DNA of 64,000 bases from a virus (taxonomy: Duplodnaviria > Caudoviricetes), in the IMG/VR virus record IMGVR_UViG_3300030117_003223, positions 509 through 64,508 of that record. The stretch is one strand, 5' to 3'. Positions 1 through 64,000 of the stretch are shown here, one piece after another (within the stretch, counting starts at the first letter, position 1; each line of letters begins with the position of its first letter). The position numbers and the translations under genes were made by a program. The notes beneath the pieces are model-generated. The model made no database searches. It was given only the letters and a program-made list of their open reading frames with translations, and had not been told where the DNA came from.

Positions 1-701
1 TACGGGTTGACAATACGTTCTAGTTCTCGCGTGTCTGTATCAAAGATGTGAAACCCGCGAGGGTCTTCATAGTCACTCCAGTAAATCTCATATGGTGTGC
101 CAAGATAATAGATATGTCCATCATCAGACTTGTGGTGAAAGTGACCACTCATTACTATGTCAAACCTCTGAAAACTTTCTTTATCATATGCACCATCAGC
201 AAACTGCCCCTTATGCATTTCAAACCCGTTCACCTCTAGATGACCCATCGCAATCTGAGCGGGTGAACGTGATAGCGCAGTCATAGACTCATCGTAGTTG
301 TTTGCGTTTATCCAAGGAATGAACTGAATAGGAACACCATCAAACTCGACAACCTCTGGACCTGTGTAGATGTTGCACCTGTCTCTACCGACAAGTTCTT
401 CCATAGAGTTTACTTCGTTTGTGTTCTTGTAATAAGTGTCATGGTTGCCAATGATGATATGTAAGTCGATACCCAACTCTGCAAAACGATTGATGAACCG
501 TTGACGGAAATCGTTAGCAATCTTAAAACTAATAAACTTGCGTCTGTCTACTACATCACCAAGGTGAACACACGTAGTTATACCCCTCTTCTCCAACTCT
601 GGAAAAAAGATATCGTCGTAAAATTTATAGAAGTAATCATTCACATTCTGGTTATCATTACGAGCACCAAAATGAGTATCCGTTACGAGTGCGATTTTCA
701 A
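1..701 (-). CDS. gp47: Recombination endonuclease subunit (Mre11/SbcD-like), runs off the window edge
   Basis: Manual translation from TTG at 701: MKIALVTDTHFGARND...HLGDVVDRRK...IIGNHD...GHLE...SGHFHH (metallophosphoesterase motifs); follows gp55. Not in the ORF track. Confidence 0.93.
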   Translation of the reverse strand, partial: MKIALVTDTHFGARNDNQNVNDYFYKFYDDIFFPELEKRGITTCVHLGDVVDRRKFISFKIANDFRQRFINRFAELGIDLHIIIGNHDTYYKNTNEVNSMEELVGRDRCNIYTGPEVVEFDGVPIQFIPWINANNYDESMTALSRSPAQIAMGHLEVNGFEMHKGQFADGAYDKESFQRFDIVMSGHFHHKSDDGHIYYLGTPYEIYWSDYEDPRGFHIFDTDTRELERIVNP

Positions 702-1268
702 CTAATCGTATCCTCTAACTGCATCTGTTTCATCTTCTTCCATGAACCGTTCTAGACCAGACTTCTTTTTTTCTGTCTTTTTATTCTTTGGTTTGTACAC
801 ATCCTCATCGGGAAGATTATCTATAGCCCAACCCTGTGGAACTTGATAAGACCTATCATCGCTCGCCATGGTAGTCCAAGATTGATGGTCTGTTTGTTCT
901 ATAACTTTATTCTTGATGTGTGTTTGTTTTTTCTCTCTTTGAATCCTTCTGAGAAATGCGTAATAGATAATCTGTGTAAAATACGCAAATGGGTTCTTTG
1001 ATTTCTCTGGGTCAAAGTTTGACGCATACTGCAAACAATTTTCTATACCATCAGAAATCATTTCCTCTTTATATGTATAGTTAATAAAGTTAGGTCGATA
1101 TGAAAGGTGTGTTGCGATCTTTAGAAAACACTCACCAATGTAATTAGTCACAGGTGGTCTTTCTTTACCGTCACCCTCAGCGACCTTACATTTATCTTTC
1201 CACTCGGACATTGCCTGTAGAAAAACTTTGTTATCTACGTAATGCTCACCTTTTTTTCTTTTAGCCAT
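702..1268 (-). CDS. gp55: Late transcription sigma factor
   Basis: HYVDNK, YIGECFLKIATHLSYRPNFINYTY, NPFAYFTQIIYYAFLRRI. Confidence 0.95.
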   Translation of the reverse strand: MAKRKKGEHYVDNKVFLQAMSEWKDKCKVAEGDGKERPPVTNYIGECFLKIATHLSYRPNFINYTYKEEMISDGIENCLQYASNFDPEKSKNPFAYFTQIIYYAFLRRIQREKKQTHIKNKVIEQTDHQSWTTMASDDRSYQVPQGWAIDNLPDEDVYKPKNKKTEKKKSGLERFMEEDETDAVRGYD

Positions 1269-1292
1269 GACTACTCCTTATAAAGTTCTTTC

Positions 1293-1321
1293 ACAATACC
1301 ATGCGCGAGTATATTTGTCAA
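1293..1321 (-). promoter_or_regulatory. sigma70-like promoter for gp55
   Basis: TTGACA-17 nt-TATTGT with TGn extension, 25 nt above the gp55 start; AAGGAG RBS follows. Confidence 0.7.
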
Positions 1322-1335
1322 GTACCAAAGGAGAC

Positions 1336-1363
1336 TTGACATTATGAAAAATATGTGTATAAT
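1336..1363 (+). promoter_or_regulatory. Consensus sigma70 promoter facing antisense to the uvsW-region genes
   Basis: TTGACA-16 nt-TATAAT. Confidence 0.55.
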
Positions 1364-1379
1364 CAACTATGTTGAGGTT

Positions 1380-1778
1380 TCAGTGATAAATCTTATCTTC
1401 ATTATCTTCTAGTTCCTCTAGAAGTTCTTCATATAACTCTTCGTTTTCAATCTCATCTAGCTCTCCCACATCAGGTGCTTCATTTATCCATGCATCATGT
1501 GCCTGTAGACATTTTTCATAATATATGCATAGTCCGGCTGAAGCCCTCGCAGTCAAAATAATTTTTGATTTTTCAATCTCAAAATATTTTTGCTCTGTAA
1601 AAGGTTGCACCCATCTTGTGAGCGCAAGAGATTCTGTCATAGCACCTCTATTAATTTTAGGTACAACATTCATAAGCAAAGGATTACAAATCTCATAGTG
1701 CGTATCATAATCAGTCATCTCGCAGATGATGTTTTCACCACTGACTAGTTTTATGACTTTATATTCCGTATCTATCAT
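1380..1778 (-). CDS. Conserved T4-like hypothetical protein (Sm-like N-terminus)
   Basis: KVIKLVSGENIIC...NPL start, acidic tail; typical position between uvsW and gp55. Confidence 0.7.
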   Translation of the reverse strand: MIDTEYKVIKLVSGENIICEMTDYDTHYEICNPLLMNVVPKINRGAMTESLALTRWVQPFTEQKYFEIEKSKIILTARASAGLCIYYEKCLQAHDAWINEAPDVGELDEIENEELYEELLEELEDNEDKIYH

Positions 1779-3211
1779 TTTAGTTTTACCTTGCTAATTT
1801 CATAATCAAACTGTTCACTGTTGTAAATATTTAGTCGCTCTGTGAAGTGTCTCAACGTATAATTGTCTTTTCCTAAGTCATCAGCGATATCAAATATTAA
1901 AACTGAATCCTTACCTGATGATATACGCAACCCTCTCCCGATAGATTGGAGCACTCGTATTTTTGATTTTGATGGACTGGCGAGCACGATATTATTAATG
2001 TTGCGAATATTAATCCCAGTAGAAAAAGTACCGTAGCTTGCAATGGTAGTAGATGATATGGAGTTATCAACAATACCACGAATTTCTTCACGCTGTTCAG
2101 CGCTCGTTGCACCATAGACAAAATGGACATTTTCTTTCCCCTTCATTCCCTCATATAGAACTTTACCATGTTTCTCTACTAACTGAAACAAACATAGAGT
2201 ATTCCCATTAAGATGCTGTAAAAGATTACAGCAAAAATCAATTCTTTTTTTGTTGGTAACAATATAATCCAACTCTTCAGCATAAGTCATCTTTTCTCTA
2301 ATATTAGGATGTTTAAGAACTATACACTTTATTTTGAGATTTGCAAGTGACTTGCTTTCTATAAGTTTTTTAGTTGACGTAACTTTTTCTACAGGACCAA
2401 ACAATCCCTCCAATACAAGTCTATGTGTCTGTGTCCCATCAAGTGTGCCCGTAAATCCAAACCTGTATTTACAACCATGCAGTTTGGTCATGATTCCTGT
2501 GAGAGACTTTGCCTTAAACATATGTGCCTCGTCACCAATCACACACCCAAACTGCTCAAAGTATTTTTTGGGCATCTTATATAAAGATTGCCACGTTGAT
2601 ATCACAACATCTCTCTCTACCTTTGTTGTATATCCCTGATATACTTTCTGACAATAAGTTCTGGGTGACCATCCGTAATCTTCAAAGTCACTGTACATCT
2701 GCTCCACCAGAGAAGTGGTGGGAACCAGAATGAGTGTCTTGAGTCCTGCCATGTGGTAGTAACGAACTAATGAATATATTATAAGTGATTTACCAGATGC
2801 AGTAGGACTAAGAATGAGGGCACGATCCACTCCAACGGCATGAGAGAAAGCTTGAATTTGGTAATCTCGTACTTTGATGGATTTACCTTGCGATTTGGGT
2901 TTGAGACTTTTGATAAACCCTCTAGAGACCGTATCCACAACATTCCGCTCATTTCTTACTCCCTCTTCTAATTTATATTCTATGTTGTTATCACCACAGT
3001 ATTTTATGATGTAGTCAAGAAGTCCAACATATATCTCACCATTTGCAGGCGAGAAAAGTCTTATCTTACCATCCCAAATACGTTTACGATACATGGGCAT
3101 GAACTTAGCGCCAGGCACTTCAAACGTAAAGAACTCAGTAAGTTCACGTCGAGTAGATTCAGACATGCCATCTAGTATTAGATAGACTTCATTCTTTTTA
3201 GATATGTGCAT
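1775..3211 (-). CDS. uvsW: UvsW helicase
   Basis: WDGKIRLFS, SPTASGKS (Walker A), GDEAH, TGT, LQSIGRGLR; likely start MHISKKNEVY at 3211. Confidence 0.96.
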   Translation of the reverse strand: MHISKKNEVYLILDGMSESTRRELTEFFTFEVPGAKFMPMYRKRIWDGKIRLFSPANGEIYVGLLDYIIKYCGDNNIEYKLEEGVRNERNVVDTVSRGFIKSLKPKSQGKSIKVRDYQIQAFSHAVGVDRALILSPTASGKSLIIYSLVRYYHMAGLKTLILVPTTSLVEQMYSDFEDYGWSPRTYCQKVYQGYTTKVERDVVISTWQSLYKMPKKYFEQFGCVIGDEAHMFKAKSLTGIMTKLHGCKYRFGFTGTLDGTQTHRLVLEGLFGPVEKVTSTKKLIESKSLANLKIKCIVLKHPNIREKMTYAEELDYIVTNKKRIDFCCNLLQHLNGNTLCLFQLVEKHGKVLYEGMKGKENVHFVYGATSAEQREEIRGIVDNSISSTTIASYGTFSTGINIRNINNIVLASPSKSKIRVLQSIGRGLRISSGKDSVLIFDIADDLGKDNYTLRHFTERLNIYNSEQFDYEISKVKLK

Positions 3212-3794
3212 TTTGTAATGTGTTTGGTTCACCATATTCACCGCGAACTAATATGTTCCATGATATACTCATACGGTCCTCTGGGGTAGGGGGAACCCAA
3301 TGCATGAGCCAAGATGGAAAGATAAGTGCAGAGTTTACCTGAGATTTAAATTCCACCATACTTGAGTTGTCGGCATTTGGTGTATTTCTGGGTTTAAAAT
3401 ATGATGCACTTGGTCTTGGGTCAAAAAATTGAATTGGTGACCCGCTCTTCAAATAGTATACTCCAGATAAAATATTATTAGAGTGTGTATGGGGTGCATG
3501 AGATTCTCCCTTTTTTAATTCATTACCCCACATGTTAGTCATCTCAACACTGTCAAATTCGTACCCATCTCTTTTTAATATTTGGTCAGTCAATACCATA
3601 ATTTGATTTACAAGTGGTTTGAAAAATGATATTTTATGGAGAGTATCGTCTCTAGTAGTTGGTCCACCTTCATCCCAACCATTACAACACTTCTTAATAT
3701 AGTTTGTCATATGTTTTCTATCATACTCACTCAAATCCAGAAGCAGCACATGAATGTTTGTTGGAAAACACTTGTGTGTAATTACATCAACCAT
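3198..3794 (-). CDS. Putative 2OG-Fe(II) oxygenase (TIGR02466-like)
   Basis: HAPHTHSNNILSGVYY, FFDPRP, LIFPSWLMHWV, RMSISWN. Confidence 0.85.
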   Translation of the reverse strand: MVDVITHKCFPTNIHVLLLDLSEYDRKHMTNYIKKCCNGWDEGGPTTRDDTLHKISFFKPLVNQIMVLTDQILKRDGYEFDSVEMTNMWGNELKKGESHAPHTHSNNILSGVYYLKSGSPIQFFDPRPSASYFKPRNTPNADNSSMVEFKSQVNSALIFPSWLMHWVPPTPEDRMSISWNILVRGEYGEPNTLQNAHI

Positions 3795-4342
3795 GATACG
3801 ATACTCCATCTAGTTCCTTTTGTGACAACCTCTGCTCCATGCGGGAACATAAAATTAGATGGGAACACTACAGAAGACCTAGCTTTAGGTTTGATTCTCT
3901 TAGTCGCGACTGTAAATTCGCCTCCCTCATAATCATCGTTTAGATACAACAAAACAGTCGCGTGTGGATATCCGTAGTGTTGTCCATGACTATGATGAAT
4001 GCTATCATAATGTTTAGACATAAATCCTCCCTCTGAGTATCGGTTAATGCGAAAGTCAGTAACGTGTTGCACAGAAAAATATGGATGGTCTGCCATGTAC
4101 ATTTCTATAGAATCTATAAAACACTTTTTAAGGGGTTCATATAATTCGTGTGTATTACGAATCCAAAACTCATCCATATTTACTCGTTCATTAGAATCCT
4201 CTAAAGATAAATTACTACCATCTCTTGCAAATCCAGATTTTTCAAAATTAAGATTTGATTTCATAACCCTGTCAGATAGACTTTGGGAAACTACGTTTGT
4301 ATACACTCCAATAAACTTTGAAATATTATAATCAATGTCCAT
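3782..4342 (-). CDS. 2OG-Fe(II) oxygenase, prolyl-4-hydroxylase-like
   Basis: HYD, LLYLNDDYEGGEF, FPSNFMFPH, GTRWSIVSW. Confidence 0.88.
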   Translation of the reverse strand: MDIDYNISKFIGVYTNVVSQSLSDRVMKSNLNFEKSGFARDGSNLSLEDSNERVNMDEFWIRNTHELYEPLKKCFIDSIEMYMADHPYFSVQHVTDFRINRYSEGGFMSKHYDSIHHSHGQHYGYPHATVLLYLNDDYEGGEFTVATKRIKPKARSSVVFPSNFMFPHGAEVVTKGTRWSIVSWLM

Positions 4343-4607
4343 TATCACACACCTTTAAACATATATCTGGCCATTCGTCTTCTTTGTTCTCTATAACGTC
4401 GAAGAAATTTATCCACTCATCTGAAAATATTATCTCTTCAATTGAGTCAACGTTATCAATTTTTAGTCTCTCTTTATATAGAGAGGATATCAAACCGTGT
4501 TTGGGGTCACTCCCATCGTTGACACGGGTATAACAACAGGGTAATATATAACCTGATGGATGTTGACTTAAAGAACAATCTCGCTCAAGACACTCTGGTT
4601 TTTTCAT
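4332..4607 (-). CDS. Stand-alone SPASM/Twitch-like Fe-S domain
   Basis: C...GYILPCC...W..F...CLKVC; ATGA-coupled to the radical SAM gene. Confidence 0.7.
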   Translation of the reverse strand: MKKPECLERDCSLSQHPSGYILPCCYTRVNDGSDPKHGLISSLYKERLKIDNVDSIEEIIFSDEWINFFDVIENKEDEWPDICLKVCDNGH

Positions 4608-5155
4608 GTCGGACCACTTTTAAAAGTTCTGGGTTCTCTAGTTAAAAAGGTCATACCCTTTGATAACGACTTAGCTTCTTTAATATGGTCTTTATTATAA
4701 TCAAACACTAGGTATTGCCACACCACGTTCATCCCCATATCAACAGCCATCTTCATTACTTCAAAAAGTTTTACACCATCTTGATTAACTCTGTACTTAT
4801 GACTCTCCTCTGGTAGTCCATCTAAACCAAAATACCAAGTTGCATTTGGGTTAGCATTGAACGCTTTAACATACCAATCCATACTTTTATGAGAGGCAGC
4901 ATTGTGAACTGTAACCACTTTATTTTTGCAGTAGTTTAAAAACTCAATAAATTTTGGATGAAATACAGGGTCAGATACACCACCACAAAATTCTAACCCA
5001 TCAAAAAAATTACAGACCTTTACAAAATCCTCAAAGGGCATATCCTGACCATGTATATGCCAACCAAGATTTTTATAAATGGTTCTTCTACACTCTGGAC
5101 ATGCAAGGGTGCATCTTGTAGTTATGTCAAGATTTATTTTTCGGCGGTCAATCAT
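4604..5155 (-). CDS. Radical SAM protein (no fused SPASM)
   Basis: CTLACPEC (CxxxCxxC), CGGVSDP, FGLDGL, WQYLVFDYN. Confidence 0.88.
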   Translation of the reverse strand: MIDRRKINLDITTRCTLACPECRRTIYKNLGWHIHGQDMPFEDFVKVCNFFDGLEFCGGVSDPVFHPKFIEFLNYCKNKVVTVHNAASHKSMDWYVKAFNANPNATWYFGLDGLPEESHKYRVNQDGVKLFEVMKMAVDMGMNVVWQYLVFDYNKDHIKEAKSLSKGMTFLTREPRTFKSGPT

Positions 5156-5159
5156 AAAC

Positions 5160-5591
5160 TTAGATCATTCCTGCCTCAAACTTCTTCCAATCAGTTGCGT
5201 TACGAATGTCCCACCCACGATTATCAATAGACTTAATAACGCCCTTACAATAATCTACACATGACTCAAAATATCCAATCTTATTTTGTATTCGTAGGAT
5301 ATCATCATCTGACTGTATGTACATCTGTAAGTCTGTCTTCATAACTTTTATGTCGAATGGTTTCGCGGCATAGACCTTTGCATCTGCCTTACCACCATAG
5401 TACTCCCACTTCTCACGGTACATCTGTTGGTGGTCTGTTCTCGCTTTGATAAGTAACAGTTCAAACTCAGATTTCAAGTCTAACCATTTTTGTTTAATCA
5501 TTTGATTCTTGAAAGATTCCTGATCTATATGTTCTTGATCAGTTATTGGTAGGTCTTCTTTTGCAATTTGTTTTAGAGTTTCTAAATCCAT
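5160..5591 (-). CDS. uvsY: UvsY recombination mediator
   Basis: KWEYYGGKADAKVY..KPFD, IDNRGWDIRNATDW; upstream of uvsW. Confidence 0.92.
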   Translation of the reverse strand: MDLETLKQIAKEDLPITDQEHIDQESFKNQMIKQKWLDLKSEFELLLIKARTDHQQMYREKWEYYGGKADAKVYAAKPFDIKVMKTDLQMYIQSDDDILRIQNKIGYFESCVDYCKGVIKSIDNRGWDIRNATDWKKFEAGMI

Positions 5592-5605
5592 TATATCTCC
5601 ATGAT

Positions 5606-5726
5606 AAAAAAAGTGAGCAGAGTTGATTACTCTCCTTGTGTATATTGACCCTAGTGAGGCTGCCGAGTAGTCACTAGATAATTAAGTCTCAGATTTAATA
5701 AATGTTAAAGTTTATCGCATCTGCTC
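5606..5726 (-). ncRNA. Candidate structured late small RNA or structured uvsY leader
   Basis: TATAAATA directly upstream; GAGCAGA pairs with TCTGCTC, then U7; internal CTAGTGA/TCACTAG stem; no convincing ORF. Confidence 0.5.
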
Positions 5727-5731
5727 GTTTC

Positions 5732-5739
5732 TATTTATA
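5732..5739 (-). promoter_or_regulatory. T4-type late promoter
   Basis: TATAAATA. Confidence 0.75.
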
Positions 5740-6330
5740 TTAACTAATCGCTTCAATCTCATAAATTGAATATGCAAAAGTTGCGCTAACTGAAACATAC
5801 TCAACGTCCGTAGCTGCTTGAGTAAAATCCAATGCGTCTAGAGAGGTGGGATATAAGTCACGAAAGAAAACGTTAGCAACAGGATTGTTTTTATTTGAAA
5901 GAATTGTTAGAGACGCATCAGAGAACATTCCTCTCACGGCGGTTGCTGGTTGCACGTCACCGATATCTGTGCTTGTGCCTACTGTCGTAGATGGTGTTGC
6001 AGATGTAGTTGTACGAAAGTTTTTAAACTGATCTGTACTTTTTGGGAAACCAATCGCAGTAATCCACTCATGTATAGATAGATAGTTTTCTAAAAATTCA
6101 TCACAAATAAATGATATCTGCAATGGGTCAAACGTAACTTTGTCTCCCATCATTGGTAGGTCAACAAGTCTTGTTGGTGAAAATGAATTACCCATGCTGA
6201 TGGATGGAACCTGTGCAGACACAGTAAAAAACTCCACCTTTGGAAGTTGGTGAATATTAAACTTAAACTGTGTTGGACTCAGATAGTCTAATTTATCAGG
6301 TTGTCGTTCTATTGCTGCGGTTATTGCCAT
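5740..6330 (-). CDS. gp3: Tail completion / sheath stabilizer
   Basis: YLSPTQFKF..LPKVEFF, DEFLENYLSIHEW, SDASLTIL, F.DLYPTSL; follows gp23; start corrected to ATG 6330. Confidence 0.85.
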   Translation of the reverse strand: MAITAAIERQPDKLDYLSPTQFKFNIHQLPKVEFFTVSAQVPSISMGNSFSPTRLVDLPMMGDKVTFDPLQISFICDEFLENYLSIHEWITAIGFPKSTDQFKNFRTTTSATPSTTVGTSTDIGDVQPATAVRGMFSDASLTILSNKNNPVANVFFRDLYPTSLDALDFTQAATDVEYVSVSATFAYSIYEIEAIS

Positions 6331-6335
6331 AATAG

Positions 6336-6343
6336 TATTTATA
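6336..6343 (-). promoter_or_regulatory. T4-type late promoter for gp3
   Basis: TATAAATA 5 nt before the ATG. Confidence 0.75.
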
Positions 6344-6345
6344 AG

Positions 6346-6374
6346 AAAAAGGGAGTGCCCTTTCGGACACTCCC
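6346..6374 (-). terminator. Intrinsic terminator after gp23
   Basis: GGGAGTGTCC-GAAA-GGGCACTCCC followed by TTTTT. Confidence 0.9.
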
Positions 6375-6405
6375 CAAGTTTCCCCACAAACTTTTTTTGT
6401 TATTA

Positions 6406-7746
6406 TTACATAAGGTTTGTGACTTTAACGCGACGATACCAAGCGTTGGTGTTTGCATCCAGTGAAGCATCGGTGTTAACCGTATCACCAGCAGAAACCG
6501 CTCCGGCAGCAGCAAACGGGTTTGCAGCCATTCCGTAACGGGTTTTGAAACCAATCTTGGGCTGGAAGGAATTCTCACCAACCGCACGGACCATTTGCAG
6601 AGGTACGTATGGGCAGTAGAAGAAACCAGCATCATAAGGAGAAGTACCCTTATAACCGCAAACGTAGTACTGAGAAGCAGCAACGTTAGCAGAATACGGG
6701 TCAACGTATACCTTATAACGACCATTCATCACACCAGCGAATGTATTCGCAGTGTCATCAACGTTCAGTGAGTTGTTGAGAGCAGGCGTGTAATCAAGAA
6801 CACCAGCCATCTGAAGTGCAGAAGCAACATCAGCGGAGCAGATGATCATGTTACCCTTACCGCGACGAGTCTGTTGACCAATCGCATTGGCATCACGCTC
6901 AATCTGGAACATCAGACCCTTGAACTTCTCAACTGACCAACGTCCGTTGGAGTCTGTGTCAAGGTCAAAGATACCAGCAGTTGTCGTATTAACCTGAGCA
7001 CCTTTAACAGCGGTGACATACAGGGAACGAATAACTTCACGGTTGATTTCAGCAAGGATTTCTGTGGACAGAATGTTGCTGAGTTCTGTCTCGGCATCAA
7101 GACCGTGAATTGCTTTAAGGTCTTGTGCGAGTTCCATCGTGTACTCTGCCTTGAGTGCGCGAGACACGGCGGTAACCGTGGATTTTTCGATTGAGAACGC
7201 CATCTGTGCGAAAGCGTTACTACCACTGTCACCAAGTGCTTCCGCCTCAGAACGTGTCATACCTGTGGCACTTACATACGTACCAGCAGAAGGACTGTCG
7301 TTCAGAACGGCAGGGTTGGTTTCCGTAGCACCAACATCACCACCACCGATTGTACCGGCAGCGTTCTGGTTGGAGATATCGGGCATCGCTTCGTCAACGA
7401 GGGCTTCCGCACCATCCTGAGATGTGAATGAAGAACGCATCGCGAAGATTAGACCCGTTGGACCTGTCATCGGCTGCACACCACATACGTCATACGCAAT
7501 CAGGTTAGGCATTGCACGACGAACTAGGGAAATAAGAATTGGATCCCATGTGTCCAACTGTCCACCACCCATGCTGTTGACAGGAGCGGCTTCAGATAAG
7601 AAAGCAGCGTCTTCTTTAGACGCCTTCTCTTGGTTTTCTAGAATAAGAGTTGTAACGGCGCGCTTGTAGGAATCCTCAATCTTGGGAAGATCAGGATGCT
7701 CAAGAACTGGTTGCCACTTCTCTTGTAGATGTTCTGTTTGAAACAT
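6406..7746 (-). CDS. gp23: Major capsid protein
   Basis: LISLVRRAMPNLIAYDVCGVQPMTGPTGLIFAMR, FYCPYVPLQ, FQPKIGFKTRYG. Confidence 0.98.
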   Translation of the reverse strand: MFQTEHLQEKWQPVLEHPDLPKIEDSYKRAVTTLILENQEKASKEDAAFLSEAAPVNSMGGGQLDTWDPILISLVRRAMPNLIAYDVCGVQPMTGPTGLIFAMRSSFTSQDGAEALVDEAMPDISNQNAAGTIGGGDVGATETNPAVLNDSPSAGTYVSATGMTRSEAEALGDSGSNAFAQMAFSIEKSTVTAVSRALKAEYTMELAQDLKAIHGLDAETELSNILSTEILAEINREVIRSLYVTAVKGAQVNTTTAGIFDLDTDSNGRWSVEKFKGLMFQIERDANAIGQQTRRGKGNMIICSADVASALQMAGVLDYTPALNNSLNVDDTANTFAGVMNGRYKVYVDPYSANVAASQYYVCGYKGTSPYDAGFFYCPYVPLQMVRAVGENSFQPKIGFKTRYGMAANPFAAAGAVSAGDTVNTDASLDANTNAWYRRVKVTNLM

Positions 7747-7784
7747 TTGTTTCTCCTTTTTTATTACATCTAAATGGTTTTATA

Positions 7785-9068
7785 TTATGATGCGCGAGCC
7801 TTGTCGCGAGTAATCGCAGAGAGATATTTCTCCATTGATGCACTCACTTCAATGTCCTGAGCTGCGCTGTCATGGTCATTATCAATAACTTGTTCAGTTG
7901 ACTCCTCAACACCAACCTTCGGGAAATAATTCTCTTTGATTGTGTCGAGTTTCACACGGAACGATTCTTCATCACTGAATTCTACGTCCTGTACGAGAGT
8001 CTGGAACTTTTCAACTTCTGTGTCAGTAAGGTCTTCTGAGACCTCAACAACAACATGTTCACGAACAAGTTCACCATTCTTATCTTTAAGAACGATATTC
8101 TGTTCAAGAACCTCATTTACTTTCTCTTCTAGTTCTGCAATCTTATCAGACTGAGCACCTAGTACGTCATACTTTTCGTCAGGAACGTCAATGTAATGAT
8201 CCTCGAAAAGTTGCTTCAGACCAGAGATGAAGTCTTCTGCGATTTCACCTTTGAGTCCACGCTCGATTGCGAGTTCATTTTCTTTTGTCCACTCCTCAAC
8301 AACGTAATTGAGATAAGTATCAATTTTGTCAGTCATGTCCTCTTTGGCTTCCTCAAGTTTGGCATCAAACTCATCAACGGTTGCCTGATAGAGACGAGAA
8401 ATTTCATCGCGTGTCTTAGACTTGACTGCTGCCTCGAAGATTGTGGCTGCTTTGTCTTTGAAGTCTTCGGAAAGGTCTTCACCTTCCACAAGAGCGTCAA
8501 CATCTTCTTTGACATTGATAGTCTTGATTTTCTCTTCAATCTCAGCCTTCGCCGCTTCGAGTTTCTTCAACTCTGCCGCAGCTTCTTCGTCCATCTTATC
8601 GTGCGCTCCTTCTGGGTGCATCGCAGACATGATGTCACCATAAGCAGCTTTGAGGTCTTTCGCCTTCATATTTTCCATTTCTTTGTACATTGCCGTCAAC
8701 ATTTCCATTTTTGTACGTGGCATAGCGGCTTCTTCGATTACCTCTTCATCACTTTCGTGATCTTCTTTAACCTTTTTAACCTTTTTCATGGGTTCGGCAG
8801 GTTTCTCACCTTTTTGCTGGGCATCACCACTGATTTCATCAGCACCATCGGCTGCGACATCAGTAGGTGAGTCCTTTGCTTCGGGTTCGACTACAGGTTC
8901 ACCACCATCTTCGACTTCTCCGCCTGGTGTGACCTTATCGACCTTCTTTTTTCCTTCTGCTGGAGCCGCACCCTTCATCTGGGGGTCGCTCTTAGCGTGC
9001 TGTCCTTCTTCAAGTTCAGCGAGCACTTCCGCCTCCAACTCTTCAATTGTTTGTTCTAGTTCTGACAT
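7785..9068 (-). CDS. gp22: Prohead core scaffolding protein
   Basis: Acidic; LSEDFKDKAATIFEAAV, YLNYVVEEW, LKQLFEDHYIDVP; between gp21 and gp23. Confidence 0.93.
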   Translation of the reverse strand: MSELEQTIEELEAEVLAELEEGQHAKSDPQMKGAAPAEGKKKVDKVTPGGEVEDGGEPVVEPEAKDSPTDVAADGADEISGDAQQKGEKPAEPMKKVKKVKEDHESDEEVIEEAAMPRTKMEMLTAMYKEMENMKAKDLKAAYGDIMSAMHPEGAHDKMDEEAAAELKKLEAAKAEIEEKIKTINVKEDVDALVEGEDLSEDFKDKAATIFEAAVKSKTRDEISRLYQATVDEFDAKLEEAKEDMTDKIDTYLNYVVEEWTKENELAIERGLKGEIAEDFISGLKQLFEDHYIDVPDEKYDVLGAQSDKIAELEEKVNEVLEQNIVLKDKNGELVREHVVVEVSEDLTDTEVEKFQTLVQDVEFSDEESFRVKLDTIKENYFPKVGVEESTEQVIDNDHDSAAQDIEVSASMEKYLSAITRDKARAS

Positions 9069-9107
9069 AGGATGCCTCCTTTTTGCAGTAATACAATTAC
9101 TAATATT

Positions 9108-9115
9108 TATTTATA
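9108..9115 (-). promoter_or_regulatory. T4-type late promoter for gp22-gp23
   Basis: TATAAATA, AGGAGG RBS downstream. Confidence 0.75.
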
Positions 9116-9118
9116 AAA

Positions 9119-9775
9119 TTAAAGTCTTTTAAGAAACTTTGCAAAAGCAAGTGCTTTCCGCGATTCATCAAGTCTTGCTTGTTTTGCATCAAATTCCTTG
9201 TTCATCTCAACCAATTCTGCTTCAAGTAGAGCACCGTTGTTCCAGACCCATTCTTTTCCCTCCATAATACCCTCTACGAAAGCATTAGGAGCAGATGGGT
9301 CAGCAACGATATCAGCGGCTGTCGCAAGATAAAAGTCGTCACGAACATAGTTTGCACCATTTTTCTGCTCTAGACTACCCATACCACGCGAAGAAACGCC
9401 AAGTTTAGCACCCTCGTCCATGAGATTCTTTACTATTTCACCCATCGGTGTTGACATAATCTTTGCCTCACCGATAAAGTTTTTGCCATCTGGCATCAGA
9501 CTCGTTATCATGTGTGAAACTCTTTCAAGGTTCACGGTAGGTCCGTCTGGATGACCTAATTCACCAAAAGCACGTTTCTCTTGGATGAAATTCTTGTTGT
9601 ATTTTTTAACTTCTTTTTCAAGCACCTCTTGTGGATAAACACGTCCGTTGCGGTTTTTAATATCCGCCTGCATGAAAATACCTTTTATCTTGTAATTCTT
9701 GTTACCGTCTTCTTTTTCTTCGCAGATATACTCTACTTCTTCCACGGCCTCTGAAAATAATCTTAGTGTCTCCAT
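9119..9775 (-). CDS. gp21: Prohead protease
   Basis: NRNGRVYP, GELGHP, GVSSRGMGS, DIVADPSAPNAFV. Confidence 0.96.
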   Translation of the reverse strand: METLRLFSEAVEEVEYICEEKEDGNKNYKIKGIFMQADIKNRNGRVYPQEVLEKEVKKYNKNFIQEKRAFGELGHPDGPTVNLERVSHMITSLMPDGKNFIGEAKIMSTPMGEIVKNLMDEGAKLGVSSRGMGSLEQKNGANYVRDDFYLATAADIVADPSAPNAFVEGIMEGKEWVWNNGALLEAELVEMNKEFDAKQARLDESRKALAFAKFLKRL

Positions 9776-9785
9776 TGCACTATCC

Positions 9786-10166
9786 TTATGTTATGTTGTC
9801 GTAACCTGATACTTTACGAAGTTTTAACCAAATAGTCCCTACTGATGCAGAACCATTTGTCAGTAATATATCACCTGTAACTCCAGAACCAGCGTTATTT
9901 GGTATTGCTGGAACACCGTCTCCAAAACCAACTTTTCCACTACCGTTTAGTGATAAAGCAACAACATCTGATGTTGCATCAAATAAAATATCTGTCGTTG
10001 TTGCAACAGACCAAGCACACCCTACAATTGAAGCTCGTGGATCAGTTGCAGCACCTTCAGCAGCAGACGCATCAAAAATACTAGCAGCACTATTGGTGCT
10101 TGTCGTAGTGATTTTCAAGAATACTTCAAAGTCAGAATCGACTATCTCTTGTACTACCAGTGCCAT
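9786..10166 (-). CDS. Hypothetical protein in head gene cluster
   Basis: 126-aa ORF with AGGAG RBS, co-oriented. Confidence 0.65.
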   Translation of the reverse strand: MALVVQEIVDSDFEVFLKITTTSTNSAASIFDASAAEGAATDPRASIVGCAWSVATTTDILFDATSDVVALSLNGSGKVGFGDGVPAIPNNAGSGVTGDILLTNGSASVGTIWLKLRKVSGYDNIT

Positions 10167-10176
10167 TGTTTAACTC

Positions 10177-10425
10177 CTATATGTTTAACATTTCACGTTC
10201 AAAGTACTTCATTAGGTCTTTTTCAGACACTTTGTACCGTTTAGAAACGTCTTTTATTGTTTTTTCAAAACTATTTAGGAAATCTGAAGGTTTTGCATCC
10301 ATAACTTTGAAGATAGAGTCAACAGCATCCTTCATCTTCGGAGACAGTTTTTTGTACTCCTTAGATTTCTTGTGTTCACCCTTTTCCATGACTGTCTGTT
10401 CATAGATATCTTCAATCCGTTTCAT
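10177..10425 (-). CDS. Small hypothetical protein (gp68 position)
   Basis: 82 aa between portal and gp21. Confidence 0.6.
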   Translation of the reverse strand: MKRIEDIYEQTVMEKGEHKKSKEYKKLSPKMKDAVDSIFKVMDAKPSDFLNSFEKTIKDVSKRYKVSEKDLMKYFEREMLNI

Positions 10426-10609
10426 CTATATCCACTTCCTGATCTTCAAGTTCTATTGCAGACTTTACAAAACTATTTGCAACCTCTCGCCGTTGCATTT
10501 CTAGTTTATCTCCAACTCGCGAAGCCATGTTGTCTTGAAAGATTCGCTCTGCCTCTACGTTATTTCCTGTTGTGATTGCATCAACTAATTCTCTTGAGTT
10601 ACTCATCAA
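10412..10609 (-). CDS. Small prohead core protein (gp67-like)
   Basis: 65-aa helical ORF right after portal, ELVDAI..G...A...F pattern. Confidence 0.6.
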   Translation of the reverse strand: MMSNSRELVDAITTGNNVEAERIFQDNMASRVGDKLEMQRREVANSFVKSAIELEDQEVDIDETD

Positions 10610-12219
10610 TTTCCTCCATCCTTTGGTGGTTCTTCATAGTCAGGCATCTGGTCTGGCGGAATAATACCACCACCACCATCCTGTGGATATCTTGTAATAC
10701 CATCACCACCATCTGGCATGTCAATGCCACCTTCAAGTGGGTCACTATTAAGTTCTTTTGTAATTTGGTCTCGCATCTCTGCGATATCTGCATCATTCAT
10801 ATTCAGAACACGTTTAAGCACATATTCCTTTGAGAAGAATGTTCCTATGTATGACTGAATACTATCTAGTGTTTGAATTCTGTCGTTAAGTAACTCTGCC
10901 TCTTTGAGTTCAGAGAAGTGACCGTCCTCTAAGAAGTCATACTGGATATGCTCTTGCATCATCGGCCAGTCTTCAGCAGATATAACTCCCTTCAATAGAA
11001 GGTTTGTTTTTAAGAGGTCTGTGAAAAGAGGCGTAAACTTCTTACGGATACGTTGTACGAATTTTGTGAATTTAAGTTCGTCTCTAGTGATTTCAGTTGT
11101 TCTACCGAGAGAGAACCCTTGCTCGGCTTCAAGTCGTGAAATCGGCACGTTAAGTGAACGGTATAGTTTCCGTTGGAAGTATACGATATCATCAATCTCT
11201 CCTAGATTAGACCCGCCAGGTAATGTTGTAATCTCTGTTCCTCGACCACCTTCTCGACGTGGTAGCCAGAAGTCCTCTAACATGCTCATGTGATTACGGT
11301 CATCACGTATCTCACCAGTGCTCGCATCATATACCAACTTGTTACGATAACGATTCATCACATCTTTGAGATATTGCTCTGCTTTAATTTTCGGTAAGTT
11401 ACCAACGTCAATATAAAATATTCTGCGCTCTGGTGCGCGAGAGATACGATAGATAACCAGTGCATCCTCAATCATACGTAACTGATTCACAGGTTTAATT
11501 GCTTTGTGAAGATACGAGAGCACCCGACCAGATGATGAATCTATTATTCCAGATGGACAATATGCGATAGCATCTTTAGCAATACGAATACCTTGTGAGG
11601 TTTCTTGGGAGTAACCACCCATACCAACAAACCCTTTCTCATTGTAAATAAAATATTCGTTAATGTCTTCAATCATATCAACGTTTGTCTTAGAATCTTT
11701 ATTCTTCTTTGTCTCACGAACCTTTTTAATTTTTGTTGGGTCAATATTTCTTATTTGTGTGATGCCTCTTTTAGGGTCACCAGCATCAATAACTTTGTGA
11801 TAGTAGAGGCGACCATCTACATACCAACGTCTAAAAATATCATGTCCTTTTACACCAAAGTCCAATAATCGCAGAACTTCATGAAACTCTGCACGAATTC
11901 TTTTCTTAATTTTTTCTGAATAAGGTAGACCATCCAATACGACTTGCACCGCTACATCTTTTGTATTTGCTACGATTGACTCGTTTACGATATCTTCAAT
12001 CGCGGCATCGCATTCTGCTTGCATTGAAATATCGCGATACCTTCTGATAAGGTCTACGTCTGAACGCTCACGTCCATCTGTACTGAGTACAGATGATAAA
12101 AATCCACCACCAGCAACTTCCATTGCTCCGTCATCAGAAGTGGGGGTAGTGAAAGTTCTTTCACCCCCCTCTACTTCTTTGGTGGCTCTTTGAATTTGAA
12201 ACCCAAAAAGTTGTGCCAT
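10606..12219 (-). CDS. gp20: Portal protein
   Basis: YLHKAIKPVNQLRMIEDALVIYRISRAPERRIFYIDVGNLP, EDFWLPRREGGRGTEITTLPGG. Confidence 0.98.
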   Translation of the reverse strand: MAQLFGFQIQRATKEVEGGERTFTTPTSDDGAMEVAGGGFLSSVLSTDGRERSDVDLIRRYRDISMQAECDAAIEDIVNESIVANTKDVAVQVVLDGLPYSEKIKKRIRAEFHEVLRLLDFGVKGHDIFRRWYVDGRLYYHKVIDAGDPKRGITQIRNIDPTKIKKVRETKKNKDSKTNVDMIEDINEYFIYNEKGFVGMGGYSQETSQGIRIAKDAIAYCPSGIIDSSSGRVLSYLHKAIKPVNQLRMIEDALVIYRISRAPERRIFYIDVGNLPKIKAEQYLKDVMNRYRNKLVYDASTGEIRDDRNHMSMLEDFWLPRREGGRGTEITTLPGGSNLGEIDDIVYFQRKLYRSLNVPISRLEAEQGFSLGRTTEITRDELKFTKFVQRIRKKFTPLFTDLLKTNLLLKGVISAEDWPMMQEHIQYDFLEDGHFSELKEAELLNDRIQTLDSIQSYIGTFFSKEYVLKRVLNMNDADIAEMRDQITKELNSDPLEGGIDMPDGGDGITRYPQDGGGGIIPPDQMPDYEEPPKDGGN

Positions 12220-12224
12220 AATAT

Positions 12225-12249
12225 CTCCTACTTTTAACTATTTAGTAGG
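12225..12249 (-). promoter_or_regulatory. Variant late promoter (ACTAAATA) inside an RBS-occluding hairpin for gp20
   Basis: CCTACT-11 nt-AGTAGG stem covers part of AGGAG. Confidence 0.5.
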
Positions 12250-12252
12250 TTC

Positions 12253-12786
12253 TTAGAAGTTCACGCCGGAAGCTTCAAAGTGTTGATATCTCCACGTTAC
12301 TTCAAATTCTTCAATCGCATCTGCCTGATCTGATGATAATTCAATCGCAGATGTTGATGTTGGCCATGCACTTCTAAAGATATATGTCTTCAGAACTGTA
12401 TCGTCACGATCTAACTGCTCTACTGTGAGGTCCGTCTGATAATCAGCAGGAGCAATCACACCAGTGTTGTCAGCAAGGTCGTTGATACCATTCATCCACA
12501 ATTCGATAGCAGTGCGAACCATAAAGTCAGTGTCATTCAAGAACGTGGTTGTCCACGTCTCATCGAATGTACGGTCACCAGCAATATAAATCTGCCTACC
12601 TCTAAATGGAACTGCAATTTCACCTAGAGTTTGTGCAGGGAGATTTGTACCACGAGCCAGAAATGATGCTCTACGAACATCAAGACCAATCGCTATGCCA
12701 GATGGTGGAGTTATTGTCACCCTAAACTGGTTTGCGCGAGCACCACCACCAATTAGGTTTGCTTTAAAATCGTCTATAAGTGCCAT
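12253..12786 (-). CDS. gp19: Tail tube protein
   Basis: GGGARANQF, VPFRGRQIYIAGDRTF, QLDR, IEEFEVTW. Confidence 0.95.
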   Translation of the reverse strand: MALIDDFKANLIGGGARANQFRVTITPPSGIAIGLDVRRASFLARGTNLPAQTLGEIAVPFRGRQIYIAGDRTFDETWTTTFLNDTDFMVRTAIELWMNGINDLADNTGVIAPADYQTDLTVEQLDRDDTVLKTYIFRSAWPTSTSAIELSSDQADAIEEFEVTWRYQHFEASGVNF

Positions 12787-12788
12787 GA

Positions 12789-14792
12789 TTAACCTCCTAC
12801 CTCAGTAAACGATACGCCTGTGCGAACCGCAATAAAGTTAAGTGTAATAAAGTTAATCGAGCGATTTGGTTTGATGAAGATATCTCCAACAAACTCATTA
12901 CGGTCAATTACCTCGCCGGTGTTGTTTGTACCATCAGCGACTACTTTAAAATCTATAAGTCCTCGCCTACCTTGCACATCACGAAGGAAAGGTTCAACTA
13001 AGTTACGAAACTGTGCGCGAGTAAACTCATCGTTAAACTCGAAGAGTTGGAACTTTGCAGCAGTTGCGATTGCTTTTTCCAGAACCAAGAACAACCGTCT
13101 TACGTTGATACGGTCAAACGCACTTGGTTTGGAGAGTGCGGTTTTGTCTCCAAAGAGAACCACACCTTGGCCTGGGAAGTCAACCACAGGGTTGACCCTC
13201 GCACGATATAGACGATCTCTTTCTGCCTTCGTTGGGTTGAAGGAGAGTTTAATCGCACCGCGAACATTACCGCGATTGTATCCAGCGGGAGAGAACCAAG
13301 GGTCTGCAACACCATCCGTATACGCACATAGACCAGCGGTATCCCCGTTTAATGGTACAAAACGGAACACATCGTTATACTTGTCATACATGTATTTGTA
13401 TCCACTATCGAACACTACGTAAGATGACGATGGACAAAGGTCAAACGCATCAATAACGTTGTCTGCCTGAGTGATGTTAGATGTAACGTTTACGGTAGCA
13501 GAGCGATATGGTGATACAAAAGCAACACAGTCTTTTCTCAACTCAACAAGGTCTGTAATCATTGTCACATGAGTATCCATCGCAGAAGCACTATCTGCAA
13601 CAGCAGAACTTGGACCACCCAACACCAAGTTAATGTCAAGTGACTCTGTGTCCTTAAACTTATCATATGCAAGTGCGAGTTCACCAGCCGTTACCGCATA
13701 ATCATCTGTTCCACTTGCTAGTGAATCTACAACAGGTGCGTTAACTGCCGTGTATGCTGAAGTCGTATCCGTACCCCAGTTAGAACCAGCAGATGTATGG
13801 TCCATCCAGTAAATGAACTCAGACTGACGATAGATTACATCAGGATAGTAGTTTGAACCACCTTGTGCAGTTTTTGCAATAGGATTTTTAGACATATTTG
13901 CAAATGTCTCTATCATCGCATTTTGACGATTACCAGCAGTGTCTACATCAAAACCAGTGATATCACCAGTTGTATCATAGACAGCAACATGAAGTTCATC
14001 ACCAGAACCGCGACCATTTTGAGTTGCCCAATCAGAAGTTCCAGGCGCACCATCGAAAAGGTCATAGAACCTCCATCGTCTACGAATGAAACTATTGTCT
14101 GGAATGATTGCCTTTAGTCCTTGACCATTTGGGTCACCGTCTAAACGAATCGTGAGGTCATGTGTGTTAATCGCAGTGATTTCATACTCGTTTCCTTCGT
14201 CACCACTATTAAATGTAAATGCTGTTGCATCTGAAGACGCATCGGCACTTGAGAAGGATATGAGGTCACCAACACTAAACGCAGTGCCATCATCAACTTT
14301 AACCGTTGTAGAACCTTTAGCATCCTCAGTAACAGTCTGGTTAGAAGAACCAAGGTTCTGTTCGTATGCAGTAGCATTTGCACATATCGAAACACCAATC
14401 GAGTTACCGTGAGTACCAGCGGTCCTCGCAGCCCATTCACCAACAGATGCCTGACCTGATGAGAATGATGACAGATAATGGTCTGTATCGCGAATAAGAA
14501 TGGCAGTCCCTTGAGCAACAGCATTTACAATGCCTGACTCTGCACGAACCACTCGTAGTGCATCACCATACTGCAAGAAGTTTGCAGCGGTGAAGAAAAA
14601 TTCAAAATTATCCCCTTGCGGTTTACCAAAAACCTTTACCAATTCATCCTCAGAAGAAATTGCTGTAACAGTAGATACTGGACCTTTTTCAAATGGTCCA
14701 GCAATCGCACCTATGGAAGTTGATACGGCGGGAACGACATTCGTAAGGTCAATTTCCTTAACTTGAACGCCGGGTGAAACTAAAAATCCCAT
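12789..14792 (-). CDS. gp18: Tail sheath protein
   Basis: SPGVQVKEIDLT, WFSPAGYNRG, AFDRINVRRLF, IKPNRSINFITLNF. Confidence 0.97.
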   Translation of the reverse strand: MGFLVSPGVQVKEIDLTNVVPAVSTSIGAIAGPFEKGPVSTVTAISSEDELVKVFGKPQGDNFEFFFTAANFLQYGDALRVVRAESGIVNAVAQGTAILIRDTDHYLSSFSSGQASVGEWAARTAGTHGNSIGVSICANATAYEQNLGSSNQTVTEDAKGSTTVKVDDGTAFSVGDLISFSSADASSDATAFTFNSGDEGNEYEITAINTHDLTIRLDGDPNGQGLKAIIPDNSFIRRRWRFYDLFDGAPGTSDWATQNGRGSGDELHVAVYDTTGDITGFDVDTAGNRQNAMIETFANMSKNPIAKTAQGGSNYYPDVIYRQSEFIYWMDHTSAGSNWGTDTTSAYTAVNAPVVDSLASGTDDYAVTAGELALAYDKFKDTESLDINLVLGGPSSAVADSASAMDTHVTMITDLVELRKDCVAFVSPYRSATVNVTSNITQADNVIDAFDLCPSSSYVVFDSGYKYMYDKYNDVFRFVPLNGDTAGLCAYTDGVADPWFSPAGYNRGNVRGAIKLSFNPTKAERDRLYRARVNPVVDFPGQGVVLFGDKTALSKPSAFDRINVRRLFLVLEKAIATAAKFQLFEFNDEFTRAQFRNLVEPFLRDVQGRRGLIDFKVVADGTNNTGEVIDRNEFVGDIFIKPNRSINFITLNFIAVRTGVSFTEVGG

Positions 14793-14797
14793 CTTTT

Positions 14798-14846
14798 TAC
14801 TCCTTTATAAAGAGTTGTTATCTCTAAAGATATTTATAAAAAAGTA
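14798..14846 (-). promoter_or_regulatory. Late promoter (14831-14838) overlapping an RBS-occluding stem for gp18
   Basis: TATAAATA; TACTTTTTTATAAA pairs with TTTATAAAGGAGTA. Confidence 0.7.
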
Positions 14847-14881
14847 GTTTTGCAGGATGTTAATTTATAAGTGTTATATCA

Positions 14882-14889
14882 TATAAATA
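14882..14889 (+). promoter_or_regulatory. T4-type late promoter, divergent from gp18
   Basis: TATAAATA 5 nt before ATG 14895. Confidence 0.7.
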
Positions 14890-14894
14890 GAATT

Positions 14895-15194
14895 ATGAAT
14901 GAACACTATGAGAAATACAAGGATACAATTAAGAAAGTATCTAGGAGAAACTATCAGAAGCGTAAGATACTTCTGGAAGAGTTTCTAGTTGATAAATCTT
15001 GTAGACACTGTGGTGAATCTGAACATGTGTGTCTGAAGTTTTATCCTCATGATGCAGAAATACGCAAGGTATCCAAAAGAGTTGGGACAAGTGATGAAAG
15101 TCGAAAGGAGGTCTTTCACCTTATAGACCAATCAGTTATCCTTTGTTACAACTGTTATATCAAGAAACACCACGATTTAATTGAGTTTTTTTAA
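14895..15194 (+). CDS. Degenerate HNH-like zinc-finger protein
   Basis: CRHCG...LKFYPH...LCYNCYIKKH; spacing of short phage HNH proteins but His positions altered. Confidence 0.6.
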   Translation: MNEHYEKYKDTIKKVSRRNYQKRKILLEEFLVDKSCRHCGESEHVCLKFYPHDAEIRKVSKRVGTSDESRKEVFHLIDQSVILCYNCYIKKHHDLIEFF

Positions 15195-15371
15195 CTGTCG
15201 AGATAACTCTTCTGCCTCTTTATAAAGTTTTGCTTGTTTAAGTTCTCCTATGGCCCGAGAGTATCCTAACCTAACCGAAGATTTCCAAGTAAAGTTTAAC
15301 ACACCCTTTACAAATTCGTTAACTGATTCACATATATCACAAGCAAAGTGTACGACTGTCATCGTTGACAT
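15177..15371 (-). CDS. Small hypothetical protein
   Basis: 64 aa, strong AGGAG RBS. Confidence 0.65.
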   Translation of the reverse strand: MSTMTVVHFACDICESVNEFVKGVLNFTWKSSVRLGYSRAIGELKQAKLYKEAEELSRQLKKLN

Positions 15372-15497
15372 TTATTTCTCCTACTGTCTGAAATTTTGCA
15401 ATGCAACATGCATTACACTACTATATATACGCGAGTCATGTAAAAATGGTATGACTATATAATATAGCACCTCTGCAATTTTAGTAGGAATAATAAA

Positions 15498-16037
15498 ATG
15501 GTAATAGAGTATTGTGGACATACCTACCTTCATGAAAAAATATATGAAGAATGTAAAAAATATACCAAATGGTCAGCTTCACACGAAGCATCAAAATTTT
15601 CTGACGAATTAAAATTTAGACTTACAACATTATCTGGTGCTTCTATGGACAGGTGGGAGTATTTAGAAAAAACAAGATATCCATCTAAACCTAGTGAGTA
15701 TTGGTGGACTGTTCCCCAAGAAGAAGACTTTCCGACAATTCACAAATTTATGAAATCATTCCCAAAGTATGTAAATCCAGTTGTAAGTAAACTAGGAATT
15801 AACTGTGAAGTACCACCTCATGATCATGGTCCACAACATCAGTGGTTATTTAATATGTCAATAAATGAACCAGAGGGTTCTAAAACTGTGATAGGTGATA
15901 CTGTTATTCCCTATAAGCCAGGAGACATATACAAACTATATGTGCATAACAACCACTATGTGTTAAATGGAAATGAAATCAGATACCATGTTTTGTTTAG
16001 AGGTGGGCGATATACTGAGTCCAATCGAAGTCATTAA
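15498..16037 (+). CDS. Asp/Asn beta-hydroxylase-like 2OG-Fe(II) oxygenase
   Basis: VPPHDH, FNMSINEPEG, H.VLNGNEIRYHV. Confidence 0.7.
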   Translation: MVIEYCGHTYLHEKIYEECKKYTKWSASHEASKFSDELKFRLTTLSGASMDRWEYLEKTRYPSKPSEYWWTVPQEEDFPTIHKFMKSFPKYVNPVVSKLGINCEVPPHDHGPQHQWLFNMSINEPEGSKTVIGDTVIPYKPGDIYKLYVHNNHYVLNGNEIRYHVLFRGGRYTESNRSH

Positions 16038-17127
16038 AGTTCTCCTCTGTTATAACCGTCCCATCTTCAATAACTGCCATAACCCTAAAAGGGTCCATTT
16101 TTTCTTTGCGTATTCTTACACCACTACAAACTTTTGGTATTTCGTATGAAAGATATCTATCACCAGTTAACTTGTAAACATGATCTCTCATTCCCATCTT
16201 GTCTTTTTTGTAGTGTTTTTGACTAGGTGCATCTGGAGCAACTCCCGTATCATACCAATCACCATATCCTGTGTGAGTTAAATCATGGTATATCATATCA
16301 CCAGAAAGTGCATAATTACACAACCACCTCTCTATAGATTTTGACATAAAGAATGGTTTGAAGTGATTAGGGTTCATCCAATCTCCTTGAAAATTTGCTA
16401 CATATCTCCACGAGTTATTATTACAGTATCTACGTTTAACTTCCCAACTATCGTGCCATGATGCATCACCATCCCAACTATCTGGATTTGCATTTTTTGG
16501 TAAGACCCCCCTTCCTCCAAAGGGAGACTTCCCTCCCCACATAGCATCACACTCAGAGGTGCCACACATAACATGTTCATCTGGTTTTGTTAGACTATAC
16601 ATCTTCTCCTTTGTGCCCTCTTCATCCCATACAAAGTCTATTCTACCTTTTATTATTTTTTCATATACGTCTGGAGACTCCATAAATCCACTAGCGATAA
16701 CACGAAGTTGTTTGTGAGCACCTAACTCATTGAATGTAAAAAGAACAGAGTTGCTATCAAACCCACCTGACCAACAAAGGTCTATAGTTTTTCCTTGGTC
16801 TATCATATCTTGAGCGGTCTCAAACATACAGTCTGAAAAATCTTTCTCAGGATATTTCTGACATGGAACCCAATCATTTAGAGTTTTCGCATTATACAAA
16901 AATTTATCTTCACCGGCTCTATCTATTACACAACCATGACTATATAAATTTTGTGCTGAAAAACCACCAGTTTTGGTTCCCTGACCCGCTCGCTGTAATA
17001 TGTCCTCAATATCATATGAGATATCATACCACTCTTGCAAGAATAAAGGATGTTTATCCTCTATGAAGTCCTCTATTTTTCGAGAGAATACATCATTATA
17101 GAATAGCAAATTATTTTTCGTAGTCAT
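15997..17127 (-). CDS. Asparagine-synthetase-like PP-loop ATP pyrophosphatase (no glutaminase domain)
   Basis: IDLCWSGGFDS, GTSECDAMWG, KMGMRD. Confidence 0.7.
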   Translation of the reverse strand: MTTKNNLLFYNDVFSRKIEDFIEDKHPLFLQEWYDISYDIEDILQRAGQGTKTGGFSAQNLYSHGCVIDRAGEDKFLYNAKTLNDWVPCQKYPEKDFSDCMFETAQDMIDQGKTIDLCWSGGFDSNSVLFTFNELGAHKQLRVIASGFMESPDVYEKIIKGRIDFVWDEEGTKEKMYSLTKPDEHVMCGTSECDAMWGGKSPFGGRGVLPKNANPDSWDGDASWHDSWEVKRRYCNNNSWRYVANFQGDWMNPNHFKPFFMSKSIERWLCNYALSGDMIYHDLTHTGYGDWYDTGVAPDAPSQKHYKKDKMGMRDHVYKLTGDRYLSYEIPKVCSGVRIRKEKMDPFRVMAVIEDGTVITEENFNDFDWTQYIAHL

Positions 17128-17656
17128 ATCTATCAAAGTCAACCTTAAATCTATCGTAGACTATGTTCTTCAAATCTTCTGTATAATACTTATGCCACTC
17201 ATCGTGTTCTGTTGCGTTGTGTTTGGTATCTGAAAAACTAAATCCAACAAAATCTTCCATCTCTTCTAAATCAGTCTCCAACTTAAAAGTTCTTATACCT
17301 TGGTCCGTCCAGTAATGTTGTGGCCACCATCTATGCCAAAGACCTCCTCTGCTTGATATAAATTTATCACCAGAGGTCTCTGGTTGTCTGAACAAATCTT
17401 GAACAACAAACTCCTCAAATGTATATTCCCAAGATTGTAGTTTAGTTGCCCAAAAGAAAAAACTTAAATATCGGGAGTATGGATTTCTAACAATTCCAAT
17501 CCAAGGCACACTTACCTCTGGAAAACAGTCTGGTGGATTATGTCTTGATATGTTGTTAAATTTTTTATCTGGTTTGTGTGGACTACGTGTGGTAAAGTTA
17601 GTGCCACCATTTTTAGGAATATGACAGAACGCCCACTTGTCAGTTTCTATCACCAA
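17111..17656 (-). CDS. Sulfotransferase (Sulfotransfer_2-like)
   Basis: FCHIPKNGGT, VRNPYSRYLS, YY...KNIVYDRF..DF. Confidence 0.85.
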   Translation of the reverse strand: MVIETDKWAFCHIPKNGGTNFTTRSPHKPDKKFNNISRHNPPDCFPEVSVPWIGIVRNPYSRYLSFFFWATKLQSWEYTFEEFVVQDLFRQPETSGDKFISSRGGLWHRWWPQHYWTDQGIRTFKLETDLEEMEDFVGFSFSDTKHNATEHDEWHKYYTEDLKNIVYDRFKVDFDRYDYEK

Positions 17657-19293
17657 TTACTCCCATAATCTCTCACCACAGGGTTCCACCGTGTTCCATA
17701 TTCATCAACCATCTCACCTATATTTTCATCCTCTAATCCGTCCACGATAAATCCAAATGGTGCCATATCTTGTTCTAATGCGTCTTGTTGTTCTGCCATC
17801 ATCGTCATACGAATATCACTGTCAGTAAGTTCTTTAAAATATGATTGATCTGTCATCCAACTAAAGATAAACATACATGCAACCAAATCATCATTACACC
17901 CTTCATCTGCCTCAAAGGAACTACCTTTAACAATAAATGTGGATAGTTCATTAATGCAGTCATAGTCCTCTACGATAAGTTTGTTGTCCTCAACCATTTG
18001 TTTGAGATTGGAACACCCAATCTTCTTGACTGCCTTAGTTGTTCTCACACCTAACTGTGCGCGACCACCAGAGAACCCACCACCAAGCACCTGTCCCGCC
18101 CGTCCCCGCATGGATGCCATAACAAGGTTGTCATACTCCAAATCAAACTGCATTGCGTTTGCAACTTGTTCACCAATATCGTTCACCTCAATCAATACGA
18201 ATGCCTGATTATATGCCCTTGCAACATCGTATATCTTCTGAGGGAATAGAAGAGGTTTTACTTCATTGTCTCTGTACTTTGCAACTATTTTATAAGGAAC
18301 CTCAGTCACATCAAATACACAGAACGCAGAGTAGTCGTTTGCTGTTCCACGCGAAACATCTGCCGTGAGAACATAAGTATGGTCTTTCTCTGGTCTCACA
18401 TGAATATCAAGTCCAGCGTTAGATTGAGTTGGTTCTCTATAAGTCATCACACGAAGTTTTGCGGGTGTGATAAGGGTATCAATCGAACCAAGAAACTCAC
18501 ACTCAAACTCTGTGTTGAACTGTGACTCTGAGGTATTCTTAATAGTCTCTGCTTTCCACGCCTCATCTCGGCCAGGCACCTCACTCCAGTGAACCTCTAT
18601 CGGCACATAAGAGTTTCTACCCTCCTCTGCATCCACCCATAACTTGTAGAACATGTTCATACCGTGTGGTGTAGAAACAATCATTACTTTTGTTGATTTA
18701 CCAGATGAGATTGTGGGGTATACAGAAGAAAAGAACTGTTCAGCAACGTTGGCTGGGACGTATGCAAATTCATCAAGAAATATGATGTTATAACTACCAC
18801 CGCGAACAGCACTAGCGCTAGTAGATGAAGCGAGTATTTTTGAACCATTTTCTAACTCCAAAGAACCTTTATTCCAACTCATTACTCCTTGTTGCAGCCA
18901 CTTAGGTAAGTGTTCATATGCCAACTGCAATCGACCAAGAAGGTCACGGGCAGTCGCTGCCTTGTTCGCAAGGATTGCCACATTCACCGTAGGGTTGAAC
19001 AAGACATAGTGCAAAAGGTATGAGATAATAGTTGTGGACTTACCAGACTGTCTAGGGAGTTTGCAGATGGTAAAACGATTACTATGAAACGTGCCAACCA
19101 TCTCCTTCTGGAAATCGTACATCTTAAACGGTACAAGTCCCTCGTCAAGAGAAACGATGCGAACATACGTCTGAATAAAATACAGAGGGTCTTTCATACA
19201 CCTCTGATATTCTTGCAGCTCCTCTTTCGTCCACTCCTGTTGAACGTTTGCTCTTTTTAGATTTGGATTTCCTAGATAGACTTGTTCAGTCAT
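17650..19293 (-). CDS. gp17: Terminase large subunit
   Basis: YLGNPNLK, PRQSGKST, IIFLDEFA, STPHG, DVSRG, DDLV. Confidence 0.97.
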   Translation of the reverse strand: MTEQVYLGNPNLKRANVQQEWTKEELQEYQRCMKDPLYFIQTYVRIVSLDEGLVPFKMYDFQKEMVGTFHSNRFTICKLPRQSGKSTTIISYLLHYVLFNPTVNVAILANKAATARDLLGRLQLAYEHLPKWLQQGVMSWNKGSLELENGSKILASSTSASAVRGGSYNIIFLDEFAYVPANVAEQFFSSVYPTISSGKSTKVMIVSTPHGMNMFYKLWVDAEEGRNSYVPIEVHWSEVPGRDEAWKAETIKNTSESQFNTEFECEFLGSIDTLITPAKLRVMTYREPTQSNAGLDIHVRPEKDHTYVLTADVSRGTANDYSAFCVFDVTEVPYKIVAKYRDNEVKPLLFPQKIYDVARAYNQAFVLIEVNDIGEQVANAMQFDLEYDNLVMASMRGRAGQVLGGGFSGGRAQLGVRTTKAVKKIGCSNLKQMVEDNKLIVEDYDCINELSTFIVKGSSFEADEGCNDDLVACMFIFSWMTDQSYFKELTDSDIRMTMMAEQQDALEQDMAPFGFIVDGLEDENIGEMVDEYGTRWNPVVRDYGSNW

Positions 19294-19693
19294 TTTTGTC
19301 CTTCAACATCTTCTGTAGTTCAGCAGTTGATCCTACAAACAATGCATTGGTTACATTCTTAGGTCCGTGTTCTGGAACCTCTTTGAGTTTTTTCATTTTC
19401 TCTTGAAGCTCACCAAGTTTCTCAGTAACATCAGCAACCTGTTTGATGAGGTTTCCGGCGACCTCATACGCTCGTGGATGTTCCGATTCTTTGGCGAGTT
19501 CCAGTATTCCTTCCACTGCATCCGTTCCTCTTTCGACCAGATTGTAGAAGTTTCGTCGTTGGTATTCATAGTCATTATCAATGTCCTCACCATTACTAGG
19601 TACAACGATTTCTTTTTTTTCTACAGAAATCTCTTGTGGCACAACCCTGTCAATAACTCCAAGTGCCTTTTCAATTTCAACTTCTTTACTCAT
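19286..19693 (-). CDS. gp16: Terminase small subunit
   Basis: DYEYQR.N, HPRAYEVAG.LIK, NALFVGSTAELQKML; start corrected to MSKEV at 19693. Confidence 0.92.
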   Translation of the reverse strand: MSKEVEIEKALGVIDRVVPQEISVEKKEIVVPSNGEDIDNDYEYQRRNFYNLVERGTDAVEGILELAKESEHPRAYEVAGNLIKQVADVTEKLGELQEKMKKLKEVPEHGPKNVTNALFVGSTAELQKMLKDKND

Positions 19694-20486
19694 CACTTCC
19701 TGTTTCAGAGTTAAATTCTTTAGCATCTTGGAAGAACGATACCGTCTCACTGAAACCAAAATCATCATCAGCGTCTGCTGTTGTTGGATTTGGTGTGACA
19801 CTATACCTCTGCTCTCTTCTAGGTGATTGATCAGGTAGGTCTGTGTATTGGTCAACCTGTACCGTCTTAATAACCTTACTAGATGTAACAGGACCGTACA
19901 GATAGAACTTCGCAGTAAAAGAGAGTGTATAGATAATAGCTCTACGACTTGCAAAGTCTCCCTGATAATCATCCTCATATGCGATACTATTTAAAATAAC
20001 AGGGACATCTCTCTTTACTCCCATATCAGTATTGTCATTGATTGTAACTGTATAATCAGGTTGGAAGTATGGTAGAATCTGCTCTACAATCTGTAAAGCA
20101 TCATCCGATTGTTTTGACAGGATATAAAGTTCAAAGTCTATATTGTAAGGCACAGGCATGTACTGTGTGTCTAACTGACTTGCCTTTGCACCCTTAACTT
20201 TTTTAAACTTTTGCACACGTTGAAGTTTTCTTGTTGGGTCATAAGATAACCCAGCAATTTCAAACCCGATACGGGGAAGTGTTACCGCCGTCTGTTTAGA
20301 AAGGTCTGGGTCATCTGCAAGACGCACAAGATACTTTTGTCTTGGTCCATATGCGAGGGGAACCTTCATTGACTGTTGAATAACACCACTGTTGTCCTTA
20401 CGAACAAGATGTATATCATTAAATAGCGTTCCGAATGCAACGACTATTTTTCTAGTTGTTTCGTGATAAAATTGTTGTCCTAACAT
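19686..20486 (-). CDS. gp15: Tail sheath stabilizer / terminator
   Basis: FYHETTRKIVVAFGTLFN, VPLAYGP, QIVEQILPYFQP. Confidence 0.95.
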   Translation of the reverse strand: MLGQQFYHETTRKIVVAFGTLFNDIHLVRKDNSGVIQQSMKVPLAYGPRQKYLVRLADDPDLSKQTAVTLPRIGFEIAGLSYDPTRKLQRVQKFKKVKGAKASQLDTQYMPVPYNIDFELYILSKQSDDALQIVEQILPYFQPDYTVTINDNTDMGVKRDVPVILNSIAYEDDYQGDFASRRAIIYTLSFTAKFYLYGPVTSSKVIKTVQVDQYTDLPDQSPRREQRYSVTPNPTTADADDDFGFSETVSFFQDAKEFNSETGSDE

Positions 20487-21511
20487 TACGATGGTTCTCC
20501 CGCGTCACCGAATGGGTTTGATTCACTGAAGTCAAGAATTGTATCGTCCAGTTGCTCAAACAGTTCGTTTTGATTGACCTTATCTGTCGATTGGTCACCT
20601 ACTATATATTCCTCATTTATAAGGTAAGATTCGTCATGTTCATCCGCCGGATTCTCAAGAAGAATAGACTCACCACCTGGCGTTTCATCCTCACCAATGA
20701 GATTGTCACCAGCATCTGTTCCGTCACTATCTGTTCTATCAAGAAGTAATAGACCCCTACCTTCACTCGTTGTATGGTCAATGCTAATATTTTGATTAAT
20801 CGTAGTGGTTGCACTTTGTTCAAGTGTAAACTGATAAGTCAGCGCATCAAGTGATTCTGCATCCTCAATCGCATCAATAGCAGCGATACCTGTGTCAAGA
20901 ACTTCAGAACCATATTCAAAGAGACGACACTGCATTTTATATACAGGATTATTGTCTAACTGATGAAACGGTTCATCATGATCTACAAAATTAATTTCAA
21001 ATAGTTTGCCAAGTGTGGGGTGGTATATCGCATCCCCCTCTTGTGGTCTATCTGAATCAGTTGCATCTGTCTCGTTTATAATATAGAATGTCTCTCCCTC
21101 TAGTTTAGAGGATGAGTCCAAAGTTCCCGACTCTAACAGAATAGAACCAGAAGACGTTGTATCTGTTGCAGTTTCAATCTGAATTTGTTTTGTCTTATCT
21201 TGAAATCTTTTCTTACTAACAACAAACGTTGCCTCGCTTAGATTCTGTAGTCCAAACTGAGTCATCAGTTCTCTTTCACCAGCGTATCCACCTCCAGAGT
21301 TTTCCACATACATCTCAATCTTTGCCTGAGTGTTGAATTTAGACAGAGAGTCTTCACCAAAGAAATTATCCTCTGCGACAAGTGTGCGGTCAAGATAGAA
21401 AACATCATGACCATGAATCTGTATTGCCTCTGCAACTAAATCTGCATAGAGGTTTTGCTCTGATGTAATCGCTGCAACACCACTAGTGTGGAAATGTTTA
21501 TTGACTGCCAT
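20486..21511 (-). CDS. gp14: Neck protein with acidic insertions
   Basis: EQNL..DLVAEAIQIHG, RPQEGD.IY, LFEYGSE, DFSESNPFG. Confidence 0.92.
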   Translation of the reverse strand: MAVNKHFHTSGVAAITSEQNLYADLVAEAIQIHGHDVFYLDRTLVAEDNFFGEDSLSKFNTQAKIEMYVENSGGGYAGERELMTQFGLQNLSEATFVVSKKRFQDKTKQIQIETATDTTSSGSILLESGTLDSSSKLEGETFYIINETDATDSDRPQEGDAIYHPTLGKLFEINFVDHDEPFHQLDNNPVYKMQCRLFEYGSEVLDTGIAAIDAIEDAESLDALTYQFTLEQSATTTINQNISIDHTTSEGRGLLLLDRTDSDGTDAGDNLIGEDETPGGESILLENPADEHDESYLINEEYIVGDQSTDKVNQNELFEQLDDTILDFSESNPFGDAGEPS

Positions 21512-21515
21512 ATGA

Positions 21516-22340
21516 TTATCCCATCATATAGTTGACTGGCAACTCAAAAGCAAGTTGAATCTGTTCTTCTAGTCTAGTCAACTCCTCTTGAGCTTGTGAG
21601 TATATCTCACTACCGTTCATGGTGACACCACCTAGCATCTCTACTCCACTAAACTTAGACAGGTTTGCTCCCCACTGTCTCTTAATAAGTGCGGTTGCAT
21701 ATCTTTTCAGATACATGTCATTAAATATATCTGTGTAAGTAGTTGGGTCTAACTTTCTATAACACTCAATAATAATGTAGTCCTCTCCTGCCGTGAAATC
21801 ATTCTCCCAATCAGCGTCGATATATAATCTTTCTTGGTGTTGACTAAATCGAATGGGAGTCTCACCTACAAGAATGTGTTCCAGAAAGTCTAGGTTGTCC
21901 ATCGCCATCTGATATTGTATAACAGAAGTAGATGATAGGTCAAATAAGTCATTGAGACGTAACTGATAACGAACATCAAACATATTTGATGAACCACCAC
22001 CAGTATCCGTAAAAGGAAAGACTTGCACAACAGATAACACTGTGCTTGGAACGGGTATCCAGTTCTTACCCTCCAACCAATCAGCAGTCGTTGTTCCGTC
22101 TCCAACATCTGTTACTGAAGTTGTTATGTTTGCTCTCGCCCGAGTAACATCTGCCTCTGTGACCAGATGTTTGAGATACATTCTCTCGTACCCATCATAG
22201 TGATACTCTGCGAAATACTGAAGTGCCTCATCAATCCGGTCATCAACTTGGTCATCTGAGACGTTAATATCAATAACACCAGAACCTAAAGAGCGCAGAC
22301 AATAGTTTTTAAATGTTGTTCTTGTGGTAGGTGTGGCCAT
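21516..22340 (-). CDS. gp13: Neck protein
   Basis: YCLRSLG..VIDINV, YATALIKRQWGANLSKF, GGVTMNG. Confidence 0.95.
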   Translation of the reverse strand: MATPTTRTTFKNYCLRSLGSGVIDINVSDDQVDDRIDEALQYFAEYHYDGYERMYLKHLVTEADVTRARANITTSVTDVGDGTTTADWLEGKNWIPVPSTVLSVVQVFPFTDTGGGSSNMFDVRYQLRLNDLFDLSSTSVIQYQMAMDNLDFLEHILVGETPIRFSQHQERLYIDADWENDFTAGEDYIIIECYRKLDPTTYTDIFNDMYLKRYATALIKRQWGANLSKFSGVEMLGGVTMNGSEIYSQAQEELTRLEEQIQLAFELPVNYMMG

Positions 22341-22358
22341 AAAACTCCCCTTTATCTA

Positions 22359-22366
22359 TATTTATA
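22359..22366 (-). promoter_or_regulatory. T4-type late promoter for gp13-gp17
   Basis: TATAAATA, GGGGAG RBS downstream. Confidence 0.75.
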
Positions 22367-22387
22367 AGTTTCTGACCGCAAGGTTGT

Positions 22388-22564
22388 CTATTGTCTGTTT
22401 TTCCAAAAATGTGTTCCATAATAATGTTCTTTAGTATAGACGGTTTTTCTATTATATCCTTGATTTGCCTTATAGATTTTTGTGCCATCATCATCGTATT
22501 CCCAAACCCTCTCTTCAGGATTATGACTCTGAATTGGTCCCTCTTTTTCGTCATCCATCATCAT
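22388..22564 (-). CDS. Small hypothetical protein (about 57 aa)
   Basis: Manual translation M(M)MDDEKEGPIQSHNPEERVWEYDDDG...HFWKNRQ with AAGGAG RBS; below track cut-off. Confidence 0.6.
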   Translation of the reverse strand: MMMDDEKEGPIQSHNPEERVWEYDDDGTKIYKANQGYNRKTVYTKEHYYGTHFWKNRQ

Positions 22565-22715
22565 CTCCTTTTAGTATTTCTTCAGAGGCTTTCACCCACA
22601 CCTGTACACCCTCATTGTCTTGATAGAGGGGATGATTTTTAAAATTATCTATAACCCACTGACACTGGTCTAAACTTTTACCATGATATGTAAGACAATC
22701 TTTTACAGTTAACAT
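22551..22715 (-). CDS. Small hypothetical protein (54 aa)
   Basis: Manual translation MLTVKDCLTYHGKSLDQC...KGDDDG; fills the gap after the GNAT gene. Confidence 0.55.
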   Translation of the reverse strand: MLTVKDCLTYHGKSLDQCQWVIDNFKNHPLYQDNEGVQVWVKASEEILKGDDDG

Positions 22716-22717
22716 AA

Positions 22718-23158
22718 TTATTTCCTCATTTCTCTTATTACACCAATGTGATTATCTTTCTCATCACCGATTGTTGTAAATCCAAGATTTTGTGCCCAGT
22801 TTAATTTATTTATTTTTAACCAACCAAACATTGACATATGGTCAGACCAATCTTGATTAAAAGATTCTTCAAGTAAGCACCAACCAAGGTTTTTATTACG
22901 CCACTCTTTTCGTATATTTATCGTTCTGAATCTAACCACTGCTGAGTTCCACTCAACTAATTGAGTTGCTCCAATCATAGATTCTTCATTAAATAAACCA
23001 TAGCACTTATATCTAGGATTGTCTATACTTTTAAATGGACCTAATTTTTTTATGATGGGTTTATAGATTTTATTTAAATCTTCAAAGTGATCGACCTCTT
23101 TCCAATATTCTACAAGTCGTTCAAATGAAATCTCCCTCCGCACACAACCTACAATCAT
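22718..23158 (-). CDS. GNAT-family acetyltransferase
   Basis: INIRKEWRNKNLG (acetyl-CoA motif A), LGF near C-terminus. Confidence 0.75.
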   Translation of the reverse strand: MIVGCVRREISFERLVEYWKEVDHFEDLNKIYKPIIKKLGPFKSIDNPRYKCYGLFNEESMIGATQLVEWNSAVVRFRTINIRKEWRNKNLGWCLLEESFNQDWSDHMSMFGWLKINKLNWAQNLGFTTIGDEKDNHIGVIREMRK

Positions 23159-23173
23159 GTGACTATATATAAC

Positions 23174-23794
23174 ATGAGAATAGGTATGGTGTCTACATCA
23201 CGGTCAGGATGCACGTATGTTCGTCGTTATATATGTAACAGGTACAATCTTATAGACTCTGGGTCTTGGTTAAAAAATAACTCTTACGATGACATTGAAC
23301 TTGAAGAATGGATAGGTTGGCCTCACGTATTAAAAGTTCTCATTCACTACATCCCACTCCAAGAAAGAAAAGGTGTATTGTGCGACTTCGATAGGATTTG
23401 GTTGTGGAGGGGGGACACAGTTCGACAGTTTCTTAGTCAGATAACCAGACTTAAAACTGGTGTGAACCATGTATATGATGACAAAGACATACCTATCATT
23501 GGTGATAAAACTCTAGTTGCTGAAAGGTCTCAGTTTGATAAATTTATGCTCAGACAAAAAGAGTTCTGGGATTTGTACTATGAGTTAGGGTTTCCAAAAA
23601 ATGACCCGCTGATACGATTTGAGGATTTTGTAGAGAACCCAAAAAAAGTGTGCAAGATGTTAGAGGATTGGTTTTATATGGAGTTCTCATGTGGTCCTGA
23701 GTTAAACGACCAAGCACTACCAAGAAAAATTGACATAGACTATTCAACAAAATACGTTAACTATGAAGAAGTTTTGGAGTGGTTTGGTGAGTGA
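23174..23794 (+). CDS. Sulfotransferase-like protein (Stf0/P-loop type)
   Basis: STSRSGCTY, LWRGDTVRQFLS, IRFEDF, NYEEV. Confidence 0.65.
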   Translation: MRIGMVSTSRSGCTYVRRYICNRYNLIDSGSWLKNNSYDDIELEEWIGWPHVLKVLIHYIPLQERKGVLCDFDRIWLWRGDTVRQFLSQITRLKTGVNHVYDDKDIPIIGDKTLVAERSQFDKFMLRQKEFWDLYYELGFPKNDPLIRFEDFVENPKKVCKMLEDWFYMEFSCGPELNDQALPRKIDIDYSTKYVNYEEVLEWFGE

Positions 23795-24548
23795 CTTTTG
23801 CATATCATGTGTTACACGTTCTGGTTCTTATTGGATTATGGAATACATGTGTAGAGTGTTTGGACTCGTTGAGGGTAATGAATGGTTTGGTAGAAATAAA
23901 GAGGTTGACCTATCAAAACCATTTGAGTTAAAACAAAAAAGAATACCTATAGACTTCAATGTTAATGAAGACTTGATACGTGACAAAGATATGCAAGACC
24001 GATTAACTCACTTGCAAAACTTTCCTGTTCCTTTTTGCATAAAGGCAATGCCGCCACAGTTTACAAATACAGTGGAGTCTGTAAACCTACCTACCCGTGA
24101 CAAAATTAAAATAGCACAAGATATTCTGAGTAACTTTGACCTTATCTACTTCGTGAATGAGGACAAGGTGTCACACTTTTGTTACGAGATAACTGCAAAA
24201 CTTTGTAGCTCTAAAGGATATCCAAGACAAAGAGAATACTCAATATACAATCCAGATGAAAGAGTTGACCCTCCACCAAACTCATTCACTGCAACACAAA
24301 AAGACTTTGATATGTTTGCTACGAGAGACGCATTTACAGATACGGTCATGGATAAGTTTGATTGCCCTGTCGTAACCTATCAGGATTTTGTAGAGGACCA
24401 AGACCGTGAGATGAAAAGGATTGCTGACCATTATAATATCGTGGGTGACTATTCAGATAAATACAAGAAACCTATACTTTTAAATCCAGACTACTCTAAC
24501 ATTTTTACAAACTACGATGAGATATGTAAATGGTTTATGACTTATTAG
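23787..24548 (+). CDS. Sulfotransferase-like paralog
   Basis: CVTRSGSYW, NEWF, VTYQDF, NYDEI; probable GTG start after GGAG. Confidence 0.6.
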   Translation: MSDFCISCVTRSGSYWIMEYMCRVFGLVEGNEWFGRNKEVDLSKPFELKQKRIPIDFNVNEDLIRDKDMQDRLTHLQNFPVPFCIKAMPPQFTNTVESVNLPTRDKIKIAQDILSNFDLIYFVNEDKVSHFCYEITAKLCSSKGYPRQREYSIYNPDERVDPPPNSFTATQKDFDMFATRDAFTDTVMDKFDCPVVTYQDFVEDQDREMKRIADHYNIVGDYSDKYKKPILLNPDYSNIFTNYDEICKWFMTY

Positions 24549-25099
24549 AAATGATGGAAGGTGTTTGGGTTGATGGTGAAACACTTACCAGAGAAAACTA
24601 TGGAGAGAATTTCATCAGTCAACTTGCAGACCTAATATCTGAGGTGCATACAACAGATGTCCCAACAAAAAAAACTATTGATATAGAAGGTCTGGTTAGT
24701 GGACTAAGGTTAGTTGATAATTTTGTATATGATTGTATCATAGACTGGCATACAACCCTCCGACCTAATCTAAATCAATCTGTATTCCTACACGGGGACA
24801 TATGGGCAGAAAACGTGATAGTAGAAGATGGAAATCTACAAGGACTAATTGATTGGGAACACTGTGCGTATGGTGATCCACATTGGGACTTTAGAATGAT
24901 ACGTCGATGGATAGGGTGGGATGGTCTTGACAGACTTCTATTCCTATACAATGCAAGCACAGGACATAATTGCAAAAGGGAGTATGTTGAGATGCTAGAC
25001 AAAATATCACTATGCAACTCTAGACAAATACGGGGATTTAAGAAAACTGTATTTGATGGTTATATTGAGAACTGGCCTATGCCCAACCAATACCCCTAA
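24530..25099 (+). CDS. APH/choline-kinase-family phosphotransferase (C-lobe only)
   Basis: LHGDIWAENV, IDWE, GDPHWDF. Confidence 0.75.
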   Translation: MVYDLLEMMEGVWVDGETLTRENYGENFISQLADLISEVHTTDVPTKKTIDIEGLVSGLRLVDNFVYDCIIDWHTTLRPNLNQSVFLHGDIWAENVIVEDGNLQGLIDWEHCAYGDPHWDFRMIRRWIGWDGLDRLLFLYNASTGHNCKREYVEMLDKISLCNSRQIRGFKKTVFDGYIENWPMPNQYP

Positions 25100-25400
25100 C
25101 AGGATGGTCTGGTCTTACTCTTATAAACCCTTTACTGACTTCATATGCATCTCTCGCATGTCTGTATTCTATGCAAGTTGCATCATAAAACCACTCATCA
25201 GCAGATTCTACTGAATCCCACGTAATCGTGTGCTTCATAGTTAAATCATCAGGACTTAAATTTTTAGTGCTCTCTAAAATTTTACCTGTGTCCACGTATT
25301 CTTTTTTAACGTAAGTTTGATACTCACTTGTAGGGGTATACCAATCATTTTCATCATCAGGTCTAATTATTATAGATAATGTCTGAAAATTATTCGTCAT
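25077..25400 (-). CDS. Hypothetical protein, paralog family A (possible ABM/EthD-like fold)
   Basis: Similar to the next two ORFs (RP..., DWYTPT, S.D.LTM.HT.TWDS). Confidence 0.7.
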   Translation of the reverse strand: MTNNFQTLSIIIRPDDENDWYTPTSEYQTYVKKEYVDTGKILESTKNLSPDDLTMKHTITWDSVESADEWFYDATCIEYRHARDAYEVSKGFIRVRPDHPVRGIGWA

Positions 25401-25723
25401 TCCTCTTGCTCTCCACGAGGGTCAATTCTTATAAATCCGTTAGTGTTTTCGTATTCTTTTCTAGCGGTTATGTGAGCGGTGCAAACTGAATCATTATACC
25501 ATTCCGTAACTGAGTCTGATGAGTCCCATGTAACCGTATGTGTCATCGTTAACCCATCAGCACTTACAGTTTTAGAATTGTCTATCATTTTATTCGTGTC
25601 TATATAATTATTTGTCATGTGAGTTAGGAATGCATCTGTAGGAGTGTACCAATCAGTAAGCACACTATCCGGTGAATTTTCAGCAGTGGGTCTAGTTATT
25701 GTTGATACTGTTTGATAACTCAT
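25397..25723 (-). CDS. Hypothetical protein, paralog family A
   Basis: TITRP, DWYTPT, SADGLTMTHTVTWDS. Confidence 0.7.
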   Translation of the reverse strand: MSYQTVSTITRPTAENSPDSVLTDWYTPTDAFLTHMTNNYIDTNKMIDNSKTVSADGLTMTHTVTWDSSDSVTEWYNDSVCTAHITARKEYENTNGFIRIDPRGEQEE

Positions 25724-25748
25724 TTACTATCTCTCTTTCTATACTTTA

Positions 25749-26375
25749 TTAAAGTCTTACGATGGAGGCTTCATCACTGAACTGCCAATCATGAGTCCCT
25801 TCGTCGCTGACCACATCATCGCCACTATCCTCTAAAATAATATTGTCACCAGCATCAGAACCATCGGCTGCAGAACGGTCCATGACAATGTAATCGTCTT
25901 CAATCCAACTCCATACCTTATCTTCTCTGTGCTCAATCCTATGTGTCGTGCAATTACCAGCACCCCCGCCAGGTCTACCGTTGGCTATGTTATCGTAATA
26001 CGCTCTATAAGCGTTCACCATTGCAACGTGAACTGAATCTGGATCCCATTCTTCTAATCCCGCATTAGTAAAATGATTAAGTATTGTTAACGTTAAACCA
26101 TCATCACTCTCTGTTTCTATGCCATAAAGTGAACGCCTATCAGTGTTAGATGGGTCACCATATAACTTTCCACCTGTTTCACTCTTTAGATTGTCTCCAG
26201 CGTCGGAGGAACTACCATCTGTTCCATCTAATAACAAATCGTCACCATCCTCTAAGACCATAGTATATTCATCTATAAAATTAGCCTTTAAATAATTGTA
26301 GTGTTCAGTAGACATCTCATGCCAAGGAATATCTGTGTTAGGTCTAGTGAGAGTTATTGTTGTTGTTCGCATCAC
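25749..26375 (-). CDS. Paralog family A protein with two DAGDN acidic insertions
   Basis: TLTRPNTDIPW, SDDGLTLT, plus LLLDGTDGSSSDAGDNL and IVMDRSAADGSDAGDNIILED. Confidence 0.7.
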   Translation of the reverse strand: MMRTTTITLTRPNTDIPWHEMSTEHYNYLKANFIDEYTMVLEDGDDLLLDGTDGSSSDAGDNLKSETGGKLYGDPSNTDRRSLYGIETESDDGLTLTILNHFTNAGLEEWDPDSVHVAMVNAYRAYYDNIANGRPGGGAGNCTTHRIEHREDKVWSWIEDDYIVMDRSAADGSDAGDNIILEDSGDDVVSDEGTHDWQFSDEASIVRL

Positions 26376-26390
26376 TGATCTCCTTTTTAT

Positions 26391-26398
26391 TATTTATA
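26391..26398 (-). promoter_or_regulatory. T4-type late promoter for family A genes
   Basis: TATAAATA followed by AAGGAG. Confidence 0.75.
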
Positions 26399-26399
26399 A

Positions 26400-27461
26400 T
26401 TATATAGTCAGGCACTCTCTATTCATATATTGCATGATATTTTTTCTATTGACAATCGTGCCATCATCTGTTATAGCTAACACATTAAAATCTAAAGGTA
26501 GTGGTATCGTATGTTGGTGTTGAACCTCTGGTCTCATATTTGTTTTTCCCTGATTATAAGCGTAGTCCTTATCAAATCTTGATATGAAATTGCGAATGTC
26601 CATTTTAGTTTTTAGAAAACTCTCCTCATTATCCCACCAGTTAGTGTGCCACACTATCTTTTTTTCTATGTGCATATTCATTGCATATCTCAGTATGTCT
26701 GGACACAAAAAGAAAGGTTGATAATTATCAAGGTCCATTTTATCAACAGATATATTTTGCAAGAATCTAAATGACTGCGTTAGATATGTGTGTCTTGTAA
26801 TAGGCCACCATCGTTTAGCATTATACTCCTCATCCTTATTTTTAGTCCACATCTCATTATTGTGCATTCGACCATGAGGATATCCCGTGCTACCAAATAA
26901 CCTATCTGCCTCACAACCTGTAGTGAATATTCTTTTGTCTGGGTTAGCACAACCGTAAAGGTTTCCATCAGCAAAGATATTATACAAATGTCCCACCACC
27001 TTTTTGTATCCATGTGGATATATTTCTACTGGAGTTTCATCTCCCATAAAAATACGTAACTGATCTCTTGGACACACCTCTGCTAATGCGTACAACACTG
27101 CAACACTGTCAATACCTCCAGAGTATAATAACTCTATCTCTTTACCTTTGTCTCGTATTTCAATCGCCCTTGCTATCATAATGTCATCGAATGAGGGCAA
27201 GTTGTCTGTATATTCAAACTCAACTTTTGGAAACCAGTATGTATTTGTGTTGAAGAGGAAAGTGTTCTCCTCTAACAAATCATTAAGATACCAGTATGGT
27301 GGTCTGGTATATTCTTTCAGATGGTGTTGCTCTTTATCTAGAATAAACTCTAACTCAGATTTAAAATCATCGTCAAAGTCTTCCCACATATTATCACGAT
27401 TCTCAACGTATGTTTTCCATGCCTGTCGATAAGCATCACTAACGTAAACGAAACTTGTCAT
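26400..27461 (-). CDS. Asparagine-synthetase-like PP-loop protein (paralog of 15997..17127)
   Basis: IELLYSGGIDS, TGCEADRLFG, KMDIR, LAITDDGTIV. Confidence 0.72.
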   Translation of the reverse strand: MTSFVYVSDAYRQAWKTYVENRDNMWEDFDDDFKSELEFILDKEQHHLKEYTRPPYWYLNDLLEENTFLFNTNTYWFPKVEFEYTDNLPSFDDIMIARAIEIRDKGKEIELLYSGGIDSVAVLYALAEVCPRDQLRIFMGDETPVEIYPHGYKKVVGHLYNIFADGNLYGCANPDKRIFTTGCEADRLFGSTGYPHGRMHNNEMWTKNKDEEYNAKRWWPITRHTYLTQSFRFLQNISVDKMDLDNYQPFFLCPDILRYAMNMHIEKKIVWHTNWWDNEESFLKTKMDIRNFISRFDKDYAYNQGKTNMRPEVQHQHTIPLPLDFNVLAITDDGTIVNRKNIMQYMNRECLTI

Positions 27462-28140
27462 AATCTATCCATTCGTGAGGTTTGTTTAATCTGTTTGTGA
27501 AATGCACATACTTAATATCTGGGTGAAAGTCATCACCCATGTATATGTAGTCGTTCCCTGTAAGTTGTTCATATTTCTGTGTCATCTTATAGTTCCAACT
27601 ACCAACACCTCCAGTGATAATATCACTACTAACAACCCACCTTGTAAACCACTCATTAGGAAGAACGACAAGTTCTAATCTTTCCTTAACACTGTCCTCT
27701 ACAAAATACTGCTCTCCATTTACTGGACCTGTTGTAGTTCCATTCTCAATATAGTGTTTCTGCCAATGATGCACATCACTCATAAACTTGTCGTAGATGT
27801 ATCGACAGTCCTTTGGATAGTATTTGAAGAAACCACCATTGATGCGATACTCTGTAACATCATTCCTCCACCAGCCTGGCATTGCAACGAACTGTCCTCG
27901 TTCAATCGGGTAGTCAAAGATTTTCTCATAGTCATGAATGAGGAGAACATCAATGTCCATCACACAGATAGGTTCATCTGTTTCCATCTGCATACCCCAC
28001 ATCTTATTCCACTGTAAAACCACTCTATCATCATAGGGTTCTCGTATCCATATGATATTATGCTTTGAAAGTTTTTCCTCTAAGTACTCTTCATACTCAG
28101 GTCCATACTTATTCCCGATACGGACTGCTATGATATCCAT
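27439..28140 (-). CDS. GT-A fold glycosyltransferase-like protein
   Basis: VRIGNKYGPEY, WNKM, MDIDV (DxD), INGG, GEQYFV, VHF. Confidence 0.72.
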   Translation of the reverse strand: MDIIAVRIGNKYGPEYEEYLEEKLSKHNIIWIREPYDDRVVLQWNKMWGMQMETDEPICVMDIDVLLIHDYEKIFDYPIERGQFVAMPGWWRNDVTEYRINGGFFKYYPKDCRYIYDKFMSDVHHWQKHYIENGTTTGPVNGEQYFVEDSVKERLELVVLPNEWFTRWVVSSDIITGGVGSWNYKMTQKYEQLTGNDYIYMGDDFHPDIKYVHFTNRLNKPHEWIDYDKFRLR

Positions 28141-29423
28141 TGTCTTTCCCACTGCTTTGTAGGTTTAGTTCCTTGAAACCAACACTGTTTTGATTGAGAC
28201 AACACCTCATGTAACTTATAATATGAATCTACCAACTTATCTAAAGTATTGAACGCATGATTTATGTGATACCCAAAAATATTACTTGCATCAAAAAATA
28301 CAACTTTATCTTTTACTGCCTCTTCAATTCTTTCATAATCATCATTTATCAAATCCATCAACCAGTATTCTATATCACATCGGTCATACATCTCTGCTTG
28401 CATTGCACGTAACTCTTCAAACGTGCCCATTGCTTGTATTCTATCATGTGCGGGTGCGTTGCCTATGTTATCTACCATGTTCTTATCTGTTGTGTTTCTT
28501 AGTATGTTTATTTCTTCTAATGACATATTAAGGTCAACCACCATTTTCTTTAAGTCTATATTCTGCTGATTATAATCATAAAAGATTACCCTCTTATCAA
28601 AGTTCAAACGGTTACAGTTCGCCTCCGCACTGTATCCAGCAGTCGGTGAAAATATTACGTCAAAATCTACTATAGGAATCTCACGTAAAGACTCTGTATT
28701 GAAGATATAGTATGACTCTGTAATTCGTGTCATGAAACGACTGAAGTAGTAATCGTCAGTTGTTCTAGAAACCTTATGAAGATTTTTCCAAGTTTCATCT
28801 TGGTCACGAAAGTAAGAAAATGATTTACGTGATCTCTCTTGCTTCGTAAAATTAATTATGCGAGGTAACCCACTAATATCAATCCAAGGTGGTGTATAGT
28901 CATCGTGAAAATTATCTGGTGACCTTTTAAACTTAGTCCATCTTTGATTCATATCGGGACAATTATTTTCTCTCCACTTATCAAGATTTAGATTTATATG
29001 TTGATAATGCAGAAACGCTGGTTCATATGGACGTGCAATAATGTGAGCTTTACAAAACTCATTACTTCGCACAAAGTCAAAGAAATCTGTGATAGGAGTA
29101 ATCTGTTGTCCCATATGATGACCGACCATATCAAATACCATACCCACTGATACAATCATCGCATGAGTATGTTTTGATTTCAAGAGATGCTCATGTATCT
29201 CACTACGATAACAGAACTGAATATCATGACCTACTGACCCACCAGTAGGACCACCTGATAACATTAATGCAAGTGTTTGTGCTTGTTTCTCTACACTCAA
29301 AGTCCATGTCTTTCCTTGAGGAAAGAACATAAGAAAAAGATAATCTTTAAACTCATCTTTTACTTTAACACCTAAAGATTCTTTTTTCCATAAATTAACA
29401 AACTCATCAAAATCTTTTACCAT
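28128..29423 (-). CDS. Hypothetical protein, possible C-terminal Rossmann/methyltransferase-like domain
   Basis: VIFSPTAG...VIFYDYN...MDLI...FFDASNIF pattern. Confidence 0.5.
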   Translation of the reverse strand: MVKDFDEFVNLWKKESLGVKVKDEFKDYLFLMFFPQGKTWTLSVEKQAQTLALMLSGGPTGGSVGHDIQFCYRSEIHEHLLKSKHTHAMIVSVGMVFDMVGHHMGQQITPITDFFDFVRSNEFCKAHIIARPYEPAFLHYQHINLNLDKWRENNCPDMNQRWTKFKRSPDNFHDDYTPPWIDISGLPRIINFTKQERSRKSFSYFRDQDETWKNLHKVSRTTDDYYFSRFMTRITESYYIFNTESLREIPIVDFDVIFSPTAGYSAEANCNRLNFDKRVIFYDYNQQNIDLKKMVVDLNMSLEEINILRNTTDKNMVDNIGNAPAHDRIQAMGTFEELRAMQAEMYDRCDIEYWLMDLINDDYERIEEAVKDKVVFFDASNIFGYHINHAFNTLDKLVDSYYKLHEVLSQSKQCWFQGTKPTKQWERQWIS

Positions 29424-30403
29424 ATTGTTTCCCTGTAACTATTTGATTTCTCGAAGCCTGGTTTGTATGAACACATATTGGTACATTGAGATAAACAATT
29501 AGAAGGACTCTCCCACGAGAGTTGAAGTGCCTCGTAGAATATATCTTCCATAATTTCTTTTAGTGACCTATCCAACAAGTTATTACTTTTATCATAATAA
29601 TAGTCATCATAAAACTGTTGCTCTCCCAAACTAGATTTTTGTTCTGGTAAATAACAACACGGCCACACTCTACCAGTGTGACTAACATATATAGAATTGT
29701 ACTCTTGAAACTTACAAACTATTTCACCAACGCTTACATTTAGTTTACTATGACTAGATGGTTCAATCTTATACTCTTCACCTTTGTAGGTAAACTCTGT
29801 TGTGTCTGACCTTTGTGAGTATAACAAAGTGAAACTATTGAACCCTAGTTTTTTTGCTGTCTCTTGTGCTCTTGATATCTCATGTTCATTATGTTTAAAC
29901 ACAATCATTCTCCACTCAGCGTTCCCCCCACCTTCTATAAATGATGTTGCATTCTCAATAATCTTATCATAACTTGCGTTTATACGATAGTGACTAAGCG
30001 TGTCTACACCATCAATACAAAAAACAACTTTATTATTTTTTAACTTGCCAAACTCTCGCCACCACTTTTTAGTTCTAATCGAACCGTTTGTGCTAGTGAG
30101 AACTCTTGAACCACTATAAACAATAAACTCACAAATGTCAAGATAATCTTTGCTTAAAACATTCTCTGATATTTGACCATAAAATTTAACAAGTCCCACA
30201 TTACCTATATTGTTGTAACAGGTGACAAACTGGTTAAGAGACATCTCAGAAGTATTCAGAGATTCGGTTGGATTGCCATCACCACTTTTATTCCACTGTA
30301 AAACACCATCCTTAATTTCATTCCTCGCACATTGTGGACACATGAGATTACAAATGTTATTCAACTCCCAGTTTATATCAACAGGTTTACTGAGGTCGAT
30401 CAT
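29417..30403 (-). CDS. Radical SAM/SPASM protein
   Basis: CNLMCPQC, TNGS, FCIDG, C...GRVWPCC...CLSQC..MC. Confidence 0.88.
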   Translation of the reverse strand: MIDLSKPVDINWELNNICNLMCPQCARNEIKDGVLQWNKSGDGNPTESLNTSEMSLNQFVTCYNNIGNVGLVKFYGQISENVLSKDYLDICEFIVYSGSRVLTSTNGSIRTKKWWREFGKLKNNKVVFCIDGVDTLSHYRINASYDKIIENATSFIEGGGNAEWRMIVFKHNEHEISRAQETAKKLGFNSFTLLYSQRSDTTEFTYKGEEYKIEPSSHSKLNVSVGEIVCKFQEYNSIYVSHTGRVWPCCYLPEQKSSLGEQQFYDDYYYDKSNNLLDRSLKEIMEDIFYEALQLSWESPSNCLSQCTNMCSYKPGFEKSNSYRETIW

Positions 30404-31100
30404 CTATTTCTTTTAACACATCTTTGCCAAACTGTTTGACAAGAGACTTTCTCATAAGTTCTTCTCGCTCTTTATTAAAACCACCGTGCATAATAAAGTG
30501 ATACCTATTCTCATCAGAACTATTCAATGCCTCATGTTCAACACCATTATCAAACCAGAACCCAGTGCAGTTTTCAAAAGGCAACTCCTCTTTTGTGTCT
30601 GAACGTCTCAGGTAACAGTTGTCTGGTTGATAGAAAGCAAGGTTAATCGCACCAGCGATATTTCTCACCCTACCCTCAAGAACTCTTTGTTTACTGGCAT
30701 CGTTGTGTGCTTCAATACCCGCGCCTGGTTCTAATAACATGAAACGCAAACGTCGATATGAACTATGAGGGAAGTCCTCTAACCACCTCTTTGTCTCTGG
30801 GGCGACCTCTGCAATCTCTGTCCATCCCCACTCAACATCATCCTCACTTAATCCATGACCATACGGGTTCTTAGTATGAAACCATCCCATGTCTAAATCT
30901 TTGCCTTTCTCAACGAAACTATGAATGGATGCAGACTTCCATCCACCGTGACCCCCATCACCAAAACGATGTTCTACAAAGAAACCCTCATCGTATACTG
31001 CCTGTGCCTCTTTGATACACTCCTCTGGTATCTCTATATCCATCTTTAGATACCAAACATCGTTATCTCTGCACCAATCTACAATATTTTTATGACTCAT
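30387..31100 (-). CDS. Asp/Asn beta-hydroxylase-like oxygenase
   Basis: RLRFMLLEPGAGIEAHND, HEALNSSDENRYHFIMHG. Confidence 0.82.
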   Translation of the reverse strand: MSHKNIVDWCRDNDVWYLKMDIEIPEECIKEAQAVYDEGFFVEHRFGDGGHGGWKSASIHSFVEKGKDLDMGWFHTKNPYGHGLSEDDVEWGWTEIAEVAPETKRWLEDFPHSSYRRLRFMLLEPGAGIEAHNDASKQRVLEGRVRNIAGAINLAFYQPDNCYLRRSDTKEELPFENCTGFWFDNGVEHEALNSSDENRYHFIMHGGFNKEREELMRKSLVKQFGKDVLKEIDDRPQ

Positions 31101-31795
31101 CTTCCTATCACCATAAACCTTTCCATACCACTATCCAATACCTTACTCCCACTATACATAATATCTATGAGTTCTGATTGCTCTGCAAGTTCATCTGGAC
31201 CACTCACACAGTTTATGTGGTCATCATACTTATTTTCGTTGGTTGACTGCAACACAAAAACTGGGTTGTCAAGAAACCCTCTGTTAAGTTTATGAAACTG
31301 TTTCATAGGAAACATATGTTCACAGGACGTGTTGATTACCAAGTCAAAAACTTTGTCTGTCTTTTTTTGTTTCTTCCACACTGGTTCAAACATTACATTT
31401 ACAACATCACACTTGTACTGATTATTATCTTTGTATCTTTTGTTAAACTTATAACTTATCTTTTTTGCATCATCATCTATTTCAAAGTTATGAACGTGCT
31501 CGACGTTTATTTTTTCTATAAGGAGTGTAGTAATGTAATTGGCAAACCACCCACCCAACAAACAAACTGACTTTGCCTCCAGACTTAACTCGTGCAACTC
31601 CTCGACCAACCAAATCTTGCTCTCCATCTGAGAGATTGTTGTCGCACTTGCAAGAGCACGCTCTTGATGTGGAAAATGTCTTTCCGTATCTACAAATGCC
31701 TGTTTCCAATCCTTAGCTGCCTGTATATCATTATTAGACAAGTATCCAAAAAACATGGCAGTCGATACGATAGATTCTTTTGCTATGTTCACCAT
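31097..31795 (-). CDS. SAM-dependent methyltransferase-like protein
   Basis: SKIWL, LLGGWFA, FEID, DLVINTSCEHM, RFMVIG. Confidence 0.75.
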   Translation of the reverse strand: MVNIAKESIVSTAMFFGYLSNNDIQAAKDWKQAFVDTERHFPHQERALASATTISQMESKIWLVEELHELSLEAKSVCLLGGWFANYITTLLIEKINVEHVHNFEIDDDAKKISYKFNKRYKDNNQYKCDVVNVMFEPVWKKQKKTDKVFDLVINTSCEHMFPMKQFHKLNRGFLDNPVFVLQSTNENKYDDHINCVSGPDELAEQSELIDIMYSGSKVLDSGMERFMVIGR

Positions 31796-32505
31796 AGTTT
31801 TTTAATCTCCTCATCACTATTACCCTCAGTGTATGTGCTATTATTGAACAAACAAATCTTATGGTCAGGTCTAAGTTTGTTTATTTCCATATCCTCTGGA
31901 TAGATGTTTCCTTTGTACCAAGAGTATATGTCTCCTTTTGGAAACCCCTGTAAGTTTCCCTCGTCCTCCCAAGGGTTATACCAATGGTGCGCGAAGTAGT
32001 TATCCAAACTAGGATACGTAAAGAAGATAACCTCAGCGTTATCTTTGACGTGTTGTAAAACAGAAGTCATCTGTCCCCTGTCCCATCGAATGACAGATGA
32101 ATTGAGTGGTGTAGATTTGTGTTTGCTGTAATTTCTCTTAACTGTTTCATCATCATTCCACCACCCACGGACAATCCACGGTTTATTCATGGGCAACTCA
32201 AAAAAGTATTTTAGGTCTTGATGAATAATTACGTCAAGGTCAAGAAAGAGAAACTTATCTCCATCAACATGATCATCAAACATATAACACTTACGCCATG
32301 CCCAAAAGAAACCCCTATCTTCTTGGTAGTGTTTGTCTAGATATGTTGGAAGTTCTATATCATAATCATGGGTTGGATTGTCTGTAAAACACCAGAAGTT
32401 AAAATCAACAGAGCAGTTTGCCTCGCACTGCTCTTTTAGTTTCTCAACATAGGAATCATCATATTTGTTTCCCCACTTAATACATAATATATTATTTTCA
32501 CTCAT
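31789..32505 (-). CDS. GT-A fold glycosyltransferase-like protein
   Basis: ILCIKWGNKY, FWCFTD, FLDLDVII (DxD), NSSVIRW. Confidence 0.78.
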   Translation of the reverse strand: MSENNILCIKWGNKYDDSYVEKLKEQCEANCSVDFNFWCFTDNPTHDYDIELPTYLDKHYQEDRGFFWAWRKCYMFDDHVDGDKFLFLDLDVIIHQDLKYFFELPMNKPWIVRGWWNDDETVKRNYSKHKSTPLNSSVIRWDRGQMTSVLQHVKDNAEVIFFTYPSLDNYFAHHWYNPWEDEGNLQGFPKGDIYSWYKGNIYPEDMEINKLRPDHKICLFNNSTYTEGNSDEEIKKLW

Positions 32506-33218
32506 CCATAAATTTCCCTATACTTATCGTATAAGACCTCTGCTATAAGTTCCTGACCTTCTTTATTAGGATGTAAGTCATCTTTACTAACTCTTAATTT
32601 AATTTGCTCTGGGTCAACCTCATCAAGCATAGTCCACGCAGTTTTTCCACCAATCTCCTCATACATAGGCCATCCTATAAATTTATTGTCATCAATCGAA
32701 TCAACCTGAGCAGAATTGATTAATGCTTTTATTAATGCATCTGTTGGAAACGTAAGAGTAAACGCCTGCATTTGTAAATAGGGTATACTATGTAACTCAC
32801 AGTGATTTTGAAACGCATGAAACCATCGAACACTTTTTAACAAATTGTGTTTACCAGATACTAAACCACCATGTTCATGTATAGCATCTATTACTTTTTT
32901 GTGTTCATTTGCGGCAACCGTATCAAACCCTTTCAGTGGGTGAGGGTGTTTGGGGTTGATATTAAATGTCCATTGTTCAAAATCCCACCTACTTGCTGAT
33001 GACCATAAACAAATTGATAATCCTATTTGTCTAGTTGTACATAACTTATCAATCATGTTGTTGTATATAAATTCGTTACCCTTTCCAGCACAACCTACAT
33101 TGATATATTTCATATCAAGTTTATTTGCAAGAATCTCAGGCCAGTGAGGAAAGGAACGTTTTTCTTTTGTCCAACTGTCACCAGAAGCGATTAATACTTT
33201 ACGAGTAAATTTCTTCAT
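32502..33218 (-). CDS. SGNH/GDSL hydrolase-like protein
   Basis: SGDSWT, G..GKGN, DLHPNKEGQ..IA. Confidence 0.75.
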   Translation of the reverse strand: MKKFTRKVLIASGDSWTKEKRSFPHWPEILANKLDMKYINVGCAGKGNEFIYNNMIDKLCTTRQIGLSICLWSSASRWDFEQWTFNINPKHPHPLKGFDTVAANEHKKVIDAIHEHGGLVSGKHNLLKSVRWFHAFQNHCELHSIPYLQMQAFTLTFPTDALIKALINSAQVDSIDDNKFIGWPMYEEIGGKTAWTMLDEVDPEQIKLRVSKDDLHPNKEGQELIAEVLYDKYREIYG

Positions 33219-33969
33219 ATTTATCATGTAACATCTTTGCTATATATTCATGACCTTCACCATTAGGGTGGGAGTCATTTTCATCTACTCTTAATTTTAT
33301 TCTGTCAGGATCAAGTTCATCCAAAATATTATCTAAATAATATCCACCTATATCTTCAAAGATAGGCCAACCTATAAACTTACTCTCATTTATTTTATCA
33401 GTGATGGAAGAATTTATAATTTTTTTTATTGCCAATTTTCTTTTTCTATGAACATTTTGCCAAATAACTTCATCACTTTCTGGATGTAAAAATAAAGGAT
33501 CAACTAAGGGGTTACATCCTTGTATCATGAGATAAGGAATATCTCTCATCAACTCTTGAGCGGTTAAGAATTTTCTAACAGAATACATGGTTGCAGCGCA
33601 CGTATTGTTATAATTCAAAAGAGCAGTTCTTGCATCTGTGTCAAGTGGCCATGGTTCTACTTTAGAGTTATCTCTTTGAGGCATTAACCTTTGCCAACAA
33701 TTTTCATGTTCAAAGTCCATCCTCTGCCACTCACTCCACATGATAACTATTAGTCCTATATTCTTCTCAAACATAATAACATCTAATAATTTAGAAATCA
33801 TGTATTCGTGACCCACACCACACAAACCTAGATTATGACATTTCATATCAAGTTTATTCGCAAGTATTTGTGGCCAGCGCATAAAGTCAAGCTTTATCTC
33901 TGTGTGCATAGAATTTAAATAGTGTTCTGTGTAACTACAACCAATTGCTATAAGTTTACTTTTCACCAT
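33199..33969 (-). CDS. SGNH/GDSL hydrolase-like paralog
   Basis: IGCSYT, NLGLCGVG, DSHPNGEGH..IA. Confidence 0.75.
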   Translation of the reverse strand: MVKSKLIAIGCSYTEHYLNSMHTEIKLDFMRWPQILANKLDMKCHNLGLCGVGHEYMISKLLDVIMFEKNIGLIVIMWSEWQRMDFEHENCWQRLMPQRDNSKVEPWPLDTDARTALLNYNNTCAATMYSVRKFLTAQELMRDIPYLMIQGCNPLVDPLFLHPESDEVIWQNVHRKRKLAIKKIINSSITDKINESKFIGWPIFEDIGGYYLDNILDELDPDRIKLRVDENDSHPNGEGHEYIAKMLHDKYEEIYS

Positions 33970-34285
33970 ATTTGTCTACTGTAAAATTTTCAGAACAATA
34001 TTTTTTACAAACCCTTGGTGCATCTTCTGGTCTTTCCTGTAACATTGTATAAAAATCTGTCCACTCTTTAGATTGTGTAATTTCTTTTATGTTCTGTACA
34101 TTTGATATTTTAAATTTGTCTTGATAAAATATATCTTGCACCTCGTCTCTCAAGTTCCATCCCGAATCTATCCAACAACAAGGAAGAAGAAATCCTTCTG
34201 CTGAGTGACCTAAACACTGTGACATCTGCAACGCATCATTTGTATTATCCACTGGTATACACTTTGGTTTAAGCACAGAACTCAT
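33956..34285 (-). CDS. Stand-alone SPASM/Twitch-like domain
   Basis: KPKC...GFLLPCCW...EWTDFY...CKKYC; start MSSVLK at 34285. Confidence 0.7.
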   Translation of the reverse strand: MSSVLKPKCIPVDNTNDALQMSQCLGHSAEGFLLPCCWIDSGWNLRDEVQDIFYQDKFKISNVQNIKEITQSKEWTDFYTMLQERPEDAPRVCKKYCSENFTVDKYGEK

Positions 34286-34916
34286 CTCTTGGTTTATATT
34301 TGTACATAACATCACCCTCATTATCCCACCTACCGGATTTTGATAGTCTAAACTTTATGCCCTCATCACTCGCCATTTGTCTTGCTTGTTCTATGTGGTC
34401 CTGATTATAATTAAATATGATATATTGCCAAACAATATTACATCCCTTATTTGCCCCTAATTTCATCATCTCATATAAATGAACACCGTCTTGATTTATT
34501 CTGTACTTATGACTCTCCTCTGGTAAACCATCTAAACCAAAAATCCACGTTGTGTCAAACCCACTAACCTCATACGCTTCTTCATAGAAAGGTTCTTTCC
34601 TATGTGATGCTGCTGTGTGAACGTCTAATTTGTGTGAGTAGGCCATCTTTACAAATTTTATAAAATGTTTATGCGCTAACGGGTCAGACTGCTGACCGCA
34701 AAACTCTATGTAAGAAAATGTGTCAAGGATTTTTTGAAAATCCTCTATTGACATTTCTTTATATTTGTGTTTAATACGAGAATAAAAATTGCCCTTGTTT
34801 CGCATACAGGCAGGGCACTGCAACGGACATTTGTTTGTGATATCTAAGTTAATAGGTTTATCATAAAAACTTCTGCCGGGCCACCAAGGATATTCCCGAA
34901 GAGTAGGTATAATCAT
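34269..34916 (-). CDS. Radical SAM protein (paralog of 4604..5155)
   Basis: CPLQCPAC, CGQQSDP, FGLDGLPEESHKYR.NQDG. Confidence 0.88.
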   Translation of the reverse strand: MIIPTLREYPWWPGRSFYDKPINLDITNKCPLQCPACMRNKGNFYSRIKHKYKEMSIEDFQKILDTFSYIEFCGQQSDPLAHKHFIKFVKMAYSHKLDVHTAASHRKEPFYEEAYEVSGFDTTWIFGLDGLPEESHKYRINQDGVHLYEMMKLGANKGCNIVWQYIIFNYNQDHIEQARQMASDEGIKFRLSKSGRWDNEGDVMYKYKPRDEFCA

Positions 34917-35404
34917 TTTTTAAATTTTGAAAATGCCTTAATTGCTTGAACCGGAGTTTTTGCTTTTCTAACTTCTGCCTTAGCAGTTTTACTCTTAGAA
35001 TTTTTAACAAACTCTTCCTCAAACATTCTTAGTTTTAATTTAAAAAGTTGTTCTTTGTGTATCTCGTTAGACTCGTCAAAATCAAAAAGCAAATCTAAAG
35101 AACCTATTTTTTGCTCAGACTCTTCTGTAACGTAAGCATTAGTTCTCTTCGCGTAATCATTAAAAGCATCACGAAACTCTTGTCTACGAACTTCATTTGC
35201 TAACTGAGTTCTTTTTTCAATTTCGTCCCAAGTGACATATTTGAGGAGGTCACGAAACTGTTGGTCTTCCATATCAACCGCCAGGTGATGTTCTCTTAGA
35301 TCATCCTTATCATCTCCCCACAAAATCAGAACAGCGTTCATTTCCTGATTTGAGTATCGAACATCAAATATTTTATCTTGCCACATATAAGACATTTTTT
35401 TCAT
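34913..35404 (-). CDS. Hypothetical protein
   Basis: 163-aa ORF directly after the virion gene; helical C-terminus. Confidence 0.65.
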   Translation of the reverse strand: MKKMSYMWQDKIFDVRYSNQEMNAVLILWGDDKDDLREHHLAVDMEDQQFRDLLKYVTWDEIEKRTQLANEVRRQEFRDAFNDYAKRTNAYVTEESEQKIGSLDLLFDFDESNEIHKEQLFKLKLRMFEEEFVKNSKSKTAKAEVRKAKTPVQAIKAFSKFKK

Positions 35405-35406
35405 CC

Positions 35407-36414
35407 TTAAACATGAGTAATTTTAAACGTATATGTATTTATGGTCTGTGCAGAACCGTTTGGAAACTCCTGAGCACGATAGTCATCTAGACCCGCATTT
35501 AAAGTTTGGTAGTTACCACTTCCATCTAACCTAGTATCCACCATCGCTGTCCCTCTTGAGTTACCACTACCATTGATGTTATAAGATAACTTGTGACCAT
35601 TAGTGTCCTCTGCTGCAAAGAAACGGATATCATTTTTCACCCTAGTAAAAAAGGCATTGTCATCCTCTTTACTTATTTCGTTTAGATTTCCATCTTCGTC
35701 TAAAAAAAGAAGATTGTATGTTGGGTCAACTCGCGCATCACTACGTCTTTGTAAATAGTAGTTTGTAATCGTTGTTGGTTGGTCAAGTGTTTCTGGAATA
35801 CCAGCAGCAGAGTACGCTGATGTATCTGCTCTCGTATCTGAAAATATCACCGTGTTACTCCCAGAAACTTCTGTATAATTTGTAACAGACGCTGACTCTG
35901 CTATTGTAAAAGTACCGTTTGTCAATGAACTCTCTGAACTTGAAATCATCTCATCCAAGGTTGCGTATATAAAAGTATCAACATAATCTTGATGAGTCAT
36001 TGCCTTAATACAATCTTCATCCTCATCAAAATATACAGGATATCCTAAAGGGCCTTGGTCCGAACTTTCACTAAGTGATGTGTCATATGTAGGACCAGTA
36101 AGTTTATCATGGTTTACAGTAACCGTTGATGGTTCTGCTGTAGAAGTCTCAGCGGGAGCAGAAGATGTTCCTCTAGGAGTAAATTCTGCACCAGCTTGCA
36201 ATCTCGTATCTGCCATAGTAGGACTTAGAGTTCCACTATCAGATACAACACTTACTGTAACTGTAGGTGCTGTGCTATAAAGATACGCTACGTGTGCTAA
36301 TTGCGTTTGCCAAGTACTGTCAGGTTGAGAAGTTACATTATTACCAGCAGCAGGTATGCCAATGCTATCTGCAAAATCTTGTCTAAGAAAAAATAGGGGT
36401 CTGCGAACAGCCAT
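35407..36414 (-). CDS. Putative virion structural protein
   Basis: Ser/Thr-rich; MxDTRL occurs twice; YRAQEFPNG; follows the fibre gene. Confidence 0.6.
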   Translation of the reverse strand: MAVRRPLFFLRQDFADSIGIPAAGNNVTSQPDSTWQTQLAHVAYLYSTAPTVTVSVVSDSGTLSPTMADTRLQAGAEFTPRGTSSAPAETSTAEPSTVTVNHDKLTGPTYDTSLSESSDQGPLGYPVYFDEDEDCIKAMTHQDYVDTFIYATLDEMISSSESSLTNGTFTIAESASVTNYTEVSGSNTVIFSDTRADTSAYSAAGIPETLDQPTTITNYYLQRRSDARVDPTYNLLFLDEDGNLNEISKEDDNAFFTRVKNDIRFFAAEDTNGHKLSYNINGSGNSRGTAMVDTRLDGSGNYQTLNAGLDDYRAQEFPNGSAQTINTYTFKITHV

Positions 36415-36429
36415 TATATATTCCCTTCA

Positions 36430-39400
36430 TCAAAGTTTACCACCTACACCGTATATCGCTTTAAGGACATTTCCAGCAGCGTCCTTTATTAGTAATTGAC
36501 TATTTGTAAATGATGTATAATATTCGTATAACATGTTATCACCAGCATTTGTTCCACTACCATCCGTTCCACCATCTTCTATTATGATGTTATCTCCCGC
36601 GTTAGCTGTACCGTCCGTACTGTTTAATACGATAAAGTCACCACCAAACTCTGCCTTACCTGACTCAGCACTCAACGCACCTCTAGATGACAGGGACATT
36701 TTTGCTGCGGCTGAGGCAGCAGCAGATTCAGATACACCAGTTGTAAATACTAGTTTTGTTGCATTAGCAGAGGCAGTAAATGCACCCTCTGCGATTGCAT
36801 GAATACCAGCAGCGACCACAGCGGCATCTGTTCCATCAGAGTCACCTGCAGCCATCTCAATAGATGCAATGACATCATCAGCAACAATTGCATCTTCTTC
36901 TGATTTCAACTGTAAAACTATTGGTCTATCATCTGTGCCGTTTACTGTATTCGTTATTGTTAGTCCAACATCATGGACATGTGTTAGAGTTATCTCTGAG
37001 TTAGTACCAAATGAAATGAGAGATGCATCTGATAAAAGTTTAATATCATCACCAGCAACAATATCCAGAGCAACAGATAAACCACCATCAGTCTGCAACG
37101 CACCATCAGTTGTGCTTGTTGCCTCTGTCGTATCGTCTGTAATCAATCTACCACTAGCAGTGATTGCAGTTGCACCAAGTGTTCCCGCAACAGTTAAAGC
37201 AGCGCTACCTAAAGTTAACAAATCAGTGTCAGCAGCACCACCTATCGTTCCACCACTTTTAATTACAAGATCGTCCTTGACTGTAAGAAGTCCAGCCGAG
37301 GAAATTGTAAGTGCGTCATTTGTCGAAGCAACACCAATCGTACCACCATCCTTAATCATAAGGTCATCAGCAATCGTTAATAGACCAGCAGAACTTAACG
37401 TCATTTTAGCAGTTGCACTCGCTGCAGCAGTTTCGGACACACCTGTAGTAAAGACAAGTTTAGTTGCGTTAGCATCAGCAGCAAAAGTTCCCTCTGCGAT
37501 TGCATGAATACCAGCGGCGACCACGGCAGCGTCTGTACCATCAGAGTCACCAGCAGCAAGTTCAATAGATGCGATAACATCATCTGCAACAATCGCATCT
37601 TCCTCAGATTTTAACTGAAGTATAACTGGTTTACCATCAGAGCCGTTTATAGTGTTTGTAACTGTAAGTCCAACATCATGCACATGAGTAACAGTGATTT
37701 CATCATTAGCACCAAACGCTATAGTGGCACCGTCATGTTGAAGTTCTAAGTCTTGAGTTAATGTAACGTCTCCATCAGAACCAATCGCAATAGCATCAGT
37801 ATCAGATGCAGAGCCAATTGTTCCCGCATCACTAACTATCAACGATGCCGCTGTAACTCCAGCATTGGTTATGGTGAGGTTACCAGAACTAGCACCAGTA
37901 AACGTTCCTGTTCCTAGAACAATCCTATCTTCACTTTCATCCCAACCAATAAACACGTTTGCATCATCACCACGTTCAATGACGATACCAGCATCACCAG
38001 AAGCACTTCCTGACCTACCAGTTCCTAATTCAATCAACTGGTCTTCGATAGTTGTATTGGTTGCAGAGTTTGTGACGGTTGCACCGTTAACTGTTAAACT
38101 CTGAGAAATTGTTACGTTACCACTACTGTCAATCGCAATAGCGTCTGTATCAGAAGCAGAACCAATTGTCCCTGCATCTGGAATAATAATATTGCCACCA
38201 GTTGTAACACCAGCGTTAAACGTTGCAAGACCAGCAGCACTCATGTCAAATGTCAATGCGGTAATTTCAGAACTACCATCAACACCTTTGAAAATCATGT
38301 CCTTATCATTGACTAGTGATTTAAATGTTAAATTATCTGAGTCTAAACTTACGTGTCCAACATTGGTAGAACCGTCTTTGAATATGACCTCATCACCACC
38401 AACGTCAAGAACAATATCTCCAGCAACGTCAAGTGTAAGGTCACCCGAGCTGAGGTCAATCTCTGTACCGTCAATGGTGATGTTATCTATTGCAACACCA
38501 CCGTCAAATGTAGCAGATGTTCCTGACACCGCTTGTGTGAATGAAACAACACCGTTTGATGCAATTGAGATAGCATCTGTATCAGAGGCAGAACCAATCG
38601 TACCAGAATCCTTAATAACAATATCATCTGCAAAAGTTACAACACCATCAGAGGCAATTGTTATAGCACCAGCAACTCCAGCACTACCTATTGTTCCATC
38701 ATTCTTGAGTACAATATCATCTTTAAAAGTAACAATACCAGCACTACTGATTGTCATCGCATCATTAGCAGAGGCAACACCAATCGTACCACCATCCTTA
38801 ATCACAAAGTCGTCTGCGATAGTCAGTAGACCAGCAGAACTCAGTGTCATCTTAGCGGTAGCACTTGCAGCAGCAGTTTCCGATACACCCGTAGTAAAGA
38901 CTAACTTAGTCGCATTAGCACTCGCAGAGAAAGTTCCCTCTGCAATCGCGTGAATACCAGCAGCAACAGTTGCACCATCAGTGCCATCAGAGTCACCCGC
39001 TGCTAACTCTATGGATGCAATAACATCATCCGCAACTATTGCGTCTTCCTCAGATTTTAGTTGTAATACCACTGGTCTATCATCGGTGCCGTTTATGGTA
39101 TTGGTTATTGTCAACCCAGTATCATGAACGTGTTTAAGAGTTATCTCTGAGTTTGCACCAAAATTAATTTGAGCACCATCGGTGCTAAATGGTAAGTTGC
39201 CACTAATAGTTTTGTTGGTAAGTGTATCCGTCGTTGATGCACCTATTAACGTAGTAGATGTTACTGGTAGTGTGATTGTAACATTACCAGAATAATCTGC
39301 GTGAGCAGAAGATTGTAGCTGTGCATAGTGAGCGTTTGAACTCTCACAATAAAATTTAATATTAGAAACTGAACCCGCATTTTTAAGGTCAATAGCACCA

Positions 39401-39816
39401 GGCGTAAATGTAATTAAATCTGCACCACCAATTCTAAAGTCAATTTGGTCATCTGAGTCTGCTGTGATTGAAGTATCTGCATCAACATCAAGAATAAGTT
39501 CAGAACCATTTAAATCTAAAGATGTGGCAACGACAGCAGAGGTTAGTGTTTTATTTGTTAAGGTATCAGTTGTATCTGTTCCAATCAAAGTGGTAGATGC
39601 GTTTGGTAGGAGAACAGTTCTGTCTCCTGTAGGGTCAACTACACTAAGAGTTGTTTCGTGCTCATCTGATGTTGAACCCTCAAAGACAATTTGGTTACCA
39701 CCACCTAAAGAAGTTAAGGTAATACCTCCTACGTCACTTTGTAGATTATTAAACTGTTCTCTAAACTGTTCAAGAGAATCACTAAGAGATAAAGTCGTTG
39801 CGGTTACGTCTGCCAT
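36430..39816 (-). CDS. Tail fibre-like repeat protein
   Basis: 1128 aa Gly/Ala/Ser/Thr/Asp-rich; SDSLEQFR..FN N-terminus; TDTLTNKT; internal repeats. Confidence 0.75.
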   Translation of the reverse strand: MADVTATTLSLSDSLEQFREQFNNLQSDVGGITLTSLGGGNQIVFEGSTSDEHETTLSVVDPTGDRTVLLPNASTTLIGTDTTDTLTNKTLTSAVVATSLDLNGSELILDVDADTSITADSDDQIDFRIGGADLITFTPGAIDLKNAGSVSNIKFYCESSNAHYAQLQSSAHADYSGNVTITLPVTSTTLIGASTTDTLTNKTISGNLPFSTDGAQINFGANSEITLKHVHDTGLTITNTINGTDDRPVVLQLKSEEDAIVADDVIASIELAAGDSDGTDGATVAAGIHAIAEGTFSASANATKLVFTTGVSETAAASATAKMTLSSAGLLTIADDFVIKDGGTIGVASANDAMTISSAGIVTFKDDIVLKNDGTIGSAGVAGAITIASDGVVTFADDIVIKDSGTIGSASDTDAISIASNGVVSFTQAVSGTSATFDGGVAIDNITIDGTEIDLSSGDLTLDVAGDIVLDVGGDEVIFKDGSTNVGHVSLDSDNLTFKSLVNDKDMIFKGVDGSSEITALTFDMSAAGLATFNAGVTTGGNIIIPDAGTIGSASDTDAIAIDSSGNVTISQSLTVNGATVTNSATNTTIEDQLIELGTGRSGSASGDAGIVIERGDDANVFIGWDESEDRIVLGTGTFTGASSGNLTITNAGVTAASLIVSDAGTIGSASDTDAIAIGSDGDVTLTQDLELQHDGATIAFGANDEITVTHVHDVGLTVTNTINGSDGKPVILQLKSEEDAIVADDVIASIELAAGDSDGTDAAVVAAGIHAIAEGTFAADANATKLVFTTGVSETAAASATAKMTLSSAGLLTIADDLMIKDGGTIGVASTNDALTISSAGLLTVKDDLVIKSGGTIGGAADTDLLTLGSAALTVAGTLGATAITASGRLITDDTTEATSTTDGALQTDGGLSVALDIVAGDDIKLLSDASLISFGTNSEITLTHVHDVGLTITNTVNGTDDRPIVLQLKSEEDAIVADDVIASIEMAAGDSDGTDAAVVAAGIHAIAEGAFTASANATKLVFTTGVSESAAASAAAKMSLSSRGALSAESGKAEFGGDFIVLNSTDGTANAGDNIIIEDGGTDGSGTNAGDNMLYEYYTSFTNSQLLIKDAAGNVLKAIYGVGGKL
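36684..39161 (-). repeat. Three copies of a ~110-118-aa module (about 38809-39161, 37363-37716, 36684-37011) plus ~8 GTIG-type short repeats
   Basis: LQLKSEEDAIVADDVIASIE.AAGDSDGTD...ATKLVFTTGVSE occurs three times. Confidence 0.9.
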
Positions 39817-40038
39817 TTACTTATCCTCTACCAGTTTTACTAGCATTGTTTTTATTTCGTGAATCTCACACTTTAAGTTATTTAGTTCCCTAGTAGTTTG
39901 TCTAAGTTGGTCACGTTGTCTTTGTGCCTCATCTGCACGTTTTTTTGCCATAAGATAAGCAGACTTATTCGTGTTCACTATCGCGTTGGAACTTGCATCT
40001 CTAACTAAATCTTTATGTCCTTCAACTTGAATTTTCAT
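39817..40038 (-). CDS. Small coiled-coil hypothetical protein
   Basis: VEGHKDLVRD..SNAIVN, heptad-like C-terminus. Confidence 0.7.
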   Translation of the reverse strand: MKIQVEGHKDLVRDASSNAIVNTNKSAYLMAKKRADEAQRQRDQLRQTTRELNNLKCEIHEIKTMLVKLVEDK

Positions 40039-40039
40039 T

Positions 40040-43000
40040 TTACGTTGCCAGTGCTAAAACTCTAAGGTCTTTAATTCTTGGTGGTCTCGCAGAGTTTGTT
40101 GCTCTCATCACAATCTTGATCTGAAATGAGATGAACTCATCTAATGGAGTGCCGATACCATCATCTGTGACCCCTGCTGTAAATTGATACTCATTAAATT
40201 GGTCAATACCAAGTGAGGGAGCAACAGTGACATCTTCTGACCCATCATTGTTGAAGAACTGAAAATCTAACTCATCAAAATCACTCGCATCATCAGTTCT
40301 TAAAATCTTGAAGAGAACTTTAATATCAGCAGTGCTTTCTCTATTTGCATCGAAAAGAACTCTAAGTGATGTTGCTGGAGTTTCTAGTGCTGCACTCTTT
40401 GTCAGATAAATTGCATCGTGGTCGTCACCCTCTGGAGCTGTCATTGGGTCATAGATTGATGTTGGATACACATCTGAAGATGAGTCAATCTGATTAATTC
40501 TGTTTGCGACAGCGAAGAATGTCATTCTCTTTACATCAATTACGGGTGATACTTGAGAACTTGTTGAGGATAATGTCAATGGCATTATCAAAGACTTACT
40601 CCCCTCCATTTCCTCTGTTTCATTAATACCTGACGCAATCATATAACACTTATCATAATAATAGTTATCATTCAAAGGAATTGTCTCAGCATTTGTAAGT
40701 GAAGTTTGTGAGAATGAATCTTGAGAACCACTAACACTTGTCGCAGTTGTGTGTCTAATCTTAGAGATAATATTTGTCTGAGGAGTAATAAGTGTTCCGA
40801 TAACTGTTGAACTTACATCATACTGAGCATTTTCAGTTGCCGTAACAACGCTGCCACCAAACGTGGAGTCACCACCACTTTCAACATCTGGTGTGGTTGA
40901 TAGAGTTACTGTGTAATAGTCTGTCCCTATATTTGCAACATCAGTGTGAGTTTTATTGATTTCTGTGAAAGGAACTTTATGTAACATATAAAGTTCTACC
41001 GTTGCACCACTTGCATGTGATGCCGCAGTTCCCTCAACTGCTCTTGTTGCCCCTGTAATGGTGTTACCCGAAATTGATGTATATGAAATAACCTCATCAC
41101 CAATTTTGATAAAGTAAACATTTGATGCATTTCTAGAAAACTTACCAGCGGTATCATCAAAGTTAGTGCCATCTGTTAATGTGATTGTATCAGAGGCAGA
41201 ACCAATACTACCATTAAGAGTTGTCTCTGCACCTGATTTGACCCCACTAATCGTAACATTGTTTGTTGTGTCATACATGTGGTGGTCAAAATGATTAACC
41301 TTTAACTCAGTATTACTATTTGTCATGACTAACGGATTTTTACCGAGAGTTAGTGAGGGTAGAGTATCATTAGTTAAAGTTACTGAACCAGCAGCAGTCG
41401 TATCAAACTTTGCACCGCGCAGTGTAAACTTTGCATCTTGAGTTGGTGCGGGTGCCCAAGTACGGTTGTTATGCCCTTTAAATAGAACACCAATGTGTGG
41501 TTGTTCAGAAACAAGGTTTCCGTCTGAATCCTCTTCACCCAAGTCAGAAATCCACATGATATAATCTGGCGTATTACTTGACACAACAAAACAATACTCT
41601 GCCATAGACTGTAGATAAACAGGAGATGGGAAAGTAAATTTTGTTGCGGTCTTACCATCAGCAGAAATATTAACATCAGCGGGCAATTTTGTCACGCGAC
41701 TAAATGGTAAAAGTTTTGGGCCAGGGTAACCGTTAACCACATTACGGATTTCTACTGTTACGGGTAATGTTTCATGTTTAGCAGAGAAAAACAAATCAAT
41801 AGATGTTGCAAATCTACCAACATCCGTATCGCTACCATTTAAATCTTGGTTGAATTGTTGGTCTTCATCAGCAATTATAAATGTTTGTGCAAGAGGGTCC
41901 ATCGCAACCTGCCATTCCAAAGGCACTGCGCGTGTAAGTGCTTGAGAAGTTGTAACACTTTCCGTTGCGAGTCTACCATTTCTTGTTGCAATAATGGTTT
42001 CTTGTCGAGTTTCAAGAATTCCGTCTGCAATGTAATTTGCCTGTGCTCGACTATCAGGTTGAGCAGCATTAGTCGAACTAGAAGTTAGTTTAAACTGAAC
42101 AGTACCAGTGTTAAACTGTGGGTTTCCAGAAATTTTTGGGTCTGGAATTGCAAATATACCACCACACTGACTATTAGACTTGACAATTATAGGACTTCCT
42201 GTTACTGGTGTTGCATCAGTTGTTGAATCTGAGTCTGGTGTAACAAATGCATTAACATCTACACCATCAAAGAAAACATACATTCTCTGAAAAGGTTTTA
42301 CTCCTGTTGCGTCAAATCTAATGTTTCTTGCCCGAACAACAGGAATAGCAACTCTAGAAATTGTTCTAAACCCCTGACTCTCTCTTTCTATATCCTCTTC
42401 AACAAATGTGCGAGTTCCAGTTCCACGTCTTGTGCCAGTCTGCATTCTACGCATTCTAAAATTAACATCTCCACCGTCACCTATAAATTCTTCTCTTACC
42501 ATAAATCGTCTACCAGCCCAGTTATCTTGCCAAGAGTTCCAAACTGTTCCAAGTTGATTTCTATTTGCCTCTACAACTGCATCAAAGTTTCCCTCAACAT
42601 TAATAACAAGTTCTGGAGCAACCTCTGTCTCAAACCAAGAATCTTGGTCTGGGTCAAGAGTGACCTCACCAAACCAAGAGGCAGTTAAAAATGGTGTCAC
42701 CCTTTCAACAGTCGTTGCAAATGGATTCTCAGTAATAGTTTCCTCTGTGTATGGAAGAGTGAGAAGGTCACCTGTCTTTTGATAACCAGCAGAGGTTCTT
42801 GCAGTGTCAGTTGTTGCTTGTTCAATAAGGTCAATGCCCTTAGTTTTATGAACTGGTCTTAGTTCACCCGCCGTCATATCAATTGAATTTCTATAATCAG
42901 GATGTTTTACATCACCTATATCATGACCACGAAACGGGTCAACAATGAAACCAGATTTAAAACGGTTTAGTCCGTTTGCATCCGTAGTCTCAAATGACTG

Positions 43001-46000
43001 AGCGTCTTTTTCAAGTAAAGAAAGTGTGGTAACTCTCTCAACATTTGTAACCCTTCTTTCAATTTTACCAATATCTTGCATGGTAAATCTTTGAGTTCTT
43101 TCCCTAGTAAGAGAAACATCTTGAGGTTTAAATGTGAAGGCGGGTAAAAGTAGGTCAGCAAGCTTCATCGCATTATCTACTGGAGTTGGAAGTTGCGGTT
43201 GTTCACTTGATGCACCCTCCGATACAACAATGTTACCCCTATCATCAATAAAGATGGATGCTCTTTTGGGAAGATAATATTCAAAATCTGATTGAATGTT
43301 AGAGCCTGGTTTACCAAAATTAGAATATGAAGAACCAGTGCCACTAAAAACTCTAGAGGTAAAGTCAAAGGAGTTACCTGTAATTTCATCTACAACTGAA
43401 AGAGTGGAACTAGCACCAGTAATATCTGCAACCCTTGGACGGAAATCAAACGTATCAGCAAGCGGGAATAAACCAACTGGTTCTGGGTCATCTGGGTCAA
43501 TTTTTGTAGCAGTATAAGATGGAATGTCTTCATAGTCCATTTGGTTTGCAACATCCGTATAAGAGTCCACAGTCATGAGGTCTCCTGCCCCATGCTCCAT
43601 GTAATCATAGACAATTAACAAACGACCTTGAGGAGTGGGGGAACTTCCTTTTCTTACTATGCGAGATATATCATAGAAGTTATCACGCTGACCTGTATCT
43701 AATTCAAAGTCAGATGTAATAACAACACTTCCATCACCCACAGCGGAAACAGCGGCACTCGCGCTTGAGGACTCACCAGTTATTGTGTCTGAGGTTGTAA
43801 AGTCAGAGGCGCTTGTTAAGACATAACTCATTGGAGATGTGATATCAATAATTCTTCCTGTTGCTCCACTAGATGAACCTGTGATCTTTTCACCTCTGGT
43901 AAATGTTCCAGTGATTGTTCCTAGAGTTAGAGTTGGTGCAGATGCATCCGTACCTGATGCCTCTGAGTCAAATACGGCAACAAGTTTGAATGCATCTGCC
44001 CTCCCCAGAGAAATTTCTTTGTCAGTCGGTCTTGTCCCATACGCATCTGTATCACCAGCAACGACCTTTACCTGTTTCATTAAGTTAACAGTTTTACTCT
44101 TTTGAGTGACAGCAGTTTTTGTTGTGGTTGCAATGAGTTTTACTTTTGAACCATTAAAAAGAGAATCAGTAATCGTTATTTGGTTTGTGCCAGTTCCAGA
44201 AAGTTTACCACTAATGCTTACAATGTCACCATCTGCATGAGTGCTACCACTACCGATATCAAGAACCGATAAAGTGTAATCTGTCTCAGCAAATCCGTTG
44301 AATGTCTCACCCGTACCAGCAGTAAAGGATACGACACCAGATGCATCCGTTGTGCCAACAAACTGTCTGCGAATAGTAAAGGATGTATCACTCACACCAT
44401 TATTCGTAGCTGTCAGAAATGTTTTAATAACTTTCTGAGATGGTTTAAACAACGCAATGTTCTTATTTCCATCTTTAAGTTTTGCACTCTCAACCCTTTC
44501 GAGAGATACAACTGTTGAGTTATCTTCCTCCAAAACAATTGAACCCTCACTTCGACTAGCACTATCCTCAAGAAGAACAAAGTCAACTTGTGTCTCTGCC
44601 TCTGTAACCAAGTCAGCAGTGAAGTCCTCATCAGCATTTGTTGGGTCGTTCATAAAGACTTGTCTGAAATCACCAAAAGATTTACTGGCTATCTTACTAA
44701 TTGTAAGGTCTGTGGTGCCAGAGTCTTCTAATATGTCATCAGTTTCGGCGGAGTCTGATGTAGTAACTTTCTCACCAACCGTAAAGGAACCAACAACGTT
44801 TGTAAGGTTAACATTTGTTCCACTTGTTCCTTCTCCAAATACAAATCCAGTGGCACCACTCGTAACACCCTTCACTTGAACTCCGTCAGCATGAACGGAA
44901 GTTAGTAAAGGACTTGGTGTGCCACTTAAAGTTAAAATGGTAAATGGTCTGAGGTCAAACAAATACAATTTGTATACAGATGCATTGTTTGATGAAGAAG
45001 ACCCTGCAACACCAGCACTAAACTGCATGGACCTTGCACGACCAACACCAATCAAAGTTCCATTCGCTGTTCCTCTAGATGATGTTAATGTATCATAAAA
45101 CTGCAACTCTTTAAATGGTGTTGCTTCACTAGCAACCTCTGAAATATCTGGTGTGCCATATACGTTTGTTATTAGAGCAAAGTTACCAGTATCAAAAACA
45201 GAAATGTCGCCGTTCTTTGTTTCAAAGTCTCTTGCCTTATTAATGTCTTTAATAGTAGGAGCATTTTTCTCAAGCTCGTAACCATTTACGTATGCTCTTC
45301 CTGGCGATACGTTGAGAGAAAGTAAATCTGTGCTTGCTGTGCCACCATCATTTGTAGTGGCACCAAGAGTAAACCGACCAGTGTTTTCATTTACAGTAAC
45401 ACACTCTTGAACTTTAAACTGAAATGGTTTTACTGTATAGTTGCCAGACTCATCAAAAGTTCTTCGAGCAAATTCTTCAGAAAGAATAGAGTACTCTGTC
45501 TCTCTACCCTGTGCAACAACGGCTCCATTTTTTATTTGTGCAAGTTGAATAAAGTTAGAATTAGATGCAGTTGTTTTCTTGGCCAGGGTAAGAGTTATTT
45601 TAAGACGATGAGCACCTTTTGCAGCAAAGTTTGCTGAACCTTGTGCATTGTCTAAAAGTGAAGTATCTGATTCGGGTGTAACGAGAGTTTCAGTAATATC
45701 AAAACCAACAAAACCACTAAAATCTCTATCGTAAGGGTCAAGAGTAATAACCTGATCGGTAACAGAGACAAAGAATCCTCTTACGTAAAACACACCTGGC
45801 CGAACAAAATATGCAGAACCAGTTCTAGAGGCAGGGCCAGTTGCACTCTTTACATCTGTAGATGTAGCAGTAAATGAAGTTGAAGATGCAACGTTTGCAG
45901 AGTAAGTTGTGGTTGTATGTTGGATTGCAACATCAGCAGAAATATTTTCTCCATCGGCAAAAACGGCTGTGGAGTTGTCTGTTCCTGCTCTTGTATAGTT

Positions 46001-46384
46001 AATAAACAGAATTGGTTGTTCAGTTGTAGATGCTGCTTGAAATCCAATAACCTCTGCTTGAACACCAGTGGTAGCGCCTGTAATCGTAACTGGTGTTGTT
46101 GCGTTATAATACTTTGATGGGTCCACTGTTTCTCCACTAAACGTGGATGTAAGTTTTACAGAATAATAATCTTTTATGTTAGACGCGCCAGGCACAACCA
46201 TTGCACCCTCTTTAAAAACATGACCTCCATGTTGTTCAATCTGATTTTGTAACTGACTTTGTAGTTGGGTAAGTTCTCTTGCCTGAATGGCAAACCCTGG
46301 CCGAAATAATGTGCGAACAAAATTATCGCTCTCATCAAAATCGTCGTAGTAAGGAGCAGCGTTAAGATTAGTTTTTTGAGCCAT
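40040..46384 (-). CDS. Large virion structural protein (VrlC/DUF4815-like)
   Basis: NLNAAPYYDDFD, LFRPG..IQARELTQLQ, RRTFDESGNY, RFKSGFIVDPF, DPLAQTF, PRIKDLR. Confidence 0.85.
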   Translation of the reverse strand: MAQKTNLNAAPYYDDFDESDNFVRTLFRPGFAIQARELTQLQSQLQNQIEQHGGHVFKEGAMVVPGASNIKDYYSVKLTSTFSGETVDPSKYYNATTPVTITGATTGVQAEVIGFQAASTTEQPILFINYTRAGTDNSTAVFADGENISADVAIQHTTTTYSANVASSTSFTATSTDVKSATGPASRTGSAYFVRPGVFYVRGFFVSVTDQVITLDPYDRDFSGFVGFDITETLVTPESDTSLLDNAQGSANFAAKGAHRLKITLTLAKKTTASNSNFIQLAQIKNGAVVAQGRETEYSILSEEFARRTFDESGNYTVKPFQFKVQECVTVNENTGRFTLGATTNDGGTASTDLLSLNVSPGRAYVNGYELEKNAPTIKDINKARDFETKNGDISVFDTGNFALITNVYGTPDISEVASEATPFKELQFYDTLTSSRGTANGTLIGVGRARSMQFSAGVAGSSSSNNASVYKLYLFDLRPFTILTLSGTPSPLLTSVHADGVQVKGVTSGATGFVFGEGTSGTNVNLTNVVGSFTVGEKVTTSDSAETDDILEDSGTTDLTISKIASKSFGDFRQVFMNDPTNADEDFTADLVTEAETQVDFVLLEDSASRSEGSIVLEEDNSTVVSLERVESAKLKDGNKNIALFKPSQKVIKTFLTATNNGVSDTSFTIRRQFVGTTDASGVVSFTAGTGETFNGFAETDYTLSVLDIGSGSTHADGDIVSISGKLSGTGTNQITITDSLFNGSKVKLIATTTKTAVTQKSKTVNLMKQVKVVAGDTDAYGTRPTDKEISLGRADAFKLVAVFDSEASGTDASAPTLTLGTITGTFTRGEKITGSSSGATGRIIDITSPMSYVLTSASDFTTSDTITGESSSASAAVSAVGDGSVVITSDFELDTGQRDNFYDISRIVRKGSSPTPQGRLLIVYDYMEHGAGDLMTVDSYTDVANQMDYEDIPSYTATKIDPDDPEPVGLFPLADTFDFRPRVADITGASSTLSVVDEITGNSFDFTSRVFSGTGSSYSNFGKPGSNIQSDFEYYLPKRASIFIDDRGNIVVSEGASSEQPQLPTPVDNAMKLADLLLPAFTFKPQDVSLTRERTQRFTMQDIGKIERRVTNVERVTTLSLLEKDAQSFETTDANGLNRFKSGFIVDPFRGHDIGDVKHPDYRNSIDMTAGELRPVHKTKGIDLIEQATTDTARTSAGYQKTGDLLTLPYTEETITENPFATTVERVTPFLTASWFGEVTLDPDQDSWFETEVAPELVINVEGNFDAVVEANRNQLGTVWNSWQDNWAGRRFMVREEFIGDGGDVNFRMRRMQTGTRRGTGTRTFVEEDIERESQGFRTISRVAIPVVRARNIRFDATGVKPFQRMYVFFDGVDVNAFVTPDSDSTTDATPVTGSPIIVKSNSQCGGIFAIPDPKISGNPQFNTGTVQFKLTSSSTNAAQPDSRAQANYIADGILETRQETIIATRNGRLATESVTTSQALTRAVPLEWQVAMDPLAQTFIIADEDQQFNQDLNGSDTDVGRFATSIDLFFSAKHETLPVTVEIRNVVNGYPGPKLLPFSRVTKLPADVNISADGKTATKFTFPSPVYLQSMAEYCFVVSSNTPDYIMWISDLGEEDSDGNLVSEQPHIGVLFKGHNNRTWAPAPTQDAKFTLRGAKFDTTAAGSVTLTNDTLPSLTLGKNPLVMTNSNTELKVNHFDHHMYDTTNNVTISGVKSGAETTLNGSIGSASDTITLTDGTNFDDTAGKFSRNASNVYFIKIGDEVISYTSISGNTITGATRAVEGTAASHASGATVELYMLHKVPFTEINKTHTDVANIGTDYYTVTLSTTPDVESGGDSTFGGSVVTATENAQYDVSSTVIGTLITPQTNIISKIRHTTATSVSGSQDSFSQTSLTNAETIPLNDNYYYDKCYMIASGINETEEMEGSKSLIMPLTLSSTSSQVSPVIDVKRMTFFAVANRINQIDSSSDVYPTSIYDPMTAPEGDDHDAIYLTKSAALETPATSLRVLFDANRESTADIKVLFKILRTDDASDFDELDFQFFNNDGSEDVTVAPSLGIDQFNEYQFTAGVTDDGIGTPLDEFISFQIKIVMRATNSARPPRIKDLRVLALAT

Positions 46385-46385
46385 A

Positions 46386-47888
46386 TTAGAATTCCACTAT
46401 AATTTTGATATCTTCTGTTTGGTCCGTTGCCCGCGATATGGGTGACCTGTTTTCGTTGTATATGATGTTACCACTATCTGGTTCCAGTTCTGGATTTGCA
46501 TAACCATTTGTAAATGTAATTGTTTGTCCGTTTGAAAGAGTGACCGCACTATCTGCATCAGCATCAGGTGTTCCTGACGCAGAGGAGTCTGCACCCGACA
46601 CCGCGTTTGCACCACTGAACGCTATGTAAGCACCAGATGCCGCGACAGTACCAAAGTCACCATAACGTTCCTGTTGGTAATAGAGAATACGCAAACTTGA
46701 ATCCCACTCTACAACTTTACCAATCGCACCTGTTGACGTTTGTGTAATCTTTTCATCTGGCGTAAACGTTCCACTAAGTCCACTGCTCGCAAGTTTGAGT
46801 GCATACGTCTGACGAATAGTTGCATCTGTTGCAACCGTTGATGTTCCAAAGTTTGTTGGGTCAACTGCAATTGCAATGTTACGGAAATCGTTTCCTGTAA
46901 GAAGGTCATCACGCTCTGCACCAATAAACAATGTGTTCATCATAACATAGTGACCACCAAGTTCTTCAACCGCATCATCACCGTGTCCTTCTTTCGGACT
47001 AATGACAACACGAATGGAACCACCAGAACCACCCATTGCAGAGGCAGACGACAGTGAAGCATCAGAGAATGTAAACCCGCTTCCAAGATTAACTGTTCCA
47101 AATGTGTATCCAGAACCACCTGAGTTGATTGTCGTATCAGTTCCAGCAGTAAGACCAAAGGACTGTATAGCGTTTGATGCAACAGTAATTCTTATAACCG
47201 CACCAGAGGACGTTCCCGCACTTGCACCATCACCATAAACTGCTGCATAGTAAGTCCCGTTAGTGTATCCAGACCCACCTGTAACAACCAGAGATTCAAT
47301 CTTACCATCAACGGCGGCGGTACTCACAGTGCTGTCTGTAGACACAGGCATGAAGTCAGTTGTCAAAAACTTTGTCTGTTCAGATGCAGTTATTTTATAC
47401 ATGTACTTGAGAATGTATCCACCAGAGGCAAACGGGGAGGTAGACTCTGAACTTGGTTCTGAACCAGAATATGCGGTCCCACCATTATTGTCGAGAACTT
47501 TGTATACACGATTCTCTGAAGTCCTAAAGAAAAAGGTTGAGTCATAAAGGTTTGTTGCGCCGGACGTTGTTGGGTTAGATGAACTAATCGTGTCATCATA
47601 CATATCAAACGTTGTTGAGTTAGCCCAATCTCTACGAGGAAGGACATGTGATATGTCAGTCGAAGCAATGTTTTTTCCCGCGATAGTTTGGTCCCAAATA
47701 TAAAACTCACTAGATACATCATCAACAGGAGTTGGTGGGGATGAGTCGGTTCCACCACTTGTCGCTGATGTAAATGGAGTTGCCTTACCAATTAACATAT
47801 AGTACGTTGATTTTGCTGCCTCAGAGAATGACTCGAAAAACTGAGTAGCATTATGTAATCTAAATTTTTCTGTTATGATTGCGGTCAT
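46386..47888 (-). CDS. gp8: Baseplate wedge subunit
   Basis: MTAIITEKFR, VYKVLDN, KYMY, ENRSPISRA.DQTEDIKIIVEF. Confidence 0.88.
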   Translation of the reverse strand: MTAIITEKFRLHNATQFFESFSEAAKSTYYMLIGKATPFTSATSGGTDSSPPTPVDDVSSEFYIWDQTIAGKNIASTDISHVLPRRDWANSTTFDMYDDTISSSNPTTSGATNLYDSTFFFRTSENRVYKVLDNNGGTAYSGSEPSSESTSPFASGGYILKYMYKITASEQTKFLTTDFMPVSTDSTVSTAAVDGKIESLVVTGGSGYTNGTYYAAVYGDGASAGTSSGAVIRITVASNAIQSFGLTAGTDTTINSGGSGYTFGTVNLGSGFTFSDASLSSASAMGGSGGSIRVVISPKEGHGDDAVEELGGHYVMMNTLFIGAERDDLLTGNDFRNIAIAVDPTNFGTSTVATDATIRQTYALKLASSGLSGTFTPDEKITQTSTGAIGKVVEWDSSLRILYYQQERYGDFGTVAASGAYIAFSGANAVSGADSSASGTPDADADSAVTLSNGQTITFTNGYANPELEPDSGNIIYNENRSPISRATDQTEDIKIIVEF

Positions 47889-47928
47889 GTCTTGTTCCTT
47901 CGACGTATACCATTTTTTGTTACATACT

Positions 47929-47936
47929 TATTTATA
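47929..47936 (-). promoter_or_regulatory. T4-type late promoter for gp8
   Basis: TATAAATA. Confidence 0.72.
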
Positions 47937-47976
47937 ACCTCTTATATATCAAATTTCTAATCTGTTAACAATAATT

Positions 47977-48582
47977 CTAAATCTTTTTAAGACTTATATT
48001 AAATGCTATACAGATTCTTTTGAGTGACCTGTTAGGTGTAACACAATGGAGTAGGTAACTAGGAAACAAAACCATCTTGCTAGGTTTTGTTTCTACGATG
48101 TAATAACCAGTATTGGTATTATTTTGTTTTTTTACAGGCACCATCTCATAGTTTGTGCCAAACAGAGGAGTGCGAAAGAATAGAGCGCCGTCTCCCTCTG
48201 TAGCAGTTGGATAATAAACTCCACTCAAGTGACTGCCAGGATGATTATGAAGCTCCTGATTATGTTGTTGCCCATACACGTTTAACCAGCAATCATCTAT
48301 TACAGGTCTATATCTCACATTATCATACCCTAGTATCTCGCACAATTCGTTAGCATGAGTAACTATAGGTTGATTTAAATCTTTGAATAGTTCATGTTCA
48401 AGTATGTTTTTTGTGATATCGCTAGAGTATAAATCACAGGACCAGTTCACAGGTTTTGCGTTTGGATTTTTATCCATCCAAGAATCTAAATTTTCAACTA
48501 AATTATCATTGAAGTCTTCCATGTCAGGAACAAGTCGCTGAATGATGGGGATGGCAAATAGGCTATCATAATGTAAATTCAT
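47977..48582 (-). CDS. Putative 2OG-Fe(II) oxygenase (TIGR02466-like)
   Basis: WLNVY, HNHPGSHLSGVYY, LFPSYLLHCV, RICIAFN. Confidence 0.85.
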   Translation of the reverse strand: MNLHYDSLFAIPIIQRLVPDMEDFNDNLVENLDSWMDKNPNAKPVNWSCDLYSSDITKNILEHELFKDLNQPIVTHANELCEILGYDNVRYRPVIDDCWLNVYGQQHNQELHNHPGSHLSGVYYPTATEGDGALFFRTPLFGTNYEMVPVKKQNNTNTGYYIVETKPSKMVLFPSYLLHCVTPNRSLKRICIAFNISLKKI

Positions 48583-48597
48583 ATGTTGTCATACCGT

Positions 48598-48792
48598 TTA
48601 ACTGTTTAACTCGTCAACTATGGGAAAAATAATATCTGCAATTTCACTAATTTTCATATCAGGATGATCAACTTGAATTTCTATCAGAAGAGTATCTGCA
48701 ACACGTAAAATTCCTGTAGCATTTCCATTTACTTTCTCACGTTCAATTGCAGCAAGTAAATAATCTCTACCCTCCTCAGCGGTTATACTCAT
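48598..48792 (-). CDS. Small hypothetical protein
   Basis: 64 aa, ATGA-coupled to the upstream ORF. Confidence 0.55.
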   Translation of the reverse strand: MSITAEEGRDYLLAAIEREKVNGNATGILRVADTLLIEIQVDHPDMKISEIADIIFPIVDELNS

Positions 48793-50225
48793 GCGGGAAA
48801 TGCTCCTGTAAAGTAAACAAATTCATGGGCAGTGTTATCTGATGAACTTACACCTGTAAACAATACGAATACATCAGTGTTATTTTTTGGATAAATTAAA
48901 CCACCTAGATAAACATCAGTCTTTGCATAACTCCAAGCATTCTTAACCGTAGTATATGCACTGGGATATAATACTCCTCCCGAATAGTTAAACTCAAATT
49001 CTACAAAATCAAAATAAGTAGAACCTCCTGATTCATACTTTCTTAGCGTTCTGTATCTGTTTAATTTTGTTCTATGCTGTCCACTACCATATTTGTTGCC
49101 TGTGCCGCCACCACCTCTTATAGTTTGTCCAAGTTCTAATTCATTAGAAGGAATTTGATCTCCACCAGGCCAAACAGCGCTTGATCCTGCTGTGGGTGTT
49201 GTGCCACTCCAAGTGATGGGAAAACATACTGAATTACTAGGATTTGCAGTATCTAAATGCAGTAAAACATTACCCCAATCAGTCCAAAATAATTCTGGTG
49301 ATTCTGAGCTTCCAGAATGAGATGGTAATGTAAGCACATTACCGTGATACGCTCTGGTTTGTCCTCCAGAACTTCCGTCCCAGTTCATCACCTCTAAATT
49401 AACTCTTGTGTTAGTTCCTAGAGAAGTGCTTACTGGATCAGCTAAAGCAGTATTTCCATCTATGCTACCCCCAAAGGACATATAAAAATAATCGTAGTTG
49501 GTGGTAGGATTGCTGTAGCTTCCTCCGTTACCTCCTATAGCACAAAATCCTTGACCTATAGAAACTAAATGAGGCTCTGCAAAAGAACCATCTGTGGGAT
49601 TCCAATTACCTGTACCTCCGTAATTAGGACTGTTACTGTTTTGTCCACCGTTAGTGGCACTGGACCCGTCTGTGGTTTTTACTCCATAGTTTCCTTGAGC
49701 ATTTCCTGATGAGCCTACGTAAACCAACATGTCATCTGAAATTCTGTTCATACCACCATATGGTCCACTGCCATGAGTGTGTGTGTCTGCGCCGTCGGTT
49801 ACGCCAGCAAGGTTGCTGTTAATTGCTTGCACCGTTCCGAGAGATGGGTAATCATTGGGATAACCGCCTCCTCCTCTGACTCGTTGCCCCCATCCTCCAA
49901 AAAGACCATCTGTTTGACTCCAGGCTCCACTAATACTTGTACCACCTCCATAATCAAAATGTGATTCTACAGACAAAGCATGTGTTGTAGTATTATAACT
50001 ATAGGTGCTCATATCATAATCACCACTGTTATAATGAGTTGCCATAAACCAATTGGTTGCTGTGCCCCCAGTTACATCGCTGTCATCTGTTACCCAATCT
50101 CCATGAGCTGCAACAATTAGGGGTCCAGTTGAGACAGTTGCCTCTGCTGATGTATTGGAAGCTTCAACTCTGTTAAAGGAATCTTGCAATACTCCACTAC
50201 TATATGCTGCAAAATTAGAAGTCAT
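48789..50225 (-). CDS. Gly/Ser/Thr-rich hypothetical, possible receptor-binding protein
   Basis: 478 aa, aromatic and Gly-rich, inside baseplate/fibre cluster. Confidence 0.55.
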   Translation of the reverse strand: MTSNFAAYSSGVLQDSFNRVEASNTSAEATVSTGPLIVAAHGDWVTDDSDVTGGTATNWFMATHYNSGDYDMSTYSYNTTTHALSVESHFDYGGGTSISGAWSQTDGLFGGWGQRVRGGGGYPNDYPSLGTVQAINSNLAGVTDGADTHTHGSGPYGGMNRISDDMLVYVGSSGNAQGNYGVKTTDGSSATNGGQNSNSPNYGGTGNWNPTDGSFAEPHLVSIGQGFCAIGGNGGSYSNPTTNYDYFYMSFGGSIDGNTALADPVSTSLGTNTRVNLEVMNWDGSSGGQTRAYHGNVLTLPSHSGSSESPELFWTDWGNVLLHLDTANPSNSVCFPITWSGTTPTAGSSAVWPGGDQIPSNELELGQTIRGGGGTGNKYGSGQHRTKLNRYRTLRKYESGGSTYFDFVEFEFNYSGGVLYPSAYTTVKNAWSYAKTDVYLGGLIYPKNNTDVFVLFTGVSSSDNTAHEFVYFTGAFPA

Positions 50226-50234
50226 GTCCTACCC

Positions 50235-50828
50235 CTATGCATCATTCGCAGCATCTGTAGTAAAGAATATCTTTACACCAATAAGTCTCGCATCCTCTGC
50301 CATGTCATCATTAGAATCTGAGACATCTCTAAAAATTCTAAAGTAAACAATGTCACCAACGGCAGGACTCCCACCAATGGTAAACGCACTACTCTCTGCT
50401 GTTACACATAAATCTTCGGCTGCACCTAACGCATCATCAGTTACCAATTCAATACTACCATAAGCAACATCAATCGAGTTATCATCTGAAACTGCAACAC
50501 CCTGTAGTCCCCATGCAACACCATCCGTATCAGTTGCGGTTGTAGTCCAATATACTTGATACGAAATCTGACCCTCATTCCAACTCTTGGGGAATGCAAT
50601 CTGAAACTGTGCATGTTCATCGGAACTTGCGTCAAAGTCTAGAACTTGCATATCTGGACGACCAGATTGAGTTTCTACTTCTGTATGTATACTGCATCCA
50701 TTTGATACCGTAGGTTTCATCCCCGCTACAGGAATCCAGATAGTCTCTTTACCTGGCGTTTTTGCAGTAGGTGAAGACTCCAGATGTATAAAATTAGCAG
50801 AGGATGGTATAGTACCCATATACGGCAT
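50235..50828 (-). CDS. Putative virion/fibre-associated protein
   Basis: MPYMG start; ETIWIP, DFDASSDEHAQF..AFPKSW. Confidence 0.6.
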   Translation of the reverse strand: MPYMGTIPSSANFIHLESSPTAKTPGKETIWIPVAGMKPTVSNGCSIHTEVETQSGRPDMQVLDFDASSDEHAQFQIAFPKSWNEGQISYQVYWTTTATDTDGVAWGLQGVAVSDDNSIDVAYGSIELVTDDALGAAEDLCVTAESSAFTIGGSPAVGDIVYFRIFRDVSDSNDDMAEDARLIGVKIFFTTDAANDA

Positions 50829-51193
50829 TAGGTTATCTCCAACACACTTAGCGCAGCATCCAATACACTACCGGCAGATGCACCTATTGTTATTACATCA
50901 GTTGCCTCCACGACAAGTTTCTGACCACCAAAGACTTCGAGTGTAGAGTCTGCTGGAACAGAAACTTCATTGAGTAGCGTAACGTTCTCGTTGTTAGCAT
51001 CGTTTGAACCTGTTCTGCTCCCAGTGTTACTTGTTAGTTTAACTGTAACATCTCTGTCAGAAGCATCTTTGTTACATATGTTTAGACCAAGAACAATTCC
51101 AGTGGTAGAGGTAGCACAGGTATATATCGTACTAAAAGTGCCGCTGTCTATAGCAACATCTGCGATTGTAAAAACTTTAAAAGTATTAGCCAT
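50828..51193 (-). CDS. Putative small virion protein
   Basis: MANTFK...IYT...GLNICN...VPADSTL...LSVLEIT; late promoter upstream. Confidence 0.65.
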   Translation of the reverse strand: MANTFKVFTIADVAIDSGTFSTIYTCATSTTGIVLGLNICNKDASDRDVTVKLTSNTGSRTGSNDANNENVTLLNEVSVPADSTLEVFGGQKLVVEATDVITIGASAGSVLDAALSVLEIT

Positions 51194-51216
51194 TTATTTT
51201 TTCTCCGTCCTAAGAG

Positions 51217-51224
51217 TATTTATA
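51217..51224 (-). promoter_or_regulatory. T4-type late promoter
   Basis: TATAAATA. Confidence 0.72.
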
Positions 51225-51227
51225 TTA

Positions 51228-51881
51228 TTACCCTAGAGCAATACCCAATGCTATAACATCTCCTACTACCGCTACGGTATCAGTTGCCGCTGGCAAGGTA
51301 AGAGTTACATCTGCTGTCGATGCTGGACCAATTAGAGTTGCTTTGTTTGTTCCGTTATCACTGTCCTCAAAAAATTCTATGAACCCAGCAGAGGTTGCAC
51401 CATTTTTAACTGATAGACTAGCACTATGCACACTTGTTTGTGAAAAAGTAACCGCCCCAGCAGAAGCAATCGTTATTGAATCCGCATCAGAGGCAGAACC
51501 TATTGTGCCCCCGTTAGCAATAGCAAGATTACCAGCAAGAGTCACAGCAGAGTTATCAACTTTTAATCTTTGTGTTCCACCAGTGGTAATTGCGACTTCG
51601 TTTGCTGCACTAAAGAAAATACCTGAGTCAGTGTCACCTGTTTTAGTTATTGATGGCGCACCAGCAGAACCAGCAGCAAATGATGCGACAGACGTGATAG
51701 TAGGCGCAGCGAGAGTAACCACAGATGCCGTGGCACTTAACCCAGATGTTAAGTCACTCCCATCACCTAGAAGAGTATATATCTCATTAAAGTTATCATT
51801 TATCTTGTCACCACCAACACGAATAGTGTCACCAGTACCATCATCAGGAGTAGAACCTAGACCAATTGCTTGTTTTGTCAT
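51228..51881 (-). CDS. Baseplate/fibre connector with gp9/gp10-like N-terminus
   Basis: KQAIGLGSTPDDGTGDTIRVGGDKINDNFNEIY; ALGIALG C-terminus. Confidence 0.75.
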   Translation of the reverse strand: MTKQAIGLGSTPDDGTGDTIRVGGDKINDNFNEIYTLLGDGSDLTSGLSATASVVTLAAPTITSVASFAAGSAGAPSITKTGDTDSGIFFSAANEVAITTGGTQRLKVDNSAVTLAGNLAIANGGTIGSASDADSITIASAGAVTFSQTSVHSASLSVKNGATSAGFIEFFEDSDNGTNKATLIGPASTADVTLTLPAATDTVAVVGDVIALGIALG

Positions 51882-51900
51882 TTTATTTTCCTTGTTACTT

Positions 51901-51908
51901 TATTTATA
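51901..51908 (-). promoter_or_regulatory. T4-type late promoter
   Basis: TATAAATA. Confidence 0.72.
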
Positions 51909-51912
51909 ATAG

Positions 51913-54900
51913 TTACTGTGGTATAGTCATATCAAATGTGTGTTCTGTAGTATCAAATCCTTCAGCGGTTGAATCAAATCCTTGGAAGAGTCCAGCAAAA
52001 TAAATACTCTCAAGAAATGCTTGCTCTGTGCCTTCTTCTAAAAGAATATTATTACCACCAATATTGACACCGCTCAAGTCTACTGTGTCAGTTTCAAACT
52101 GTATCTGAATATCTCCACCATCTAAAGCATCCTCACCTTTAACTCTACCTATCCTACTCACGTAAATTTCAGAGGGTCTATTAAATCTTGGAACTCTTGT
52201 AGAACCAGTGAAGTTTTCCACAGGCATAGAACCTATAGATGTGTTATCTTCAAGTGCAATCGTTTGAGTTTCCACTGATAACTTACCGCCACGTAGTAAC
52301 GCGGTTGCATCTTCTAGTAAAAATTCATCTCCATGAGTTGTAGCAACTGTGGTTTCATCCTCTTGCATAATCGAACCAGTGTCACTTTGTTCGTCCAAAA
52401 TATTTACTATCGAATCATCGTCAGCAATGTTAAGTCCATCAGCGATAGATAACTCACTTATGCTAGGTGGTCCAGCCACCTCATCCTCAATCTTTAAATT
52501 AAATCCAGTTTCCAATAATAGATTTTCGCCGTCCTCTTGAACCACAGTATCATTTCTAAAAACAAGATAATCACTAAATGAAATGCCCTCACCAAGATTA
52601 TGGTCATCAGTAGTTTCCAAAAGTATTCTATCACCAGCATCTTGATCGGAAACTAGGTCAGAGGTGTTATCAAGAAGTATATCACCAACCATATTTTGAA
52701 TACCAAGCGCTAATCCTGCCTCAACTGCAAGAGTATCACCTAAGAAACTTTCTTGTCTCACATTACTAAGGAACGTTAGTCCATTTGCACTATCTCCAAT
52801 ACGACTTGGATTTGATTGAACAATCGCAGTGATTGTCCTGACTACCCTTACATCATATTCACCTGTGAGAGTTCCATCCTCTAAACTGAGTTTTACTCCA
52901 TCCAACTCAGTCTCAGTGCGAATGACACCAATACCAGTTTCAGTTTCTAACTCAACATGTTCCGCTGCAAATCCAAATGCTTTAGGTCTACGTTTATTTT
53001 CTTCAGCAAATAAAGTCTCAAATGTGGACGCGAGTATCGGACTAAACGTATTCGTATCTGCAACATACTCATCACCTAGAGATGCGCCTGTAGGTGTGGA
53101 GATACCCGCATAGATTCTTGTTGCCGTCTTAACTTTACTAAAGACGGCAAACCCAGATGGATGAACTGCTTTTTTAAGCTCGTCAATATATGAACCCGCA
53201 CCTGATGCAGTTTGCACCTCATATGAGAACTGTTGATAATAGAAGGAATCCTGTATGCGAATAAGGTCTTCACCTATTAGACTTTCAATACTAGTGCCAT
53301 AACTACCAAGTTTATCAGCAGTAAGTCCAAGACCCACAGTTGTTTTTGCAATGTTTGCATTTACAATTGTGCCACTAGCAGTCGCAGTTGAGATAGTTGA
53401 ATTTACAAAATCTATATTTTCATTTTCTAAAATTACATTGTCGTTTTCATCAAGTCCAGATGAGTTAGTTCCATCGAAAACAATTTCATCAAAGTTTTCA
53501 ACAGCAAATACTGGGTGACCACTATTATCTTCAAGAACGATGACAGGTTCCGCACCATTATCAGTGCCATTCGCATCTGTTCCATTTAATACTATTGTTT
53601 TACCTTCACTTGTAACGAGATTCTCACCTGATTCAATATCATCAATAATAATATTATCACCAACACCAAATTTAACACTAGGGTCAGAACTCTCTTGCAC
53701 AAACTTAATATAACGTGTATTGATATCAAGCTGGTGGTCTAGGAGTAAAGTTATTTCTTCTTCATTAACAACGTAATCACCGTCCTCAGTGAGTATGCTA
53801 CCAGATGGACCTATACCACCAAAAGTTCCATCACCCGACTCCAGAAGAATTTGAGAAGCACGATCTTCTGCAAACTCCATAATCAGTTCGCCTCCGCCTG
53901 TCGCATCTTCCAGAGTGATGTAATCAGTCATGGCATCAAAAGCATCTAAGACAATATTGTTACCATCAGCATCAACAAGATTGTCACCAAAACTAATATC
54001 ACCATCTAGTATTAGACTTGAACCCACAAATAATAATTGCTCTGGAGCTGAGGCGTCCTCCAATCGTATTTGCTCTTCGTCATTGTCCTCACTACCAATC
54101 CCAACTTTATCTTCGATAGAAGTTTCAAGAATTTGAGTTCCACTCTCAAATGAACGAACCGTTCCATCATGAGTTGTTAGAGCAGAGCCAGCAGAGAAAG
54201 TCCCTGTTATATCTTTGATAACGAAGTTTGCACGAAACTCTGCTGTTGGTGCTTCGTCATAATCCATCCCAAAGTTAGTTACCTCTACGCTCTCAACTGC
54301 ACCTATCGTCTGTGTGGTTGCTAGAAGTTTTGTACCTGTTCCAAATTTGGAGGTAACTGTAACCGTAGGAAGTTTTGAGTAACCAATTCCACCATCCTGT
54401 AAAAATACTTTTGTTATATCACCCGAACCAGATTCTAATATAAATGAATCATCGTCTCTTTTAATTACATCAATTCTAATTTCGCCAATCGCTTCCTGAC
54501 ATTGAATTCTATCACCAAGAACTGCCTCTGTGTTTATACCGTCTGTGTATGACGCAGCATTACCAGACTCAAAGAAAAGTTCTCCACCATCCTCTTGGAC
54601 CAAACTAAGAAGTTCAACCTCTCTGTCTGTTCCCTCTTCTTGAACTAATGTGTCATTGTCCTCTGTTATGATTGAACCATGAATAACACTAACAAAACCA
54701 GTTGCAGCATCAACAAGACCTGCCTCATCAGAGTTGTCAGTGAATGTTAGAACATCCCCAATCTCATAGTTTGTTCCACCGTCATCAACAGATACTCCAC
54801 TAACTGAACCTCGACCTATCTTTTCAACCTTAGCTTCAACATCCCCACTGCCTATTGAAGTAGATGTATCTATATCAATAGCATCAGCAACATTATGAAG

Positions 54901-55920
54901 AATACCTCCATTAGTGACTGACATAGTAGAGACAATCTGTCTGACAGTAAAAGTAAACTCAACATCCTGTACAGATGATACTACACTTATAATCTCATTT
55001 CTCTCAAAAGTGCCATCAATTTGATTTAAATCTAACTCATCAATGATTGACCCATCTGATGGGTCAACAAACTGAGCAACCCCTTGAACTAACGCTGTTG
55101 CACCAGAAGTTTGTCCTGTAATTTTTTGACCTACTATTTCACTTGAGGTTGGAGAACCGATTGGTGTGACACGCATGATGGTAGGTTTATCCCAATCACC
55201 GTCAGACACACGAAGCATTCTAGTGTTAGGATAGAAAATCTCAGCATCCTCATCCAAAAGAATACGAAGGAATAGTTTTGCACCCTCTTGTGTTCCCTTT
55301 CTACGATATAGTTCTGCGATATTCTTCGTAAGATTTCTTTTATCTAATCCTGTAGCAAGACTGCTAGGGATTGCATTCATAAATGATTTACGAAACTGCT
55401 CAATGAAATCAAAGATAGTATTGTCAATATCAGCATATGCAAGAAGTTGTTGAATATTTTGTACAGGACTTGCCCGATACCTCGTCACTGTTCCAGTTGC
55501 ACTAGAGGTTCCGCCGGTGATTGTTTCTCCTGTGATAAACTGTTGTTGTGAAGTGATGAACAATCTGGGTGTTGTTGTGTTTCCAAGATCATCAACAAGA
55601 ACTTCAGCAGTTGCTTTAGAGGTTCCACCAGTGATTGTCTCTCCCACAACAAACTTACCAGTTGTCCCTGTCCCACTCTCCAACACAATGGGATTGCTTT
55701 CCTCATCAATTACAAGAGTGGGTGTGTTGACTTCTAAAAGAAGATTATCAATCGTCGCAGAAACTTGCAGCTCACCAGACTCAAGATATTTGTAGTAACT
55801 TTGAAGGAAAGACGAAAAGATAGGATGGTCATCAGCTACAAAATCAGGTAACTGACCATCTATCTGAGTGCTGACCTTATTAATCAGGTCTGGCGAATGT
55901 CTTCCATCAAAAGGTGCCAT
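51913..55920 (-). CDS. gp7: Baseplate wedge initiator with expanded acidic repeats
   Basis: QLPDFV, FLQSYYKYLE, LYRRKGT, RIQDSFYYQQFSYE, VHPSGF; follows gp6. Confidence 0.8.
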   Translation of the reverse strand: MAPFDGRHSPDLINKVSTQIDGQLPDFVADDHPIFSSFLQSYYKYLESGELQVSATIDNLLLEVNTPTLVIDEESNPIVLESGTGTTGKFVVGETITGGTSKATAEVLVDDLGNTTTPRLFITSQQQFITGETITGGTSSATGTVTRYRASPVQNIQQLLAYADIDNTIFDFIEQFRKSFMNAIPSSLATGLDKRNLTKNIAELYRRKGTQEGAKLFLRILLDEDAEIFYPNTRMLRVSDGDWDKPTIMRVTPIGSPTSSEIVGQKITGQTSGATALVQGVAQFVDPSDGSIIDELDLNQIDGTFERNEIISVVSSVQDVEFTFTVRQIVSTMSVTNGGILHNVADAIDIDTSTSIGSGDVEAKVEKIGRGSVSGVSVDDGGTNYEIGDVLTFTDNSDEAGLVDAATGFVSVIHGSIITEDNDTLVQEEGTDREVELLSLVQEDGGELFFESGNAASYTDGINTEAVLGDRIQCQEAIGEIRIDVIKRDDDSFILESGSGDITKVFLQDGGIGYSKLPTVTVTSKFGTGTKLLATTQTIGAVESVEVTNFGMDYDEAPTAEFRANFVIKDITGTFSAGSALTTHDGTVRSFESGTQILETSIEDKVGIGSEDNDEEQIRLEDASAPEQLLFVGSSLILDGDISFGDNLVDADGNNIVLDAFDAMTDYITLEDATGGGELIMEFAEDRASQILLESGDGTFGGIGPSGSILTEDGDYVVNEEEITLLLDHQLDINTRYIKFVQESSDPSVKFGVGDNIIIDDIESGENLVTSEGKTIVLNGTDANGTDNGAEPVIVLEDNSGHPVFAVENFDEIVFDGTNSSGLDENDNVILENENIDFVNSTISTATASGTIVNANIAKTTVGLGLTADKLGSYGTSIESLIGEDLIRIQDSFYYQQFSYEVQTASGAGSYIDELKKAVHPSGFAVFSKVKTATRIYAGISTPTGASLGDEYVADTNTFSPILASTFETLFAEENKRRPKAFGFAAEHVELETETGIGVIRTETELDGVKLSLEDGTLTGEYDVRVVRTITAIVQSNPSRIGDSANGLTFLSNVRQESFLGDTLAVEAGLALGIQNMVGDILLDNTSDLVSDQDAGDRILLETTDDHNLGEGISFSDYLVFRNDTVVQEDGENLLLETGFNLKIEDEVAGPPSISELSIADGLNIADDDSIVNILDEQSDTGSIMQEDETTVATTHGDEFLLEDATALLRGGKLSVETQTIALEDNTSIGSMPVENFTGSTRVPRFNRPSEIYVSRIGRVKGEDALDGGDIQIQFETDTVDLSGVNIGGNNILLEEGTEQAFLESIYFAGLFQGFDSTAEGFDTTEHTFDMTIPQ

Positions 55921-55923
55921 GTC

Positions 55924-57828
55924 TTAATAACTCGATGTGGTTGGTGTTGACGATGTTGTTGTGAAACTTACGTTTCCAGAATCGTCTCCAACAGAAATAG
56001 TGTCAACTTGAGCAAGCACAGTTGTATTGGTAGTATCAATTTCTAATAGTTGGTTTCTCTTTGGAACAATGTCTAAAGAGTCAGGAATCGCAGTGACCCT
56101 AATCTGAGTTTGGGTTGCACCATCATAACTTGAAACTGAAGATACATAAAGTGACGTGATTGTAATTATTCCATTTGTGTAATCAACTGTTCCCGCTGTA
56201 GAACTATAGTATGATCTCACACCACCAACCAAAGAATATATTCTCAGATTTCCCGAACCGTCATCATCAAAAAAGTATTCTGTAGAACTCTGACCAAAAA
56301 TACCAAACCCAGTAGATGCGATAATACCTCCAGAGTCTTTGTTGTGGTCAGTGTGTGGATTAAAAAATGCGTTGTTATAATATATGTTATAACTTTTTGC
56401 CTGAGTTGTATCAGGGGTTAGTAATTTTGATAGAGTTACATTTAGAGTATTGCTGGTGATTGCAGAGTCGGTATTATCAATTTGACCAACAAGTTTGGAA
56501 TGTCTAAAGACACCGTTAAAAGTTTTGAGGTCGTCATCATTGAAACTCTCTATTGTGCTTCTAACATTTGTCTGAAGTGTCTCAGCAGATTTCGTGGTTG
56601 CGCTGGAGTTGAATTTTACAGTTGAGTTTAAAATAATGAATAAAGTTTCGGGGTCAACAACCACAGGAGTAATTGACGCTACGGTAAACGGTTGCAAGTC
56701 AGTTACTAATTGTTCCTTCTGTGTCTCTGTAAGATTTTGTCCTGTGGTAGATTTAACACTAATAAAAACCTTACCATACTCAGGAGTTGATACCACTCCA
56801 AGACTCGTATCAAAAGAGCCGCTCTCTCCACCAAAGACAGCAACCGCTTGTGTGTTGGGAAACAGTTGTCTTACGTAAGTTTTATAATCTTCAAACGTCA
56901 CACATCGACCCTGTGAAGAATAATCAAGAGGTGCGTTTAATTTTATAGATGACAAAGATTCGGGTTCTGCACCACCAACAGATGATGAGATTGTTGTGAC
57001 ACCAACATTAGTTACACCATCAATAGCACCAGCAGATGTAAACGTAGTCGCTCCATTACCCTCTGCTTTATTTGTAACTACAAATTGTAAGATGACAATG
57101 TTACCATCAGATAGTGCCTTTCCAATGACACCATCCCCAAAATAAACTTCAAATTTCCCTGCCTCTACCTCTTGTAAGAAATATACAGTGCTCGTGCTCG
57201 TAACTGATGCGATATCATCTGCTAATGTATATGAGGTGGTCGTTGAGTCAGAGGATGAGTTCTGAACTTTTACCGTGAGTGTGCGAGTATCAACACGATT
57301 CTCATTTATCAAAAACTTCTGTTCAACATCTTGCGAGTCAACGGTATATCGGGTTGTAATATAAGTTCCCTCATATAAGGTTGTGTTAGAAAAAACTATA
57401 GCGTTACCTATGTTTGTTGAAGTTACATCTGTTGTATTTACAAATGTAAAGGCAGTTCCGTCGATGGTTGTATTGAAAACTGCTCCCGCATCCATAGTAG
57501 CACTAGCATTACTAGTATTCAGTGCGATATCAACCACAGCAGTGGATGCCCTTGCAGATGTCGGCACGTATCCAAGAGTTTTTGCATGTGATACGATGGA
57601 TGAACGTAAAGAGGCACTATCAAGAAACATTTCATTTGCAAGCATGTTTGCATTGAACGCAAGATAGTGAGTATTGTATGCCAGAGTGTCGAGAAGAATA
57701 TTCATACCCGAACCCTCAAAGTCATAGTCAGTAAATTCTGTCTGCCCTTTGAGAAATACTTTTAGATTGTCTTTGATATCATCAAAGTCTAATTCTGTTA
57801 CATTAAGTCTTTTTGGATTTGCTGCCAT
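55924..57828 (-). CDS. gp6: Baseplate wedge subunit
   Basis: ELDFDDIKDNLK, DYDFEGSG, LAYNTHY, YFGDGVIGK, QGRCVT.EDY. Confidence 0.95.
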   Translation of the reverse strand: MAANPKRLNVTELDFDDIKDNLKVFLKGQTEFTDYDFEGSGMNILLDTLAYNTHYLAFNANMLANEMFLDSASLRSSIVSHAKTLGYVPTSARASTAVVDIALNTSNASATMDAGAVFNTTIDGTAFTFVNTTDVTSTNIGNAIVFSNTTLYEGTYITTRYTVDSQDVEQKFLINENRVDTRTLTVKVQNSSSDSTTTSYTLADDIASVTSTSTVYFLQEVEAGKFEVYFGDGVIGKALSDGNIVILQFVVTNKAEGNGATTFTSAGAIDGVTNVGVTTISSSVGGAEPESLSSIKLNAPLDYSSQGRCVTFEDYKTYVRQLFPNTQAVAVFGGESGSFDTSLGVVSTPEYGKVFISVKSTTGQNLTETQKEQLVTDLQPFTVASITPVVVDPETLFIILNSTVKFNSSATTKSAETLQTNVRSTIESFNDDDLKTFNGVFRHSKLVGQIDNTDSAITSNTLNVTLSKLLTPDTTQAKSYNIYYNNAFFNPHTDHNKDSGGIIASTGFGIFGQSSTEYFFDDDGSGNLRIYSLVGGVRSYYSSTAGTVDYTNGIITITSLYVSSVSSYDGATQTQIRVTAIPDSLDIVPKRNQLLEIDTTNTTVLAQVDTISVGDDSGNVSFTTTSSTPTTSSY

Positions 57829-58286
57829 TATCGTAATCTCTCTAATAGAACCGTGGTGTCAATTATTTCCGTGGGAGCATTTTGAACGTAGAACTCAATA
57901 CTAATCTCGTAAGAATTTCTGTCCAAGTCAGGTAATGCTCGCACACCAACAAGTCTTGCTCTTGGTTCAAAATTTTCTATCACGTCTTCTACCCTCTGTG
58001 ATAATACAAAGGCAGTGATAGGACTAAGGGGTTCAAATAGAAGATCACGAATACCAGAACCTATCTCTGGATGAAAAGGTTTCTCATAGATATTGGTAAG
58101 AATAAGATTTCTTACTGACCGTTTGATTGACTGAACACCACTTACTTTAGAGATATCGCTAGATGTAGATTTTTTACTAAAAAACAAGTCTAAATCTTTA
58201 AAGACTTGCGAATCCCTTGTCGTATTAATATTCCTAGACTGTGCATCAGAATAACTGGTGTTTAGGTATGAGTCTTCGGTTGCCAT
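57828..58286 (-). CDS. gp25: Baseplate wedge subunit
   Basis: FKDLDL, SIKRSVRNLILT, EKPFHPEIGS, NFEPRA. Confidence 0.93.
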   Translation of the reverse strand: MATEDSYLNTSYSDAQSRNINTTRDSQVFKDLDLFFSKKSTSSDISKVSGVQSIKRSVRNLILTNIYEKPFHPEIGSGIRDLLFEPLSPITAFVLSQRVEDVIENFEPRARLVGVRALPDLDRNSYEISIEFYVQNAPTEIIDTTVLLERLR

Positions 58287-58305
58287 GAGTAGTCCTTTTT
58301 CATAT

Positions 58306-58313
58306 TATTTATA
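58306..58313 (-). promoter_or_regulatory. T4-type late promoter for gp25
   Basis: TATAAATA. Confidence 0.72.
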
Positions 58314-58314
58314 C

Positions 58315-58587
58315 TCACTCACTCGCAGTTTGTTTCATAATAAATTTCTTTGGTGAACCCCAAACCTCTTTTGCGTTCACCTTGATAAATTTTTTGTTTG
58401 TTTCTTTTTTGTTTGGATTTGGAATCGTGACTATGACGTTTTTTCCTGCTCTCCACGCTTTCATTTTGTTAGACATTATCGTGAGAGGGGTAACTGCATC
58501 TCTCATCTGTTTACGAGTAGACTTAGCAACATTTCTACGTTCACCTTTAGATTCCTGATGTGCTCTACTCTTTTTTCTTTTAGCCAT
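58315..58587 (-). CDS. Basic hypothetical protein
   Basis: Lys/Arg-rich; KAWRAGKNVIVTIPNPN..ETNK.FIKV. Confidence 0.7.
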   Translation of the reverse strand: MAKRKKSRAHQESKGERRNVAKSTRKQMRDAVTPLTIMSNKMKAWRAGKNVIVTIPNPNKKETNKKFIKVNAKEVWGSPKKFIMKQTASE

Positions 58588-58816
58588 TATAAATCTCCCT
58601 CACTGCTCTATAAGACGTTTCATGTTCGTCACACAAAAGAACCTCTGATATGACCGCATCAATGTTCTCATGCCAAAAATTTAAAAACTTGTGTACTCTT
58701 GGATACTCTGGTTTAACATCTCGCGTTTGCCATACAAACTCTTGTAGTATAGTATCATGGTCTGGCATCCAATACCTGATATTTAGTGTGACTAAAGATT
58801 TTCTTTTTAAAATCAT
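58580..58816 (-). CDS. usg: Usg-like protein
   Basis: IRYWMPDH..ILQEFVWQT.D..PEYPRVHKFLNFW...I matches the Usg-family pattern as I recall it. Confidence 0.7.
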   Translation of the reverse strand: MILKRKSLVTLNIRYWMPDHDTILQEFVWQTRDVKPEYPRVHKFLNFWHENIDAVISEVLLCDEHETSYRAVREIYNG

Positions 58817-60132
58817 GTTGACGGCTCTGGGTCATAATTTGACCTGTAATCATATGAGATTATAAAAGAAAACCCTTTAAATCGTTTGTTCATCCGGTCA
58901 TCTGACCGTAATCTACCACCACCCTTTGGTTTATTCATAAAACATTTAAAGAAAGGTCTTTTCTGTCCAGCCCTTCCCAACCTTCTATATTCAATTGACT
59001 CTAGGTTGCCAGGATGGTCATCCGATATGTTATATGGCGTTTTAATTGTAAGTTCTTTTCCTTTTGTGGTTACACTAGCAGATTTGCCAAACTCACCTTT
59101 TGCACGTTCATAATCTCCTCTTCTTTCGAGGGTTTCAAAGATTATATCCTCACCATGAACACCGTATCTTTCTTTGTATCCAACTAATGGTTCACCATCA
59201 GCTCCCTTACGGGTTGTTTCAAACGTGGTAACTTGAGTAGGATCTAAATTTAATTGTGTCACTACTATAGTTCCGTTCACAGGTATATTATTAAGGTCTA
59301 CTGTGAAGTACGTAAACCCCTGATTGTCTGTGGTAACCTCACCATCATCAGCTTTAACTTTTAGAGTTTCTGTTTCCGTCCTATGCACAAATCCATCTGA
59401 CTTTGACTTTGGAGCAACGTTCTTTTTCTCCTCCACCTTCTCTACTTTTTTAGTAACTACCTTTGTCGTTCCAGCATCCGTTTGTATTTGCTTAACTTGT
59501 TTCTCCTCAACGACTGTATACACACCGTCATCCTCTAAAAATTCATCTCCACCAGTTTTTAAAGGAGCTTGTGTTGCGGCAACATCATTTGTTATCGTTG
59601 TCACTTGTTCTGTAACCTCTGTGTTCTGAACTACTGTAGATGCTACCTCAGTGAGAGCAGCGACAGTGGGTTGTAACACCTCTTCTGCTTTCCGCACTGC
59701 ATCCTCAGTTGACCCCGCAACCTTTTCAAAGTTTGGAACAGCAGAACATAGGTTTCCACCAGAGGAAGCAAGTGATGTTGCCTCAGAGACGAGTGAATCC
59801 AAACTAAATCCCGAAGCTGTCAAAGATGAACCAAACTCTGATGCTATGTTTGCCAATGTGGTAGCGTACTCAGGAGCGGTTATGGGTATTGAAGTTAGGT
59901 TTTTAATCTCCGCTTGAAGATTTAATTTTGGTAATTGTGGAATCTCAACAGATTTTAACTTATCTGACAACGCATTCAATTCACCCTCAAGAGAACCAAA
60001 TGCAGAAGCAGCAGCGGACGCTGCCTCTTCTAACTTTGCTTCAATTTCATCAGCAGCCTGTTCTAGTTTTGTAAACAAGTCATTCATCTCAGGACTTGCA
60101 CCGCATAGATTAGGATTTGAAAAGTCTACCAT
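58813..60132 (-). CDS. Hypothetical protein in baseplate-hub cluster
   Basis: Start corrected to MVDFSNPNLCG; helical Ala/Glu-rich N-half. Confidence 0.65.
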   Translation of the reverse strand: MVDFSNPNLCGASPEMNDLFTKLEQAADEIEAKLEEAASAAASAFGSLEGELNALSDKLKSVEIPQLPKLNLQAEIKNLTSIPITAPEYATTLANIASEFGSSLTASGFSLDSLVSEATSLASSGGNLCSAVPNFEKVAGSTEDAVRKAEEVLQPTVAALTEVASTVVQNTEVTEQVTTITNDVAATQAPLKTGGDEFLEDDGVYTVVEEKQVKQIQTDAGTTKVVTKKVEKVEEKKNVAPKSKSDGFVHRTETETLKVKADDGEVTTDNQGFTYFTVDLNNIPVNGTIVVTQLNLDPTQVTTFETTRKGADGEPLVGYKERYGVHGEDIIFETLERRGDYERAKGEFGKSASVTTKGKELTIKTPYNISDDHPGNLESIEYRRLGRAGQKRPFFKCFMNKPKGGGRLRSDDRMNKRFKGFSFIISYDYRSNYDPEPST

Positions 60133-60134
60133 GT

Positions 60135-60428
60135 TTAGTCTCCCACAAACACATCGGGTGAACCAGAGGAAGTCACGGGCGCACAATGAATGGAAGGAAC
60201 TGGACATAGTGAATCTGCGGATGCACCATCTGGAGAGTTATTAACAACTGCCAATGAGTTTATGAACACGTTATTACTACCCGCACTTAGGTTTCCGTTA
60301 CCATGACTGTTAGGGTCACCATTAACAGAGACAAGTTGGTCGTTTGCAAACACTGTAGACTGACCACTAACAACTGTAGTGGCACCGCATACTCGCCCGT
60401 CTCCGTGTCTATGTATTGCAATCGTCAT
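60135..60428 (-). CDS. PAAR-domain spike tip protein (gp5.4-like)
   Basis: HRHGD..CGA, GSNNVFIN, H...SSGSPDVFVG; directly after gp5. Confidence 0.88.
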   Translation of the reverse strand: MTIAIHRHGDGRVCGATTVVSGQSTVFANDQLVSVNGDPNSHGNGNLSAGSNNVFINSLAVVNNSPDGASADSLCPVPSIHCAPVTSSGSPDVFVGD

Positions 60429-60437
60429 TTTATGTCC

Positions 60438-61907
60438 TTAACTTGGGTTGAAGTCAATCCTTTCACCAATAATCCGCACATTACCTGTAGATGTATGGTT
60501 CCAAGTCTGTCCTGTGGTTGAAGTCCATGCCGTGCCAACGGTTTGCGTCAATGTTGTCTCTGGATTGATAGTCATCGCAGTTGCAGACTTCATGTTTAGT
60601 TTATCTCCAGACTTAATTGACACAATACCAGAGATAGTTGACGCTGAAAAGTTAGTGCTCACGTCAAGTAGATAGTCTTTTGCCGTTTTGATGTGTATCC
60701 CCCTTGGTTTTGGATTAGAGTCCATCTTATTTCCATGAACATCCAACTTGTATTGTCCCATAATAACATCTACGCTAGACTTTTCAGTGGTGACAACTCT
60801 ATCACCGCCTACTCGACCATTTATGTCATTGTTTATGTTAAATGCATGGTTGCCAATAATCTCTTCTTCACGGTTGCCACCTATCTCTTTACCGTCTGCA
60901 TCTTGTTTGCAACCAACCTTGATGCGTTCATTGCCATGTATCTTACGAAAGTAGTCCCCCTCTATCTCTTGTATGTAATCTCCCTTGATAAGTTCGCGCA
61001 CTGAACCCTCAATCGTGATATTCTGCGAACCCTTGATGACACAGTTGCCGTTTCCGATTACAATCTCGTAATTGTCACCGATAATCTTTGTAACCATGTC
61101 CCCGTTAGCATGAATCTCCTCAAACGTACCAGTACGATGTTGTCGATATAGTCTTTCCGCGCCTGGACTGTCATCAATCTCTGTAATATGTCCTGACTCT
61201 GATTCAGTTACATGATTGTATGGGTATGAAGCGGAAATATACGGGTCTGCATCAATCTGAATACCCTTTGGGTGTGGTTCTTCCCAGAAACCTCTTTCCT
61301 CTATGACTGCTGAGTCAGAAACACTCTCAAGGTTTGGTTTGGTTGCAGTGGGTATGCCTGTTCCAGAACTAGCAGGGTCACCGCTGAGTCTTCTTGCTCT
61401 ACGGTCTGACAGAGACTTGTGGTCTTCTGATGCTTTTCCTCTTCCTAAACGACTTGTGTCTGGTTCTCTCACGCTATGATTACTGTGTTCTATGTCGCCA
61501 GGGTATGGTCCATAGATAGGCATCATGAGATAGTCTAATTGTGCAGCCTCTGGTCCTCTAGGGTCACTGAATCCTGATGATGGGTCAGATTCTTCACTTG
61601 GGCGGCCAGGAAGTGTGCCCATAATCAGAGGTTGTTGAAACTCTGGGTCTCGCCAGAACCCAACCACCCATGAGCCAGGTGTTAACCAAGAGGGAGTAGT
61701 GCCTAATCCCTGCATGGATGGGTCTGTAACAGGGTGCATGACATGTGCCCACGGCAAATCAGCCGTGGGGAGTGCAACAACATCCTCAGTATGATAACCA
61801 AGGCATCGAACTCTCACACGGCCGATTTGTTCTGGATCATTTCGGTCCTCGACAACGCCGACGAACCATTCAAATCCATCGCGTCCCATAAAAAAAGATT
61901 TTTCCAT
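60438..61907 (-). CDS. gp5: Baseplate hub / spike protein (no lysozyme domain evident)
   Basis: WFVGVVEDRNDP..GRVRVR..GYH, LPWA, YPYNHV.ESESGH..EIDDSPG.ER, beta-helix repeats. Confidence 0.92.
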   Translation of the reverse strand: MEKSFFMGRDGFEWFVGVVEDRNDPEQIGRVRVRCLGYHTEDVVALPTADLPWAHVMHPVTDPSMQGLGTTPSWLTPGSWVVGFWRDPEFQQPLIMGTLPGRPSEESDPSSGFSDPRGPEAAQLDYLMMPIYGPYPGDIEHSNHSVREPDTSRLGRGKASEDHKSLSDRRARRLSGDPASSGTGIPTATKPNLESVSDSAVIEERGFWEEPHPKGIQIDADPYISASYPYNHVTESESGHITEIDDSPGAERLYRQHRTGTFEEIHANGDMVTKIIGDNYEIVIGNGNCVIKGSQNITIEGSVRELIKGDYIQEIEGDYFRKIHGNERIKVGCKQDADGKEIGGNREEEIIGNHAFNINNDINGRVGGDRVVTTEKSSVDVIMGQYKLDVHGNKMDSNPKPRGIHIKTAKDYLLDVSTNFSASTISGIVSIKSGDKLNMKSATAMTINPETTLTQTVGTAWTSTTGQTWNHTSTGNVRIIGERIDFNPS

Positions 61908-61912
61908 GAGAC

Positions 61913-61920
61913 TATTTATA
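61913..61920 (-). promoter_or_regulatory. T4-type late promoter for gp5
   Basis: TATAAATA 5 nt before the ATG. Confidence 0.75.
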
Positions 61921-61924
61921 AAGT

Positions 61925-62098
61925 TTAATGTAAGTCTGGGTCACGCCCGAGGCGTTTCTCTTCGGAACTCCAGTTGTACTTCTGTACTTCAAGTTTTTTC
62001 GATGGGTTCATCTGTTGCATTTGAAGCAACACTTCCGCTGCTTCATCTTTGCTCAGATGTTCCACCTCTGTAGAAACTATTTTGTACTTCGTAGACAA
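61925..62098 (-). CDS. Small hypothetical protein (57 aa)
   Basis: Manual translation from TTG: MSTKYKIVSTEVEHLSK...RLGRDPDLH; GGGAG upstream. Confidence 0.55.
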   Translation of the reverse strand: MSTKYKIVSTEVEHLSKDEAAEVLLQMQQMNPSKKLEVQKYNWSSEEKRLGRDPDLH

Positions 62099-62100
62099 CG

Positions 62101-62643
62101 TTATCTACTCCCTATGACCAGATGCGTCCTGTTCTCACCACAATTAATAAACGAGTGGTATTGTGTTGTGTCCACCTCGTAAATGTATCCGTCAACGGGT
62201 ATATGCACTAATGGATTGTGTAGACCCGCATTCGGAAACAAAAAGAACGCATGTGGATTCGTAATCAGAGCCAAATGGTATCGCTTCGTTCTGTCTTTAT
62301 GAATAGAATATGTAGTGTGTTTACTCACCACCATTACGCGAGTACGCACACCACTCAAGTCATTTATAATGTTCTCAAACAATGTTCCCTCATAACAGGG
62401 AACCAGAGTATCATAGCTTGACTCTTCCTTACTGGTTTGTTTGAAAGACCCTGCACCGTCGATAAAACAAGTGCCGTTCACTAAGTGTCCGTGTCCAGCA
62501 CGGTCTCGATCACTGTCATATTGTAGACAGGTCTGTAGACCGTTGTACCATCGAACTTTGGTTTCAAGTCTCTCCCACTCCAAAAGCAGACGATCTACGT
62601 CATAAACGTATTCCGTCCGCCTCACATACGGATGTATCATCAT
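62101..62643 (-). CDS. Asp/Asn beta-hydroxylase-like oxygenase
   Basis: RTRVM, YSIHKD, RYHLALITNP, VDTTQYHSFINCG..RTHLV. Confidence 0.78.
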   Translation of the reverse strand: MMIHPYVRRTEYVYDVDRLLLEWERLETKVRWYNGLQTCLQYDSDRDRAGHGHLVNGTCFIDGAGSFKQTSKEESSYDTLVPCYEGTLFENIINDLSGVRTRVMVVSKHTTYSIHKDRTKRYHLALITNPHAFFLFPNAGLHNPLVHIPVDGYIYEVDTTQYHSFINCGENRTHLVIGSR

Positions 62644-62655
62644 CGTAGAAGGTAT

Positions 62656-62910
62656 TTAGTCAGAAAGAATCTCTGAAGGAAGAATAAAGTCCAACGCACC
62701 ACCCTTACCTTCAACTTCAAGGTAAATCGAGTCCAAAGACTTCTCCTTCACAGGAACATACTTCTTCAACTTCTTCGACATATAAAGAAATACACCATTT
62801 TCCAACTTCACATCCTCATACGAGTCCTTATCCGACCCAACCGCCGAGATTTTCGCGATTTTCGATTCGCCGTAATCGCCCGTATAAGATACTACGTCAC
62901 CGATATTCAT
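62656..62910 (-). CDS. Hypothetical protein
   Basis: 84 aa, AGGAG RBS. Confidence 0.65.
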   Translation of the reverse strand: MNIGDVVSYTGDYGESKIAKISAVGSDKDSYEDVKLENGVFLYMSKKLKKYVPVKEKSLDSIYLEVEGKGGALDFILPSEILSD

Positions 62911-62920
62911 TTTCTTTCTC

Positions 62921-63076
62921 CTATAAGTATATCAGTCCACAAAACAGTCCAAACCAGACTGCACTTCCAAGTGCTATCAGCAGAACACCCGCAAATAGCA
63001 ACTTAAAACTCCGTATCGGGTGGCGTATCAGATAATACACCAGAAATCCTAGTATTAATAAAAGAACAATACCCAT
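62921..63076 (-). CDS. Small two-helix membrane protein
   Basis: Manual translation MGIVLLLILGFLVYYLIRHPIRSFKLLFAGVLLIALGSAVWFGLFCGLIYL; TAATG overlap. Confidence 0.6.
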   Translation of the reverse strand: MGIVLLLILGFLVYYLIRHPIRSFKLLFAGVLLIALGSAVWFGLFCGLIYL

Positions 63077-63447
63077 TACACTACCAATCCTGAGTCAAAG
63101 AACCTGTGCAGCAACACTTTCTTGAGGTCTTCCGAATTAACATCGTACTCATCTGCAACACACAGATTACCAGCACGTACCTTAAACCTCTTACGAAGTT
63201 TCGTCCTATGACGATCCTCGAAACAATAGACTTTATCCGCCCATTCTACGAGTTCCTCCGTGACCGGATTTTCGCACGTTGGTGAAAGACCCGCTGACTT
63301 CGCTTCATATTCCTCAGTATACGTTCCTGCTTCATCAAACGCAACCCATCTGGGGTCACCTCGTTTGACCTTCTTGCCATTCAACATATTCGCAGCAGTA
63401 ACGCTACGATGCTTGTTATTCGTACACACGAACAGTAGATTTGTCAT
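63076..63447 (-). CDS. Low-molecular-weight protein phosphatase-like protein
   Basis: NLLFVCTNNKHRSVTA (CX5R), SAG, VEWADKV..FE. Confidence 0.82.
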   Translation of the reverse strand: MTNLLFVCTNNKHRSVTAANMLNGKKVKRGDPRWVAFDEAGTYTEEYEAKSAGLSPTCENPVTEELVEWADKVYCFEDRHRTKLRKRFKVRAGNLCVADEYDVNSEDLKKVLLHRFFDSGLVV

Positions 63448-63626
63448 ACTTCAGTTTCCTTGATTTCACTCATTAACATCCAAGTATGGGAACCATTCTC
63501 CCACTTAACTTTAACTTCTGGAGTTGAGGGACCAGTGTCATACGTGCTGATTGTAACAACCTCACCAAAAGACAATGGAACCATGTCACCATAATGACCG
63601 ATAATTTTTGTTCCTAATTCAATCAT
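63444..63626 (-). CDS. Small hypothetical protein
   Basis: 60 aa, coupled to neighbours. Confidence 0.55.
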   Translation of the reverse strand: MIELGTKIIGHYGDMVPLSFGEVVTISTYDTGPSTPEVKVKWENGSHTWMLMSEIKETEV

Positions 63627-63730
63627 TATTCAGTTTCCTCAGATTCTTCAAACTCGTTCAATTCATCATCGTTAGGGTAGTAGTTGCCGTCTTCGTCAAA
63701 CATCGTTTTCTCTCTCTTGATTATATTATT

Positions 63731-63759
63731 AGTATACAGGACAAAATAAGGTTTGTCAA
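63731..63759 (-). promoter_or_regulatory. sigma70-like early promoter
   Basis: TTGACA-17 nt-TATACT with upstream T-tract. Confidence 0.8.
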
Positions 63760-63812
63760 CAAAAAAATGCAGGGAAGTTCAAATTAATTTCGCTCAGTTT
63801 TAGGGGGGGGGG

Positions 63813-64000
63813 TCATTCCTGTGCTCTCCACTCCTTACGCATAGACTGATACACAGGGTCATTCGCAACCTCATTACGCATCTGTCGAAAGATACGCGCC
63901 GATATTGCCTTCTCACTTGTCTCCCAATCCTTTTCCTGTGGTTTCACATTACCTTCTGCGTCATACTTTCTACCGTCTGCGTGATTTGCGTATCTACGTG
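63813..64000 (-). CDS. DUF4385-like protein, C-terminal part
   Basis: Manual translation RRYANHADGRKY...EKAISARIF...EWRAQE*. Confidence 0.6.
   Translation of the reverse strand, partial: RRYANHADGRKYDAEGNVKPQEKDWETSEKAISARIFRQMRNEVANDPVYQSMRKEWRAQE

Follow-up and report, generated by a model that had tools for sequence, protein, structure and literature searches.

A probable new family of structured RNA behind a late-promoter motif at the gp3–uvsY border of marine T4-like phages

What does a marine T4-like phage keep between its virion genes and its recombination genes? In the viral DNA analysed here (the window, a stretch of 64,000 nucleotides), a gap of 148 nt separates a gp3-like tail gene from uvsY. 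Gene order and the element described below are both read on the minus strand. A first-pass annotation, made from the sequence alone, had proposed that the gap encodes a structured RNA with paired ends on the gene strand, beside a late-promoter motif. The features on which it drew, namely the 148-nt gap itself, GAGCAGA/TCTGCTC, U7 and CTAGTGA/TCACTAG, are all where it placed them. The gp3-like gene is annotated in relatives as a tail completion protein. No tRNA genes were found in the window, and a consensus promoter and terminator scan returned nothing in the gap. The 20 sequencing runs that contain this stretch are marine or seawater metagenomes, except for one run under a coded organism label. 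The single RNA run with part of the stretch consists of oligo-dT contigs of thin, patchy cover, and such contigs cannot show the strand, starts or ends of transcripts. The locus comprises the following features.

7746-6406, minus strand: Gp23 major capsid gene (Pfam PF07068, E 4.7e-144)
6387-5740, minus strand: gp3-like tail gene (PHROG 45 'tail tube', E 5.3e-32)
6375-6350, minus strand: canonical hairpin-plus-T-run terminator after gp23 (consensus terminator scan)
5739-5592, minus strand: gp3–uvsY gap, 148 nt, between the end of the gp3-like ORF at 5740 and the uvsY start at 5591
5739-5732, minus strand: T4-type late-promoter box TATAAATA, directly after the gp3-like stop codon
5612-5606, minus strand: U7 run, 2 nt (AC) after the closing helix P1; candidate leaky or conditional terminator
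5600-5597, minus strand: uvsY Shine-Dalgarno sequence GGAG, with the start codon at 5591-5589
5591-5160, minus strand: uvsY (Pfam PF11056, E 4.3e-32)

The element follows a fixed order, 5' to 3': box, spacer, 5' strand of P1, segment S, CUUUAACA, segment L, hairpin P3, AAUAUA, a linker of variable sequence, AGAG, segment T and 3' strand of P1. In the window its parts are as follows.

5720-5726, minus strand: 5' strand of P1, GAGCAG(A); putative 5' end of the late transcript
5711-5719, minus strand: segment S, UGCGAUAAA, about 10 nt in the family, with two alternative partners
5703-5710, minus strand: CUUUAACA, 8 nt, invariant
5691-5702, minus strand: segment L, UUUAUUAAAUCU, local partner of S in hairpin P2, which holds CUUUAACA in its loop
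5647-5688, minus strand: hairpin P3, with a 13-nt loop
5688-5685 with 5650-5647, minus strand: outer stem of P3, GACU with GGUC
5677-5671 with 5657-5651, minus strand: inner stem of P3, CUAGUGA with UCACUAG
5641-5646, minus strand: AAUAUA, conserved and unpaired, 3' of P3 (alignment columns 120-122 nearly invariant)
5639-5630, minus strand: purine run ACAAGGAGAG
5629-5633, minus strand: AGAGU, which can pair with ACUUU (5711-5707) to give helix P1c of the extended fold
5625-5627, minus strand: segment T (AUC), distal partner of GAU in S in helix P1b
5615-5621, minus strand: 3' strand of P1, (U)CUGCUC

Two arrangements of these parts recur below. In fold Y, S pairs with L to form hairpin P2, and CUUUAACA is displayed in the loop. 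In fold X, S pairs with T (P1b) and CUUU with AGAG (P1c), which extends the closing helix to a long interrupted rod. The family also has two lengths: in long forms, the window's among them, P3 is extended by the CUAGUGA/UCACUAG stem, and in short forms P3 has only 3-6 bp and the inner stem is missing. The element holds no conserved ORF; the longest complete sense ORF is at most 17 aa in 87 of 88 sequences, and 15 have none. The six longest of these ORFs listed all begin with TTG or GTG and are not conserved.

Relatives of the locus were collected by protein, by covariance model and by sequence pattern. Retrieval via the UvsY protein gave 80 viral-contig loci with UvsY identities of 69-93%. Among the 77 that have the full UvsY N-terminus and at least 260 nt of upstream sequence, the element stands directly upstream of uvsY in 71, represented by 37 distinct sequences. 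The covariance model R1, built from the first UvsY-chosen element sequences, finds a single copy in the window (96.9 bits, 5614-5727, minus strand) and one copy on the 64.5-kb viral record from which the window is taken. A second sample of 80 loci, likewise chosen by UvsY, has covariance-model matches at E <= 0.001 in 71. Of the other nine, two extend less than 40 nt upstream, one is preceded by another gene, the L049 contig carries the element further upstream than the fetched flank, L374 and L378 possess a variant with the closing helix GUGCA/UGCAC, and in L385, L390 and L393 a sigma-70-like promoter (TTGACA, 17 nt, TATAAT) occupies the place of the element. This replacement indicates that the element is dispensable.

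The element persists across phages with UvsY identities of only 41-78%. A shorter version lies between the gp3-like gene and uvsY of the cultured Methylophilales phage Melnitz (32 bits, E 1.4e-6), and is the only copy in that genome. The Pelagibacter phages Mosig and HTVC008M gave no model match, either at the locus or across the whole genome. A pattern of closing helix plus CTTTAACA matched 117 stretches in viral contigs. The 80 loci listed among these matches comprise 50 distinct sequences, and 41 of the 50 have TATAAATA before the element and a uvsY-like start after it. The other nine, which are without a box and apparently inside coding sequence, were rejected as chance matches. A pattern of promoter box, closing helix and CTTTAACA matched at least 120 stretches in viral contigs; the matches listed supplied 12 further family sequences and the divergent L259, and four more chance matches were dropped. 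In all, the element was met on about 150 marine viral contigs and in Melnitz. The final set draws on 153 loci, with 88 distinct sequences among them. It was filtered on a TAAATA/TATATA box and not on the spacing between box and helix, and a match set that contains antisense hits (alignment A3) is excluded from all counts.

Throughout the family, the element occurs once per record, on one strand only and directly after the gp3-like gene. In a collection of bacterial and archaeal genomes the pattern matched 43 times, where about 45 matches are expected by chance (a rough estimate from 20 fixed bases). Just one of the 43 was confirmed by the model, on a 5.6-kb contig binned into a MAG, so the element is a phage feature, with no copy in a host and no clue to one. 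Against GenBank phages, blastn of the region yielded only a short uvsY match in two cyanophages, blastn of the window element yielded no match, and blastn of the Melnitz element yielded the four Melnitz isolates only. The first-pass annotation could match the RNA to no known family by eye, and covariance models agree: Rfam 15 has nothing in the gap at E <= 10 (window positions 5000-6500), nothing on the element in five related loci at E <= 5 and nothing at the gathering threshold across the 64-kb window. The element is not described in the literature searched, which included the texts of PMC9004378, PMC7029224 and PMC3014915, supplements aside. By these comparisons, it is a previously uncatalogued RNA family of marine T4-like phages around Methylophilales phage Melnitz.

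Evidence for RNA structure comes from the alignment of relatives. Taken singly, the window sequence folds no better than its shuffles: the 148-nt gap alone reaches -25.3 kcal/mol (z = -1.04), with 29 of 200 shuffles folding as well, and for the 121-nt putative transcript (5726-5606) z is -1.69 and 12 of 200 shuffles do equally well. In the first 38 sequences, P1, P2 and P3 together have 96.6% of cells paired versus 29-40% with slid partners, and four pairs are changed on both sides. The larger alignment, A6, comprises 82 sequences aligned to the covariance model, i.e. fitted to fold Y. Here fold X (P1, P1b, P1c and P3) has 94.0% of cells paired versus 31-49% with slid partners; family sequences are related, so that such cells are not independent events. 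Twelve fold X pairs are changed on both sides, and the covariation score was reached by none of 500 shuffles. The fold with P2 (fold Y) has 90.1% of cells paired and 19 double-change pairs, which include 9 of the 10 pairs of P2.

Individual helices vary in how they are maintained. P1 is paired in 100% of A6 cells. Its double-change counts are inflated by seven rows with a one-helix register shift; true compensatory changes are GAACAG/CUGUUC in L064 and GUGCA/UGCAC in L374 and L378, the latter identified by eye. The outer P3 pair 54/115 is A-U in 55 A6 sequences and U-A in 25. Of the inner pairs, 66/110 is G-C in 24 and A-U in 19, and 67/109 is G-C in 21, G-U in 15 and A-U in 9. In short forms, the sequence of P3 is wholly different and pairing is kept, as GUC/GAC, GACUU/AAGUC, AUCUC/GGGAU or CACAA/UUGUG. 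The four CUUU:AGAG pairs of P1c are paired in 98.8% of A6 cells, with variation on one side only. G-U pairs are frequent (pair 26/135, for example, is U-G in 75 of 82), and the model scores far lower on the antisense strand than on the sense strand (16.9 versus 64.0 bits for L088); together these observations argue for an RNA read on the gene strand. The unpaired sequence is conserved as well. CUUUAACA is invariant in 38 of 38 distinct sequences found via UvsY homology alone, and belonged to the search pattern for the later sequence sets. A conserved fold with covariation, joined to conserved unpaired bases, is one mark of riboswitches and is present here; their other mark is a ligand that, once bound, shifts the fold and with it gene expression. 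The gap thus very probably encodes a member of a structured RNA family that is conserved and read on the gene strand. Absence of conservation and covariation in relatives, the outcome that the first-pass annotation had named as fatal to its proposal, is clearly contradicted by these sequences; the structured RNA with paired ends beside a late-promoter motif stands.

Where does this RNA begin? The promoter box reads TATAAATA in 67 of the 88 sequences, TCTAAATA in 19 and TATATATA in two; the TCTAAATA box, a weaker match, shares bases with the gp3 stop codon. Box and P1 are separated by 5 nt in 79 sequences, 4 nt in five and 6 nt in four, and this spacer is variable in sequence and A/T-rich. As outlined in PMC2988020, T4 late promoters have an 8-bp TATA box placed about one helical turn ahead of the start, and an AT-rich segment follows the box. 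Box sequence, position and AT-rich spacer at this locus agree with that definition. Since the box lies 5 nt upstream, late transcripts would start at or next to the first base of P1; in most members the predicted start is at, or 1-2 bases from, this first base of the closing helix. In the 19 phages with the TCTAAATA box, the RNA may be made solely as an internal part of a longer transcript. In all likelihood, the locus represents a new structured-RNA family at the start of a late transcription unit, on the border between virion and recombination genes.

The 3' end differs between the two forms of the element. Intrinsic (Rho-independent) terminators have a G+C-rich stem, a short loop and a U-run immediately after the stem. 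The window has a 7-bp helix with four G-C pairs, then AC and U7, and the enclosed 'loop' is about 100 nt long; the terminator scan was silent at this site because its loop limit is 8 nt. When a U-run is scored as a T-run of at least six within 14 nt after P1, it is found in 39 of 46 long forms, the window's form, and in 6 of 42 short forms. In half of the short forms (21 of 42) the longest T-run is at most three. The scarcity of U-runs among short forms means that control of termination is not the family-wide mechanism. The RNA of about 120 nt that the first-pass annotation envisaged keeps its paired ends; as a discrete terminated species it does not extend to the whole family, as many short forms are without a U-run. 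An attenuator for uvsY, another of its suggestions, is viable in the window's clade, where the T-run is usually present (39 of 46); the element is nevertheless not tied to uvsY, as the gene order of relatives demonstrates.

That gene order varies downstream of the element. Three ORFs, of 456 aa (no family), 74 aa and 164 aa (PHROG 274), separate the element from uvsY in L049 and L080. In L040, a 204-aa 2OG-Fe(II) oxygenase occupies the same interval. All three contigs retain the element immediately after the gp3 stop and the TATAAATA box, and the first inserted gene (L049, L040) is directly behind the element with its own Shine-Dalgarno sequence. The element remains beside gp3 when genes separate it from uvsY, and is thus tied to the gp3 end and the late promoter rather than to uvsY itself. 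Judged from these gene orders, the site just behind the element is a gene-insertion hot spot. Across 18 cluster representatives, the next ORF starts 10-41 nt after P1. In L077 and close relatives, a sigma-70-like promoter (TTGACA, 17 nt, TAATAT or TAAGAT) is found between the element and uvsY, so that uvsY can be expressed without the leader; early uvsY transcripts of these phages would be without the element, and only late ones would carry it. In the other 17 representatives, inspection by eye revealed no sigma-70-like promoter between the element and the next ORF. Together with the genes inserted directly behind the element, this close arrangement favours a leader over an isolated RNA gene. 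MFE folds of the leader plus start region leave the ribosome-binding site unpaired with the element in the 18 representatives, and thus no translational control is evident. A pairing between segment L and the downstream ribosome-binding site, seen by eye in the window (10 bp, one mismatch), is absent from the 18 MFE folds and was rejected.

The family can make double use of segment S. In the window, GAU of S (5716-5714) can pair either with UUU/AUU of L or with AUC (5627-5625). The distal pairing P1b occurs as GAU/AUC, GGU/ACC, GGAU/AUCC and GUGAU/AUCAC, and the Melnitz-type P1c is GAACUUU/AAAGUUC. The S:T pair 15/147 of A6 is A-U in 38, G-C in 35 and G-U in 8; the same pair in 5'-anchored counts from constrained folds, S(-5):T, is A-U in 44, G-C in 42 and U-A in 2 of 88, and both the constrained-fold counts and the fold Y counts from A6, an alignment fitted to that fold, are biased towards pairing. 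Where S differs between relatives, its two partners differ accordingly. By eye, for example, UUUGAU in S of L247 is UAUGAU in L271, and L as well as T has changed to match. Also by eye, P2 shifts in register against CUUUAACA from one subgroup to another.

Energy calculations allow both folds. Constrained folding places fold X below fold Y in 84 of 88 sequences, and the two are at most 2 kcal/mol apart in 39. Predicted ensembles are dominated by X in 40 of the 88 and by Y in 10, and are mixed in 38. The window's own MFE structure is fold Y, in which P2 reaches into CAG of P1, and because P2 takes these bases the closing helix is not formed there. For most single sequences the energies of the S:L and S:T helices are not above those of shuffles (z < -2 in 8% for S:L and 17% for S:T), duplex energies being a weak measure for A/U-rich 10-mers. 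Both S pairings covary, and by these predictions the leader can adopt two mutually exclusive folds.

Several further suggestions of the first-pass annotation can be judged against this structure. It had drawn a TTTAA/TTAAA hairpin; both strings are present, but the hairpin uses bases of CUUUAACA, and the largest related group has ATCAAATCT in place of TTAAA, so this stem finds no support. Its view that ACAAGGAGAG is unpaired holds in part, but the AGAG within this run can pair with CUUU of CUUUAACA. A sponge role, directed at an anti-Shine-Dalgarno RNA or at a GGA-binding protein, is likewise unsupported in the family, where GGA is not conserved and the purine run has a conserved internal partner. 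In alignment column 132, within the GGA of ACAAGGAGAG, G occurs in 6 of 82 sequences, and most read AGAGAG. Sponges of the CsrA/RsmA type carry several conserved GGA motifs, usually in loops, and this candidate was rejected on the same count (6 of 82). A Y-RNA-like molecule had also been considered. Y RNAs and bacterial Y-like RNAs resemble the element in that their 5' and 3' ends are stem-paired around a large interior; they are otherwise recognized by a Ro-binding helix motif and a neighbouring Ro (rsr) gene. The element, however, matches no Rfam family, Y RNA included, at E up to 10, and the proposal has no support.

The closest parallels are in attenuators and riboswitch platforms. There, as here, one strand has two exclusive partners, unpaired bases are conserved as in an aptamer, and, in the window's clade, one fold puts a long helix 2 nt before U7. 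The differences are that the shared strand of the element is the 5'-most one (1:2 versus 1:3, not 2:3 versus 3:4), that its 'terminator' encloses the whole element, and that the U-run is missing in most short forms. Riboswitch and leader families of Rfam gave no match, and no ligand, leader peptide or binding protein is known for the element. T4 itself has leader structures, and the likeness is of a structured RNA that closely follows a TATAAATA late promoter and precedes a gene of DNA metabolism. A pseudoknot operator in T4 gene 32 mRNA controls its translation. For T4 genes 25 and 38, mRNA structures near the start region are described as controlling translation (PMC3014915). In T4 these structures sit at the ribosome-binding site or beside it, whereas the start region is predicted to be free here, and there is no similarity in sequence or model. 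A structured regulatory RNA of another family and location is reported from the same phage group, the glutamine (glnA) riboswitch of Melnitz-like phages, which neighbours their tmRNA gene (PMC9004378); the text of that paper, supplements aside, has 0 occurrences of 'uvsY' and no mention of the gp3–uvsY gap. Intercistronic RNase III sites of T7 share the interrupted long helix between cistrons, and a cut there could define message ends. Unlike the element, they are not known to have invariant loop motifs or an alternative partner.

The element probably controls or accompanies late expression of the genes that follow it. Our leading reading, put forward tentatively and at a little less than even chance, is a two-state leader or attenuator RNA of late transcripts, in which the start of transcription, its termination, the switch between folds and any bound ligand or protein are all inferred. 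The proposed course is as follows. (i) The RNA would form the 5' leader of a late transcript into uvsY or into a gene inserted there. (ii) Fold Y would form first during transcription. (iii) AGAG would then seed on the exposed CUUU loop, and T would displace L to give fold X. (iv) In the window's clade, the rod of fold X would end 2 nt before U7 and favour termination, leaving an RNA of about 121 nt. (v) Persistence of fold Y would favour read-through into uvsY. (vi) A protein or small molecule on the invariant unpaired bases may set the balance between the folds.

The nearest competitor, possible but distinctly less likely than the two-state leader, is a stand-alone late small RNA that acts in trans, of about 121 nt in the window (5726-5606), with unpaired bases that bind a host or phage target and with uvsY expressed by leakage only. 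The parts are laid out as in a transcription unit, from a box whose distance to P1 is 5 nt (79 of 88) to a U-run of six or more in long forms (39 of 46); P1 joins both ends of the RNA; the element stays whatever gene follows; L077-type phages supply uvsY with a separate promoter downstream; and the sequence of the unpaired stretches is strongly conserved. Most short forms, however, encode no discrete 3' end, having no U-run and the next ORF 10-41 nt away. A helix around a multi-branched interior of about 100 nt is an unusual terminator that the scan did not call, no target is known, and bacterial genomes do not contain the element (1 of 43 matches confirmed, on the 5.6-kb contig). Attenuation and the small RNA could coexist, provided that the product of termination works in trans. 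An element for mRNA processing or stability appears improbable. It might be an RNase III-type site, 3' protection for gp23–gp3 messages or a 5' protective stem for those downstream, and it would fit the anchoring to the gp3-like 3' end wherever gp3 is in view, the helix of about 14-20 bp with internal loops in the extended fold (e.g. L247, L124 and L271) and the TCTAAATA-box elements (19 of 88), which may lie within a longer transcript. Such an element has no need for the invariant CUUUAACA, for AAUAUA or for two covarying partners, and it leaves the constant 5-nt distance from the box unexplained; a canonical terminator already stands after gp23, at 6375-6350.

Two further explanations are less likely still. 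One is a DNA-level element or a priming RNA. At T4 ori(uvsY), transcription from a promoter ahead of uvsY leaves an RNA that remains hybridised and serves as the replication primer. The position of the element upstream of uvsY, by a promoter, parallels this origin, and the sequence is AT-rich, conserved and present in one copy per genome, as might be expected of an origin or of a protein-binding DNA site. The covariation is nevertheless of RNA type, with many G-U pairs, each of which would read as an A-C mismatch in the opposite strand; a late-type promoter is unlikely at an origin of early replication; the element follows gp3 and not uvsY when the two are separated; and some close relatives are without it. 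A role in DNA or priming is thus very improbable. The last explanation is that there is no function, with chance stems conserved by kinship only, and many of the sequences do come from close relatives, and folding of the window sequence alone gives no significant z (-1.04 and -1.69). This is scarcely credible for an element that is retained at 41-78% UvsY identity, whose P3 has changed completely in sequence and length with pairing retained, and whose paired cells drop from 94% to 31-49% with slid partners.

A stronger version of the two-state leader is speculative and on balance unlikely, at slightly longer odds than the small RNA. Here the element would be a true sensor, a riboswitch-like or protein-operated leader that reads the late state of the infected cell via CUUUAACA, AAUAUA and AGAG, and gates passage from the structural block to recombination and repair genes (uvsY, uvsW and inserted repair genes). 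The CUUU loop would serve as a toehold for strand exchange between the folds. The genes behind the element vary: uvsY, the 2OG-Fe(II) oxygenase or an ORF of unknown family. A true sensor would make the family a class of regulatory RNA peculiar to abundant marine phages that infect streamlined heterotrophs. OM43 is the host of Melnitz, and SAR11 that of its relatives; these hosts are among the most abundant marine bacteria. The element merits study, being widespread, with clear covariation and a fixed distance from a late-promoter box at the border of virion and recombination genes. The alignment offers a new seed for RNA-family databases, and the Melnitz copy provides a cultured system for bench work. 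To our knowledge, few phage-encoded regulatory RNAs have been described. In T4-like phages without the middle-mode regulators of T4, this family offers a testable case of late-gene control at the level of RNA.

The interval between the RNA element and uvsY is, in related phages, a hot spot for gene insertion. Relatives that carry inserts here are the following loci on other contigs:

L049, 403-2501
L040, 116-730
L080

Inserted sequences include a 456-aa ORF without a Pfam or PHROG family, a 74-aa ORF and a 164-aa protein of PHROG 274 ('DNA endonuclease V'); a 204-aa 2OG-Fe(II) oxygenase is found as an alternative insert. Gene content also differs on the other side of uvsY. In relatives such as L040, uvsW lies immediately behind uvsY, whereas the window carries a group of ORFs downstream:

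3198-5155, minus strand, ORF group downstream of uvsY

These encode two 2OG-Fe(II) oxygenases (188 and 203 aa), a radical-SAM-like protein of 183 aa, whose Pfam score is below the cut-off, and a separate SPASM-domain protein of 91 aa. The division of radical-SAM and SPASM over two ORFs is unusual.

The element itself also occurs on a 5.6-kb contig (L240, 3635-3748; window type, 100.1 bits against the covariance model) of a metagenome-assembled genome labelled 'Vicingus sp.'. This is probably a phage contig drawn into the bacterial genome by binning, and it is too weak as evidence for naming a host.

Other RNAs are reported for the related phage Melnitz, among them a tmRNA and a glutamine riboswitch (PMC9004378). 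Transfer RNAs are likewise reported for Melnitz, whereas across the 64 kb of the window (1-64000) there is no tRNA gene and no Rfam family at the gathering threshold. As the record is an estimated 35% complete, tRNAs, a tmRNA and a glutamine riboswitch may be located beyond the window.

The window also has a canonical intrinsic terminator:

6350-6375, minus strand, 11-bp stem with seven G-C pairs, GAAA loop and T-run

It lies immediately 3' of the Gp23 major capsid gene and overlaps the region in which the gp3-like ORF is annotated to start. The terminator may set the ratio of capsid to downstream message.

In the largest group (L001-type loci), the Shine-Dalgarno sequence of uvsY lies inside a two-codon mini-ORF, AUG AGG UAA, which ends 3-4 nt 5' of the uvsY AUG. 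Sigma-70-like promoters (TTGACA, 17 nt, then TATAAT, TAATAT or TAAGAT) stand in place of the element in L385, L390 and L393, approximately 50 nt 5' of uvsY, and between element and uvsY in L077, L108, L121, L123 and L138. That a promoter either replaces the element or separates it from uvsY suggests that possession of an early promoter of its own for uvsY varies by lineage.

Follow-up and report, generated by a model that had tools for sequence, protein, structure and literature searches.

A short acidic peptide recurs in several non-homologous tail proteins of an uncultured marine T4-like phage, and we are highly confident that it is a genuine, portable repeat of virion proteins. The DNA that we analysed (64,000 nucleotides; hereafter the window) is a pelagimyophage-like contig that carries the repeat on neck, baseplate and fibre proteins, the spread that a sequence-only reading had proposed; relatives add the tail sheath and a homologue of ORF 35407-36414. 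At a probability of roughly 0.45, we read it as a repeat that is unnamed in the libraries searched, that sits in exposed tail proteins of the pelagimyophage-like clade of marine T4-type phages and that works as a cation-stabilised strand-turn module.

The repeat and its carriers in the window

A six-frame scan of the window for [DN]AGD[NR] returned exactly six matches, all in coding frames of the minus strand: in the neck protein gp14 (residue 266), in ORF 25749-26375 (residues 58 and 174), in the fibre encoded at 36430-39816 (residues 1072 and 1090) and in the protein at the gp7 position, 51913-55920 (residue 1094). These are the places at which the sequence-only reading had noticed the motif, against about 0.08 matches expected. 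When the 75 non-overlapping ORFs of the window (20,973 amino acids) were shuffled whole or in 30-residue blocks, the mean was 0.083 or 0.081 matches, the maximum was two and none of 2,000 shuffles of either type reached six. As an independent check, we built a profile from 172 unique database copies with the window copies left out. It found seven domains in the window at 14 bits or more and one at 9.8 bits (Table 1), whereas the top score in 100 local shuffles of all 75 ORFs was 6.9 bits, compared with 14.8–37.7 bits for the real sequence; the motif is thus not matched by shuffled sequence. Among 1.84 billion representatives, a profile of the repeat matches 174 proteins at E ≤ 1e-3, which carry as many as 12 copies apiece; 38 of these matches reach E ≤ 1e-10. 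The carriers are acidic, with much D, G, T and S in their sequences, but the idea that the motif recurs by chance in acidic low-complexity sequence is refuted by the shuffling controls and the database matches, and its probability is negligible.

Two variants in the gp7-position protein, IVLNGTDANGTDNG and DEIVFDGTNSSGLDENDNVILEN, are real weak copies, as had been suggested, since they score 14.8 and 19.3 bits. A looser copy claimed in the DUF4815 protein (around 44520-44580) did not hold up: it scores −3.6 bits and is missing among matches of at least 5 bits. We rejected this DUF4815/VrlC candidate, which has only a generic hhhLED strand in common with the repeat.

Table 1 Positions of the repeat copies, and of the large baseplate carrier, in the window.
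Feature	Position	Strand	Residues and gene	Sequence	Score (bits)
gp14 repeat copy	20687..20752	-	254-275 of gene 20486-21511	LLLLDRTDSDGTDAGDNLIGED	36.8
ORF 25749-26375, copy 1	26178..26237	-	47-66	LLLDGTDGSSSDAGDNLKSE	36.1
ORF 25749-26375, copy 2	25827..25889	-	163-183	IVMDRSAADGSDAGDNIILED	37.7
Fibre tandem pair	36523..36636	-	1061-1098 of 1128, gene 36430-39816	FIVLNSTDGTANAGDNIIIEDGGTDGSGTNAGDNMLYE	30.0 + 28.6
gp7-position copy, lengthened loop	52615..52680	-	1081-1102	ILLDNTSDLVSDQDAGDRILLE	34.8 (window profile), 9.8 (database profile)
gp7-position weak variant	53554..53595	-	776-789	IVLNGTDANGTDNG	14.8
gp7-position weak variant	53422..53490	-	811-833	DEIVFDGTNSSGLDENDNVILEN	19.3
gp7-position baseplate protein, whole	51913..55920	-	1335 aa; PHROG baseplate-wedge families		

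The consensus is [DG]x[IL]hL[DN]GTD[SG]S[SG][TS][DN]AGDx[IL]hhE[DT], and [DN]AGD[NR] is one register of it. Across the 172 copies the conserved positions are L (81%), D/N (91%), G (76%), T (91%) and D (84%), followed by D/N (96%), A (85%), G (93%) and E (99%); two positions alternate between D and N only (58/33% and 51/45%). Such strict conservation at each position indicates a pattern and not mere acidity. In tandem arrays the period is 16–17 residues. The unit is about 16–18 residues long, and in it a short, predicted hydrophobic strand with an acidic end (hhL[DN] or hhhE) is followed by an oxygen-rich, glycine-punctuated turn (GTD-S-S-S-T-[DN]-AGD-x); the motif first noticed is one turn between two such strands.

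The carriers are non-homologous, as had been claimed. The gp14 carrier belongs to the T4 neck family (PF11649, E=4e-29), neither the fibre nor ORF 25749-26375 has a family match, and the 1,335-residue gp7-position protein matches baseplate-wedge PHROGs. T4 gp14 chains 9mkb and 9lu4 align only with residues 21-218 of the window gp14 (E=3e-19), placing the repeat in a C-terminal extension outside the T4-matched core. In the fibre, the tandem pair is followed by a conserved 30-residue tail that ends the protein. The gp7-position protein contains many degenerate hhh[ED]+polar strand units, with 17 such pentapeptides where 3.5 are expected (none of 300 shuffles reaches 17), and the canonical repeat is their best-conserved form. 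Searches of the PDB found nothing similar to this protein or to the fibre. ORF 25749-26375 (208 amino acids) is a carrier without established virion status: its one homologue in 5.8 billion clusters is 97% identical, and we found none in cultured phages, in IMG/VR or in the related contigs G001, G002 and G009, and neither a model nor a usable match in the ESM Atlas.

Where the six window copies have identical residues, they share the third codon position in just 1/7 to 8/12 of cases. Because synonymous sites differ, we rejected recent gene conversion between copies; the copies seem to be kept by selection on the peptide and not by recent slippage, and the repeat is evidently conserved as peptide, not as DNA.

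Carriers in sequence databases

We masked the motif in the best 150 carriers and compared them with the window proteins. Seventy-two resemble a window protein: 54 the gp7-position protein (1–12 copies), 11 the fibre, 4 the tail sheath and one each ORF 25749-26375, ORF 35407-36414 and VrlC. The other 78 match nothing in the window; 77 of these have no Pfam match and one matches Gly_rich_2. No carrier examined has a non-virion enzyme domain, in agreement with confinement to virion proteins. Five of 13 unclassified carriers that we inspected begin with a common M[PS]YLG N-terminus, and we take these to be fibre-like. By eye, other carriers among the 13 resemble the C-terminal part of gp7. The tandem pair and tail that end the window fibre also end 11 fibre-like proteins in the databases and the G001 and G002 fibres, and two mini-proteins of 102 and 106 amino acids have a C-terminal 26 residues identical to that of the window fibre. 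The cultured pelagimyophage HTVC008M has four copies detectable by the profile, all in its gp7-position protein, and none elsewhere in its 147 kb.

The sequence-only reading knew of no description of the motif, and we found none in Pfam, NCBIfam, the PDB or the literature by string search (DAGDN and longer and shorter repeat strings). No Pfam family covers the repeat in seven window proteins, ten carriers and the 78 further carriers, no NCBIfam family lies over it, and the sole match in a PDB search with the profile was a de novo TIM barrel (E=8.9). The profile of phrog_3465, the family of the gp7-position protein, contains the repeat but does not define it. A tblastn search of cultured phages with the array protein P0003 gave no match, possibly owing to the low-complexity filter. 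In the accessible text of the paper on pelagimyophages (PMC7029224), the word 'motif' is absent and 'repeat' occurs three times, in passages on terminal repeats and collagen repeats.

Gain and loss among relatives

Near relatives differ in where the repeat occurs. Among the 120 nearest of 6,771 homologues of the window gp14, 112 have a short loop (LLLDETDS------DNIIGED) and 8 the long form, and gp14 of contig G009 has three copies. Copies had been thought to sit in insertions outside the conserved cores; for gp14 this holds for a six-residue piece of the loop (DGTDAG), which is extra relative to the 112 homologues, but not for the flanking strands, which are conserved. In sheath homologues a loop contains an insert of two copies, which is missing from the window sheath, and P0113, a homologue of ORF 35407-36414, has two to three copies where the window ORF has none. 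The last 100 residues of the fibre are 80–85% identical to those of G001 and G002, as are both fibre ends to relatives, whereas the middle is 42–60% identical. These comparisons of sequence reveal that copies are gained, lost and multiplied between close relatives, through loop expansion and cassette insertion.

A putative cation-stabilised strand-turn module

Our preferred reading is that the repeat is an exposed, probably cation-stabilised strand-turn module; we hold the cation-stabilised structural mechanism tentatively, at somewhat below even odds. Each unit would consist of a beta-strand and an acidic turn, in which oxygens of Asp, Asn, Ser and Thr would coordinate a divalent seawater cation. 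A single copy would form a hairpin, and tandem copies a small ribbon or solenoid that would stiffen or extend surface-exposed parts of the tail. At fibre ends the repeat would serve as a conserved joint, a reading that draws on the higher identity of the ends (80–85%) than of the middle (42–60%).

The strand-turn shape is suggested by the 16–17-residue period, by the 17 hhh[ED] units against 3.5 expected, and by gp14 of the phage Melnitz, which aligns strand for strand with the window gp14 and replaces the motif loop by a short turn. The C-terminal region of T4 gp14 wraps the outer face of the gp15 ring in the accessible account of the T4 neck, and the gp14 repeat is therefore probably exposed. 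Cation binding is suggested by composition; against it, the repeat matches no known cation-binding family in Pfam, NCBIfam or the PDB, and EF-hand and RTX spacings do not fit.

Structure prediction gave low-confidence models. For the 376-residue array P0003 (alignment of 13 sequences), AlphaFold2 returned a mean pLDDT of 38.5 and essentially no secondary structure. In the window gp14 (59 sequences), residues 11-220 were predicted at a pLDDT of roughly 40–79 and residues 220-341 at 34–41, with no strands. A disordered segment with a linear motif would give the same low-confidence prediction. A complex prediction for three copies of the last 100 residues of the fibre with three Ca yielded no answer either way (score, 0.02; mark, 0.42).

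Possible modification, docking and spacer functions

A pelagimyophage host recognition cluster has been described between the VrlC/DUF4815 gene and gp14 (PMC7029224, Zaragoza-Solas et al. 2020, in the accessible text, as for the further statements from it below), and the island of the window is this cluster: it lies between the VrlC/DUF4815 gene (40040-46384) and gp14 (20486-21511) and likewise mixes fibres with enzymes including an Asp/Asn beta-hydroxylase. The published arrangement differs in having VrlC substitute for gp7; the main carrier in the window is a separate large protein adjoining gp6. The window island encodes a PF05118 hydroxylase (30387-31100), an APH-like kinase (24530-25099) and two radical-SAM proteins.

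The repeat may instead be a linear acceptor in a flexible segment, modified by the Asp/Asn beta-hydroxylase at its D/N positions or by a kinase or glycosyltransferase on its Thr/Ser run; we consider this unlikely. The strict D/N alternation, the threonine conserved at 91%, the predicted lack of structure in P0003 and gp14 and the enzymes in the island are all consistent with it, and the hydroxylase is 81–91% identical in the three motif-bearing relatives examined. The link to the island enzymes proposed in the sequence-only reading was not borne out: PF05118 occurs in 17 of 23 related contigs, 9 of 12 with a motif match and 8 of 11 without, although these contigs are fragments (5–28% complete), which makes the co-occurrence test weak. 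In Pelagibacter phage Mosig, two PF05118 genes exceed the cut-off and the motif is absent; in HTVC008M the motif is present, and the PF05118 match (17 bits) stays below the cut-off; Melnitz has neither. The hydroxylase is moreover described as a core gene of all pelagimyophages (PMC7029224); as it is clade-wide and also present in phages without the motif, a link between repeat and enzyme is unsupported. Literature searches for asparaginyl beta-hydroxylase with phage and tail fiber returned only the pelagimyophage paper and one giant-virus paper. A radical-SAM/SPASM gene is absent from G001 and G002, both of which keep the motif.

The sequence of the repeat also speaks against an acceptor. Known Asp/Asn beta-hydroxylases act on C-x-[DN]-x4-[FY]-x-C in disulfide-bonded EGF-like domains, although the rule of the phage enzyme may differ. 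None of the 29 profile positions has cysteine among its commonest residues and the six window copies have none, so the EGF-type context of the known enzyme is lacking. G-T is preceded by D in 58% of copies and by N in only 33%; the repeat is therefore not an N-glycosylation sequon. Conserved hydrophobic triplets on either side would suit a folded element better than a bare acceptor.

If the repeat served for docking or as a joint, its copies on the various tail proteins would bind a common partner or each other, perhaps bridged by cations, and would attach accessory fibres or hold fibres to the sheath and neck. We judge this improbable, to about the same degree as an acceptor. Its placement is suggestive, at points where parts of the tail join: in several fibre-like proteins (P0110, P0145 and P0150) the repeat adjoins a conserved anchor at the N-terminus, in others it directly precedes the conserved C-terminal 30 residues, and it accompanies the end shared with the two mini-proteins. 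Conservation is also much higher at fibre ends than in the middle. Neck, baseplate and fibre, with the sheath in relatives, may be the surfaces that a folded-back fibre would touch. The putative interaction is read from placement in the sequence, and as many as 12 copies per protein resemble a structural array more than a tag. Confinement to one protein in HTVC008M is a misfit to a multi-protein docking code in that phage.

A broader version, with slightly less in its favour, would make the repeat a shared recognition code of about 20 residues on the tail surface, either covalently marked by the Asp/Asn beta-hydroxylase or another cluster enzyme, on neck, sheath, baseplate and fibre proteins, or acting as a reversible 'Velcro' that docks or stows fibres, with cations linking copies at fibre ends to those on neck, sheath and baseplate. 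If so, one portable peptide would organise the outer tail, a system for which the sources searched hold no phage example.

The repeat could finally be a spacer, flexible and highly charged but without a specific fold or partner. Exposed loops would tolerate and multiply it because it is both soluble and harmless, or because it prevents tail surfaces from sticking to particles. The low-confidence predictions, the high net negative charge and the fast gain and loss at surface positions agree with this; the conservation of individual positions (A 85%, G 93%, T 91%, E 99%) is too strict for it, and the synonymous differences between copies point to selection on the peptide rather than recent slippage. 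The fibre module also keeps 80–85% identity in a protein that has otherwise diverged to 42–60%. We regard a spacer as the least plausible of these functions.

Comparison with known systems

The strand-turn module that we favour recalls several known repeats. The Asp-box, S-x-D-x-G-x-T-W, is a beta-hairpin repeat of bacterial neuraminidases. The second half of the phage repeat, [SG]-[TS]-[DN]-A-G-D-x-[IL], matches its S-x-D-x-G and hydrophobic residue (positions 15-19: S 52%/G 37%, T/S, D 51%/N 45%, A 85%, G 93%), and both are short turn motifs between two strands in unrelated proteins, the hairpin being a proposal for the phage repeat. The two part after the glycine, where x is N, E, K or S in the repeat. 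Position 21 is N in 36%, E in 9% and K in 8% of copies, with T outside the six commonest residues, and position 22 is I (52%) or L (34%) and never W; the repeat also has an additional conserved first half, L-[DN]-G-T-D-S-S. Pfam BNR had no match at E ≤ 0.1 in the ten carriers scanned.

Calcium-bound beta-rolls and beta-solenoids are built from the RTX nonapeptide GGxGxDxUx or, in the Marinomonas antifreeze protein, from a repeat of 19 residues. The proteins that contain such repeats are extracellular and exposed and require Ca2+ at millimolar levels; RTX segments are unfolded without it. They share with the phage repeat tandem units of 16–19 residues made of a short strand and a turn rich in Gly, Asp, Asn and Thr. 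The phage repeat differs in its three consecutive, rather than alternating, hydrophobic residues per unit, in having no family or PDB match and in that AlphaFold predicts no solenoid for it; its glycines are single, at positions 10 and 19, in a unit of 16–18 residues, and Pfam found no RTX match. EF-hand loops follow D-x-[DNS]-x-[DNS]-G-x-[ILV]-x-x-x-E. Read from each of three D/N starts, the consensus of the 172 copies never combines G at 6 with a hydrophobic residue at 8 and with E at 12, and the Pfam EF-hand family had no match in the window proteins or carriers scanned.

Ig-like domains and collagen-like repeats are promiscuous accessory modules of phage virion proteins. The phage repeat likewise occurs on several non-homologous structural proteins, in exposed parts, and is added or lost between close relatives. 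It differs from Ig-like modules in its length (about 20 residues against about 90), in not being an autonomous domain and in having neither a known fold nor a known ligand. For structural proteins of pelagimyophages, collagen repeats as well as carbohydrate-binding domains are mentioned (PMC7029224).

Significance

The carriers belong to very abundant uncultured marine T4-like phages, with HTVC008M as a cultured carrier, and homologues of the gp14 number in the thousands in ocean metagenomes. Should a modification or docking code prove true, it would provide a substrate or role for the enzymes among the tail genes that lack a known target. A signature of the repeat, absent from Pfam and NCBIfam, could help to recognise tail and fibre proteins in marine viromes, where many genes are unannotated. 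As a small mobile module whose copy number varies between near-identical phages, the repeat offers a handle on tail diversification in the host recognition region, and on how marine virions use the cations of seawater.

Genomic setting

The window covers nearly all of a 64.5-kb IMG/VR viral contig with an estimated completeness of 35%, and carries a T4-type structural module on its minus strand. No DNA-level match was found among cultured phages. At the protein level the closest phages with names are Methylophilales phage Melnitz, whose gp14 is 43% identical, and two Pelagibacter myophages, Mosig and HTVC008M. Between VrlC and gp14 lies an island: it is the 'host recognition cluster' that the pelagimyophage paper places between these genes (PMC7029224). 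Three plus-strand genes (23159-23794, 23763-24548 and that of the APH-like phosphotransferase) lie within this otherwise minus-strand region and recur as a group in the related contig G009 at 36-54% identity.

Structural genes and island enzymes of the window
Feature	Coordinates	Strand	Remark
gp6	55924-57828	minus	
gp7-position protein	51913-55920	minus	1335 aa
gp8	46386-47888	minus	
DUF4815/VrlC protein	40040-46384	minus	2114 aa
Fibre	36430-39816	minus	1128 aa
Variable island			between VrlC and neck gp14
Second radical-SAM protein	34269-34916		island
PF05118 Asp/Asn hydroxylase	30387-31100		island
Radical-SAM/SPASM protein	29417-30403		island
APH-like kinase	24530-25099	plus	island
Neck gp14	20486-21511	minus	
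Tail sheath	12789-14792	minus	

A short acidic repeat in phage tail proteins

The sequence-only reading had proposed that an acidic [DN]AGD[NR] motif recurs in unrelated virion proteins. A six-frame scan recovered six matches, each in a gene on the minus strand and at a position already named; when the 75 ORFs were shuffled, either whole or by 30-residue blocks, the mean was 0.08 matches and the maximum 2 in 2,000 trials. When the window was scored with an independent profile of 172 copies taken from other sequences, seven segments reached 14.8-37.7 bits and an eighth 9.8 bits, against a top score of 6.9 bits in 100 local shuffles. Two suspected variants in the gp7-position baseplate protein are genuine weak copies, because their scores exceed those of all shuffles; repeat-profile scoring rejects the looser copy suggested for the DUF4815 protein. 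We regard the repeat, which is short, portable and a feature of phage tail proteins, as solidly real.

Searching 1.84 billion representative proteins with a profile made from the six window copies yielded 174 at E<=1e-3, of which 38 reached E<=1e-10, and a single protein can have as many as 12 copies. From 172 unique copies the consensus reads [DG]-x-[IL]-h-L-[DN]-G-T-D-[SGA]-S-[SG]-[TS]-[DN]-A-G-D-x-[IL]-h-h-E-[DT], in which several positions are more than 85% conserved. Tight arrays have a period of 16-17 residues, and the true unit thus appears to be a single short hydrophobic strand that ends in D, N or E, with a glycine-punctuated acidic turn after it; the motif as first drawn does recur, but as a unit it spans two strands around one turn. 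The gp7-position protein consists in large part of degenerate forms of the unit: 17 pentapeptides of the form hhh[ED] plus a polar residue were counted against 3.5 expected, a number reached in 0 of 300 shuffles. The C-terminal regions of the window gp14 and its Melnitz counterpart can be aligned strand for strand; in place of TDSDGTDAGDN, Melnitz has a short turn.

Carriers of the repeat

We classified the best 150 of the 174 database proteins by comparing them, repeat masked, with the window proteins. Homologues of the gp7-position protein made up 54, of the fibre 11 and of the tail sheath 4; ORF 25749-26375, ORF 35407-36414 and VrlC were each resembled by one. The remaining 78, many of them short fragments, had no match in the window and no Pfam domain except for one Gly_rich_2 match. 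Five of 13 inspected unmatched carriers share an M[PS]YLG N-terminus, directly followed by a repeat pair in three, and we take these five as fibre-like; others among the 13 look, by eye, like the C-terminal portion of the gp7-position protein. No enzyme or other non-virion domain was found among these 150 carriers, in keeping with the proposed confinement to virion proteins. In HTVC008M, a complete cultured genome, all four copies lie in the gp7-position protein, with none elsewhere in 147 kb; with this genome as the positive control, the profile search found no copy in the other complete cultured genomes, those of Melnitz, Mosig and four cyanomyophages.

ORF 25749-26375, which has two copies, is a near-orphan: 5.8 billion clusters yielded a single homologue, at 97% identity, and the ORF was not found in the three closest contigs examined. 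Its GTG start is immediately followed by an ATG, at which the Atlas record begins. The gp7-position protein family phrog_3465 bears the label 'head closure Hc2', probably owing to a strand-turn region common to its profile and that of the gp14 family phrog_460 (residues 499-599 of the window protein match phrog_460 positions 228-313); the label has the look of an annotation trap.

Close relatives differ in repeat content

The description of the element as portable held in gp14, the sheath, fibres and a homologue of ORF 35407-36414, where close relatives differ in the presence or number of copies. The short form LLLDETDS------DNIIGED is present in 112 of the 120 nearest gp14 homologues (all 73-100% identical), and the six extra residues that complete the motif only in the 8 closest (82-100%). 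The gp14 of G009 (4666-5805, minus strand; 379 aa, 69% identical to that of the window) has three copies in its C-terminal arm. Another gp14 homologue (P0263, 76% identical) bears the NCBI source label 'Candidatus Poseidoniales archaeon' metagenome-assembled genome, and probably comes from a phage contig binned with the archaeon. Four sheath homologues (P0106, P0124, P0135 and P0141) carry a one- or two-copy cassette between 'NWGTD' and 'TS.Y.AV', immediately before the well-conserved C-terminal portion, which can be aligned with solved sheaths; the window sheath has no repeat at this site, around residue 340. The ORF 35407-36414 homologue has two or three copies and the window protein none.

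The fibre copy pair and the last 30 residues form a module with which other fibres, and two mini-proteins of ~100 residues, also terminate. This module and the first 84 residues of the fibre share 80-85% identity with those of the related contigs G001 and G002, against 42-60% for the fibre middle. The two mini-proteins, P0041 (102 aa) and P0084 (106 aa), end in 26 residues identical to those of the window fibre (36430-36510), with the repeat just before; P0084 begins with the common MPYLGRAP and could be either a minimal fibre or a fragment cut off by a contig edge. By eye, the fibre has three long internal segment copies starting near residues 218, 700 and 935, which open with FG(A/T)N(S/D)EIT(L/V)(K/T)HVHD and each contain AAGDSDGTDA, reminiscent of the repeat turn.

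Synonymous codon positions are shared among the six window copies no more than codon bias gives; selection at the peptide level keeps the copies, rather than gene conversion or recent duplication.

Comparison with known systems

Asp-box turns have the form S-x-D-x-G with T-W; the second half of the repeat is similar but the T-W is missing. The 172-copy consensus departs from EF-hand and RTX spacing as commonly defined, and equally lacks an N-glycosylation sequon and an EGF-type hydroxylation context. In behaviour the repeat is closest to the accessory modules that occur promiscuously on phage virion proteins and to cation-bound beta-roll repeats, without being a member of either. We found no curated family in Pfam or NCBIfam, no similar solved structure in the PDB for the repeat, the gp7-position protein or the fibre, and no description in full-text string searches or in the main text of the pelagimyophage paper (PMC7029224).

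Possible functions

A role as a joint or docking element is made plausible by the position of the repeat at the ends of fibres, which are themselves strongly conserved, but is nonetheless unlikely. We also doubt that an island enzyme, in particular the Asp/Asn hydroxylase, acts on the repeat, but keep this rival because D/N alternation at two repeat positions is a curious fit to an Asp/Asn-specific enzyme; the hydroxylase is, moreover, highly conserved in three motif-bearing relatives. Against it, PF05118 turned up whether or not a motif match was present (in 9 of 12 related contigs with one and 8 of 11 without, 17 of 23 in all), so that the suggested co-occurrence with the island gained no support as a specific pairing, on evidence that is weak because the contigs are fragments. 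Mosig has two PF05118 copies that pass the cut-off and lacks the motif; in HTVC008M, which has the motif, the only PF05118 match is sub-threshold. Both G001 and G002 keep the motif without having the SPASM gene. The pelagimyophage paper lists Asp/Asn beta-hydroxylase as a core gene of the group (PMC7029224). In the window its gene abuts that of the radical-SAM/SPASM protein, with the second radical-SAM gene 3 kb off, all amid tail-fibre genes.

In T4, gp14 has its C-terminal region wrapped around the outer face of the gp15 ring (PMC12929629). AlphaFold2 gave a partly confident core for the window gp14 (residues 11-220), with the C-terminal 120 residues at pLDDT 34-41, and a pLDDT of 38.5 for an array of seven to ten copies; neither prediction showed a fold for the repeat. 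Fibres are exposed parts of the phage. From the sequence pattern, periodicity, flanking hydrophobic triplets and marine setting, the explanation that we prefer, at a probability of about 0.4, is that the repeat is a strand-plus-acidic-turn module that would be stabilized by divalent cations and may stiffen, extend or join the exposed parts of the tail.
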